From Mytilus californianus (taxonomy: Eukaryota): a DNA stretch of 64,000 nt. Below, piece by piece: positions 1-64,000 of the stretch. The stretch lies in the NCBI RefSeq assembly GCF_021869535.1, contig NW_026262684.1:1798001-1862000 (forward strand), in the 5' to 3' direction. The notes below the pieces were generated by a model, which saw only the letters and a program-made list of their open reading frames with translations, was not told the origin of the DNA and ran no database searches. The translations under genes were made by a program, and so were the position numbers. The stretch's first letter is position 1, and the number at the start of each line of letters is the position of its first letter.

Positions 1-691
1 TTCGACTTATGTGTTTGAATTTCCTTTTGGTATCTTTCGCCTCTCTTGAATATAATTGACTGTTATAAGTTGTCATCGTCCCGAACAAATAAGTCCATGT
101 CCCTTTGTTTTTGATACATTTTCTCCGTTCCCGGGCACATTCATCACGGGAAACACGTCCAGTGTGTTGTAAGAAGCTTGCGTTGATCCCAGTTTAACGG
201 AGTCAGTGTTTTCTCATATAACTTTGGTTTTCTATGAGAAAATTAGCCTTTATACTTATCCCCGATTTTTTTTTTTTAATTTTTTCTTTTGTTGATCTAT
301 GCTTCTCTTTTCTTCTCTTATCTTGTTTTACTATGCGGCCCAATGGTCTTTTCATATTTCACACTTGACTTGATATAAGTTAAACCCCCGCGGCATATGT
401 TATGCCCCTTTTCCAACCCCGGAATATGTTGGTCAATGGTATATTCTTTTCTCGGTAGAATTTTTAGTTTACAATATTATGCTGCGGCATCGGATTTTAT
501 CTCTTTGTATTATCGGAGCTGTTCAGATCTCGCGGCTTGGTACTGATTTCCCGACAGTATTGGAGATCACGCGGTAACTCGAAATGTCTGTTTTATGTGT
601 TGCATTGTGTGATTTTAAGCTTTATTCGTGCCGTGTTCATTGTCCGTGCCTGCGTTTTCTCATTATTGTCAAAGTCTGTTTTGTGCCATTT

Positions 692-910
692 GAATTAAAA
701 AATATAACCAAAATATGAAACAAGACATTCGCCTTATCTAAATGTTCTGTACAAATTGTCAATGAAAACACATTTAAGTTGAACATAGCATGAGTGAATT
801 AAAAAATATACCCAAAATATGAAACAAGACATTCGCCTTATCTAATTGTTCTGTACAAATTGTCAATGAAAACACATTTAAGTTGAACATAGCATGAGTG
901 AATTAAAAAA
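692..910. repeat. Tandem duplication of a 104-bp unit (692-795, 796-899, partial third)
   Basis: gaattaaaaaatata...gttgaacatagcatgagt occurs twice back to back with only a few substitutions. Confidence 0.9.
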
Positions 911-1125
911 TAAAGTTACTAAGTATACATAGTGAAGGCATTAGAGGCAAATAATAACGGACTTTGTATAGACATGTGCCGCCCTTGTCAATAGACATAA
1001 AATAATTGTCTGTTTACATATTTACGACTAATATTTTTTTCCATTTTGCTAGCTTAAAGTAGCTAAAGTCTCATCTTCTAAAAATATAGAATAGAATATT
1101 AAAGATTTTCCTTTTATTCATTCAT

Positions 1126-1406
1126 GGGGGTCTGAATGGGGGTCCCTCAACTTTGTATTAATTTTTGTTTAGTCATTTTTCTCTATTCTTCTTTTATTTT
1201 GCCCATTATTCTCTATTCTGTTTTTTATTTTGCCCATTATTCTCTATTCTGTTTTATTTTGCCCCTTATTCTCTATTTTTTATTATAATTTAGCACCTTA
1301 GTATTCTCTATTCTATATTATGTTGGCCTATTTTTTTCTATTTTATTGCGCATGATTCTGTAGTATTTGTCCATTTATGTCTATTCTCTAAACCCCAACC
1401 AGACTC
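1126..1406. mobile_element. MITE-like element with imperfect terminal inverted repeats and internal ~30-bp tandem repeats
   Basis: Left end ggggtctgaatgggg versus right end ccccaaccagactct (inverted); internal repeats of ttattttgcccattattctctattctg. A related degenerate copy lies near 57890-58075. Confidence 0.5.
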
Positions 1407-2506
1407 TTTATCAAACTCATTTAAAAAATAAAATTAAAAAATTTAAATCAGTAAATAGTTTATAACCAAAACAAGACAAAATATCATTGTGGTAAATACA
1501 AATAGACAAAATTTTTTTTCCCTTTCAATTCAGTTATTGACAACAATGATATACAACCATTATTACTTTTAAGACGACCACTCACATCTTATACCTGTCG
1601 TAGTCGTTGTCAACTGTAGGTGTAGACAATAGTTGAAAAGGTCTAATTAGAATAAGTTATACAAAGGAATCATAAGTTTTTATGGACCGTATCTTAATTG
1701 ACGGACACAATAAACAACATAACCAAAAACACATGGAGATGATATCCCGTCCATGTAAAGGTTTCTACAGCAACAGACTAATTTCCAATCCAAATATCAC
1801 AGGTTCTGAGATCAGTTCTAAATTTATGGTTGCGTTGGTGTTGCTAAGTCTTAAGTCTTTTTGTGTATTGTTTTCTGGACGTATTTATCTTTTCGTTGTC
1901 TTTCAATTTTTCCATTCCATTGTCAGTTCCCTTGGATTTAAGAAATTTTAAGGTTCTTTTTGTATCTTCTGACTGTACTCATAACCATGCGAATCTTACA
2001 ACAACTCGGGTTGTACCCTAGTACTCCGGAATAGTTAACAGTGCCTTTTCTACTAGGGACACACGGTAATTGCTCATTGCAAGCGATAATTCATTGTCTT
2101 CGATTGCAAGTCATTAAAGTGATGACATGGAAGTAAAATTTGAATTATAATTATAGCGATATTATGAACGCTTTTACCGACATACAGTTAAAGGAATTGT
2201 CAAAGAAAGATAAAATTTCAGGCGTGTTAAAAAAGGAGGGACGAATGATACCAGAGGGACAGTCAAACTCACAGATCGAAAACAAATTGACAACGCCATG
2301 GCCAAAAACAAAATGACAAACAGACAAATAATAGTACAGATGGCACAACACAGAAAACCAAAGACCAAGCAACACGAAACCCACCAAAAACGGGGGGCGA
2401 TCTCATGTGCTCCGGAAGGGTAAGCAGATCCTGCTCCACATGTGGCACCCGTCGTGTTGCTTATGTTATTACAAATCCGCTAAATAGTCTAATTCGGTAA
2501 GTCATA

Positions 2507-3994
2507 TTCTTTCTCGCGTTTAGTCCATTGCCTGACATAATCCTCGACTGAATCCATCAGTATTTTGAAGTTGTATTTCCAATTGATGGATTAAGGATCA
2601 CGATATTTGGACCTTTGGATAACAAATTTCGCAGGGAAGTGTTATTGACAATGTTGAGGTCTCCGGTAATAACGTGACTAGCCGGATTATATGTGAATTG
2701 GGAACTAGCACAGGTGCAATCAGGAGGTTTAGACTTGAAGTCGTCAATGTTGAGATCCTGCAAAACGTGTTTGTAATTGAAAATTTTAGTTGCAATTGGT
2801 TTGGTATAGGTATAAGAAATTATTGGTACAGACTGATCTTTAAAATAAGGTGGTATTTTCGACTGAACTAATTTATGATGAAGGATATTGCCTAAGTTGA
2901 CGCCTTTAATACCTTTGTTGGCAAAGGAAAGTTTAAGAACAGATCTTTTCTCTTTTTCATCTTTTTCCAATGCGAACTGGTTTGAAAAGTCTGTGACTTG
3001 CAATATCCGAAATGATAGCTGTAAGTTTGTATGGTTTTGAATGAGGGTTTGTAACAGTGGTTTCCAAACATAAATTAAACAGAGAATGAAGTTTTGAAAG
3101 TTATAATGAATACAGTTTCGTGCGAATGTGATGAATGCCTAACGGCTTTTGTATAAATGACAGCAAGTCATTAATAGAGACATCATGCAAAGTAATTGAT
3201 GTATATTGACGATGACCATGACTGCGTCTACGTCGAGGAGTAGAGTTGAAAATATTCATTACATTCACCGAGCTACAGAAAGGACTAGATAGAATACCTA
3301 TACCATCAATTTTGTCATTGCAACTATATGGTGTCGCAGTTCCCAATTGTCGAATCAAGTAGTCCTCTTTTTGTCTACGGAGAGGCGTTGCAAGTTGAGG
3401 ATTGTTTGTCTTGTGGTATATTTTTTCGATTATACGAACTGTCATAGAAACGATGGAATGATCAGGCTGATTAAAATGCTGGTACAGAATGTCGTTTGCA
3501 TTGAGGTTGATATCTGATCTATGGCCGCACATACGTTTGTTTAGCCTTCCTTTCGTTTCACCGACGTAAACCAATCCACAAAGGTTACACTCTAATCCGT
3601 AGACGACATTTATAGATTTACAATTCAGATCATTGTAACTTCTAGTAAAGTAAGACTTTTTGGTTAAATTGCTAGTGAATTGAGCGTCTGTTATTAAAAT
3701 TTCACAAGTTTTGCAGCCATTAGTTCCACATTTCGAAATGAGACAGTGTTGTTCAGAGTTATCAAAATCCAAAATGTCTTTAAGGAGAACTGAACAAGGC
3801 TGTGTATGTGTACTATTGCTATTGTCACTAGTATGATGATCTGAATGAGTCATGTTTGTGATATTTGTCATGTCTGGTGATGAGGGGACACCTGCCTTAT
3901 CAAACGACACCGTGTCCATGGTGACGTCTGTTTCGGACCTTTTTATACTGGGCGACGTTCGAGCCAGTATCCTGTTAGATCTTCGTAAATTCAT
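2507..3994 (-). pseudogene. N-terminal half of the PLE ORF: GIY-YIG endonuclease and CxC linker, with one nonsense codon and one frameshift
   Basis: CGTNGCKTC, NVVYGLECNLCGLVYVGETKGRLNKRMCGHR, HFNQPDH. The frame continues past TAA at 3101 (LSKLHSLFNL...HRLFKPVRIGK), shifts in an A-run near 2965 and resumes DEKEKRSVLKL...PPDCTCASS...SKGP. Confidence 0.88.
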
Positions 3995-4402
3995 GCAATT
4001 TTGCTACTGGGCGGATGATGTCCTCGGGGAAAAAATGTCCACCAGCAGAGACATCGACCCACTGGTTATAAAAGAGGGACGAAAGATACCAGAGGGACAG
4101 TCAAACTCACAGATCAAAAACAAACTGACAACGCCATGGCCAAAAACAAAAAGACAAACAGACAAATAATAGTACAGATGGCACAACACAGAAAACCAAA
4201 GACCAAGCAACACGAACCCCACCAAAAACCGGGGGTGATCTCAGGTGCTCCGGAAGGGTAAGCAGATCCTGCTCTACATGTGGCACCCGTCGTGTTGCTT
4301 ATGTTATTACAAATCCGGTAAATAGTCTAATTCGGTAGATCACATTCGTGAAAAGGGAGGGTATTGTAGTTATGACATGAGGAACATATCCGATATCATC
4401 TG

Positions 4403-6020
4403 TTAAACGGTTATTCCATAACGGTCAACCAACTCGTGATGGCGTCCGTAAAATTTACGAAGGGATGACTTCAACTTGACCATTTGGAACTCTTGGTTGA
4501 ATAGCTTCCTTGTGAGCAGCAATCCTCTATCAAGGAAATCATGATAGGAAACACAAGCCCGGGAATATCGTATCAAATGGGAGATGTATACTCCGTATGC
4601 AGGCGCTGCTGGAATGTTGCTACATAGAAATGGAAAGTTCACAATTGGGAAGCTGAAATCATCTCTTTTGTCGTAAAGTTTTGTTTTCAACCGACCCTCA
4701 TTGTCAATTTCTAGATGTAAGTCAAGATATGAGGCAGACTTAACTGTATCTGTAGTATCCTTTATCTCTAGTTCGATGGGATAGATTCGTTCAACATAGT
4801 CACCAAATTTTGTATTATTTAGTGAGAGAACATCATCTATAAAGCGAAACGTAGAGTTAAAGGATATTGCTAACTTCTTATCTTTCTTCCTAAGAAGTTC
4901 CTGTATGAAGTCAGCCTCATAATAATAAAGAAACAAGTCGGCAAGAAGAGGGGCACAATTAGTTCCCATTGGAATTCCGACAGTCTGTTGAAAAACACTT
5001 CCTCCAAACGTAACAAATATGTTGTCAATCAAGAAATCAAGCATCTTGACAATGTCAGTTTCAGAGAATTTTGTGTTTGAATCAGAGTGATTCTTTACAA
5101 AGTAGGATTTATCCCTCCCCAAAACAAGATACCTGTATCTACGTTCGCCATTCTTTTTAATGAAACAAAGTAATACAAACTCTTTCATTTTGTCTTTTAG
5201 TTTGGAATGGGGAATACTTGTGTAAAGTGTAGAAAAGTCGAATGTTTTAATACTATTGAAAGATGAGAGAGTCTTAGATTGTATGTACTCTAAAAGATAT
5301 TTGGAATTTTTTAGTATCCACATCTGAATCACGCCACCTCTAGAATAGGCAGTTTCACAATAACTTTGGAGCCCGGCTTGGATTGCTGATAAAATAGATG
5401 TTAATAATTTAGAAAGAGGTTTCGTGGAGCACTTGGAAGACCGAGCAATATACCGTTGTTTGTAAGGACACTTATGTAGTTTAGATATGCAATACAGTGA
5501 TGGAAGATCCAGTTCTTCATCTTTGGTTGAAATTCCAAAGGAACATAGAACAGACCTATGATTATCCAGGATTTCCTCTTTGGTAAGTATCGTGAGGGTA
5601 TATGTTGAGTTTCCAAGTGAATTGTCAATACCTAATTCATTTATCAAGCAGTCTATGTAATGATATTTACACACAAAAACGATGTTGTTTGGGGCTTTAT
5701 CTACGGGGACAACAACATATTTGTCATAGAGATAGGACAAGTGTTTTGCAACATTTGGGTCTTTAAAAATTGACGTAGCGTGGGTATTGATATGCCCATT
5801 TAGTTTCTTAATTCGGATTTGTATCAACGACCTCACAGCCTTAATCCATTCGGAAAGAGTATCTACGTCTTCTTTCTCGCGTTTAGCCCATTGCATGGCA
5901 TAATCCTCGACTGAAACCATCAGTATTTTGAAGTTGTATTTCCAATTGATGGATTTAGGCTCACGATATTTCGGACCTTTGGATAACAAATTTCGCAGGG
6001 AAGTGTTATTGACAATATTG
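4403..6020 (-). pseudogene. Penelope-like reverse transcriptase, ~540 aa open but 5'-truncated
   Basis: Motifs KTFDFSTLYTSIPH, QQTVGIPMGTNCAPLLADLFL, FRFIDDVL. Frameshifting insertion near 6025. The TAA at 4403 is probably a TCA>TAA change a few codons before the true end (the copy at 42604 reads GISVS). Confidence 0.9.
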
Positions 6021-6926
6021 ACAAACGTCTCCGGTAATAACGTGGCCAGCCGGATTATATGTGAATTGGGAACTAGCACAGGTGCAATCAGGAGATTTAG
6101 ACTTGAAGTCGTCAATGTTGAGATCCTGTTTTATGTTTTTTGGTTGAATTCAATATGACCAACAAATATAAATTAAATGTAATTTCTGAAATTAGACAAA
6201 AAACTTTAAAAGACATCCATGAGCATGAACTAAATTTGTTTAATCTAAGATCAATAAATAAAACCTGCTTTACTATTTTGGAGTGTAATTTCAAATTTTG
6301 CAGCTTACGGTTGCAGTTTTGTAATTGACTGCTCCATAGGCTTACATGCAAAACAGCTGATCTTTGAAAATAATAAATAAAAAATGCTACATAGAAAAAA
6401 ATTTTCATGCTCATATCATGTATGTACTAATGTGAAATTGTGATTTAATCGAAAAAAAAGTGGGTCATGCCACGAAGAATAAAAAGTTACGTAACCCTTA
6501 AGTCAAAACAATTTTTTTCTACTTTCTTTTTGCTGTTTTTACTAGGCCGCATCACTTCTAGTAAACATGATATCCTTCCACTTTCTTGGATTGATATCCC
6601 CAAAAAGATGCAAGATTTTTAAAAATCTATATATATGTTTCAATTCAGCATAAACTTTTAATCAAACAGAAAATATTGAGTCCAGAAAGTAATTCAGAAA
6701 AAAATTGACTATTTTATTTACCTTCATATTTTGACATGCACCGGAAACTGGAGTTGTAATACAAGACTGGTACCTTAAGCTGATTTACCAGAAAGCGTGT
6801 ACATTTGATAAGCAAACCCAGATACTCGCAAAATAAAGTTGATTTAATATTTTGAGCGTGTGTATTCATAATTAACTACTTAATTATTCTTCTTTCATAG
6901 AAATATTTAACTTGACTTATTTCAAG

Positions 6927-9900
6927 GTTGCAAGACATGCCCTAATGGAATCAAGAAGGTTAAGTGCTTTGTAAATCCATGCCGAGGACAGAATTGCAAG
7001 GGTGCTAAATGCAGGTAATATTAATTATATTAACACAGATTCGAAACATAAGAGAAGAAATCCAATTGGATCAATTACTACAAACCGAAAGCGCTTTAGA
7101 CTCGATTTATTAAGTGTATTTTCAATTCTATTTTTTTATAATAATAAAAAAAAGTATCTTTTACATGCACCTTAACGACAAGACGATATGCGTGCACTTG
7201 TATTAATCGTCTCTAGTTTTATGGTTTTTTTTGGTTAAATTCAATATGACCAACAAATATAAATTAAATGTAATTTCTGAAATTAGACAAAATAACTGAA
7301 AAAGATATCCATGAGCATGGACTAAATTTGTTTAATCTAAGATCAATAAATATTATAGTATAGTAGTTTGCTTTATTATATATAAATCAATTTACTTTAA
7401 AACTAAATGTACAAACAAATTAATTTATTACTATTATATTGATGTACATTTTTAATTTTCATTCACATAAAACTAGATGAGAATTGTTCTGTATGACGCC
7501 TTCATTTAAAATTATAAAACATATAGTCGAAAAAAGTGAGACAAATTACAAAATTTCCCGTTCGTGCATTTTAAGGTATGAATTTTAGGTGTCAGTCCAC
7601 CAATTCACCCACTTCAAGTTAGAACATAAAAACGTAAAAGTAGCCCTTCCTTGACAAAAAATTGTGCTTTTGATGTCATTGTTTATTTCAACTAACAAAT
7701 GAATTTGCAGAATGAAACTGTTGGTGAAAGAAAAATATAAAAATATTGACCATTTTTTAGCCAAAATTTACTTGTCTATGAGCCTGATAAGTTTGCTTTA
7801 AAAATTGAGGAATAATGCGCTCCACAGTATACTTATTTAAGGTTTCCATAAAATTAGGGGTTAGGTTTAGTAGTAGTTAGCTCCCAGACGGTAGCATTTC
7901 ACTACAATACTTTAGACATTAGTTAAAAATTGGCATGTAGAAAGGTGATACATGTACAAGTAAGAATATGCCTGGCTTCTATGGAGGTGAAATATTTTGA
8001 AAGCTTTGAAAATTGCAAAATTTGGATGAATATATAATTGTTTTGAAATGGTGGTCTGACACCTTCAGGCGAAGCAGGATGTACGCCAATAAGACCTCTT
8101 TCTTACAATTGGCATGACAAGGGTTATGGTCGTTACTTATAATTTATGAAGGAATGATAATATACACCTAACGGAAGGGATTAAGGTTGATTTTCGTATG
8201 TTGAAGACATAATCGTTCGATCAGTTTAATTGAAAAAGAAATGATTTGCATGATGTGTGCTTGACATTATATAGCGTTCAACTATCCTAACATTATGTTT
8301 ACATATCACTATACGATGTTCATGCTTTTACTATTATATAATATGACTGTTTTACTTATCTTATGAACTTTTGTATAATGTGATAACGACATTATGTGAG
8401 ATGTACTAGACATTATTGGTAACAACTAAATATTAAAAGGTTCAGATATTTGGTGGACATTTTAAAATGTACATGTATATCCCTTAATCAGTATCTGTTA
8501 ATACATACGTGTAAATGTTTATGTTCAAGGCAAAATTACTGCGGTGGTTGTAATAGGCTATGGTATACAAACGGTGGTAGTGATGTAACAAAAAAATGTG
8601 GTAAGTATTTGTTGTAATTGTAAATCGTGAGAAAACAAATTTTGAATACGCATAGTGAGTCGTCAGGAAAACCAATTTTAATGTAATATATATGGACAGG
8701 GAAAGGTAACTGTACAATAATTTCTACATATAGAAAAGGAAAGGATATGGGGTATCAAATGCAAAAGTGTCTGTGTTAAAAGTTCAGATAATAAAACAAT
8801 AGAAAACATATTTAATTCATGGAAGCCGTAATCAAAACATAGAAGTTTATACAATCAAATATATCATAACTTAAGGATTAAATATTCTCATTATAATATA
8901 AATGGGTTTAAATAATAATTAATAATCAGTCGCTAATGTCTGTCCTGTAGAATTCCGATGTCCAGGTGGCAGTGATTGTTTACCAGGAGTATTTCCAGCG
9001 CCGTGTATAAGAGATCCATGTGATGAAAAAAGCTGTAAAGGCCATCCCAACGCTAAATGTTGGTAAGTGAAAAACTGTTTTTTTACATAATGATTTAACT
9101 TTTGTAGTAAACAAAAAACACCATGTAAAACTACCTCCAAAACACACTAATTTGTCTCACATTTTCTAAAAATAAAATAGATTTATATGGAATCAAAAAT
9201 GTAAACTCTCATTCATGTAAGATTGCGACAACTGTACATTGTAATCACGACTGATGGATAGACAAGACAAATCTTCTACACTTCCTTATGTCGTTCTACA
9301 AATAGATTATCTTACGGTTACATTATTAAGTATTAACCAAAATATAGTACGTGGATTTTCGTGGTTTAATATGTGCCAGACAAAATAAATCTAACACTAT
9401 ATACTACGATTTGTATGTATATTAGTGAATATCGCACAAAAGTTTATCATGCTCATAGAGAATAAGTCTTCTATCAAAGTTTGTAATTTGTAACATTTAA
9501 CTTATTTAACTTAACATACTAGTGTTTTCATTTTTTGTAATGCTTCAATGACTGAAACGGTAGAAATTTAAATCTGCTGAATATTGTGCTTATTTAGCCT
9601 AGCTTGCAATTCATGTTTTATATCGATTTGACTTTGAGCAACAGTGTCTAAGACATTCTCTAATAAGGATTTGGAATTAAACATGAACAAAAGAGAGGCG
9701 AAAGATACCAAAGGAATATTCAAACTCATAAGTCAAAAATAACCTGACAACCCGATGGCAAAAAAGAAAGAAAAAAGAGCGAAAGACAAACAACAGCACA
9801 CAAAAATACAACAGAAAACTAAAGACTGAGCAACAAGAACCCCACCAAAAACCGAGGGTATTACCATGTGCTCCAGAAGAGTTAGCAGATCCTGCTCCAC

Positions 9901-10010
9901 ATGTGAAATTAAAATAACAAGTACGTATTGTATTTTTCAGTCCAGTATTTTGTGGCGGATGTCATGATTTATGGTATGTGAATGGTGAGAAAGTCACTTG
10001 CAAAAAATAA
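6927..10010 (+). CDS. Cys-rich protein gene 1 (5'-partial): exons 6927-7014, 8530-8600, 8951-9062, 9941-10010
   Basis: All introns GT-AG with matching phases. Spliced product ..CKTCPNGIKKVKCFVNPCRGQNCKGAKCRQNYCGGCNRLWYTNGGSDVTKKCEFRCPGGSDCLPGVFPAPCIRDPCDEKSCKGHPNAKCCPVFCGGCHDLWYVNGEKVTCKK*. AATAAA at 10033; exon-for-exon paralog of gene 2. Confidence 0.85.
9688..9905 (-). mobile_element. PLE 3'-UTR-derived dispersed repeat in the last intron of Cys-rich gene 1
   Basis: aagagaggcgaaagatacc...agcagatcctgctccacatgtg matches 4075-4282. Confidence 0.8.
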
Positions 10011-10032
10011 CAAAGAGAATGTATTGTCTTTC

Positions 10033-10038
10033 AATAAA
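10033..10038 (+). terminator. Polyadenylation signal, Cys-rich gene 1
   Basis: AATAAA 22 nt after the stop, same position as in gene 2. Confidence 0.6.
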
Positions 10039-10959
10039 ATTCAGTAAGATTTGACAACAAATATAGATTTGTTTCTTATTCCAAAAAGTCTTCTGCTGAC
10101 GACGCTGATAGATGTGTGCTCAATCGCAATATATAATGCTAAACTAAAGGGGCACTGATATATATAAAACAGAAATAAAATGGCTGACAACAATTTGGAG
10201 ATATCTGGTCTTTAATGTTATTGTTGTCAATCGCTTACCGTTGTCTTTGTTAACAGTATAAATAACATCATTTTAATATCATTTTCCCTATCTTAAGTCT
10301 GATTTTTTTAACCTTTTTATCACATCATGAATAATTTATCCAAAACAAAATATACCACTTCCATTAACACTATTTCTAAAAGGTTACAAGAAGGCAACAT
10401 AACAATTATAGATCAGTGTAAAAAGGGATATATGCCGACAGAAGAATGTGGAATAAACTAGTTATTTTAAGACGAAAAAAAAAAACTATTTTAAGACTGA
10501 ACGGTGCATATCTTTTTAGCTGAAACTTCACATTTATTTCTTGTCTTCACTTTTGAGTGGATGGGATTATGTTAGGGGGTGTTAAGACTTCATAATTGGT
10601 GGATGAAACTTAATTTGTGCGTGTGTGTTTGATTTTATAGACTTGATTTTACGCGTCATATATATGATATTTCATACTCCATCTCAGAAAGTTAGTTACT
10701 TTGTCGGGGAAACAGTATATGTCCATTTCTTTTACTGTACTGTATTTACTATTAACTACAAAAACTTTGTTTTGTTTGTGTCTTTGTCAGATTTATTTTT
10801 ATGTTCGATTGGATTTTTATGTCAGTTGTGTCGTATGTCTGAGATGTATGTTTACACCGATTTGGATGCTGGGTCCAAATTATTGTCAAGATAACCAATT
10901 ATTCTTGTTTAAGTTGCTTAACTGAAATGAGCATTATAACGGAGCTTTAATCAACGGTC

Positions 10960-11180
10960 ATACAAGTGGGATGTTTAGCTAGCTACAAAACAAGGTTTAA
11001 CGCACCAATTGTTTATTCTGAAAATGCATGTACCAAGTAAGGAATATTGTAATTGTTTCCACTTGTTCCGTACCGCGTGTTGATTAATAGCATTTAATTT
11101 TGTCAGTTTTTAGACTTCCTTCTTTTTTTAATTTGCCTTGTATTTCAGTTCAGTATTTTTGTTATACTGTTTTACTCCTC
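10960..11180 (+). mobile_element. Dispersed repeat family Z
   Basis: Same body, degenerate. Confidence 0.6.
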
Positions 11181-11544
11181 ATATGGTCATATATGTACTT
11201 CGTTTGCTCTCCCAACAATGTCTATGGACACGCGTTATGTAGAGTACAAACTTCAGACGTTGGACATCTGTTCGTGATTAAATATGTTTATTTTGAACAC
11301 TACTAAATATAAAAACGTCATTTATGTGTTGATTTTATATGTACAAGGAAAAGTTTCGTAGAAACAGTATGCCCTTTGAATAAAACTACGCCGATTTAAC
11401 TAAAACTGTTTGAAACATTGATTTCCTATTTAAATGCATTATGTCACGAAATGTTATTTACATTAAATATGCGTCGTTTAATCCCGTATATATAAATATC
11501 AATATACATGTACGTTTTATCATAATATTTTAAAATATTGAAAT

Positions 11545-14500
11545 ATGTGGCGTCTTACCACTACCTTGTCAATTATCTCTCTACTTTATATTGCAAAAGG
11601 TAAGTCATGTCAATATTAGAATGTGTGGTATGATTGCTAATGAGACAAGGAACCATAGCTACTTATTAGAGAAAGACACTCCTTAATCTTCAATGATTTC
11701 TAAAAAAATTTAAAACAATAAATTTCAATTACTCAGTTAGATTATCGTTATGCCAATGCCGAAGTCTTAAGTGATACCTTCGGGGACTATCAATCCACAT
11801 GCAGTGATATCGATCCAGATGTTGGAATATCAATGCATGGTACAAATCTAATCGGACCAGATGTCCATTTCGACAATAAATGTCTCTTAATGATAATAAA
11901 AGCTAGATAATTTAAAGTTTGGAACATTTGTTTTTGGTTTTTCTCCGGAGATATTATTCCCCGTTTCAATTGGATTTATATTGCTCAAAGCTTTATTACG
12001 TATTGTTTGCTATTCGCATACGGCTGTCTATTGTCTGTTGTATAACTTGTTATTGTGAAACTGCCTATTCTAGAGGTGGCGTGAAAATGCGGATACTAAA
12101 AAATTCGAAATATCATTTAGAGTACATACAATGTTTCCAATGTAATATGTCATGATACAGATAACATTATAGCAAATCAACGAACTCCAAGGCATTTTCA
12201 AAGGAGTATGTCCATAAAAACTGATAAAACCAAACGTTATCCACCAATGGAACGAGTGAACAACGTGATGGTTTGCAGTTTAGTGTGTCAACTTAAACCT
12301 GTAACTGTGCACTTTATCGTTTGTTTTTTATTTGTGACTATACCTGTTTTTTTTAAATGTTTTTAAAAGCAATGCGCATAGACAGACTTGAAGTGTTAAA
12401 ATGCGGTAAAACATATTCCTATTATATTTTAAGGCTAAAGAATAATCGACATTAAAGGTACATTAGATACAAAAAAAAACTGAAACTTGTAAAAGAAATA
12501 ATGAAAGCTAAATAGTGAAATTATAACTCGCTTTTAGCAGCCAGTTTGGTTCTTTTTTGTCAAAATAAGATAAGAAACATCGCTGATGAATTATTCACTA
12601 GTATTATCAGTTTCTTTTATCATTTGTACCATATCGTTTCCATTTGATTGTTTGCCATTTGCTATGATGAAAATAGTTGTAAATTATTTCAACGAACATG
12701 ATGAAATATCATACAAACTTATGAAACAAATTGTCAACATTTGATAATGGTAACCGTTGTAAACAATCTGCATTAAAAGTAAGTAGATGATTTCCTATTA
12801 AGATTAAAAAGACAATAAACGGGCTATGTCACAGGTTATGGTAAAATTTTGTAAACAACCTTGGCAAGTTGAACTCTAAACTGAAAAAAATTAATTGTAA
12901 CTGTTATACTTGATAAAATATTATTGAATGAAAATCCTTTAAAAAGTTCAACAATTGTTAAGGATGTGCGTAAAATAAATTCAAAACTGATGTCAAAAAT
13001 ATCTTAAACCTTTTTATATACTCAGTGCATGATTTATTTATTTTTTATTTAGGAATCGATATGGTGCTACTCGGAAATATTTGTTTAATGATGTAAAATG
13101 AGAATATTTCTTTTTTCTTTGGTAACCGTCAGTGTGTTCTAGTTACTGTCATACATGTGAGAGGATTGGCTAGCTATAAAATCAGGTTGAATCCATCATG
13201 TTTTACACATGCAAAAATGGCTGTACGGAGTCAGGAATATGACAGTTGTTTTCCATTCGTTTGATACGTATGAGCTTTTGATTTTGCTTTTTAATAAAGG
13301 ACTTTCCGTTTTGAATTTTCCTTGGAGTTCGGTATTTTTGTTATTTTACTTTTTATGATATACAAAAAAACGTAATTTTTAAAAAGTAACAAGGTAATAC
13401 ATTTGTTAATACATCATCAAACGGGGTCAGTGACCCGTTCATTTAATATTAATCAAAGCTGACAGAATTGTGATCATTGTAAGATACAGTTTGACTAGTA
13501 ATTTTGAATGATAAAAAAAGTATATGAAATAGAGCAAGGAGGGCATTTCATGGAGTCCCAAACAAGTTAATGTCCTTACACAGTTTTATGAAAAATGTGA
13601 ATAAAATATGTGAAACAATCCAGTTTACTGATACTCAACCATGACCAACTCAAATATAATATCTAATGCATCTTGTTTTTTTTTTTTTTTTTTTTATTGG
13701 CAATTTATCAATTTCATCCAATTTTACAACTAACTTGTACAAGGAATTAAAATACATTTATCGTAAGTATTTCATTATTTGAATCTGTCTATTTTGGAAT
13801 TCATATTTAAGAGTTGTATTTGTATTTAAAAACAAAAACAGAAGGTCATGCATGATTTTTAAGATTTTTCTTTATTTATGCATTCTTATACAGTGAAACA
13901 TTTTGAAATCCTTTAGTTATTACTTTCCGATAAAAAAAATACATTAATCTGTTTCTCAACAGACAACTGGTTTTTAATGAATAAAAATGGTAGAAATATG
14001 TCTTCTATGAATGATATTTATCAGAATACTTCAAATATATCTACGTTACCATTGTCAAAATATTTCAGGATGCATAGTATGTCCAGAAGGAGTGGTTCAT
14101 TTTCGGTGTACAAAAACCCCGTGTCAAGGACACCAGTGTGAGGGAGCTGTATGCAGGTAATTTTTTTCTTCTTGGTATTTTGTAAAAAATTAAAAGGCGA
14201 TATGGTCTTCGTGAAAGCAATTACAAATTCTATGGAACTTGAAAAAAATAAAACAAATGAAAAATTGTATATTGATTTTTGTTTTTGAAGGAAATCCTGA
14301 ATTAAAAAGCAATTGAGATTCCAGAAAAGGATTGCATGATTTTATCTGTTAAGAGATTATTCACTCCCGACTCGCTTTAAATAACATGACTAATCTTGAG
14401 GCAGAATTATATTTTTTTCTGTTTAGTTTGTTATTGAGGTTTTGTTTTCAGATACTGAGTACTATATCACCACTTTAGAGTCAAGGTCTTTACATGCACT

Positions 14501-17500
14501 AATTTTGATCCATGATTTTTATTTATCGTTTCATAGTCGTCAGACCATCATTTAAAGGGCACGGCTGAGAGGCACAAAAAATGTATGTAACCCAACCATG
14601 TTCTAGTATGCCGGCGCCTGTTATAAGTCTGTATCCTTATCGGTATTTGTTTAATGTCAGACCTCATTGCTTGTTTAGTTTTAGAATTTTGATGTCATTG
14701 GCAGTTTGGATAGCTTTGTACCTTAGTCTTGCGTTTCGTCTACATAAAACTCGTTAGTGGCGCTCGAATAAAAATAGTTGGAAAGCCGAAGCAAGTACGA
14801 AGTTCAGTAGCATAGAAGATAAAAATCCTTTAAGATTGTGACAAATACAGCTAAGGACATCCATGCCTAAGGATAGAAAATTATGAGTATCTTGAAAAAA
14901 ATATTATTTTATTTTCAGTTAAAAGTATTATGAATTTAGAATATACATGACCATTTTAGGCCATTTAGTTCATATTTTACTTAGCCGCTGTTGTCAATGA
15001 TTAAACTATGTCTATGGTAATTTACTTTTCCAAGGAACAATTATTGTGGTGGTGCATGTAGACGTCTATGGTATGAAGACAGTGGTAGCTCTTTGATGGA
15101 CGTAACAGAGCGATGTGGTAGGTTATCAATAAAGCTCGTGCAACTACTAAACAAAATTAAACTATTTTTGGAATGTACATTTAATGTACCATATTAACTT
15201 AGTTTTCGTGTTGTTTTTTTTCTATAAAATAACGTTGTAAGATCTGCTTTTATATTTTTCATAATCTGTTATTGAATGAAATCACAACTAGATCAATATG
15301 AATAAAATCAAACCTCTCACTTGCTGTCGTTTTTAATATTTCGCGCGTGCGATATACAGATATACAGTGCTTATACAGTTGAAGTGTGTTAAAGATACAA
15401 TTCAACAGAACCTTCATAATAAACCTTTTTATGTGTCAACAATGGTTAACAATTTTTTTCAGTAATAAAATGAATTGGGCACTAGACATGATATCAAAAA
15501 GCATAGATCAGCTAGTATGACCGAGGGGATTAGTTAATCTAAAAATGAGTAAAAAAATATGAATGAAGAAGGCAGATCAGATGATAAAAGATATTTAAGA
15601 AATGACATGCAGACTTTGTTATTATTTCAATTATGTCCAATTAGTGTGAGATCTAAATTATTGCCGAAGGTTACATGTTTTTACTCCATTGACATTATTT
15701 TAACCTGTAATTAAGATGATTACTAAAACACTAAGATAAACACATGAGTGTAATTATAATTTGAATTTTAATTCTATCAAATTAGCTGTATATCGCAGAG
15801 GAAACTTTAAATAACGTACTTGTTTGATCGAAATATATTCAAATATGTCGGTTAATAATGAATAAAAAAAAACACAAAGCTTAAGTCAGTATTTCAGTAA
15901 ATATGTGCAAAATATTGAACAAAAAAGATCTACAACAAAAAGAATTGATTGATTGCAAGGGTCCATGTCCATTTTGCAGCATATTTGTAATAAACTGGCT
16001 TTCTCATTCTGTTTTTATATTGTAGCATGCAATTGACAGTTATTAAGAAGTAATGTAATCGATTACATACAAAAAGTAGAGTAATCAATTACACAAAAAT
16101 CCATTATGTAATCGATTTATGATCGATTAATGATCGATTACGATTATCAGTAATAAGGCTCATATCTATAATAAGAATATCACAGTTATCCAACATTTTT
16201 TGAAATTTCACGTTTAAAACTTGAAAGAAACACTGAATCATTTTGGTTTTTTTTTTAAATGCAAAGATGTCTATGTTATTAGTTAAGATAATCAAATAAT
16301 AAAATTTATAATTTCAGGGAAGCTTAAACTAAAAAGTAAATCAATAGATATTCAAATTTATCGTATGCTTGAGGTCATCGGAATTGTTAACATAATCTCA
16401 TTAATATACAGATGTATTTTACACAGTTTTTATTTAGAAGAACACATGGTTAGAAAATAAAAATAATTACACCATTACTAACACAATTCTATATCAATAT
16501 TCTTGTAATGGTTAGAAAATACATAGAATAACACCATTACAAACTTAATCTCAATTTTATATTGTATTTTTAGAAATTTACATGTGACGTCACTTTTTGT
16601 GGCGTTGGTACATTCATGTGACGCAGAGTTCATAATTCTTTTGTGGTTTACATGTGAACTGTCGTAAATTAATGAGAGGTGTCCGTTGTCAATCTGTGGT
16701 TTACCTGTTGTAATGTACTATTATATTATTCATTAATCTATTTTTCTGTCCTGAGTGTTCTTGTGTTTATTTGTACTGTATTCTTGTACGTAATGTTGTC
16801 ACTTTAGCGGTACTATTAAAATTGCCTTATAAGCGGGAGGTTTGACTAGCCATAAAACCAGGTTCAATCCACCATTTATTCTAAAAATGTCCTGTACCAA
16901 GTCAGGAATATGGCAGTTATTATCAAATAGTCTGTTTCTATGTATGTTGGCGTTTGATTTTGTAGCAGTTTCGTGTTTCAGTTGTTCCGTTGTTTTCCTC
17001 GGTTTTGGTTTGTGGATTATATGTGTTTTCGTTAAATCGATTTATGACTATTAAACAGTGGTATACAACTGTTGCCTTTATCAATGATAATTAAAAAAAC
17101 AGGTCGCTTATGTCTTTTCTGTAGAATTCCAATGCCCAGATAGCACTGACTGTTTACCAGGAGTTAGTATAGTGAAATGTGTAAATCCATGTGGTTTTAA
17201 AAGCTGTAAAGGCTATCCAAACGCTAAGTGTTGGTAAGTAAAATATCTACTCTTACATGATGATTTAACTTTTTGCATTCAAGAAGCACGTGTATTGACC
17301 AAATAAAACCACACTAATTGGTCCCAAATGTTCTTATCATATAATCAATGTATGGTTTCAAATCAAGTAAACCATCATTTAACGTTCACAATAGGAATTA
17401 TAATAATTGATAAAAATAGTACACGAGCGACAATAGTGGTATGACTGACGGATTGACAAGATACGTTTTTTATATATTCTGACGTCGTTTTTCGAATTAT

Positions 17501-18430
17501 TTATTTGTTTACCAAGATATAGAATTCATATAATTTTATGAAAGGTAACATGCTATACAGAAAATGAATCTAGCTTCCCACACTAACAATTTGTACGTAT
17601 ATTAGTTTACTCAATCGCATATATCAAAGGTTAATGTGTGCAACATTTGATTTATTAGAATACTGCTTTTTTTTTAATGCTACAATTAATAAAACGAAAA
17701 AAAACAAACGTGAAATGTACGTCTGGTGTAAAAGTGAGCGTTTCAAAAGAAAGACGAAGGATACTAAAGGGACAATCAAACTCATAAATCGAAAGTACAT
17801 CTGTATGTATGTGCCTGTCCCACGTTAGGAGCCTGTAATTTAAAGGTTGTCGTTTGTTTATGTGTTACATATTTGTTTTTCGTTCATTTTTTGTAAAAAA
17901 ATTAGGCCGTTAGTTTTCTCGTTTTAATTGTTTTACATTGTCATTTCGAACTGTGCGGTATGGGGTTTGCTCATTGTTAAAGGCCGAACGCTGATCTATA
18001 GTTTTTAATTTTTGTGTCATTTGGTCTTTTGTGGAGAGTTGTCTCATTGGCAATCATACCACATCTTCTTTTTTATATTGACAACACCATGGTTAAAAAA
18101 GAAAAAGACAAACAAACAACAGTACACAAAACTATATAGAAAACCAAAGATTGAGAAACACGGACCCCACCAAAAACTGGGGGTGATCTCAGGTGCTCCG
18201 GAAGGGTAAACAGATCCTCCTTCAATCTTACAATTCATTTTACATATCAATTCGACTATAAGCAGTAGTGGCAATGACATGTACTAGTATAGTTTAAGGA
18301 TTATATGAAAAAAACTGATGTTTGTCCACGATTACAAATGTCTTTTTTGTCTTCTTTCAGTCCTGTATATTGTGGAGCATGCCACGACTTATGGTATGTG
18401 AACGGTGCGAAAGTCACTTGCAAAAAATAA
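11545..18430 (+). CDS. Cys-rich secreted protein gene 2, 134 aa: exons 11545-11599, 14069-14156, 15035-15117, 17125-17233, 18361-18430
   Basis: Exon lengths 55+88+83+109+70=405 nt, open frame MWRLTTTLSIISLLYIAKG-CIVCPEGVVHFRCTKTPCQGHQCEGAVCRNNYCGGACRRLWYEDSGSSLMDVTERCEFQCPDSTDCLPGVSIVKCVNPCGFKSCKGYPNAKCCPVYCGACHDLWYVNGAKVTCKK*. Consensus splice sites, TATA-like tatataaata near 11488, AATAAA at 18453. Exon 1 assignment is less certain than exons 2-5. Confidence 0.85.
12045..12132 (+). mobile_element. Short PLE RT fragment in intron 1 of Cys-rich gene 2
   Basis: Encodes CYCETAYSRGGVKMRILKNSKYHLEYIQ, matching ~5285-5365. Confidence 0.8.
13150..13355 (+). mobile_element. Dispersed repeat family Z (class not established)
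   Basis: gtgagagg..gctataaaa..aggtt..aatcc..agtcaggaatatgacagttg..gggactttccgttttgaattttc..ttttactttt recurs at least 10 times. Confidence 0.75.
16448..16570. repeat. Imperfect ~61-bp tandem duplication
   Basis: atggttagaaaata...acaccattac repeated twice. Confidence 0.7.
16820..17085 (+). mobile_element. Dispersed repeat family Z variant
   Basis: cataaaaccaggttcaatccacc..ccaagtcaggaatatggcag; a similar variant lies at 52545-52800 and inverted at 43860-44150. Confidence 0.7.
17811..18078 (+). mobile_element. Dispersed repeat family Y (SINE-like, class not established)
   Basis: ggccgttagttttctcgttt...gagttgtctcattggcaatcataccacatct recurs at least 8 times in the window. Confidence 0.75.
18075..18222 (-). 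mobile_element. PLE 3'-UTR-derived fragment
   Basis: gggtgatctcaggtgctccggaagggtaa matches 4233-4262. Confidence 0.7.
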
Positions 18431-18452
18431 AGAAGAGAGTGTATTGTCTTTC

Positions 18453-18458
18453 AATAAA
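18453..18458 (+). terminator. Polyadenylation signal, Cys-rich gene 2
   Basis: AATAAA within a 3' UTR homologous to that of gene 1. Confidence 0.6.
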
Positions 18459-20814
18459 ATTTAGTTAGATTTGACAGCATATATAGATTTGTTTCTTATT
18501 TCAAAAAGTCTTAAGCTGACGATGATGTTAGAAGTCTCCTCCATCGGTATATATGATAGTATGCTTAATGGAAACTGATGCATATGAAGCACAAAACAGA
18601 TAGCAGATAACATATTTGAAATATCTTTTCTTTAGTGTTATTGCTGGCATGCGCTTACCATACTGTCATACTTCTAAAAGTTAGAATATCATTTGTCACC
18701 TTCGTTAGTCTGATGTTTTTTTTAATAACCACATTATGTAGATTATATTATAAAAACAATATACCTCTTCCAATTGACAATTCATACAAAGGTTTATAAG
18801 AAGCCAACTTAGCAATCTTAGATCAGTGTGAAAAGGGATCTATGCGTGCAAAAGAATGTGAATAAGAAAATGTATTTTACGATGAAAAGAAACTAATTTC
18901 AAGAATGAATGGTGCACATACCGATTCATCTTAAGCTTCAAATTTCTTTCTTGTCTATTTTTTTTCTGAAAAGGGGTAGAGTGGAAAGGTCTTCCTGTTA
19001 AGTTTTCTTCAAGGAAAGAAGATACTTCACACGACCAAAAATTATTATTTTTTAGTAAAAAAAACAACTTGCAAACACGTAATATTATTCGCTTTTGTAT
19101 CTGTAAAATGAAAGAAGATTGAAGGGGTGGTTATACAAAAAGACAAAGATCACCTTAGTCAAATAAAAAAACAACAAGACATATAAACAAACCCTTTCAA
19201 AAGGAAACAGGAATTAACCAAAAAAAAAATGACAGTATTACTGACAAGTGTAACATCCGTCAAACAAACAAAAAATAACATACACCAATGCAATCCAAAC
19301 ACCCATTTAACAAAGACAGAATAACAACATTCAACGCAGATATCATTGCTTGGTAAAAGCAAATAATGTGTTGACGTTGAACAAGCTTTCCACACTTTTC
19401 GCTTCTTCTTCCTGTCTAGACCATGTGTCTACAAGTGAAACACACTATGACAACCCTGCACAGTCTGACTAAACAAAACGGAAAATTAGAGTTTTAGCAA
19501 CACAAATTTCATCAATTTTCCTGACATGCCCATGGAGCATGAAAAATTACTTCCCAACTAGTTAAACCTATCGTATTACCCCTGTAAATTTGGTGGTGAG
19601 TCTTTATTTCCTTTAATTGGATGTCTTATGATAGCGAACTAATTATATAACTGAATGTATACAGAACAAAGAACACCACAACTGTTTATGCTGCATGGTT
19701 ACCATCCGTACTGACAACGAATGTACCTTAAGTATGATTATAAAAGCTTTTCAATAAAAACTGCGGGATAAAAACACTTCATAAAACTTTGAAGATGTAG
19801 GGCTTTAGTTTTGAGTTTATAGCCTTGCAGCTGAGTATGCACTGATAATGATATAGGATAATCCCAAGTTTTTCGTGCAGTTTAAAATTAAAACATATTT
19901 TCATTAATTCTTAATTATGTTAAAGATACAAACGAATCTTCATGGTCTGTTCATAACTTATAAAATGTACGCAGATTTATTCCGATGAACGACAAACATA
20001 TATGAAATAGGACAGATTTGATGATGTAACATGTAAGTTTTTATAATGTCAACCTCCCAGTCTTGCGTAGAAAGACATATTATATGTTCAAAACTACAAA
20101 ATTAAGTTGTGATACGTTCATTACGCATACCAAAAAAAACGAGTGTTGATATAATATATGCTTTCTGCTAAGGATCCTAAAGTCAGTTTTTTGTCCGTCT
20201 TAAATTATTCTTGATGTTGTCAAGTTTACTGCCTATATATAACAGGTTACACATTCACAGCCTTTTAACTTTTTTGATTTGAGTGTCACTGGTGTGTACT
20301 TTGTAGACCAACTGGCGTCTGACATGCACAATTATAAGCCTGGTATCATTTATAGGGTTTTTCATTTGATTTGAAGCTTATGATGTTGCTTGTACTTAAC
20401 TTGTACCTAGACTTTAGAATATTGTTTGTTTTAGTGATATGCTAGTACTTCTCTAATGTACTTTTTAAATGATTGACCACCGGAAGAATGGACATGGTTA
20501 AACACATACCTACTGCTTTGTCAATATCGCTGCTGGTTTCCTGGGGGAACCATCAACGCAGTCACCAGTAATTCGGTTCTGGCTTGATTTATTAATGATA
20601 GTTTACTTGTAAAATTTTCTGTTCAAACAAATGTGCATTTGAGCTCAAACTATGGTAGGAAATCACCAAGGCAAGGTTTATTTTAGCCAGATCAGCTTTG
20701 ACAGGGGTGTTTTGTGTTCCTTTTACGTCAATTTGTTTCCATTCCAACCTTATTATAACGAAAAAAAGAGAGGCTAGTCTGGACAAACATGTTGTGCTTA
20801 ATGATCTCATATAA

Positions 20815-21035
20815 TGAGGTGGCTTGAAGGCCTAGTGATCTATGCAGTCCAACAACTGTATCACCAGCGTGTCAACACTGAAGTTGTGAGTTCAAAACAC
20901 GCTCGACTCCAATCTTAATTGACTAGGATTGTCAAAGGTCGGTTGTTCTATCCAGGCAACAAGCTTCTTCCACCAATAAAAAACTGACCGCCATGTAGTA
21001 GCCAATACCGCTGAAAGTGGCGTTAATTACCAATC
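20815..21035 (+). mobile_element. Degenerate tRNA-headed SINE
   Basis: A-box-like tggcttgaagg and B-box-like gtgagttcaaaac, followed by a body ending gaaagtggcgttaa and a tcaa-type tail. Confidence 0.5.
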
Positions 21036-21599
21036 AATTATATCATGGGTTTTTTTAATTGCCTGTTATTCCGTGCTCCTGCTAGTGGACTTCTGGTCCA
21101 CGAAGAAACCATCCACGATGTCGAAAATTCTTTTAAACAGGCATTATAATTTTCAAGTTCAAAAAAAGTGTGAAATTCAGCTAAAATTAAGAATACACTC
21201 CCAAGGCAAAGATGACCATATAATTTTTGTCGCTGGGGGTTTAATGCTTTCGAATGTTTTATATATTTTGCTTTATCGTATTTTTGTCACAAGTCAATTA
21301 ATGACGCCGAGTTTATATTCGTCCCGCTCCATTCTACGTAACTCTACATTTAATATGCTCTATGGATAATTGCGAAACATGCACGCGACAGATGTAAATT
21401 TTTTGTCGATGATTTGAGTGATACACATTCTTTGTAAATGTTTAGTCAATAGAACAATGTAATTATTGGTCAAACCCAGGTTTCAACTTCATATTGAAAA
21501 TAGACAATTGCGGCTGTTTTGTGTAGTCCTTCTGGTTTTTATGCACTCTTTAACACATGAAAATAAGACTACATAAAAGTTATGTGTCTAAATATCTTT

Positions 21600-21912
21600 T
21601 AGACGCATAACAACCCGCTGCAATTGTTTGCACTTGTCCTAAGTCAGGAATCTGATGTTCATTAGTTGTCGTTTGTTGATGTGGTTCATTAGTGTTTCTC
21701 GTTTCTCGTTTTTAAGATAGATTAGATCGTTGGTTTTCCCGTTTGAATGGTTTTACACTAGTAATTTTTGGGGCCCTTTATAGCTTGCTGTTCTGTGTGA
21801 GCCAAGGCTTCTTGTTGAAGACCGTACTTTGACCTATAAGGGTTTACTTTCATAAATTATGACTTGGATGGAGAGTTGTCTCATTGGCACTCATACCACA
21901 TCGTTTTATATC
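21600..21912 (+). mobile_element. Dispersed repeat family Y
   Basis: Same body and tail. Confidence 0.7.
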
Positions 21913-22574
21913 TATTTCTCGATTTACCTTAAATGCTTTAATTCGAATATTTTGAAACCTAAGGAAGTTTAATAATCGGAAAAGTTTAAGAGTTTAATGA
22001 CAAAAAACGGACATAGAATATTAGCCAAATCTATCGAAGGTCAACCTTGTCTGGTGGAATTGAGACCTTAGTTTCTTGATAATATATCAATTTATAAACG
22101 GACAATTTATGAAGGTTATGTAAAGTTTTATATTTTTGGCACTAAACATTTTGTCTAATTGGTGTTCCATGACCATTATTCAAGAAATACGAAGAAGTTA
22201 TAAGTTCCTGAAACATTAGCTAGTCCTTGTTAAAAAAATAACATAATGTGGCAATCGTTGAAATATCGCATGGGTTTATAATAAACTATTTGCATAGGTA
22301 TCTAGCTATGTATTGGTGGCAGTTGTTTTAATTTACACACATTAAGCAGTAATCAAATTGTGGTTGTCTTGCTAAGTTGATGAGTTGTTTTAAATATCTG
22401 TAAAATAGCTCTCAAAACCTATGCAAAGTCTTTAAATCTTTTAGTAACATGCTTATTTATAAAAGATTGTTTGATCGTACTGATCATTACATGACAATTC
22501 TAACAGAAAACACCGTAGAGAGTATAACTGATCACACCAACAACCGTATACTTTTCTTTGGTAAGGAATGAACA

Positions 22575-22783
22575 CCACAATGGGTACCACATGTGGAGCA
22601 GGATCTGCTTACCGTTCCGGTTTTTGAGAGGTTGGTGTTGCTCAGTCTTTATTTTTTTATGCTGTGTGTTGTGTGATGTTGTTCGTCTTTTTGTCTTTTT
22701 CTTTGTTTTTTTGTCATGGAGTAGTCATTTTATTTTCGACTTATGAATTTGGATGTCCCTTTGGTATCGTTCGCCTCTCTTTT
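22575..22783 (+). mobile_element. PLE 3'-UTR-derived fragment
   Basis: ccacatgtggagcaggatctgcttacc...ggtatcgttcgcctctctttt, reverse complement of the UTR at 4075-4285. Confidence 0.75.
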
Positions 22784-22899
22784 GCATTAGAGTCATTTTA
22801 ATAATTAGGTATTTCCATGTTTGGTTTTTGTTGCTCAATTTTAATTAATATTTTTTTGTTTGTTAAGTTAAGGTTATCACATCTTATTATATGTAATTT

Positions 22900-23092
22900 C
22901 AAGCAAGCTGGCTTTAAACCAGGTTTAACCTACCATGTTCTTCGGAAAATGCTTGTACCAAGTCAGGAATATGGCAGTTGCTTTTCACTTGTTCCGTTGA
23001 TTGATAGTGTTTGGTTAAGTCAGTTTTTATGGACTTCCTTTTTTTTAAATTTTTCCTTGGAGCTCAGTATTTTTGTTTTACTTTTTTCATTA
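22900..23092 (+). mobile_element. Dispersed repeat family Z; an inverted copy follows at ~23270-23520
   Basis: gtaccaagtcaggaatatggcag...ggagctcagtatttttg. Confidence 0.65.
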
Positions 23093-23662
23093 GATTTCAT
23101 AAGCTTCAAACGAAATAATATCCAGGGAGGCAGACAAACACTATGAGAGAAGAAGATAAATTCAGCATGGCCAATAGAAAAAGTTTGTCAAACATCAGTA
23201 CCGTTGGTTCGACAAACTGAGGAGGTTGATAATGACAAAATCTTAAAAGTTGTTAACTACAATACCGAACTCCAAGGTATATTTAGAAAGTAGGTGTCCA
23301 TAAAACTGATAAAGTCAAACGTTAGACTATATCAAACCAATGGAATGAATGGACAACAACTGTCATACTCTTAAGTTGTTACAGGCTTTTTTTCGCAAAG
23401 AAAGGTGGGTTAAACCTAGTTCTATATTAAGCTAAACCTCCCACTAGTATGACAGCTGTTTATAATTCCGTTATAGTGAAAAAATTGGAAGAGCAACCAA
23501 AACAGACATCATTGGTTAATGTGACAATAATTGGGATTGAACCTATTTAACCAGAAAAGCCCAAATATTTCAAATGACTTTATCTTGTACGACTCTACTG
23601 ATTATTTTTTAAGACATGACTTAAGAGTGAACAAAAATCCGTTATCAATGTTATGATATGCA

Positions 23663-23668
23663 TTTATT
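23663..23668 (-). terminator. Polyadenylation signal, Met-rich gene 1
   Basis: AATAAA on the - strand ~70 nt after the stop. Confidence 0.55.
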
Positions 23669-23737
23669 TGAAACTTATCTACAACTGTTTTAGATTTTAA
23701 TAATATGTAAATATTCATCAGTATAAAGAATCGTGTT

Positions 23738-25315
23738 TTAATATCCTCCTTTCATCATTGGCATTGGCATTGGCATTGGCATACCAGGCTTCATCATGTC
23801 CATCATTTTCATTGGCATGGACATAGGCATATCAGGCTTCATCATGTCCATCATTTTCATTGGCATGGGCATTGGCATATCAGGCTTCATCATGTCCATC
23901 ATTTTCATTGGCATGGACATAGGCATATCAGGCTTCATCATGTCCATCATTTTCATTGGCATGGGCATTGGCATTGGCATTGGCATGGGCATTGGCATTG
24001 GCATTGGCATTGACATTGGCATATCAGGCTTCATCATGTCCATCATTTTCATTGGCATTGGCATATCAGGCTTCATCATGTCCATCATTTTCATTGGCAT
24101 TGGCATATCAGGCTTCATCATGTCCATCATTTTCATTGGCATGGGCATGGGCATTGGCATATCTGGCTTCATCATGTCCATCATTTTCATTGGCATTGGC
24201 ATATCAGGCTTCATCATGTCCATCATTTTCATTGGCATTGGCATGGGCATTGGCATGGGCATTGGCATGGGCATTGGCATATCCGGCTTCATCATGTCCA
24301 TCATTTTCATTGGCATTGGCATATCAGGCTTCATCATGTCCATCATTTTCATTGGCATTGGCATATCAGGCTTCATCATGTCCATCATTTTCATTGGCAT
24401 GGTCATTGGCATTGGCATATCAGGTTTCATCATGTCCATCATTTTCATCTGCATTGGCATTGGCATATCAGGCTTCATCATGTCCATCATTTTCATTGGC
24501 ATTGGCATATCAGGCTTCATCATGTCCATCATTTTCATTGGCATTGGCATGGGCATTGGCATATCTGGCTTCATCATTTCCATCATTTTCATCATTGGCA
24601 TGGGCATGGGCATTGGCATATCAGGCTTCATCATGTCCATCATTTTCATTGGCATTGGCATGGGCATTGGCATATCTGACTTCATCATGTCCATCATTTT
24701 CATTGGCATGGGCATTGGCATTGGCATATCAGGCTTCATCATTTCCATCATTTTAGGCATTTTGTCCATTTGTGGCATCATTTCCATCATCATAGGCATC
24801 ATTTCCATTTTCATTGGCATCATATCCATTTTCGGCATCATTTCCATCTTTCCTTTCATCTCCATCATTTCTTTCATTTTCATCATGTCCATCATTTCTT
24901 TCATTTTCATCATTTCCATCATTTTGCCTTTCATATCCATTTTACCATTCATCTCCATCATTTTCATCGGCATCATCTCCATCATCATAGGCTTCATTGG
25001 CATCATTTCCATCATGCCACCTTTGCCGTCCATTCCGCCCATCATTTCCATCGGCATCTCAGGCTTCATTTGCTTCATGTCCATCATGCCACCTTTATCA
25101 CCCATTCCGCCCATCATTTCCATCATGCCACCTTTGCCGCCCATTCCGCCCATCATTTCCATCGGCATCTCAGGCTTCATTGGCATCATTTCCATCATGC
25201 CACCTTTGCCGCCCATTCCGCCCATCATTTCCATTGGCGGTGGCATCTTTTTCATCGCATAGGCATTTACGCTAGCCAATATGGCTGCAGTTATAAGTAC
25301 GATTAAAGTTGCCAT
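23738..25315 (-). CDS. Secreted methionine-rich repetitive protein 1 (525 aa), hinge-ligament Met-rich protein-like
   Basis: True start MATLIVLITAAILASVNA-YAMKK lies 20 nt after splice acceptor ttttcag|gattc (25335). GGMGGKGG block, MKMKEMMDMMKMKE core, many KMMDMMKPDMP(MP)n repeats, ends MMKGGY. Confidence 0.92.
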   Translation of the reverse strand: MATLIVLITAAILASVNAYAMKKMPPPMEMMGGMGGKGGMMEMMPMKPEMPMEMMGGMGGKGGMMEMMGGMGDKGGMMDMKQMKPEMPMEMMGGMDGKGGMMEMMPMKPMMMEMMPMKMMEMNGKMDMKGKMMEMMKMKEMMDMMKMKEMMEMKGKMEMMPKMDMMPMKMEMMPMMMEMMPQMDKMPKMMEMMKPDMPMPMPMPMKMMDMMKSDMPMPMPMPMKMMDMMKPDMPMPMPMPMMKMMEMMKPDMPMPMPMPMKMMDMMKPDMPMPMKMMDMMKPDMPMPMQMKMMDMMKPDMPMPMTMPMKMMDMMKPDMPMPMKMMDMMKPDMPMPMKMMDMMKPDMPMPMPMPMPMPMPMPMKMMDMMKPDMPMPMKMMDMMKPDMPMPMPMPMKMMDMMKPDMPMPMKMMDMMKPDMPMPMKMMDMMKPDMPMSMPMPMPMPMPMPMPMPMPMKMMDMMKPDMPMSMPMKMMDMMKPDMPMPMPMKMMDMMKPDMPMSMPMKMMDMMKPGMPMPMPMPMMKGGY

Positions 25316-27484
25316 GATTTGAGACACGACGAATCCTGAAAAACAAAAAGAATACGTCACTAGTAGAATAAATAAATAATCCAAACAGCTATTTTCGATT
25401 TACGTTTTAGGATATGAAATTTCCATACATTTTTTATCTCGAAAGTAGCCAAATGTTCTGTACATAAGTCTGATTAACAAACCTGAAAGGTGGCATGGAT
25501 AGATATTGCAATCTTTTTTTTTATAGCTTAATATATTTGATCTTAAAAGATTATATTGTATTTTCGATTGATAACCATGTGTCTGTTTGATACGGTTGGA
25601 GGTCTTTCAATGAGGATAAGACTGTCCGCCTAGCACTTTGACTAAACTGCTGAACATAAAATATTATTGTATTTTATTCTATCAAATTTAGAAAAGTAAA
25701 TTTTCCATTGAAACATTTACTGCTTCTAGTTAACTGTCTTTACATTTGCTGCAATTAACATGTTTCTTTTACGGGAAAACATGTTACAAGCAAACACAAG
25801 ATCGATACATTCTCATTGCAAAAATTATTTAATATATGCGAAAAAAAGAATAAAAAAAAAATGCTGAGGATCGACATTTTACCTACAAATGTGTCAATTA
25901 TATCTACAAATCATCTTCACCTCAACGCTACCAACTTACAGTATACGATCTCCTTTATTGCATATATATACTTAATGTCAAACATGTCCATATACATGTA
26001 CTTATATATGTATGGGAAAAAACATAAGACTGAAAATGCACTAAATATTTATATTCAATATGAATATTTACATAAAGTCGATCAAGACATTAAATTGTTT
26101 TAAAATTTTCTTCATCATTTCCTTCCGGTTTCACTATTTCACAAATATGCATGGATATAGTTGCTTGCGATATATATATATTTTTTAATTGATATTTGCT
26201 GACTTAACTCTTTTTTGACACGACTCGGTTGACGCTATAAATTGGAATTTATACAAAATATATTGTAACCATTGTAACTCTATATAAAATGAAATTTTAC
26301 CATAAACGCAATGGTATGTTCGTGCATATATGAAATTGACATTAGAATACCCAAGTTGGTAGTTGAAAAGGCCTGTCGATGAACGAAAAAGGCAAATTAT
26401 TAATAGATCAGAAGGTGGAATTTGTCAGTCAATGTAATTTGCAAACGGCAAAAGTAAATCTGTAAACGTTCTTGAACAGATATTATTGAAAAAGCAAATT
26501 TGCATTTAAAATTTTACGAATAAAGTGAAACATTATACATGATTAAGTGACTGCATTTCAGAGACTAGTTTAAAAAGCGATTATTGTAAAAACTGGAACA
26601 ACAGTTGAAGATTTGTTTAGGCTGACCAAACATCAATGGTTTAATAATAGAATGCCGAATAATGTTACGTTCATGTAGTGTATATATCTTTCCTATGTCG
26701 ATTTCAAAGTCGACATTTGTATCGGCAAATGTTAACTTTAGAAAATGTTTATACATTTTTATCTCGAATGTAGCCAAATGTTCTGTACATTAGTCTGGTT
26801 AACAAATACGGAAGGATGGCATGGACAGATATTTCACTGTCATTTTTTACAGCTGAATATTTTTTATCTTTAAAGATTATATAGTATTTTCGATTGATAA
26901 CCATGTGTCTGTTTGATACGATTGTAAGTTTTGAATGGAGATAATAATGTCTGTCGTATACTTTGAACATACTGCTGAACCGAAATATTAGCGTATGAAT
27001 TATATTTTATTAAATTAAGATATAACATAAAAAATAGTTTATTCTATCAAATTTAGAAAAATTTACTTTACCTTTAAAGATTTACTACTTTCAGCTGTTA
27101 AAAACTGTCCTTACATTTGCTGCAAATACTATGTTTCATTTACAGGAAAATATATGTGACATTGCTAAATGCTTTTAGAAAGTTCACACAACTATTGTGT
27201 TTATTGTATTTGAGATATTGGCATATTGGTTATTGTTTGACTACTGCTGGCAAACTTGATCTTGTAAAAAATAGCTTTTTAAGGTCCCTTATAGTTATGT
27301 AGCTCTTCATGTGATTAGGTCTTGTACATTCTTGGCTTTCTAATGTTTGTGTTTGATTGTTTCTTATGAAAGTAAATCAGCATGATGGAAAAAGCGCGTC
27401 AGACGCACCAAATTAATATAGTTTTTATTTTCATTTAATATTCTAATAATGATTTAATTTTAGTTTGAAGCAGTCACTTATTTA

Positions 27485-27691
27485 CTGTAAATTCAGAAAT
27501 TATTGCGTGAATTTATTATTGCGATTTTTGAAGAATGGACATAAATGCAAGATTAATTATTGCAATTTCAGGAAAAGCTGCATACAGATATATGCATCAG
27601 ATATCAGAATGCGAGTTCTTATTATTGCGATACTCACACAGTCGCATTATTCGCATTAATAAAAACCTCGCAATAATTTCTGAATTTACAG
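27485..27691. mobile_element. MITE with 23-bp perfect TIRs and a TA target-site duplication
   Basis: TA-ctgtaaattcagaaattattgcg ... cgcaataatttctgaatttacag-TA; the empty site cacttattTAtgtttatcc is seen in the paralogous intron near 49363. Confidence 0.9.
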
Positions 27692-28508
27692 TATGTTTAT
27701 CCGTCGTAAAACGTTTTCATGGTAAAAATCAATGTTATAAATTTTACACTTTCAAATGTTTCGGTTTTTTATAATGAAATAACAGTTGCATTAAATTGGT
27801 GCGTCCGAAACGCCCTTCTGGATGTATCGTCATTAGGAAAGATCAATCCTTTACGTTTGAAATCCAAGTATAAAATTGAGAATGGAAATGAGGAATGTGT
27901 CAAAGAAACAACAACCCGACCAAAGGGCAGATAAATAGATACCTGATGCCCCGCATGGGGGTGTCAAAGTAATCACATAATCATTAATCATTTTTTCAAA
28001 CAAGATATTCAAATAATCAAAAACACAGTCCTAGATTAACAAATAATAAAAAAATCATGAAATATTTGGTCTGGTAATCAAATAATCACTATAAAAACGG
28101 CTAAGTAATCACATAATCAAAAACACCCTGAGGATGCTCTGAAATCCCAGGATGAATAGATACTGGAATACGTGAGTATTTACAGGACCAAAAGGGACTA
28201 TGACGAATAAGTCCTTTGTACATGTTGTATGGAATACAATTGTATTAGGTCGTGAACTAAAGGTCTATGTATGTCTATGTATGTATGACCAAAAATTGTC
28301 TGAAAATTTCTTAGTATTGAGCGTTTGATTAAAGTTTGAAACAAAAATGGTGTTATTACTTTAGATTATTATTAAAACCGAACAAAAATCCATTTTATAT
28401 GAATATAAATCCCATATCTTTGTATTTTTCTCTTATCAGGACGATAGTCGCACCCATCCAATTTATGTGGTATACTGAAGGTTGATAATGAGAAATGTAA
28501 TTTCTTAC

Positions 28509-28570
28509 CTGAGTTTTCCCTAGGCGGCAAGTTTGTATCGATGGAAAGCCAAGGAAAGTTCTGCGATCGC
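28509..28570 (-). other. Non-coding exon 1 of Met-rich gene 1 (intron 25336-28508); transcription start approximate
   Basis: Donor CTCAG|GTAAG; the ~60-nt block is conserved in all four units and sits ~25 nt downstream of a TATA-like box. Confidence 0.75.
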
Positions 28571-28587
28571 TTCCATTAACATTCGCC

Positions 28588-28633
28588 TATTTATGCAACC
28601 TATAATTTTTGCTAATTAAGCTCATTACGTAAT
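28588..28633 (-). promoter_or_regulatory. Promoter of Met-rich gene 1: CATAAATA box plus ATTACGTAAT palindrome
   Basis: Same spacing in the four paralogous units. Confidence 0.65.
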
Positions 28634-28999
28634 AAAACATATGTTTTATTAAAAATATTCCTCGACTTTTATTTTCATCAAAATTATGTAATAGGCAATA
28701 CACGATAGCTATGTCTGACACCTTTTTTGTCAAATAATACATAATCTTTTTCACATCATAAAATGAATACTACAGATGATACAACTACTATGTTAGGGTT
28801 CATATGATAACATGCTTTTTCATTGCGTTTTTAATTCATTGACATATTTCCCACAGCTTTCTTAATTCATAGAAATGAATACTAAAGTACATGGTGTAAA
28901 AGTGTTATAAATGTAAATATCTACATTTAACGCCATTTGATTCGTATCATTCTTAAATTCTTTTGCAAATGATTTGAAATATTCTTTTCTAACATGAAG

Positions 29000-29072
29000 G
29001 AGCAATTATTGTGGTGGTGCATGTAGTCGTTTATGTCATGGAGACAAATATGTCCCTCTTGAAAACTATGTG
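29000..29072 (+). pseudogene. Orphan copy of the NYCGGAC exon of Cys-rich gene 2 (frameshifted)
   Basis: gagcaattattgtggtggtgcatgtagtcg...tgtg|gtaag; 73 nt, so the wrong end phase; reads SNYCGGACSRL. Confidence 0.8.
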
Positions 29073-32000
29073 GTAAGACAAAAAGGGCATACGATACAGA
29101 AAAGTTTTCTCATTGTTTATTCTTCAAAATTGACAATATGTCCATTTTTTCAGTAAGATTGAAATGCACAAAGACAAATATGGGTCATTATAAAAAAACA
29201 TGCATATTTTGACTAGGGATGTTTCGGAAAACTGATGATATTGTTTTAAAAATTTAAATATGTCCTGCTATTCTGAAATATGGTAGCAGGCTATATTCAG
29301 AAATATGCAATGGACAAAATTAGGAGTCCCTTCAATTTTCACAATTTTAAGGTCATCCTTTGATAGAATCATGTCAATGAAGTTACCAATATAAAAACAA
29401 GCTTTAAGTTATTACAAATATTTTTAAGTACCAAACAACTGTTCCAATTTTTGGGTTAAGGTTTAAATTACTACTTATTGACATCATTTTTATAGGTATG
29501 CATTATAATTGAACATAAATTTCAGAATAAATTATTGTAAAAAACGTAGCTGTCCTAATTATGGTTGTTGTTAATATTAAATAATACACTAAAACTGAAT
29601 ATATGTAAAATGTGTAAGGCTGAATGATTAGACAATGTCTAATCCTTCGTATACAGCATAAAAAAACTTGTATTTAATTATAAAAAAATAAGAATTATTG
29701 CATGTGTATATAGTAACACCACTGACCCTTTAGTAACTAAAATGACACAAAAGTATCACCATTGACAACAAAATCAAATTTCACTTTTATATAAAGTACT
29801 GAACACAAAACAAAGAACACTAAGCAAAAGGAAAAGAAAAAAAAAACTAATTCTTAGGCTAAAACATCCCAAATTATATAACATAACATCAATAACTAAA
29901 AATTCAATAGTGTTACTTAATATGTGTTACCAGCATATACCAGTTTGTGAAAACTTGGTATAGTCAATACATTTTATTGTTAAAATATTGTTAAGTAAGT
30001 ATTATATTTCATAAAAAGTATGATGTTTCCGTTGCTAAACATGCAAAATACACAAAAAAATGCTGATTGTCATAATATATTCAGACGTGTTACTAAACTG
30101 GTCAATGGTGTTACTTTATTAAAGTGGTCTCACCATTGACAGTAACACCAACGTCGTACAGGTGTATTTTTAGATTTAGTTGCCAATTAAGTGCTTTCTA
30201 CCCCTATTTTATATGTTGTTCCTGTGCATGTGTCTACAACCAATATATTTTCATAAATCAAGTTCAGGAAATCTTTTGGAAAATGATTTTTATAAGGGTA
30301 CACCATGGACACCAAATTCATTTACGATACAGTTTTTACTTACATTAAAGATTTTTTCACTAATTTTCAACACAGATTTTTTTTTTGTCGTCTGCATTAC
30401 ATGCTTACAGGTACTTTTGCTAGGGGAGAAGCTAATGTAAATGCTGAAATCTTGAGAAAGATCACTCTTACCCAACCAATTTGTCTTTTGGTTACACCAG
30501 TGACTTAAAAAAAATGAGACTCTTCTTTTTATTTAAATTTTTATTATAAAACCAACATACACTTTCTTAATTAATAAAAATTGTTTGTATATATCAAAAT
30601 GCAATAAATAGTGATAAATCCTAATAAAAAAAGGATATGCATTATAGTCATATTTAAGGTCTGAAAGGTACTATATGAAAAAATAACAGTTATTTCTGGC
30701 TATATCCAAGGGTTTCAGAAAACATTAAGGATATCGCTTATAACATTTCATACTGTAAACTGTATAAATTGTATCAGTAAACATTAATAGCTAACATATA
30801 AAAGTGTTATCTTGATAAAGTGTCATGTCTGTGACAAAAAAAAAGACCAATCACATATATTTGCATGTTGTTTTTATAATGACACATATACATTTATGAT
30901 TTACTTTTGAGATCTTTCAGTTTGATTTTGACCTGTTTTTATACTTTTCGAAAAACAGCAAAATTTCAAAAAGATATTTGTTTGGAAAGTGTTTCAATTA
31001 TAAAATGCATAGTACTTTTGTCCAAATATTGTATATAAGCAAAAACTTTCCTTCGTGTAAATTTCATTCTTGGTCTACACTTAATCTCAAAACTCATAGC
31101 ATATCTACTATTCCAGTCAAAGGTGGTTAGCGGCGTTGCGATGCTTAGTTCATTACAAAATTATGTATGAAATGAGACTGAATTATTCATTTACATATGT
31201 TTGTTACTTAACTTCTTCATTCCTTGCCTTTGAATATCTGCGTATAACTTCAAGTTTTGTAATTGCAAAAGGGCCTGTGTCATTATCTCATAAATTTAAC
31301 CAATGGAAAAGATTTAATCTTACAAAAGCCACAACTAAGCCTCAATGAATACATAATGAAAAATGTTATAAACTTACGATTAAGTACTAAATGTTCTGTT
31401 CAAGGTGACAATGAATATTGAAAGAACAACATGCTGATTTTGGTTACAAGATTCTTCTCAAAGTAAAAATGTATTTCAATAATAGCCAAAACAAGTGACT
31501 CTTGTCTTTTCTGTTCAAATCAGATAGCAATGAATGTTTACCGAAATACGTATTTTGCAAATTTTTGTTCCATGTGATTCAATAACCTGTAATTAAACCA
31601 CAAATTTGCCTGATGTTCATAGAGATTTGATTTCTAATCAATATTCATAATTTATCGGGCCAGATCTTTAATTCAGAAACTAATAATGTTCAAACAGAAA
31701 CATGTCTCGCCTTTTTGCTATTTTGACAGTAAATGCATATGTTGAAATTAATAAATCATATTATTATATAGGGAACAGATATACAATTAACCATATATCA
31801 GGAATTGCACAACATTTATAAAGTTATATTTTAAATAAAGGCCTCCTATGATCATTCGAATGCCCTACTATGCGAGCTACCTGAACTACACACAAAAATC
31901 GTCAAATCTCGTTTAATCTCGGATTCTTGTAAGTATTGTACAACTTATTTGTCCATCTTTTTAACTCGTTCTCCTACTTCTATTAAGGATCTTTGTAATT

Positions 32001-32599
32001 TCATTCGGTTGAACAAAGAGAATAAGAATGAAATTTATTTCTCCGGAGTGTTTTCATTGTTTGTATGTATAGATGACGTTTTGGTTTTTCCGCTTTTTGG
32101 CATGGTTCGCGGGAATTTTTCCAATAGTACTTCACTCAGCATGATAACATTCTTCTGGTCGCCTGTTAAATCTTTTAGTCAGTTTGATTATTTATATTTT
32201 GAAAGTAGGTTTGCATATGTTTCTATGTATATATGTATATATATCCATATTGTTTTATGACTTATAATAAATACATATAACAGCATCGTTTATCCACTTT
32301 ATATACGTTATATTTCATCTTATATTCAAAAATCTTAAACATAGAATACAGGCTTTTCCTTCGTTTAACATCGACTGTTCTTTTTATTGTATTTAGTCAG
32401 ACAATGATGAACTGTGGAGAGTGAAAAATTCTTTAGTGTTTTAGATCAATTATGTGATTTTGATCGTCCTTTCAGTTAGGTTGACAGTTATGACTCTCTC
32501 ACCACTACACTCCAATACAATCTGATCAAACTCTTTTTTCTTATTTGATTCAATGGTCCTCTAAAAAATGTGATAGCAAATGTATTTTCAGAAACTCAT

Positions 32600-32985
32600 G
32601 TAAAAGAGCGAAGAATAACGAACAAATGTTCAAACTTATAAGTCGAAAACAAACTAACAATGTCAAGACAAAACGACGAAAAATGACGAAAGGACAAACA
32701 ACAGAATACATAGAAAAATACAGACTGAGCAACAACAAAAAAATTGGGGTGATCTCTGGCGATCCGGAATGGTAAAAAACCCGCATTCACATGTTGCATC
32801 CGACGTGTTGCTCATGAAAGTACAAAACGATGATCAGTCTAGTTCGGTAGGTCACATTCGAGGAATAGTGGTCCGAATTGTGGTTACATCATCGTCATCT
32901 ATGAAACAGATATTCAATAACAGTCACCAACTCGTGATGGCGTTTGTAAAATTTTCGAAGGCAAGATTTCAACTTCAACACATGG
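32600..32985 (-). mobile_element. PLE 3'-end fragment (RT C-terminus plus 3' UTR)
   Basis: Matches 4075-4480, including caccaactcgtgatggcgt. Confidence 0.75.
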
Positions 32986-33059
32986 AAATTTTGGTTACTA
33001 CAAAACGTTCTTTTGTAATGAAAAGGGTAAATATGCTAGGTATAACTACTGAAAGTGTA

Positions 33060-33720
33060 AAGAAATGAAAAAGACTATAAATATCTCCTTGACAACATTA
33101 TATAGTTACGTAAGTTTGTACACAAATGGAAGACAATTCTATGCACTCCAATTGCATCCCTTCAATCAGAAACTGTATATTCCAATTCGTTAGCTGTTCT
33201 AGCATCTGAAGTGACGTTATATATAGATTTCAATGAACGTAACATATGTATCACTGGTGAATTATAACGTCAAGGATTTCGCTGCTACCATGAATTACTT
33301 TAAAACTTTACTAACTTCTTTCATAGCAACACAATTTGTGTTTCGAACCTCTAGAAAAACTGATGACAATGGGGATATCACAACCTCATTTTTACGGTGA
33401 TGTTCTTTATAGAGCCCATCAATTTCGATACGATCCATGAATAAACTTATTCTAAAGGGTTATCAATCTAACATGGTTATAAATTTTTTGATCGGTACTA
33501 AAATTGATTTTGTTTATTGATAAATTAAAACATATGTAAATATATGTTCCTATACATTTATGAACATTTACGTCTTACTTCGTGTCGATGGTTACATTAC
33601 TTGTGTATTATACAGTTTCGTGTACCCTTAATGTGATACTTTGTCTCCGAAGTCTTTTATTAGTTGTTTGTGTGCTTTGTGTCGATCTGATGAAGCCTTT
33701 TCAACTACAATTTACAGTTT
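33060..33720 (+). mobile_element. Highly decayed 3' part of a second PLE-like family, homologous to 54260-54840
   Basis: Shared blocks ccatgaattactt, cttattctaaagggtt and ttgataaattaaaacata; a GIP-like remnant at 54280. Confidence 0.45.
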
Positions 33721-33809
33721 GTTCGTATGATGTACTTTAACTCCACTGTTCCAGCTTTTGAAAGGGGTGAACGCTCTCAAACATTTTAAAATCAGCAACA
33801 TTCGTTATA

Positions 33810-34088
33810 TGCCTGTCCGAAGTCAGGAGCCGGTAATTCAGACCTTTTCTTGCAGGTTGCTGTCTGTCATATTTATTGTTTGTGCAGAAAACAGGTCTTT
33901 GGTTTTCTCGTTTGAATCGTTTTCCATTTTGTCAAATCAATGCTGCCTTGTACAGCTTACTATACGGTATGGGTTTTGCTAATTGTTGATGGCCGTACAG
34001 TGACCAATAGGTACTTGCATGTGATTCATCTAGTCCCTGGTTTATATTTGTCTCATTGGCAAGCATACAACAGCTTTTCATTTTTATA
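33810..34088 (+). mobile_element. Dispersed repeat family Y
   Basis: Same body and tail. Confidence 0.7.
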
Positions 34089-34913
34089 TTACATGTAGCA
34101 GGATGTGTTTGCCTTGTCAAGGCACATTGTCTCACTCCATTTGGAATTAATGTGTACATGGGTACTAAGTGTATCTTTGTATCAACTAAATCAGATTGTG
34201 GATTATAAATTTATTTTACAGTGATTAAGATTATAACATTATGTTGACTGCTGGACCCCATTTTTTGACATTTTTATCTACTATGTCTGTTTGCTTTGGT
34301 CGCACATTTTCTACATAAGGAAATGCCTGTACCAAGTCAGGATTACGACAGTTGTTTTCCATTCGTTTGATGTGTTTGAGCTTTTGATTTTGCCATTCGA
34401 TAAGGGACTTTCCGTTTTGAATTTTCTTTTGAGTTTTTTAACTTTTTGCAAACAAAAGGAATCATATGAAAGATGTACGGCCTTTGGATAGGTCAATCTA
34501 TATTTTTGCAAATTTTTCAAGTCAATCAAGAGAAGATGATACTGGGGGAATATAAAAACAACATAATTCGAAGAAATACAAACAACACGATGGCAAAACA
34601 GACAACCCATAGTATAGAAAATATTGCATGTGGAGGACACCAAAATTAACTTTCAATTTGTTAGTGACGAATATAAACCTCTCATTTGCAGAATATATTT
34701 CACAAATGTCTGTCGCTTGTCCCGAGCTACTGCCGGCATGTTCATAGACGGAAGTGACCTGTTAGGGGTAAATGGTTACGAAATGTTAAGCTCACTTAGC
34801 CATGTAATCTTATCTATTTTATTTCCATTTGTACGACTTTCCAAATTTGTCATTCGTTTACTAAGTAGTAACTGAAAACAGTAAACAACACTTTATTATG
34901 AATGATATATACA

Positions 34914-34919
34914 TTTATT
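34914..34919 (-). terminator. Polyadenylation signal, Met-rich gene 2
   Basis: AATAAA on the - strand; a second one at 34892-34897. Confidence 0.55.
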
Positions 34920-34989
34920 TCGCAACTTATCTACAACTGTTTTAATTTAATATAATATGTAAATATTCATCAGTTTGAAGAATCGTGTT

Positions 34990-35982
34990 TTAATATCCTC
35001 CTTTCTTCATTGGCATTGGCATTGGCATATCAGGCTTCATCATTTCCATCATTTTCATTTTCATTGGCATTGGCATATCAGGCTTCATCATTTCCATCAT
35101 TTTCATTTTCATTGGCATTGGCATATCAGGCTTCATCATTTCCATCATTTTCATTGGCATTGGCATATCAGGCTTCATCATTTCCATCATTTTCATTGGC
35201 ATGGGCATAGGCATATCAGGCTTCATCATTTCCATCATTTTCATTGGCATCATTTCCATCATTTTCATTGGCATCATTTCCATCATTTTCATTGGCATTG
35301 GCATATCAGGCTTCATCATTTCCATCATTTTCATTTTCATTGGCATTGGCATATCAGGCTTCATCATTTCCATCATTTTCATTTTCATTGGCATTGGCAT
35401 ATCAGGCTTCATCATTTCCATCATTTTCATAGGCATCATTTCCATCATTTTCATTGGCATCATTTCCATCATTTTAGGCATCATTTCCATTTTTGGCATC
35501 ATTTCCATCATTTTAGGCATCATATCCATTTTCATTGGCATCATATCCATTTTGGGCATCATTTCCATCATTTTAGGCATCATTTCCATCTTTCCTTTCA
35601 TCTCCATCATTTCTTTCATTTTCATCATGTCCATCATTTCTTTCATTTTCATCATTTCCATCATTTTATCTTTCATTTCCATCATTTCCATCATAGGCTT
35701 CATTGGCATCATTTCCATCATGCCACCTTTATTGCTCATTCCGCCCATCATTTCCATCGGCATCATAGGCTTCATTGGCATCATGTCCATCATGCCACCT
35801 TTATCGCCCATTCCACCCATCATTTCCATCATGCCATCTTTGCCGCCCATTCCGCCCATCATTTCCATCGGCATCATAGGCTTCATTGGCATCATTTCCA
35901 TTGGCGGTGGCATCTTTTTCATCCCATAGGCGTTAACGCCAGCCAATATGGCTACAGTTGTAAGCACCAAAAATGTTGCCAT
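34990..35982 (-). CDS. Secreted methionine-rich repetitive protein 2 (330 aa)
   Basis: MATFLVLTTVAILAGVNA-YGMKK after acceptor tttttag|gtttc (36002); KMMEMMKPDMPMP repeats; ends KKGGY. Confidence 0.92.
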   Translation of the reverse strand: MATFLVLTTVAILAGVNAYGMKKMPPPMEMMPMKPMMPMEMMGGMGGKDGMMEMMGGMGDKGGMMDMMPMKPMMPMEMMGGMSNKGGMMEMMPMKPMMEMMEMKDKMMEMMKMKEMMDMMKMKEMMEMKGKMEMMPKMMEMMPKMDMMPMKMDMMPKMMEMMPKMEMMPKMMEMMPMKMMEMMPMKMMEMMKPDMPMPMKMKMMEMMKPDMPMPMKMKMMEMMKPDMPMPMKMMEMMPMKMMEMMPMKMMEMMKPDMPMPMPMKMMEMMKPDMPMPMKMMEMMKPDMPMPMKMKMMEMMKPDMPMPMKMKMMEMMKPDMPMPMPMKKGGY

Positions 35983-37154
35983 GTTTTGAGATTCGACGAA
36001 ACCTAAAAAATAAGCAGTAATCGTTATAACTGGAATATAAAACATTTTTTTTTCTAAAGAGTTAGCTTAAAATTTCGGATAACATTTTAGACTCGATCTA
36101 AGTTTTATGATATGTAATGAAAAGGGGTGGTTTGTAAAAAATAAATAAAATGAACCTTGATTTGTAATTTGTACGGTTTTTCATTTATTCTTTGACATAA
36201 ATCCTCGTTAAAAGGTCCTTTTTTCAATGTTACTCTTGTTCTTTATCAAACCATATTGTACAACGTAAAAATAAGTATAAATTCCCTCAATGACGTAATG
36301 AGAACATAACATTTAACCAATCAAGTACTATTTAAGTTGCATAAAAATTACATGAATGCATAAAAGATATAATACACATGCACAAAATAAAACATTCTGA
36401 TTGCAAAAATATCTACATTAAGCAAAACAGAAACAAAAGAAAGTTTAATTGCAAATGTCTAGTCTGACCTCACGGAAATGGTTCCACAATGCATAATTAC
36501 AACCTTTCATAGAGTGCAGGATATCATCACATGTTGAAAATACCTTTTATGTTATAATATTCAAATAAGATATTTGTCTGGGCAAATATTAATTTGTGTA
36601 ATTGATATACAACTTTTAGCTCGAAAGATGCCAAGAGTTTTTTTTACATTAGTATGATTAACAACACGGGGGCGCGCATATAGATATTGCAAAGTTTTTT
36701 TTACAGTCGACTATATTTTATCTTAAAAAAAATATATAGTATATTTGATTGGTTACTAAGTGTCTATTTGATACAGTTGAAAGTCTTAAAATGAAGGTAT
36801 TAATGTTTGTCTTACACTTTAAACATACTGCTGAACTGAAATATTTGTGAATGAATTGTATTTCATTAAATGGACGTATAATATAAAAAATTTCTATCAA
36901 ATTAAGAAAAGTTCATTTTTCGTTAAAAAAAATGCCTGCTTTCGGTTAACAGTTTGAACAGTCGCTACAAACAACATGTTCTATCTACGGTACATATATA
37001 TGTGACCTTCCTAAAATCTTTTAGAGAACACACACAACTATTGTATTTTTGTATTGAGATATTGGCATATTTGTTATTGTGGGGTGTTTTTGTACAATTG
37101 GTCTGCATCAGGCAACGTCGATTTTTGAGGAATTTAGCTATTTTTATGTCCTTT

Positions 37155-37446
37155 TAAGGAATGACAGTAATATTTTTTCTGTCTATGAAGAAATAACATA
37201 AAAAATGTGCCGCACACTGAATAAATATTTTAAAGTGTGCACCACATTTTTTATGTTATTTCGAATAGACAGAAAAATATTACAGTCATTCCTTATAATT
37301 TAATTCTAAATTCCATTTTAAGCCGGGGTAAATCGTGAAAAAACGTTGATGACGTCACGGTTACATGACAAAATTATGTCTATGAGCTGATAGACAAAAC
37401 ACTGTCAGCAAATCAAAAGACGTGTTACATCCAAAATTAAATTATT
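37155..37446. mobile_element. Non-autonomous element with a 141-bp fold-back arm (37155-37295)
   Basis: aaggaatgacagtaatattttttctgtctat / atagacagaaaaatattacagtcattcctt; absent from the paralogous introns of genes 1 and 3. Confidence 0.7.
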
Positions 37447-38049
37447 TGGTTACATAGCTCTTCACAGGTTTAGGTCTTATACATCCTTCGCTTTCAAATG
37501 TTTTGGTTAGAGCGTTCCTTATGACAGTAAATTAAAAAAAAAAGCGTCTAGGACGCACCAAAATTGATAAAGAGTTATTTTCATTTTATATTCTAGTCAA
37601 TATTTCATACTATTTTGAAGCGATCATTTATTTATGTTAATCTGTTGCTTTAGTAATTATAAATTGATTTGGTAAATAACCATGTTGGGAATTTTACAGT
37701 TTTGATCTCTTATCCCATATCAAATTATCAATTATCCCAAAACAACTGACATTTTTGTAGTTATATGAAAAAATCTATGTGCAATTAATCATTAAACTAC
37801 TTGTATTTTACAGTTTTATGATAGACTCGATAGGAATAAGAATGCAGAGAAGTTGCATATTTATATAATTGATTAAAAGTTTAATAGTTATTAAATTGGT
37901 GCATCCGTAGCGCTGTTCTTGATTTACCTTCATTAGGAACGATCAATCACAAAACGTTTAAAAGCAAAGGATGAATTGATGCCTGGATATGTGAGTAAGT
38001 TTATGACCAAAATGGGTAGTAAATGAATACGTCGTTGTAAATATATTGG

Positions 38050-38268
38050 AAATTGATGCGACTGTCATACAAGTGAGAGGTTTAGCGCTATAAAACCAGG
38101 TTCAATCCACCATTTTCTACATTTGAAAATGCCTGTACCAAGTCAGGAATATGACAGTTGTTGTCCATTCGTTTGATGTGTTTTATCATTTGATTTTGCC
38201 ATTTGATTAGGGACTTTCGGTTTTGAATTTTCCTCGGAATTCAGCATTTTTGTGATTTAACTTTTTAT
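38050..38268 (+). mobile_element. Dispersed repeat family Z inserted in the intron of Met-rich gene 2
   Basis: Well-preserved copy; empty site at 49697-49715 and 50400-50425. Confidence 0.85.
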
Positions 38269-38904
38269 ATGAAATATAATTGTAATAGACATGTTACATC
38301 GCGAACTAAATGTCTAGAAATGTACAGAATATGTTATTTGACAACATATAGACTGTTATATTGTATGTATTTCCATGCGAGTTCCCTGTATCTTTGACAT
38401 AGATACATTGCATAATTAACACACAAAATATAAAAAAAGAATAGAATCGATTTGAGAATCCGATATTAAATGAAACCATGCCGAAAAAAAAATGTCCGAA
38501 GGGACTTTAAAATAGAGTGTTTCCTTTAATTGTATAACAAAAAATAATTGGTTGGTCGACATATCATTTTTGTATCAAAAAAGGAAACAGGATAATAATT
38601 CAATTATATATGAACACATGATAAGTCTTTAACAAACTTTTATTTCAATGTTTTGAAAAACGATAATGGTTGATTAACACCACATTATTAAAGCATTGAA
38701 ATAATTAAATTTGAATAAAAGATTAGTCTGAAAGATTTTAGATTAGAAAATGTAATGCGTTATCGGTATTTCATTTACTATTCTTTTTTTGATAACATTT
38801 TGTCTTTTTAAAATATGATCCTATTTTTTTTTTTTTTTTTTTGTACTTTGATTTAATCGAAATATACCAACTTGAAGGCTGAAACAAATTTACTATTTTC
38901 TTAC

Positions 38905-38965
38905 CTGAGATAACTAGGTGGCAGGTTGGTATCGATGGAAAGCCAAGGAAAGTTCTGCGATCGTT
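38905..38965 (-). other. Non-coding exon 1 of Met-rich gene 2 (intron 36003-38904)
   Basis: Donor CTCAG|GTAAG, conserved leader sequence. Confidence 0.75.
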
Positions 38966-38981
38966 CCAACCATCATTCGCC

Positions 38982-39027
38982 TATTTATGCAATCTATTAT
39001 TTTTGCTCATTAAGCTTATTACGTAAT
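38982..39027 (-). promoter_or_regulatory. Promoter of Met-rich gene 2: CATAAATA plus ATTACGTAAT
   Basis: Positional conservation with the other units. Confidence 0.65.
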
Positions 39028-39377
39028 AAGACATATGTCTTATTGAAAATATGCCACGACATTTATTTTCATCAAATTTATGTAATAGTCAATACACGAT
39101 AGCCATGTCTTGCACATACTTGTCAAATAATACATCTGTTCAACATCATAAAATTAACACTTCAATTTACACAACTATTTTGATGGTGGTCATAAGATAA
39201 CATGCTTTTTCATTGAGTTTTTATCTCGTTGACATGTAGCCGACAGCTTCCTTCATTCATTCAAATGAAGACATTGTGTAAAAATGTTTTAAATTGTAAT
39301 TATCTACATTTAAAGCCATTTGACCCACATCATATAAAATCTCTGTTGTCATGGATTTAACAATTTCTGATTTAAAG

Positions 39378-39465
39378 ATAAATTAATGTAGTGGTGCATG
39401 TAGTCGTTTACGGTACATGTTTGAAGACAAATGTGGCTCTGTAATGTACGTAACAGAACGATGTG
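39378..39465 (+). pseudogene. Orphan copy of the same exon (stop codon)
   Basis: aat TAA tgt agt ggt gca tgt ... atg tac gta aca gaa cga tgt g|gtagg versus 15035-15117. Confidence 0.8.
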
Positions 39466-40755
39466 GTAGGAAATTACTGGTATGCGAAACGTTATCTTAT
39501 TGAGTTTATCTTAAAACTTTGATACAAAATCTATTTTTAGGAACTATTGAACTATGCAAAGAAAGGAATACATTCATGACCTACTTTTCAAGATATTTCG
39601 GATTATCTTGACTTATTTTAGGTAGAAATACAAATTTTCATTGTTTCAATACTTCGTCGTAAAAAAACGTTTCAAATTAAAAGAATAGATTTTGGAAAGT
39701 GCTCAATAGGCCTTTTATAAGTTGCAGGTAAAACAAGATAAAGTTGTTATGATATCAAGCAAGTATCGACGACAAAAAGTCTCAGATAGCTTTCGTGCCA
39801 ATACAAATGCACGCAGACAGAAAAGGCGTTGATTTTGATTGTAATTAATGCCAAAACATTCGCAAGGCAATACATAATCAATTAACTGCCAATACATGGA
39901 GGTTTATAATAACTGGTCACTGATCATAAAAACAGAAAACTTGTTAATGCTAAAGAGATGGTATTTCTGTATTTGAAGCAAAATCACTTTGCGGTGAATT
40001 GCTTATGCCACAATGTTATACGAATTCCTAACATTTATGGAATAGTTTTGGTGTCAGAAAAGTCATCATTTGTTTATTTAACTCAAGCTTTGTGTCCACA
40101 GTCGATTTTATGTCACCTTCCTTTTTTGGGTTCAATCAATTTTTCTGTTTACGGTCATAATGTAGGGACCATGCATAACAATTCTGAGTGGTGGTATATT
40201 TTATAAAAATACTTGACGTATAAAACTAGATATCACTTCAATCAAAAACCAAGTTTATAATGAAATTAAGATAAAGTGTAATTTTATAAACATAATAAAA
40301 CAGCTCAACTCAAAGAAATTGATAACATAAATTGCCCTCTGTCAACTACGAAAGCTTGAAATCAAATCATTTGTATACCTACAATGTATGTAGGTATAAA
40401 AGTATAAAAACATTGCCAAAAAAACTCCAAGGTAAATCCAAAAAGGAGAAGTCCTTAAAAACTGACAAAATCAAACGTTATCAATCAACGGAACGAGCGA
40501 AAAACAAGTGTAATGTTCCGTGCACATTTCAGATAAAAATAGCAGTAGCTTCCAACAATGTTTTTAATTTTTCCTACCAAAAAAGGAAGTGTACATAGTT
40601 GTTTAGAAATAACACAAGTATATCAATATTAATTTTTAAATCATTTTCATTATTCAACATGTTTTAACTGAAATCTAACTTACTAATTCTTTGGAAACAG
40701 ATTAAAGTAAGCACTGTTGCTTGTTTATGGATACATTTTTTATAATGTGTTATCT

Positions 40756-40782
40756 TATATATATATATATATATATATATAT
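40756..40782. repeat. (TA)n microsatellite
   Basis: About 13 uninterrupted TA units. Confidence 0.9.
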
Positions 40783-41239
40783 TATCATGCTTTGATTTAT
40801 TGAATAAAAATGGTTTAAACCAACTAATTCTTATTATTAATTATAAAACACATGATGCTTTTGTCCAAATAACGTAAAAAAACATGGACTTTTCTCTATG
40901 TCATTTTTTATTCTGGGCCTACACATATCAAGTCTCATAGCAGATATACTTTACCGGTCGAAGGAGGTTATGAGCGTAGTAGTACAAAACACGTATTTAG
41001 TTCATGAAAAAGTAAATTTGAAATGAAAATGAAAAAGGATATTACAGAGGCCCACCACGTTTGCGTTAATTCACCTCTTTTGACCTCACCTTTGCAATGA
41101 TATTTAAAACATTTGACTTTTGTAACCTTTACATAAGTATTCCTATTCCAAACTAAAAGACAAATTGAAAGAATCGGTCGTGCTTTGTTTCATAAAAAAG
41201 AATTACCAACGCAGAAATAATAATATTTTCTAAGGGATT

Positions 41240-41835
41240 AATCAATCGTACTTTGGAAAAAAATTATTTCTGTTTAAAAAGCTCTAAAACTTACATTATC
41301 AACATGCTTGACTACACATTTGCTACTATTCAAGATCTTGGTTTTCAACAAACGATTGGAATTCATAAGAGCACCAACTGTTTTCCCCTTCGTACTGACT
41401 TGTTCCTTTATTCATAAGAGGCTGACTTCATACAGGAGCTTCTTAAGAAGAATGAAAATAAGCTAGCATCTAGCATTATCCTTTAACTTCAACTTCCGTT
41501 GTAAAGATGATGTTTTCTAACCGAATAATTCAAAGTTTTGAGACTCTGTTGAACGCAACTATTCCATCGAACTTGAAATAAAAGATACAACTGTTAAATC
41601 TTCTTCATATCTTTTCTTACATCTAGAAATTAACAATGAGGGTTGGTTAAGAACAAAAACTTTACTACTAAAGAGATGATTTCAGCTTCCTAATTGTGAA
41701 CTTTTCATTTCAATGTAGCAATATTCCAGCAGCGTATGGAGTGTATGTCTCCCAGCTGATACGATATTCCAGAGCTTACATTTCCTATCATGATTTTCTT
41801 GATAGAGAATTGTTGCTCTTAAGGAAACTATTGAC
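41240..41835 (+). mobile_element. Degenerate fragment of the same PLE reverse transcriptase
   Basis: Matches the reverse complement of ~4540-5110 (FQQTIGI..., EADFIQELL, LHLEINNEG, CSNIPAAYGVY) with stops and frameshifts. Confidence 0.85.
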
Positions 41836-41839
41836 TAAT

Positions 41840-42140
41840 GTAACCCCGCCATTTTCTATACGTGCTTGGCAGAAGCCTGTTAGTCAGTGGTTGTCGTTTG
41901 TTGCTGTATATCATATTTATTTTTCGTTAATTACTTTGTACATTAATCAGGCCGTTAGTTTTCTCGTTTGAATTGTTTTACATTTGTCATTTCGGGGCCT
42001 TTTATAGCTGACTATGCGATATGGGTTTTATTTATTGTTGAAGGCCGTACGGTGACCTATAGTTGTTAATTTCTGTGTCATTAGGTCTCTTGTGGAGAAT
42101 TGTCTCATTGGCAATCATACCACATCTTCTTATTTTTATA
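41840..42140 (+). mobile_element. Dispersed repeat family Y
   Basis: Well-preserved copy. Confidence 0.75.
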
Positions 42141-42949
42141 TGAAAGCAAGAGTGCCGTGTGTAAAATTGAAATCACCAATTCCGGTATTATACAGACGCC
42201 ATCATGAGTTTTTATAGATTGTAAAAACAATTATTTCCCCATAGACGACTATAGGGGCCGTTTTCGAGATACAGACTTTAGGAAATAGATTTAAAGAACG
42301 AAACCTTGCTATATTAAAAGAAAAATTATTAGGACAGTACTTTTTGGTCCAAAAAATATAGGTTCCCATTGATTTTCTTAACGTAATTTGTACTTATCTC
42401 CAATGGCTATCAATTCTACACTTAAGTAAACCTGTCTCATCACAGCGTAGAAAAGACTTCTCAGTTCCGTTAGGGTTAAGGAAAATAGATCATTTTGCCT
42501 TTGGTATAATGCAGAGAATATAACACATATCGGCCAATCAATTAGCTATACTCTTAATTCTGATTACATAATATTTAATGGTTGATTGTAACCTTTAACC
42601 GTTATGGAATATCTGTTTCAGAGAGCACCCCTGAGATCACCCCTAGATTTGTTTAAATAGTGCTCGTGTTGATCTTCCCTTCGTTTTAAGTGTCCTTCTT
42701 TGTGTTTTTGAACTTTTCAATGTCTGTGTTGTTTATACCGATAACATACTTTGTCATTAAAACGTATTTCAATTTCAAAATCTCACACTCGTTCAAGTTT
42801 CAGGGTGAGAAAACTATACATGACCGATGGTTTACGAATTTTGTGATGTCTTAGGGTTAGTTAAGAAACAATTACCATTTTTTTTTTTTTGCCTGATGCC
42901 TCATCTCTTGATATTACTGAGCAGCTAATGTTATAGGAGTAACACTACG

Positions 42950-43150
42950 GGTTCCGGATCACCTGAGATCACTTCCGGATTTTTGTTGTGTTCATTTTAT
43001 TAGGTTTTTAGTTTTCCTCGTTGTGTTATGTAAATTGTTATTTGTCTTCTTTTCGTTTCTTGTTGTTTTGTCATGGCGTTTCAGCTTGTTTTCGGCTTAT
43101 GAGTTTGAATATCACTTTCATGACTTTGGTATATTTTGACTCTCTTTTGC
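42950..43150 (+). mobile_element. PLE 3'-UTR-derived fragment
   Basis: ccggatcacctgagatcac...gactctctttt. Confidence 0.65.
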
Positions 43151-44469
43151 AAATAACATAATTATTTGAATAACTACATACATGTTTTAACTCATGATAT
43201 TAAAGAATCATTGAAATATATTGTATTGTTATTACATGATAACAGGACTATGAAATTAAATAGCACGTACGACTACCAGAAAACACACTAACTCGTCTTA
43301 ATTTTTCAGACAATAGAATCGATTCATGGTTTGGAATAAAGTAAACTCTCAATCAAATTAAAGAGGAATAATCACAAAAATAGCAATAACGACTGAGAAT
43401 GAATCGGATTAAATTTTGCTTTAATGTCGTTCTGTAAATTCTTAGTATCTTTAGTATACAAATGGAGTTACCAAGAAGTAGTTCACGTGTGATTCTCATA
43501 GATCGTCATGGAGCAGATAAAACAACAATTTACCAGTGAACGAGTTAGTGATCATACATCTAAAGCATCTCATCAAGATTTAATTCCATATTAGGATTCA
43601 TTATGCATAATTCAAAGTTAATTCATTTTCAATTCAGTAACTGGTAATGTTATCGATAAAAACTAATGCTGATAAACGTCACGACATACGTTCTGTCTGA
43701 CATTCTGTTTTTTTAATAAATTTTACCTACCTACAGCAACCCTAAGCATATATTCTGGTTTTATGTTTTATTGAAGTCATTGCTTTGACCCGAATCTGTG
43801 CAACATATATTTTGCTTTCAGTCCGGTTTATAAATGAGGAAGTTGTACATTATAGTATTAACATTGAGTTGTTCCATAGTCATAATTCGATTGAGCAAAA
43901 CCATATCCGGGTTACAAACTAAAGCCGAGGGAAACACATCAACTGCAAGAGGAAAACAACGGAACAAATGAAGCAATTGACTTCAACAAAAGCAAACACC
44001 AATATACATAGAAACGGACTATCTGCTAACAATTGCCATATTCCTGACCTGGCACAGGAAATTTCAAGAAAAAATAGTGGGTTGAACCTGGTTTTATGGC
44101 TAGCCAAACCTACCGCTTATATGGCAATGTTAAAAATACCGCTAAAATGACAACACATTTTCATGTTTTCTTAGACTCTTTATTGCGTCTCCAAACTAAA
44201 TCCATTGGATGATTGATTGGTATTTAAATCGAGGTAACATGATTAAATTATTAGTTGTAAATAGCTTTTAACTTGTTCTCAATAACTGCGAGTACTCTAA
44301 GATTGGCACTTTTTGTATAAGATTTTTTTTATCGGTTGATTTTTGTGCTTCATGTAATTTTACAAGCCATTTTTAACTAAATATTACAGTTTGTTCGTGC
44401 AATGTACTTCTACACCACTGTTCCAGCTTTGGGAATGATAGAGAGCTCTCAAACATGTTGATCCTTGCA

Positions 44470-44700
44470 ACATTTTGCATGCGCCCGTCCTAAGCCAGGA
44501 GCCTGTAATTCAGAGGTTGTTGTTGGTTGCTGCCAATTTAAATTTATTTTTTGTTCATTGTTTTGTTTATAAAATAGACCGTTGGTTTTCTCGTTTGAAT
44601 TGATTTAAAGTTTGTTAAATGAGTGCATTGCAAAGCGTGCTATACGGTATAGATTTTGTTTCTGGTTGAAGGCCGTACAATGACCTATAGTTATTCAACC
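44470..44700 (+). mobile_element. Dispersed repeat family Y (partial)
   Basis: gaaggccgtacaatgacctatag. Confidence 0.65.
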
Positions 44701-45298
44701 CGTTTAGAGTGAAAATGTAAATCTTTTCTTAGTTTGAAATGTCAAACAAAGGCCATAAATCTGTCATGGCATTATGACTAAGGCATAGATAATATTATGT
44801 TAAAACCAAAAACTGAGTATATAAATTTCATAGAGGTTTTGAGCTTTTAGATTTTTCTGATCGCCATTTAAAACAAAAACAGAAAAAAACATCTGCATAC
44901 ACATGAGCTGATGGGACAATTTACATAGATTATTAATGCAAAGTATGTCTATAAAAGAATGAAGGTAATTGAAAAGGAACTTGATTTGTTCACATATTAA
45001 TGTTACATGCATCTGATATTTATTCTTATTATATATTTAGTAGTAAAGACAAGTAAATTGTATGTGTAATAAAATCGATGGTAATCATGCTGTATCAGCC
45101 AACAGTGATGATATCGATATCAGTCACGGTTGCAAAGGCTTTATCAAATCCCTTATCTGTAAGACGTTACGTAATTGACATCTGTCACGGTTACAAGGGC
45201 TTCATCAAACCCCTTATGTATGTTTTACGTCATGTCACGTGAAAAACCATCTAAATTAGTTGTACTTGAGGTAAATGTATATAATAAAGTGTTTATGA

Positions 45299-45418
45299 TA
45301 TGGCTTTTACAATATCACACTCTGTATTAACCCTCAACCACTATAATCCCTCGAGCAGAACTCTTGGGATTATATTGGTGTCTCGGGTTGATACAGGTAT
45401 GATATTGAAAAAGCCATA
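45299..45418. repeat. Imperfect fold-back hairpin (~120 bp), probably part of a non-autonomous element
   Basis: tatggcttttacaatatcacactctgtattaaccc versus gggttgatacaggtatgatattgaaaaagccata; a ~61-bp direct repeat lies just upstream (45123-45240). Confidence 0.7.
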
Positions 45419-46629
45419 TGATATTCTCTATATAATCAATCAAATGTTTTAATAACCTATCTTAAGACTTGTATAGGTTGTTTTCAGTTTTAGATTTATT
45501 TTTTTTATGTATCTAATTAAATAATGAAGCAACAATTTCTGATGTGTCTTCACATAAAAACACATTGTATCTTTTATTCTCCTTGCATGTATATATTCAT
45601 AAATCGCAGATGATAAATTTACTTTGATAAAGTGTGGATTAATGCTGGTATTGAATATTAATTAAGTTAAGCAATAATTACCACCCATGAAGCAGAGAAA
45701 ATAAACATGTGGTATTTATTAACAAACAAATTATAGTTGGAGTGACAGATTTATTTGACAAAATTGTGTTTTCCTTAGTGGTGCAGATGATGAGTTTAGA
45801 TATATCCAACATCATTTTGCTACAAATACTTTGGGATAGGTGTAGAACAGTTACTTGCATGTACGTCATCTGGTCCCTAGTTAATAGTTGTCTCATTGGC
45901 ATGCACACCACAGTTTCTTATCTTATATATGAGGAGGATGTACACGTGCATACACTGTCAACGCACCTGGTGATATCGGGGGTTTGTAAAAACAAAGCAT
46001 CATTCGAAGAAAGGCAAATAACACGCGGCAACAAAGCAAACAACCCACTGTATAGAAAAAAGTGAATGTGGAGCACACCAGAATTAAAATCTCTAATTTG
46101 AAAGTGACGAATATAAACCTCTCATTTGCATTACATATCCACCTTACCACTTTCACAAATGCGTGTCTCTTCCAGAGCTACTACTTGAATCATCATAGAC
46201 TGAAGTGACCGCATATTAGTACTGTATACACATATGCATATTCACGGTACTACACTCTGTCGATACCTATATTTTGGCTTTGCACAAGGTCATGTTTTTC
46301 TCTGACTGTTAATGATTACTTACACTAAATTGGATGTTGGATTTGTACTGATTGATATTTTATTCTTAGATACATGATTTCTTTTATTAGTTGTTATTGG
46401 CTTTGAACTAGCTGTCAGTAACTGCGAGTAATATCAGATTTTACTTTCTATCTTTTTTGTTGTAAGGGATGTATAGATATCCTGCCACGTACGGTTTTGT
46501 TTTGCTAGATGCATTTCGGCTTTGTTTTGATCTGATGAGTTTTTGCTAGATGCTTTTCTGCTTTGTATTGATGTGATGAATAAAACCCTTTTCAACTGAT
46601 TGTTATAGTTTCTTCTTATGTTAGTTTTC

Positions 46630-46806
46630 TCAATTGAATTGTTTCATATTTTTGCATGTCGGGGCCTTTTATAGCCGTCTATACGGTATGGGTTTTCTCA
46701 TTGTTGAAGGCCGTACGGTTGCCAATAATTGCTTAAATCCACTTCCTTTGAACTTTGGTGGATAGTTGTTTTATAGGCAATCATACCACATCTCCTTATT
46801 TTTATA
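46630..46806 (+). mobile_element. Dispersed repeat family Y (3' part)
   Basis: ggggccttttatagc...caatcataccacatct. Confidence 0.7.
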
Positions 46807-46939
46807 TTTTAGTAATAGTTGTTTACGAAATATTAATCTCACTCAGAGAGAGAAGCTGAATTACTTTATTCCCATTTGTGCGACTTTGCCGAATTTGTTA
46901 TTCTTTTACAAAGTAGTTACTGATAACAGTAAACAACTC

Positions 46940-46945
46940 TTTATT
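46940..46945 (-). terminator. Polyadenylation signal, Met-rich gene 3
   Basis: AATAAA on the - strand. Confidence 0.5.
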
Positions 46946-47039
46946 ATGCATGATATATTCATTTATATGCAAATTATCTACAACTGTTTTAGAATTATAT
47001 AATATGTAAATATTCATCAGTATTAAAAAAAGCGTTTGT

Positions 47040-48359
47040 TTAATATCCTCCCTTTTTCATTGGCATGGGCATTGGCATTGGCATCATTTCCATCATTTTC
47101 ATTTTCATTGGCATAGGCATTGGCATTGGCATATCAGGTTTCATCATGTCCATCATTTTCATTGGCATTGGCATATCAGGCTTCATCATGTCCATCATTT
47201 TCATTGGCATTGGCATATCAGGCTTCATCATGTCCATCATTTTCATTGGCATGGGCATTGGCATTGGCATATCAGGTTTCATCATGTCCATCATTTTCAT
47301 TGGCATGGGCATTGGCATATCAGGCTTCATCATGTCCATCATTTTCATTGGCATGGGCATTGGCATTGGCATATCAGGTTTCATCATGTCCATCATTTTC
47401 ATTGGCATTGGCATATCAGGCTTCATCATGTCCATCATTTTCATTGGCATATCAGGCTTCATCATGTCCATCATTTTCATTGGCATATCAGGTTTCATCA
47501 TGTCCATCATTTTCATCGGCATTGGCATTGGCATTGGCATACCAGGTTTCATCATGTCCATCATTTTCATTGGCATTGGCATATCAGGCTTCATCATTTC
47601 CATCATTTTCATTGGCATCATTTCCATCATTTTAGGCATCATTTCCATTTTCATTGGCATCATATCCATTTTAGGCATCATTTCCATCTTTCCTTTCATC
47701 TCCATCATTTCTTTCATTTTCATCATGTCCATCATTTCTTTCATTTTCATCATTTCCATCATTTTACCTTTCATTTCCATCATTGGCATCATTTTCATCA
47801 TTTCCATTTTACCTTTCATTTCCATCATTTTCATCGGCATCATTTCCATCATCATAGGCTTCATTGGCATCATTTCCATCATGCTACCTTTATTGCTCAT
47901 TCCGCCCATCATTTCCATCGGCATCATAGGCTTCATTGGCATCATTTCCATCATACCACCTTTATTGCTCATTCCGCCCATCATTTCCATCGGCATCATA
48001 GGCTTCATTGGCATCATTTCCATCATGCCACCTTTATTGCTCATTCCGCCCATCATTTCCATCGGCATCTCAGGTTTCATTGGCATCATTTCCATCATAC
48101 CACCTTTATTGCTCATTCCGCCCATCATTTCCATCGGCATCATAGGCTTCATTGGCATCATTTCCATCATACCACCTTTATTGCTCATTCCGCCCATCAT
48201 TTCCATCGGCATCATAGGCTTCATTGGCATCATTTCCATCATGCCACCTTTGCCGCCCATTCCGCCCATCATTTCCATTGGCGGCGGCATCTTTTTCATG
48301 CCATAGGCGTTTACGCCAGCCAATATGGCTACAGTTGTAAGCACGAAAAATGTTGCCAT
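47040..48359 (-). CDS. Secreted methionine-rich repetitive protein 3 (439 aa)
   Basis: MATFFVLTTVAILAGVNA-YGMKK after acceptor ttttcag|gtttc (48379); about six 72-nt Gly-containing repeats, core, KMMDMMKPDMP repeats, ends KKGGY. Confidence 0.93.
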   Translation of the reverse strand: MATFFVLTTVAILAGVNAYGMKKMPPPMEMMGGMGGKGGMMEMMPMKPMMPMEMMGGMSNKGGMMEMMPMKPMMPMEMMGGMSNKGGMMEMMPMKPEMPMEMMGGMSNKGGMMEMMPMKPMMPMEMMGGMSNKGGMMEMMPMKPMMPMEMMGGMSNKGSMMEMMPMKPMMMEMMPMKMMEMKGKMEMMKMMPMMEMKGKMMEMMKMKEMMDMMKMKEMMEMKGKMEMMPKMDMMPMKMEMMPKMMEMMPMKMMEMMKPDMPMPMKMMDMMKPGMPMPMPMPMKMMDMMKPDMPMKMMDMMKPDMPMKMMDMMKPDMPMPMKMMDMMKPDMPMPMPMPMKMMDMMKPDMPMPMPMKMMDMMKPDMPMPMPMPMKMMDMMKPDMPMPMKMMDMMKPDMPMPMKMMDMMKPDMPMPMPMPMKMKMMEMMPMPMPMPMKKGGY

Positions 48360-48984
48360 ATTTTGAGATTCGACGAAACCTGAAAAAAAGACAGTTCTCG
48401 TTATAACAGGAATATATATATATATTATTCAAACATGCATTTTCCAAAATAATTTGCTTAAATTGGAGATAAAATTTCGGTCACGATCTGAATATAAGGA
48501 TATGTATATTAAATGAGTAGTTTGTAAAAAAAGTTACAATGAACCTGGATTTATGATTTTTTAACTGAACATACGTTTTTCCATTTATTCTTTGACATAC
48601 GTCCTCGTTAAAAAGTTTTTATTTCAATGTAACTTTTGTTCTTTATCAAGTGTAAAAATAAGTACAAATTCCCTCAATGACGCAGTGAAAACTTAACATT
48701 TAACCAATCGAGAACTATTCCAGTTGCATGAAAATTACCTGAACGCATAAAACCTATAATGTCAATACAAAATAATAATTCATTCTCATTGCAAGAATAT
48801 CAAACTTAAGCACAAAATAAAAGAATACTAATGATAGAAATGTTATTCTATCAGCTTTAGAGAATGTTAACCTTCCTTTGAAACATTTACTGCTTTTACT
48901 GAACTAGTTTTACATTTGCTGAGTTAATGGATCATGGAAATTTTATATTGGAGGAATTTAGCTATGTTTATGTCTCTTTGGTAT

Positions 48985-49186
48985 GATGGTGAGAGGTTTT
49001 GCTAGCTATAAAACCAATTCAAATCCACCTTTTTCTACATAAGAAAATACCTGTACCAAGTCAGGAATATGACAGTTGTTTTCTATTCGTTTGATCAGCT
49101 TGAGCTTTTCATTTTGCCATTTGTTAAGGGACTTTCCGTTTCGAATTTTCTTTGGAGTTCGGTATTTTTGTTATTTTACTTTTTTG
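48985..49186 (+). mobile_element. Dispersed repeat family Z inserted in the intron of Met-rich gene 3
   Basis: Well-preserved copy; empty site near 27285. Confidence 0.85.
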
Positions 49187-49552
49187 GTTATATAACTCTT
49201 TAGGTGTTTATGTCTTATACATCCTTTGCTTTTAAATGTTTGAATTTAGGCATTCCTTATGAAGGTAAATCAAGAAAAGCGCATCGGACGTACGAAATTA
49301 ATTAAGTGGTTTTTTTTTCTTTCAATATTCTAGTGAAGATTTCATATTATTTTGAAGCGGTCACTTATTTATGTTTATCCTTTGTTTTGGTTATCGTAAA
49401 ATGTTTTTCATGGTAAATAACCATGTTGTGAATTTTGCATTTTTTATCTCCTATCACATATAAATAATATATTTTCAATTAATCCAACACAACTTACATT
49501 TTAATGGTCATATGATAAAATCAATAAGAATGATAAAATACGAATTTAATAC

Positions 49553-50885
49553 GTATTGAATTGGTGCATCCGAAGAGCTTTTCTAGATTTACCATCACCA
49601 GTAACGATCAAACACAAAACGTTTGAAAGCAAAGGATGAATTGATACCTGAATACGTAAGATGTTATATGACCGAAAAGCTCCGTAAAAGAATAAGTCGT
49701 TTGTATGAAATATAATTGTAATAGATCGTGGACTAAACGTCTATACATGTATGTACAGATTATGTTGTTTGACAACATATAGAGTGTTATATTGTATGTA
49801 TTACGCGAAAAACATGCATGTTTCATAAAATAAATTGCCTAATTAACACACACAAAATAAAGATAGAATAAAACCGAGATAAGAATCCGATATTGAATTA
49901 AAGTGTGCCCAAAAACATTTCTGACGGATTTAAGTATTGAGTGTTTGATTTCATTATATGACAAACAAAATCATTTTGAATAAAAAATGAAAAAGGATAA
50001 ATATTTCAATTATATATGAATAAATGATAAGTTTTATTTAGAATTGTATTTCAATAATGGTTTGTTAACACCGCATTATCAACAGATCAAAGCAAACATA
50101 AACATGGTATTTTACTTTTATCAAAATGTGCCAACTTAATCATGTTAATACTCATTTGCTTCCTAGACAATATTTACACCTATCTGTTTAATGTGGTATA
50201 CAGTAGGCTGATAATACGATAAAGTCAGTAGGAATGATAAAATCAGAATTTGACAGTTATTAAATTGATGCATCTGACGCGCTCTTCTGGATTTACCTTC
50301 ATCAGGAACGATCTAGAACAAAAAGTTTGAAAGCAAAGGATAAAGTGGTGCCTGAGTACGTGAGATATTGTGTGACCAAAACAGAAGCCCCATAAAAGAA
50401 TAAGTCGTTTATAAATAATTTAATTGTAATAGATAGTGTACTAAACGTCTATAAATGTATGCATCGATTATGTTATTTGACAACATATAAACTGTTATAT
50501 TTTATGTATTACGCGAAACACATGCATGTTTCATAAAATCAATTGCATAAGTAATACACAAAATAAAGATAGAATAGAACCGAGTTGAGAATCCGATATT
50601 GAATAAAAGTTAGCCCAAAAATTTGTCTGAAGGGATTTAAGTATTGAGTGTTTGGTCTAATTACATGACTAACAATAATCATTTTGCAATTAAAAAAAAA
50701 GATAAAAAGATAAATATTCAATTATATACGAATAAATGATCAGTCTTATTCAAAATTATATTTCAATAATGGTTTGTCAACACCTCATTTTCAAAGAAAA
50801 ATATGCCAACTTTATCATATCAATACTTATTTCTAGACGATATTCACACCTATCTAATTAATGTTGTATACTGAAGGCTGACAAT
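49553..50885. repeat. ~700-bp tandem duplication inside the intron of Met-rich gene 3
   Basis: 49553-50212 and 50258-50885 align along their length (aaaagaataagtcgttt, aacatgcatgtttcataaaat, gagaatccgatattgaat). Confidence 0.9.
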
Positions 50886-50900
50886 AAATTAATTTCTTAC

Positions 50901-50962
50901 CCGAGTTTTAACTAGGTGGCAGGTTGGTATCGATGGAAAGCCAGGGAAAGTTCTGCGATCGG
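50901..50962 (-). other. Non-coding exon 1 of Met-rich gene 3 (intron 48380-50900)
   Basis: Donor CTCGG|GTAAG, conserved leader sequence. Confidence 0.75.
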
Positions 50963-50979
50963 TTCAACCATCATTTGCC

Positions 50980-51024
50980 TATTTATACAATCTGAAGTTT
51001 TGCTAATAAAGCTCATTACGTAAT
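50980..51024 (-). promoter_or_regulatory. Promoter of Met-rich gene 3: TATAAATA plus ATTACGTAAT
   Basis: Canonical TATA box at the homologous position. Confidence 0.7.
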
Positions 51025-51376
51025 AAAACATATGTTTAATTAAAAATATGCCACGACATTATATCTCATCAAAAATATGTAATAGTCAATACACGATAAC
51101 CATGTCCGACACCTGTTTGTCATAAAATACATAATCTTTTCCATACCAAAACATGAACACTTTAATTGACACAGATATTTTGTAAGAGTTCATATGATGA
51201 CATGCTTCTTAGTTGACTTTTTATCCCATTGACATATTTCCCACAGCCTCATTTATTCATACAAATGTAAACGTTTTGTAGAAGTGTTCTAACTAGTAAT
51301 TATCTACATTAAAAGCCTTTTGATCCACATCATATTTAATCTCTGTTATTAAGGATTTAACAATTTCTAATCCAAG

Positions 51377-51459
51377 GAAGAACTAATATGGTAGTGCATG
51401 TAGTTGTTTGTTTTATGGAGAAAGGGGTGGCTATTGAATGTACGTTACAAAAACATGTG
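51377..51459 (+). pseudogene. Orphan copy of the same exon (83 nt, two stops)
   Basis: ccaag|g aag aac TAA tat ggt agt gca tgt ... TGA atg tac gtt aca aaa aca tgt g|gtaag; same length and splice sites as the functional exon. Confidence 0.8.
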
Positions 51460-52311
51460 GTAAGAAGTTAATGACACGCGACACAGAAACGTTCTCGCAT
51501 TGATTTTCCTTAAAACTGTGACACAAAATCCATTTTGATACTACTATTGAAATATGCAAAGACAAATATACATTCCTGAGTCCCTTTTCGAGGTACAAGT
51601 ATATCATTCTGATTTAGGCATGTTTTGGGTAAAAGCTATACACACAATCCATTTTGATACTTTTTGATATATTGTTTTGATAAGTATATCATTTTGATTT
51701 TGGCATGTTTTAGGTAAAAGTTAAAATTCATTATATCAATACTTCGTCAAAAAATTGCAAATTTCAAACAGAAAGATACATTTTCGTCAGTTTTTTGTTT
51801 TTTGTTTTTTTTTAGGGGGGTGGGAGTGTTCCATAGTTTTAGATTTTTTTTTTGCCAGTACACAATCAATTAATTGCGAGAAAATAGGAGTTACAAAACA
51901 CCCGTCAACATAAAAAAAAAACAGAAAAACTCATGTGTCAATGCTATAGATAAAAAATTGCATATTTTTTTGGCTCAAAATGACTTGTGCATAACAGGGT
52001 ATTGTCAGCATGCCTGCTCAATTACAACGTTATACGAGTTCCTGGAATTTATTGAAAAGTTTTGGTGACAAAAAAGTAATAATTTGTTGATTTAACTAAA
52101 GCCTAATGTTCAGAGTCGATTTTGTGTTCTTCATATAATAAAACATTTCTAATGACTAATGATTAGCATTTAATTACTTTGGTTTAAAACAGTTATGATT
52201 GCATCATAAAACCAATCAAAGTTATATTTTATTTTACTTGTGTGTTGCTATATTATCATAATATATGGAAGAAAATAACAAATATAATATATATAAATAA
52301 TAATAAAAATT

Positions 52312-52380
52312 GGCACGAGTTGGTAAAAATAGGATACGAGTTGGTGGAGTACGAATTGGCGAAGGTACGAGTTGTCGTGT
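52312..52380. repeat. Short minisatellite (acgagttg core, ~4 units)
   Basis: ggcacgagttgg, gatacgagttgg, gtacgaattgg, gtacgagttgt. Confidence 0.6.
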
Positions 52381-54259
52381 ACCCCCACAGTCGATTTTAT
52401 GTTCTTCCTGTTTTCATTTGAGTGCAACCAACAGTTTTCTTTTTGTGACGTCATATTTCGAAGGTCAATGCATAACAATCCTGAGTGGTGGTATCGTTGT
52501 ATATAAAGATACTTGTATAAAACTAGATATCACTTAAATCAGAATACTCCCAGGTTCAACCCACCATTTTTTCTTAAAATGTCCTGTCCCAAATCAGGAA
52601 TATGGCAGTTGTTATCAGACAGTCCGTTTCTATGTATGTTGGTGTTTGCTTTTGTTGTAGTTCGGTGTTTCAGTTGTTCTGTTGTTTTCCTCTTATAGTT
52701 GATGTTTTTAATCGATTTTAGTTTGCTACCCGGATTTGTATATGCTTATTCGGATTGTGACTATTGAACAGCGGTATACCACTGTCAATGACTGTTGCCT
52801 TTATTTATAATGAAATTAGAATAAAGTATAATATTAACATAACAAAAAACTCTACGAAAATGATATTCACTTTACGTTACTGCTCTGCCTGCGCCGGAGA
52901 GAGCTTCAAGGTGTTTCTTAAATTTTCCCTTAAAAAAAAGGAAGTTTACACAGTTGATTTCTTTATCAAAGGTATATCGTCACTAATTTTTTCATAATTT
53001 TAATTATTCACATGTTTATTGAAAGCTAGGTAACTATTTCTAATTATCAATTATAAAACACTTGATAATTTTGTACTTACGTATATAAACAGAGATTCTT
53101 CTCTATGTTTTTTTAAATATACGTAAATTATTTTGCCCTCGCCTTTTGCACATAAAATATTTTAAAATTTACATCAAATCACTTCAAATTTTTTTTTTTT
53201 AAATGCAAAAGGTAATGTTTTAATTAGCGCAGATAATCAAACAAAAGAAATATATTTAATTTCACGGAAGCCACAACTTAATCTAAATAACCAAATAACA
53301 AATATGTCATAAACTTACGAAGATCTATTCTGTCTCAGAGGACATGAAATCTTAAAAAAACAACAGGCTGATTTTGTTCACAATATTTTCCATAATGTAT
53401 AGATGTATTTTAATAATATTAAGAATAATGTAATCGCAACAATAGGAATAGGTGAATGGACCGGATAAACCTTAACAACGTTTTGTGAATTAACTACCAT
53501 CATCTTTAGTGTACAACTGTAATAACCGAGAAATAACACATATTTCTGCATGTAGCACATAAAACAAAAAACAAAAGACAACAGTAGTATACTGCTATTC
53601 AAAAGTAACAAATCGTAATACTGGCCAAGCAATTTCAAAAGAATGAAATTATGAATTCTTCTACTATTGTTTCCATTCATGTCCGTTCTCTCCCGAGAGA
53701 GTCTTATAATGAACAATCATATTATTAACCACATCTACGGAATTACATGAATGTATCAAGTGTTTTTTTTTTTATGTAAGGCCATCTATGAACATTTGAA
53801 TGTCCCTACTATGTGTTGGATACCTACACTACACACCACAAGCCGTCAAATATCGTTTAATCGCGTCTTCTAGTACATCACAGTGTTTAACTGTTTTCCA
53901 TACTTCTTTCAAAAGATTTTATTATTATAATGCATATGAAAGTAATGGAACTAATTTTTTTAGGAGGTTGAACAATTCTGTGTGTGTTTTAAATAATTAA
54001 GTGCGTTTAATGGTTCGCTCAATTTGATTGACAGCTACACCACACTTCCATTCAATCTTATCAAATAAATGTTTCCTATTTATTTGAATGGACCTTTGAA
54101 AAATTGAAAGCAAATGTATTTTCTGAAACTCATTTAAAGTCTTCTTCTTTAACATCTTAAACGAAAAATGTAAATATGATATAATTAGTAGAAGTGTGAA
54201 GAGAGGATAAAAGCTATAAAATTGATTCCTTGATAAAATTTATGTACGTTTCGATAATA

Positions 54260-54840
54260 ACGTTTATCGACAGGTTGAAGGCATTCCAATTGTGCCCATT
54301 TCATGGCAGATGACTCGTTCTGTATTTTCGTGTTTGTAGTGATCTCAATGAAAGAACAATTTTACTTTCCCTAGTAAATTGTTCTGTCAGGGATTTCGTG
54401 ACCATGAATTACTTAAAACGAGAGCCAATAGATGTAGATACGATCAATTTAGCCTTATCGATCAATTTGATTAACTTATTCTAAAGGGTTTTGAATTTAC
54501 CATTGTAATGAGAAATTTAATCAGTACTAAGATTAATTTTGTTATTGATAAATTAAAACATACTTAACTATGTGTTTCTATACATTCATGAACACTTCCT
54601 ACTTCCTGTCGATACTTATATTTTGGCATTGCACAGTTTCATCTTTTCTTAGACTGTTATTGCTTCTCCAAACTGAATCCAATGGATGTGTACTGATTGA
54701 TATTTTAGTCTAGGAAACATTATTTAGTTATCAGCTATAATATGCTTCCAACTAGTTATTAAAAACTGCGAATACTCTTAGATATATTCTTTGTGTCTGA
54801 AGTCTTTGTATTAGATGTATTTTCCTTTATGTCGATTTGA
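54260..54840 (+). mobile_element. Decayed PLE-like 3' part, paralogous to 33060-33720
   Basis: As above; tails also resemble 44150-44420 and 46220-46620. Confidence 0.45.
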
Positions 54841-54859
54841 TGATACAATAGAAGAAAGA

Positions 54860-55760
54860 ATGGAAACGGAGAATTCGTCAAAGCAACAATAACCCGACCA
54901 AAGAACAGAAAACAGCTCAAGGTCATCAATGGGTATTCAATGCAGCGAAAAATTTGGCTTCAACTGGCCTCTTAACAATAATGTTTACTAGTTCAGCGTT
55001 ATGGACGCCAAACTAAACTCCGGAACATACAAATGAATCAACTTTGAAAAAACACACACAAGACTAGTATTAACAAATGCTATAGGTTCCTAACTTTGGA
55101 CAGGCGCAAAAATGTGTCAGCGCCTGTTTCGTGAGATCTTAACCCTCCTCCTATACCTCTAGCATATATGGAATAAACAAACACACATTAAAACTCCGTT
55201 TAAAAGAAGTCCGAGTCCGATGTTAAAATAGGTAACAGGGGAAACTAAGCAAAATGACAATGCTAACATAATTTAACCAAGCACTACTAGCAATTACTGA
55301 CAGGCCAGCTCCTTACTTCAATTAAACTGATTAAACAATTATGTCTTCATCAAGTGAAAATCAACCACAATCCCTCCCGTTAGGGTTTAGTATCATGTCA
55401 TCAAAAGTAATACGAGAAGAACATAACTCGTATCATGTCAACAACTGGTTTTAGAATAAATGTGTTTATTTCCGATGCAAAGACCCTGTGAGTGAATCAA
55501 TATAAATTTCAAAAAATGCCTTCCTTAATGAGTTGACAACAGTATCGTAACCATATTCCTTGTGTGAATAAGTCTATTTAAGGGTTAGGTTAGATTAAGA
55601 GGTGAATGATGACATTTTTGCGCTTTGCATAGAATATTACCATAAAAGATTGGATGTGAAACACCTGAACGTATAAGATGCCTGCGCGTAAACCTATATT
55701 TACGAATGACGTCCTTGTAGCGATGATAAAATTAAGTTCAAGTTTGACAATACGTTGTTA
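54860..55760 (+). mobile_element. Long dispersed repeat of unknown class
   Basis: Its start matches 27880-27925, and 55315-55400 matches 8160-8240 inverted. Confidence 0.5.
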
Positions 55761-55849
55761 CATACACGTTGTGTATAAGCCTTTTTCAACTTAATTTTGG
55801 ATTTTGTTCCTATGATGTACTATTACACAGCTGCCCAAGCTTGAGGTAG

Positions 55850-56172
55850 GGTTGAGATCCCCAAGCATGTTAAACCTCGCAGCATTATGTATTTGTCTGT
55901 CCGGTGTCAGGAGCCTGAAATACAGAGTTTCTTATTGGTTGCTGTTTGTCATATATATTTTTCGTTTTTTGTACATAAAGCAGGCTGTTCTCGTTAGAAT
56001 TGTTTTACAATTTGTCAAATCAGTACAATCAATGTAAAGCTTACTTTACGGTATGGATTTTTCTCATTTTTGAATGCCATACATTGAATTATAGTTATTT
56101 GCATGTACGTCATCTGGTCCTTGGTTGATAGTTGTCTTATTTGCATGCACACCAAAGCTTCTTATCTTATAT
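55850..56172 (+). mobile_element. Dispersed repeat family Y (degenerate)
   Basis: Paralogous to 33810-34088. Confidence 0.6.
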
Positions 56173-58428
56173 ATAAGCAGGATGTGAGTACCCTGTGTAC
56201 GCACATTGACTCACTTCATTTTGAAGTCAACACACTCAAACTGGTATTAAGTGTATCGTTTCTTGAATAAACTACATTATATAGTGGATTGTAACTTGCA
56301 AATATAGACAATCATACAGCATACATATTATATGTACTAATTAGAAAAGGTGATGTGCCAATCTAACTAAATTGCAAATAAATTGTAATGATGGAACGTG
56401 ATTGAAAGATGTCTGACCACGGGTCGAGTCATTCTATATTTTTTGTTAATTTCATAAGAGTTAATTAAGGAAAATGGTATCGAGGGAAGATATAAGCAGC
56501 ATAATTCGAAGAAAGCTAAACGACACGATGACAAAAAACCATACAGACAACTCCTAGTATACAAAATAGTGCACAGGTGACAATACGAACATCATTTTAA
56601 GCATGTGGAGGATACCAAAATTACACTCCCAATTTGTAAGTGATGAATAATTCTCTCATATGCAGAATATATCCACCTTGTAACTTGAGACATTCATTGT
56701 CGAAATGGGCATCTGGTGCAGAAAAATGTGTACCGTTATATGTGACTACTTCCACTGGGTCGATCCCTCTGATGGTGGACTGTTAGTCATTGAGGTTATC
56801 ACCAGCCCAATAGCCATTACTTTGCTACTGGCATGAAAATACGGATTTTGTTTTTTAGAATATGCTGTTACAATACTTTGGAAATTAATTTGAATTAAGG
56901 AATATATCTCCCTCATGCAACATTTTATGCAAAGCTCTGATTCCTTGCCCGAATTTTTTTTTTTTTTTTTTTTTATTTTGGTTCTTTTTGGTTTATAAGC
57001 TTTTCTTTGTTTTGATATGCTTTGAGTTTTCAAATATTTTGACCTCGAGCATCACTGAAGAGACATTTTTTGTCGAAATGTGCACCTGGTGCAGATATAT
57101 TGGTACCGTAAAATGTTATTTCATCAACCGGAATGAGCATAGACTTAAATTATCTTTAAGCGGTAGATGTTTTAATATTAAGCTCACTCAGCGAGAGAAG
57201 CTAATCTACTTCATTCCCATTTGTGTGACTTTCAATATTTCTCATTTTTTTACAATGTACATCTAGTAACTGATACAAGTAAATAACACTCTGTCATCAG
57301 TATTATCGCCAGCGGGTCATTTTTGCCATTAACGAAATTTATAAAAGTATAAATAATAATTGTACGACATTTTACAATGCAACAAGTTTATGAACAGTTT
57401 AGCACCACAACATGTGTCATAATTTGTTTTTACAGGTAATCCGCTTATCTGATGGGTCATTAATGATCATCAAAACTAATTCATACAAATAGAATCTGTC
57501 AGTCGCCATTAATCATTTCGAATTTAAGAAATTTTTCAGACGACTACACAATTTGCAGCGTTTACCGTAGTTTCATGATGAAAACGTTGTTGACGGAAAG
57601 ACAAAAACAGTCATGAATTTGAATTCTGTTAAAATTGTTAAATTTTGATGTATTCTGTCTTTGCCTGTTCTCACTTTTGGTGAGAAATAAAAAAAACGGT
57701 TGCCATTGATTGTATTCACTTCTACTGTAAACAATTCTCCGAAGAGGTAGGAACACACCCTAATCCAAGAAAGATACCTTTATTTATACCAGTTTTTCCT
57801 AGTATTGAAAGACCTACTTAAGATTTGTCTACACACTTCTGACTTAAGAACTTGTAGGTTTAAGGGGTCTTTTGATTTATGATGTAAAATTAAGAGGGTC
57901 TTAGCAGAGGGTTAGGGAAAGGGAAGTCGTCATTTTCTGTATTCTTTATTTTTTTATCCAAATTTTCTGTATTTGTATCTTTAAGCACACGTTATTTTCT
58001 CTTTTTCATTTTGTTGCCTATTTGTCTCTAATCGTTATTTTAGGTTCTAAACCATTTTCTCTATTCTGTAGCATATACAGACCATTAGCTGATTATGAAG
58101 ACTGAACGTACAAAAAATCATTATATTAGTCACACTAGTCCCTGTTTTGAGACATAACAATCAAAACCAGCACATGCAATCTTTTAAAGAAAAACAGCTG
58201 TTTTGTTTAATCTTTATTGTTATCTTTGTATTTGTATACTAATGAAATACAGAAAAAGAAAATGAAGGTACACATGTTTTTTTCATGTATTTAACCCTAT
58301 GCAAAAACTACCTCAGTCCTATCATGTGAAGCTGCTACCCAGGAAAAGTCTTTTTGTCTGATCTCGAAGTAGTGACTTAAGCCCTCAAGATTCTAGCTTA
58401 AATCCTGATGTTATGAATGAAATCTATA

Positions 58429-58434
58429 TTTATT
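58429..58434 (-). terminator. Polyadenylation signal, Met-rich gene 4
   Basis: AATAAA on the - strand at the homologous position. Confidence 0.55.
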
Positions 58435-58501
58435 TTAATATTATCTACATCTGCTTTAAAATTATATAATATGTAAATATTCATCAGTTCAAAAGGTTTG
58501 T

Positions 58502-59287
58502 CTAGTAACCTCCTTTTTTCATTGGCATTGGTTTCATCATTTCCATTGGCATTGGTTTCATCATTGGCATGGGCATTGGTTTCATCATTTCCATTGGCAT
58601 TGGCTTCATCATTTCCATTGGCATTGGTTTCATCATTTCCATGGGCATTGCTTTCATCATTTCCATTGGCATCATTTTAGGCATCATTTCCATTTTCATT
58701 GGCATCATTTCCATCATTTTCATTGGCATCATTTCCATTTTTGGCATCATTTCCATCATTTTCATAGGCATCATTTCCATCATTTTTGGCATCATTTCCA
58801 TCATTTTAGGCATCATTTCCATTTTCATTGGCATCATTTCCATCATTTTTGGCATTCCCATCATTTCTTTCATTTTCATCATTTCCATCATCTTTCCTTT
58901 CATTTCCATCTTTCCTTTCATCTCCATCATTTCTTTCATTTTCATCATGTCCATCATTTCTTTCATTTTCATCATTTCCATCATTTTACCCTTCATTTCC
59001 ATCATCGGCATCATTTTCATCATCTCCATTTTACCTTTCATTTCCATCATTGGCATCATCTTCATCATTTCCATCATCGGCATCATTTCCATTTTACCTT
59101 TCATTTCCATCATTGGCATCATCTTCATCATTTCCATCATCGGCATCATTTCCATCATTTTCATCGGCATCATTTCCATCATCATTGGCTTCATCGGCAT
59201 CATTTCCATCGGTGGTGGCATCATTTTCATCATACCGGCGTTTACGCTAGCCAATATGGCAGCAGTTGCAAGCAAGATAAAAGCCAT
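58502..59287 (-). CDS. Secreted methionine-rich repetitive protein 4 (261 aa), divergent paralog
   Basis: MAFILLATAAILASVNA-GMMK after acceptor tttttag|gtttc (59307); lacks the GG block and the KPD repeats, has MEMMKPMP repeats; ends KKGGY. Confidence 0.92.
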   Translation of the reverse strand: MAFILLATAAILASVNAGMMKMMPPPMEMMPMKPMMMEMMPMKMMEMMPMMEMMKMMPMMEMKGKMEMMPMMEMMKMMPMMEMKGKMEMMKMMPMMEMKGKMMEMMKMKEMMDMMKMKEMMEMKGKMEMKGKMMEMMKMKEMMGMPKMMEMMPMKMEMMPKMMEMMPKMMEMMPMKMMEMMPKMEMMPMKMMEMMPMKMEMMPKMMPMEMMKAMPMEMMKPMPMEMMKPMPMEMMKPMPMPMMKPMPMEMMKPMPMKKGGY

Positions 59288-60235
59288 GTTTTGAGATACG
59301 ACGAAACCTAAAAAAAACACAAAGCACACGTTATAAATCGAATATGTAAGTTAGTCAAGCATGCATAGTCTTTGATTAAAATTTATAATCAAATTTTAAT
59401 GCCGATGAATCCATAAATAAGAACTTGTAATGGAAAGGGTGGTCATGGTTTGTTTAAACAATATATACAATGGGTCTGGAAAATTTTTATCTTTTATCAA
59501 TATACGCTTTTCCATTTAACCTCAAACATAAACCAGCATTTAGACGTCCTTCCAATGTGACACTTTTCACAATCTTTTAATTAAAAATCCAAGTACCAAA
59601 TCTAGTTTTTGGTGTTAGATAACTTACTCAGTAGGAAAAACATTGGAGAGGTTGCACATTTTTATAAGGTCGTTTACATGAAACACAATTGTATTCGATC
59701 GAGAACTAAACGTATATGAATGTAAGTAGAAATTATGTAATTTAAAACATATGAGCTGTTATATTGTAAATAGTATGCGCATAACATGCATCTTTGACAT
59801 TAATAAATTGCATGATTATAACCAATTGACAAAGAGGGAACTCAGATCAGAAATATGCCCCATAAATTTTATAAAAGGTCATTTTACAATGTTTCAAGTT
59901 GTGAGTGTTTGATTTTATGACAAATAATGACAAATAATAATTGTTTTTTAGCACCTCATAATTCGAAATTACAAAATATTATTGAATAAAGATTCAATCA
60001 TATATTAATAGTTAATTACTCTTAAAAACTTATATTCAAGAAAAATGTACTCTGTATTTCATTTGTTTTATATTCATGACTATTCTTTTAGATATTTTAT
60101 ATAATTATTTTTTAGCATTTTACTTTAACTGAAACATGCTAACTATATGCGTATATATGCTTTTTAGCTGACTGTAACATCTATTCAATGTATGTGTTAT
60201 AGTGACAACTGTTAATAGTTTAATAATTTTCTTAC

Positions 60236-60297
60236 CTGAGTTTTAACTAGATGGCAGGTTGGTATCGATGGGAAGCCAAGGAAAGTTCTGCGATCGC
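60236..60297 (-). other. Non-coding exon 1 of Met-rich gene 4 (intron 59308-60235)
   Basis: Donor CTCAG|GTAAG, conserved leader sequence. Confidence 0.75.
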
Positions 60298-60313
60298 TTC
60301 AACCATCATTCGC

Positions 60314-60360
60314 CTATTTATCCAATTTGTTATTTTTGCTAATTAGGCTCATTGCGTAAC
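60314..60360 (-). promoter_or_regulatory. Promoter of Met-rich gene 4: GATAAATA plus variant element attgcgtaac
   Basis: Homologous to the other three promoters, with substitutions. Confidence 0.55.
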
Positions 60361-62789
60361 AAAACATATGTTTTATCAAAAATATGCATGGAAATTTATT
60401 TTCACCAAATTTATGTGATAGTCAATACACGATAGCTATGTCTGACACCTATTTGTCAAAAACTACATAATCTTTTCCACATCATAAAATTTACACTTCA
60501 ACTGACACAACTATTTTGTTAGAGTTCATAGGATAACGTGTTGACATTGTACTTTCCGGTTGTTCGACATTGTAAAATTCCTTTAACTTTCCGCTTCATA
60601 ATAATAATAAATTACCATCAAAGTTGTTATTAGACATAAACTAATTAAATTAATTGATGGTAAGGGCATGATTTATTAAGCTTTTTTTCTTTCCCGAAAG
60701 TTACAATGGCGAATGTTTTAATTTTCACAGATATATAAATAGTTAAGATTTACAGTTTGTTCTGATTTGAAAAAATAAACAACAGCACTTTCCGTGTACA
60801 CAGAAATTTTGAAATAAATCAGTCAGAATAACTAGAGATCAATTTCAGCTCTTAGATATTTAGCAATAAGAACTGCTAATTTATTTTATGCTGACAAATA
60901 TGAAACAAACACTGATTCTTTAATTTCCTTGTAATCTCTGTACTTAATACATGTTTAAGAATTAAATAAATCTGTCATTCTAGGATCGTTCAATTTAAAT
61001 TCCTTAAGAAAGTTTAACTGATTAGTATATACAGATATCGTTATTAGGTTTATATATTTATAAATTCAGTAAGAAAAGATAAATATTAAAACACTAGTGG
61101 GCTACATCAGGGTTGTTATATATTGCACCACTTATATGTTGCATTTACCCTTTTTATCTGAAACTTGAAATTATTAATCCCATTCTGATAAGAATGTGCA
61201 ATTAACCTTCAACGTTGTGATATTAACTCAAAATTTTATCAATAAGTCAATGAATGATTTGATCGTTGTAAATGCACTCAGAAATGTTTTAGCAGTGTGC
61301 AAAACCCATGCTATTAAACAAAAACGCAAAATACTTCTAACGATTTATTTAAGTAGTTTTCCTTGTCAAAAAAGTAATGAAAGTCACAAATAACATAATT
61401 TGTTGTTGGAAAGTTTTAATGTCCATAATTAAACGAACTTAATGTCAGGTTCTGGTGGAACACATTAACTATTGATACATTCCTTCTCACAATATTATAT
61501 GTTTATTTATTTCCATCTTTACAATTATTATCGTTTATATAATTATACAATGTTCATTTCCATTGCTTTATGGAACTTATGTAATTTTTATTTTAAAGCT
61601 TTGGTTAATTAAGTGTAAAGTTTCTGTTCTTTTTGACAAATTTTGCTGGATGAGTTTTATTAGCTAATTTAGTTTTATGCTTAAGTTGATTCCCGTTAGG
61701 GGATATTATTTGATCCTTTGGAGGCCTTTTGCTGGAAAATGTATGGTCTTATTGAGCCACAGCATTTTTTTCCTCGGTAAAAAGGTGGTAAAACGTATGC
61801 TTTATTGTTCTGCATTTAGTTTCCTTAAATAAAGTAGTTCTTAACTTCGAGAAAGCTCATAATTATCAGGTTAAAATTTATTAATCAATATATATATGCA
61901 TCTTTTTGTTTTCATTTATTTCTTTTTTTTTCAAGGTTAATAAAATTCTACAGTATTTTGGTGATCTCCAATCTATATTTTTGTGTATCACTCAGGTAGT
62001 TTTCCTTAAATAATCAGGTCCATTTTGAATAGTTTATAAAAGAATGCGTCAACAACTGATTTTTAGTCTAATGGGCCATCATTTTTTATGTTTATGTTTA
62101 GAAAGGAATATACTGAAAAAAATGCAAGTTTGGCGATATTGTCAGGGATTATTAATAGAATATTATGTGTTAAAAAGAGAGTTAATGAAGAACAAATTCT
62201 GTATTTTTCAACTTTAAATATTAACTTGTCCAGGGCAATTTGAGCAGCAGTTAATGACTAACCATGATAGTATTTCTTCAATATTTTATTATAATGTTCA
62301 AGATTTGGGGAAGTTACAATTTTTTGTATTTGTATGGATTTCCAAAATGGATGCATTGTAAAACAAAATCAACAGACACTAGACTTTTGTCAGCCTACGC
62401 TATGTTCGTCTATAAATTACTCGATGACACCCAAATCTAAAAAGTAAAAGGGCCGAATAAAGTACAAAGGAGAAAAGCATTGAGGACCCAAAATTCGGAA
62501 AAGTTTTGCCAAATACAGCTTAGGTAAATTACTTTTCCACTCGAGTGACGATATTTCTTTTTGGATAAGCACCAGAACTCAAAATTAGTAGCGGAACACC
62601 CTAGGTGCACATATGCTTTTTTAGGCGCTGTGTGTGGATATTTCTAGTATGGCTTCATTAAGTTCCTCTGAAGTAATCATATGTTATTTCAGGGTGGTAT
62701 TAAAAATCGCAATACACAAGTATAATCATTCCATTTACATAGTGTTTAAATATGTGAGAAAACTTCTGATAAGAAGCTTTGTATTATTT

Positions 62790-63015
62790 GTATTTCGTTC
62801 ATTGTTTTTATACATAAATCAGGCCGTTAGTTTTCTCGTTTGAATTGTTTTGCATTTGTCATATGAGGCCTTTTATAGCTGACTATGCGGTATTGGTTTT
62901 GCTCATTATTGAAGGCCGTACAGTGACCTATAGTTGTTCACTTCTATGTCATTTGGTCTCTGGTGGTGAGTTGTCTCTCATTGGCAATCATACCACATCT
63001 TTCCTTTTTTATATG
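62790..63015 (+). mobile_element. Dispersed repeat family Y
   Basis: Well-preserved copy. Confidence 0.75.
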
Positions 63016-64000
63016 ATGTATAAATGAATTACCGTTTGTACTTGGGACACTTCAGTAGGCAGCAGGCATGGGGCGAATTACATTGCAATGTAATTCATTT
63101 TATCATCCTTCCCCACCTCTATATCAGCTTCCTCAACATATCTGTAAAACTCGTATCCAGTTAGCGCGTGCAAGTGAGGAGACATTATCAAGTGAGCAGG
63201 ACTTATCAACAAATTCTCCCAACATATTGCCTTGTATTGTAATGGTGATAAGTCACCAAATAAATTCTTTAAATAAAATAAATTACACTTGCAGTACATA
63301 TTTTACAATGAACCATTTCTTTTTTCCTAAAATTACTTTACATTCTAAAACGAGATGTTGATAAAATGGTGTCGACGGCAGTCTTGATAAGTTCTGCCGG
63401 GACTACTTTTTTCAGAACTGAACTATTTGACCTAATTTGAACTATTGATCTGACCTCTATTGAGATCAATCTATCGATACAAATGTCAACAATGCAGTCG
63501 GAAAGCAAGCTCTTAGGAACGACCGTTGTTGCTACTTTCTTAAGACAACAATGGGACTGATATTAAAGCCCGCCATTCTGAAATTGCGTTAATTTCGCGG
63601 AAAAAAATATTTTTGCGGCAATTTGGACATTTTTTTATTTTCTATTTCTAACATGCCATTGGGGTCAGAAATAGATTTCTTTCTATATGTTAAGCATGTG
63701 TCTTATTATTAAAGAAAATAATGCCTAAATTGGCCCTTCCTTTAACAATTACGATAATAAATTATTCGAAATTGTCTGTTATTTTTTATTCTTTTGTCAT
63801 AGATAAACAAAGATTATATAGATTCTAGATGATCATAGATCTATACTATAAAACAAATTGATAATACGTATCTCAAAGTTAAAAAAAAAATCAAGTCTAA
63901 CGTTCTGTCACCCCTTCTGAAACCCCGTTTTAACTAAATTCCAAAAGAAAGACATTTTTTGACATTGTAGTTTTTTTGGTTTTACACATCAATGTCAACA

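Follow-up and report, generated by a model that had tools for sequence, protein, structure and literature searches.

The hinge ligament is the bivalve structure classically reported to be rich in methionine. Hinge-ligament proteins are known by sequence from very few species, namely scallop abductin, which reportedly goes to the credit of Cao et al. 1997, and LMP in one pearl oyster, which is said to be owed to Suzuki et al. 2019. The LMP of Pinctada fucata is an array of about 30 MMMKPD units, as the first-pass annotation of the present locus had correctly stated (sequence in the supplement of PMC7591529), and it ranks first among the proteins of the insoluble ligament matrix, where it is regarded as a framework protein (PMC7591529; PMC13080008). 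Abductin is a hinge elastomer built from Gly/Met decapeptide repeats, for which cross-linking has been speculated to run through Tyr residues at the chain extremities, with Met-Lys sulfilimine bonds as a further proposal (PMC9999432). Since Met-rich regions also occur in Pinctada nacre and prism proteins, richness in Met alone does not point to the ligament.

In a 64-kb window of mussel DNA (the whole stretch that was analysed), four genes, here A to D, form one tandem cluster on the minus strand (Table 1). Their spacings had been put at 10.7, 12.4 and 10.9 kb, and measurement between the ATGs of the signal peptides (25315, 35982, 48359 and 59287) gave 10,667, 12,377 and 10,928 bp. Each gene has a conserved TATA promoter, an ATG-free exon 1 of about 55 nt and a single coding exon, with one GT-AG intron of 0.9-3.2 kb whose (Y)nAG acceptor lies 20 nt upstream of the ATG. 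The exon 1 donor (slash, exon end) reads CAG/GTAAGAAA in A, B and D and CGG/GTAAGAAA in C. A six-frame scan found no further Met-rich stretch in the window. Plus-strand ORFs over the same DNA (e.g. 23796-25262) were dismissed as artefacts mirroring the repeat, because the signal peptide, acceptor, TATA box, polyA signal and GT-AG orientation are all minus-strand.

Table 1 Coordinates of the Met-rich gene cluster and its conserved elements within the 64-kb window.
Feature	Gene	Position	Strand	Remarks
ORFs	A, B, C, D	23738-25384, 34990-36045, 47040-48359, 58502-59329	-	From the ORF list
CDS	A	23738-25315	-	Stop codon included; 525-aa precursor; mature 507 aa, 59.9 kDa
TATA box and non-coding exon 1	A	28509-28594	-	TATA 28594-28585; exon ~28564-28509, start site putative; donor CAG/GTAAGAAA
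Intron	A	28508-25336	-	Exon 2 from 25335
CDS	B	34990-35982	-	330-aa precursor; mature 312 aa, 37.6 kDa
TATA box and non-coding exon 1	B	38905-38988	-	Last exon base 38905
Intron	B	38904-36003	-	Exon 2 from 36002
CDS	C	47040-48359	-	439-aa precursor; mature 421 aa, 49.6 kDa; copy with transcript evidence
TATA box and non-coding exon 1	C	50901-50986	-	TATA 50986-50977; exon ~50956-50901
Intron	C	50900-48380	-	2521 nt, GT-AG; exon 2 from 48379
CDS	D	58502-59287	-	261-aa precursor; mature 244 aa, 30.0 kDa
TATA box and non-coding exon 1	D	60236-60321	-	Last exon base 60236
Intron	D	60235-59308	-	Exon 2 from 59307
88-nt core	A, B, C, D	24838-24925, 35580-35667, 47678-47765, 58900-58987	-	DNA-identical in all four genes
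23-nt 3'UTR element ACTGATGAATATTTACATATTAT	A, B, C, D	23700-23722, 34952-34974, 46999-47021, 58466-58488	-	Invariant
bZIP-like TTACGYAAT motif	A, B, C, D	28620-28632, 39014-39026, 51011-51023, 60347-60359	-	Conserved, ~30 nt upstream of TATA

Transcript evidence covers gene C only. In the public run X1, word depth on exon 2 of this gene peaked at about 172,000, a value to which, over the shared core, several paralogues may contribute. Depth was also present at exon 1 and was zero in the unique intron sequence. X1 contigs join ~48379 to ~50901, one of them containing gene C's own exon 1 end, and GT-AG borders are found for this intron on the minus strand only. A lack of spliced transcripts had been named in the first-pass annotation as an argument against the locus; for gene C, assembled contigs span the predicted splice. 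The non-coding first exon is real in all four genes, with the join itself present in the gene C contigs, and the proposal of spliced genes for secreted proteins agrees with the splice in gene C and with the signal peptides of A-D. Almost no reads fell on gene C in RNA run X17 or in X21 (~6% of the run read), an RNA run that shares its study with the best DNA holders. Splicing of gene C follows the prediction, and its transcripts reach very high depth in one sample and are nearly absent from others. Expression as high as that in X1 could come from the foot, the mantle edge or a larval stage.

All four predicted proteins begin with a hydrophobic 18-residue signal peptide ending in VNA, which by inspection fits the -3/-1 rule, and AlphaFold placed a helix over this leader (residues 2-19 in C and 2-22 in D). 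The mature chains of A, B, C and D contain 48.1, 49.4, 48.2 and 53.3% Met, respectively, and M, K, P, E, D and G together account for 96.9-99.2% of residues. Cys is absent from all four, and all four end in KGGY. MMKPD occurs 17, 8, 10 and 0 times in A to D, where composition-preserving shuffles would give 0.01-0.23 copies. These values sustain the initial description of chains of roughly 50% Met drawn from six residues without Cys, with a VNA leader and KGGY end in every copy and MMKPD motifs in three. The number of Lys nearly matches that of Asp and Glu combined, with charges of both signs well interspersed along the chains. In A, B and C there are only two Tyr, the first and last residues of the mature chain. 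The gene D protein lacks MMKPD, the GGMGG block (0-2 per protein across the family) and the N-terminal Tyr, retaining the C-terminal one.

The proteins share a design of three blocks: an abductin-like Gly/Met arm, a Pro-free Met/Lys/Glu centre predicted to be helical, and an LMP-like MMKPD(MP)n arm. The N-terminal arm consists of 2-5 copies of the 24-residue unit MEMMGGMGGKGGMMEMMPMKPMMP and the C-terminal arm of KMM[DE]MMKPD(MP)n units of 12-18 aa; what chiefly distinguishes the paralogues is how long each block is relative to the others. Within the mature chain, AlphaFold confined helix to the Pro-free centre (pLDDT 70-86) and elsewhere predicted coil with values below 50-60. The best-confidence part of this helix contains an invariant 29-residue core, the Pro-free KMMEMMKMKEMMDMMKMKEMMEMKGKMEM, encoded by the 88-nt core.

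Identity between copies is 41-56% in the introns and downstream flanks for most pairs, rising to 73% for the 3' intron end of B/C. The block of promoter (~250 bp) and exon 1, which includes the bZIP-like motif, is 81-85% identical in all pairs, the 5'UTR and signal peptide 81-96% and the 3'UTR 68-86%, with AATAAA signals downstream of the 23-nt element, 60-95 nt past the stop. All tandem-repeat periods are multiples of three. Because introns and flanks are saturated while promoters and UTRs are conserved, the duplications are old and all four copies are maintained, with reading frames, promoters and UTRs conserved. The expanded family envisaged from the first reading is in this sense an old, maintained family of four members. 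Freezing of the 88-nt core at the nucleotide level in such old duplicates may reflect a function in RNA or DNA or a highly localised conversion hotspot.

LMP is among the closest described proteins. Like A-D it is secreted, lacks Cys, is very high in Met, is built from M, K, P and D with an MMKPD-containing array, and at ~300 aa falls into the same size class. It also has a Pro-free M/K/D segment ahead of the array, a probable mature start at YG and Tyr only near its ends. By eye, the order of blocks matches: signal peptide, YG start with a K-M-M-P/M-P-P stretch, Pro-free M/K/D segment, MMKPD array and a brief terminal stretch with Tyr. LMP repeats the hexapeptide MMMKPD, which has no exact copy in the A-D proteins, whereas the unit of A-C is of 12-18 aa; A-D further differ in their added Glu, Gly-containing N-terminal repeats, another signal peptide, a four-gene cluster and the KGGY end, which in LMP is HPTPYNLYQG. 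As HMMER searches are blind to this composition, the link to LMP rests on composition, the MMKPD motif and the block order seen by eye. Abductin resembles A-D in being secreted and disordered with Met set within Gly blocks (GGFGGMGGGX versus GGMGGKGG in the cluster), but it is ~58-60% Gly and 1% Pro, with far less Met, a much shorter chain and two Cys. The Gly-dominated GGFGGMGGGX repeat is not found in A-D, which contain 3.7-7.6% Gly and 13-20% Pro. Resilin and elastin are functional analogues only: they too are disordered elastomers made of repeats and joined through defined residues (by dityrosine in resilin), but their sequence and composition are unrelated, and the residues that form the cross-links occur all along the chain instead of at its two ends alone.

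We therefore favor, at a probability of about 0.6, the view that the A-D proteins are secreted, disordered Met-rich elastomers of the hinge-ligament matrix, the mussel counterpart of LMP and abductin. The same proteins might instead belong to another mantle-secreted framework (nacre, myostracum, prismatic layers or periostracum), as do Pinctada NU-5, P,NU-5 and MRNP34, and a signal peptide, low complexity and very high sample-specific expression would fit any shell matrix protein; moreover, nacre, prism and ligament alike have insoluble proteins with Met-rich regions (Kintsu et al. 2020). Pro-poor Met/Lys/acidic stretches resembling the central core of A-D are present in NU-5, in MRNP34 and in a second Pinctada ligament protein, pfu_aug1.0_1662.1_66071.t1, which are insoluble matrix proteins, as we read A-D to be. 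In these three, however, the Met-rich part is one domain beside Asn/Gly-rich, acidic or Gln-rich regions, and there is no MMKPD array; the acidic or Gln-rich domains that accompany Met-rich regions in NU-5, P,NU-5 and MRNP34 are absent from A-D. A whole chain near 50% Met with KPD units has so far been reported for LMP only, and the literature searched yielded no Met-rich mussel shell protein with MMKPD-type motifs. We consider placement in such a framework unlikely.

A non-structural role, in which Met binds soft metals of the Cu(I) type through MxM and MxxM or acts as a sacrificial antioxidant in mucus, byssus or extrapallial fluid, is quite improbable. Both patterns run throughout the A-D chains and are similar to the 'Mets' motifs found in copper transporters and in copper proteins of the periplasm. 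LMP peptides have also been seen to carry oxidized Met (PMC7591529). Nonetheless, their size (30-60 kDa), long tandem arrays, terminal Tyr and common block design make the A-D chains look like polymer building blocks rather than chelators, and neither Pfam nor word-indexed or exhaustive searches of representative proteins returned a copper-binding or other Met-motif family. It is about as improbable that A-D are byssus or foot-secretion components: mussel foot glands, with their extremely abundant sample-specific transcripts, secreted low-complexity proteins and Tyr/DOPA chemistry, would suit the X1 expression and the terminal Tyr, but the known byssal proteins are of different composition (rich in Gly, Tyr/DOPA, Lys, His or collagen), byssus is not reported to be Met-rich, and the motif resemblance of A-D is to ligament proteins.

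If A-D are ligament elastomers, their organization suggests how they could work. Cleavage after VNA would release a three-block chain of 30-60 kDa. Given balanced mixed charges, flexible Met side chains and frequent Pro, the arms should stay hydrated and mobile, as suits an entropic spring, and the central Pro-free segment, predicted to be helical, may serve as an association or junction module, possibly by self-association of the helix. With Tyr only at the two mature ends, the A, B and C chains look telechelic; end-to-end cross-links between these residues, of dityrosine or DOPA-quinone type, could give an insoluble rubber, and the gene D protein, with its C-terminal Tyr only, could cap a chain. 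Differing block lengths among the paralogues could serve to adjust stiffness from one ligament layer or growth stage to another. Taken together, and tentatively, this would describe a telechelic tri-block elastomer in which a disordered spring arm lies on either side of an invariant helical junction, one arm resembling abductin and the other LMP, and in which end Tyr residues join the chains. With four paralogues, including a one-ended 'capper', the animal would be able to set the mesh size of the network, the frozen core perhaps being functional as RNA or DNA or a conversion hotspot. Reading the core as a classical amphipathic or single alpha-helix is not supported, because helix analysis found no amphipathic moment at 100 degrees in it and only a weak enrichment of i/i+3,4 salt-bridge-capable pairs (9 versus 5.5 expected, p = 0.06).

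Should these proteins form mussel ligament matrix, extreme Met content and KPD units would be common to distant pteriomorph lineages, and such genes could be seen to form multi-gene families with re-proportioned blocks. The design rule of end-only Tyr with a central helix would then be of interest for compressive bio-elastomers.

The first reading also held that such a family is easily missed, and the database searches agree. None of the four proteins was present by exact look-up in a public protein collection. A HMMER-based homologue search gave zero matches for whole B (E ≤ 1e-3), B residues 1-45 (E ≤ 10) and whole C (E ≤ 10), most likely because composition correction suppresses Met-rich matches, so that absence of relatives is not implied. 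Exhaustive phmmer of protein C against a representative set returned 14 matches, one of which, the metagenome fragment P0012, is a real relative; the remaining 13, LRR or other repeat proteins with no richness in Met, were dismissed as artefacts of periodicity, although such spurious matches reach E = 9e-22. No usable match came from the ESM Atlas, and Pfam gave nothing above the gathering score, its one match, to Cornifin over the Pro-rich repeats of B, falling below the threshold. Among metagenome contigs, tblastn confirmed none of 515 pattern matches (the contig of L001 itself evidently lying outside the collection), and KGGMMEMMP as a direct DNA pattern had no match. An LICP-like peptide (QPDHEGTYDY, up to 3 substitutions) was absent from the six frames of the window, and the literature searched yielded no mussel ligament proteome. 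Standard homology tools fail both ways here, missing real relatives and scoring spurious repeat matches. As they fail, and as no annotated counterpart was found in public protein collections, where the metagenome fragment is the sole relative found, shell or ligament proteomics relying on those databases would probably miss the A-D proteins. Their predicted LysC peptides include MMDMMK, PDMPMPMK, PDMPMPMPMPMK, GGMMEMMPMK and PMMPMEMMGGMSNK.

In the ORF listing and a six-frame scan, the AT-rich window (G+C ~32%) proved to hold four Met-rich coding stretches and no others; all lie on the minus strand and are designated genes A to D by rising coordinate. The tandem array proposed in the first-pass annotation was recovered with start-codon spacings of 10,667 (A-B), 12,377 (B-C) and 10,928 bp (C-D), and every product has the features described there: a signal peptide ending V-N-A (here a hydrophobic leader of 18 residues), a mature chain lacking Cys, and a K-G-G-Y C-terminus. 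The mature chains (507, 312, 421 and 244 residues in A, B, C and D; 30-60 kDa) are 48-53% Met, with M, K, P, E, D and G together accounting for 97-99% of residues. Lys roughly equals Asp plus Glu (net charge +1 to +8; charged fraction 0.24-0.29 of the chain), and Tyr occurs just twice in A, B and C, as the first and last mature residues, and only as the last in D. The MMKPD motif, said to be frequent in three of the proteins, was counted 17, 8, 10 and 0 times in A, B, C and D compared to at most 3 in composition-preserving shuffles, so that it is a genuine repeat motif rather than a consequence of composition. The locus is very probably a real, expressed and old family of four genes encoding secreted ~50% Met proteins.

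Protein alignment showed a mature N-terminus of Y-G/A-M-K-K-M-P-P-P in A-C and G-M-M-K-M-M-P-P-P in D, followed by 24-residue MEMMGGMGGKGGMMEMMPMKPMMP units of varying copy number, in place of which D has Gly-poor MEMM/PMM units. The centre is a Met/Lys/Glu/Asp segment without Pro, 36-51 residues long, in which a run of 28 residues is the same in all four proteins, and a transition block of MEMMPK-type units connects this segment to a C-terminal array of KMM[D/E]MMKPD(MP)n units (PMEMMKPM units in D). AlphaFold single-sequence models, of low overall confidence, placed helix over the Pro-free centre only (pLDDT 70-79 in C, up to 86 in D) and modelled the arms as coil of low confidence; the predicted helix lacks an amphipathic moment at 100 degrees.

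All four copies have a polypyrimidine tract with AG 20 nt before the ATG, and the start context is good (A at -3, G at +4). Alignment of an upstream block common to the four genes, 0.9-3.2 kb beyond the acceptor, revealed an invariant TATA box (ATAAATAGGC) and, from ~25 nt downstream of it, a nearly invariant 35-mer that occurs exactly 4 times in the window vs 0 expected. The ATG-free stretch after the TATA box ends CAG/GTAAGAAA (CGG/GTAAGAAA in gene C), beyond which similarity collapses. This block comprises the core promoter, a predicted transcription start and a non-coding exon 1 of ~55 nt. A bZIP-like near-palindrome precedes each TATA box by ~30 nt, inside a ~250-bp conserved promoter block. 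AATAAA signals lie 60-95 nt past the stop codons, and an invariant 23-nt 3' element is a candidate post-transcriptional control site. A-D are compact two-exon genes, consisting of promoter/exon 1, a coding exon, then the 23-mer and AATAAA; the non-coding first exon postulated earlier was borne out by the ATG-free exon and donor in A-D and by the gene C join in transcript contigs.

Coordinates of features in the window and of the external relative
Feature	Position	Strand	Remark
Gene A, signal-peptide start codon	25315	-	ORF listing
Gene B, signal-peptide start codon	35982	-	ORF listing
Gene C, signal-peptide start codon	48359	-	ORF listing
Gene D, signal-peptide start codon	59287	-	ORF listing
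88-nt core	24838-24925, 35580-35667, 47678-47765, 58900-58987	-	DNA-identical in four genes
23-nt element ACTGATGAATATTTACATATTAT	23700-23722, 34952-34974, 46999-47021, 58466-58488	-	invariant, 15-20 nt past each stop
bZIP-like near-palindrome TTACGTAAT (TTACGCAAT in D)	28620-28632, 39014-39026, 51011-51023, 60347-60359	-	conserved
Dispersed ~200-bp repeat	13145-13356, 34305-34435, 38061-38268, 48989-49195, others		inside and between genes
Retroelement ORFs	2557-6115	-	probably Penelope-like
Cys-rich exons	6911-7015, 8926-9063, 14011-14157, 17091-17234	+	two pairs
JGI metagenome 3300042711, contig Ga0454323_119142	L001:1-485		sole external relative found

Four public sequencing runs (X1, X2, X17 and X21) were placed on the gene C region (46500-51400); the transcript data cover gene C. 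Word depth in X1 ranged from ~5,000 to 172,000 on exon 2, with a peak over the core common to all paralogues that may therefore sum several genes, and depth was also present at the predicted exon 1 but was zero in unique intron sequence. Several X1 contigs join ~48379 to ~50901, one of them with the exon 1 end of gene C itself, differing by 1 nt within an A-run, and another carrying the identical join with two substitutions. The 2521 nt left out by the join begin with CT and end with AC in plus-strand reading and hence are GT...AG on the minus strand, which makes minus the transcribed strand. Spliced transcripts, on which the first-pass annotation had staked its proposal, were thus seen for gene C as an exon 1-exon 2 join in X1. 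Depth was moderate in X2, with almost nothing in X17 or in X21 (raw RNA reads, ~6% of the run read), an RNA run from the same study as the DNA runs holding most gene C words. Gene C thus ranges from very high expression in some samples to near absence in others, the pattern expected of a structural gene restricted to a tissue or stage. The sole 'intronic' signal in gene C was the dispersed ~200-bp repeat, equally abundant in all four runs at depths in the thousands.

Introns and downstream flanks share 41-56% identity in most paralogue pairs and are saturated, except at the 3' intron end (up to 73% for B/C). Identity is 81-85% in promoter and exon 1 (all six pairs), 81-96% in 5'UTR and signal peptide, and 68-86% in the 3'UTR, and all coding-region tandem-repeat periods are multiples of three. 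These contrasts indicate that the duplications are old and that all four copies, with their regulatory elements, have been kept by selection. The 88-nt core, coding for a Pro-free segment, is identical at every synonymous site, including 14 of 14 non-Met codons and the family's minor codons GAG, GAC, AAG and GGA, and has sharp edges. In contrast, neutral sequence between copies is saturated and signal-peptide codons show synonymous differences. The chance of such identity is ~6e-8 were the copies independent under family codon usage, which they are not; the cause is gene conversion over short tracts or a constraint at the nucleotide level.

None of the four exact sequences occurred in a 15-billion-protein collection, and word-indexed HMMER searches gave no matches up to E<=10, a result attributable to composition correction and not to absence of relatives. 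An exhaustive phmmer search with C returned 14 matches. Thirteen were LRR or other repeat proteins, not Met-rich (E down to 9e-22), and were rejected as periodicity artefacts; E-values are unreliable for a periodic 48%-Met query, which draws spurious repeat-protein matches and misses any true full-length relatives. The remaining match, P0012 (57 aa), was called as a gene on JGI metagenome contig L001 (1.1 kb) and shares with the family the Y-tract-AG acceptor, ~20-nt 5'UTR, ATGGCAAC start, 18-residue leader, Y-G start and MEMMGG..KGGMMEMMP block, indicating that at least one more divergent organism carries the family. On this contig the family 5' end is present as two direct copies separated by an inverted piece that is Met-rich, and the sequence that follows is AT-rich and unrelated; the contig is an assembly chimera or else a rearranged copy. 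DNA runs under two further organism labels contained 33-57% of gene C words, and the best may be the source sample. Orthologues with this N-terminus, if annotated in public mussel proteomes, should be findable as P0012 was, which suggests that the genes are generally unannotated.

Among bivalve structures, the ligament is the one classically reported to be rich in Met, and this, combined with composition, shared motif, block order and end-only Tyr, makes a ligament elastomer the best-supported function of the A-D proteins (probability roughly 0.6). The ligament methionine-rich protein (LMP) of Pinctada fucata, described in the first-pass annotation as built on MMMKPD repeats, indeed has ~30 such units in the sequence printed in the supplement of PMC7591529, preceded by a signal peptide, probable mature start YGPRNRGKMMPMMPP and a Pro-free M/K/D segment and followed by a short Tyr-bearing end. 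In the SDS/DTT-insoluble ligament matrix LMP ranked first among the proteins (PMC7591529), and a framework role between aragonite nanofibres is ascribed to it (PMC13080008). Judged by eye, the window proteins follow the LMP plan in colinear order and have MMKPD in common with it; they lack the hexapeptide MMMKPD, have a longer repeat unit, contain Glu and a Gly-containing block in addition, and differ from LMP at both termini. That they belong to another mantle-secreted matrix is unlikely, though the foremost alternative. The Gly-containing block recalls the GGFGGMGGGX repeat of abductin, the scallop hinge-ligament elastomer, whose Tyr at chain extremities are speculated cross-link sites (PMC9999432). 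A chemical function, for example in metal binding or as an antioxidant, is quite improbable, and byssus or foot secretion marginally more so. No paper in the literature searched has these motifs or a Met-rich mussel ligament or shell protein; a 2025 paper on Met-rich-repeat conformation in the molluscan ligament, outside the search, might compare species.

Elsewhere in the window, the retroelement ORFs comprise one of 570 aa, which matches RVT_1 below threshold, and one of 297 aa, in which a GIY-YIG-like motif was recognised by eye; a partial internal duplication links 2226-2760 to 4065-4347 and 5870-6128. The two pairs of similar Cys-rich exons carry the motif C..NPC....C.G...A.C, gave no match in a Pfam search, and probably represent two tandem genes for small disulfide-rich proteins.
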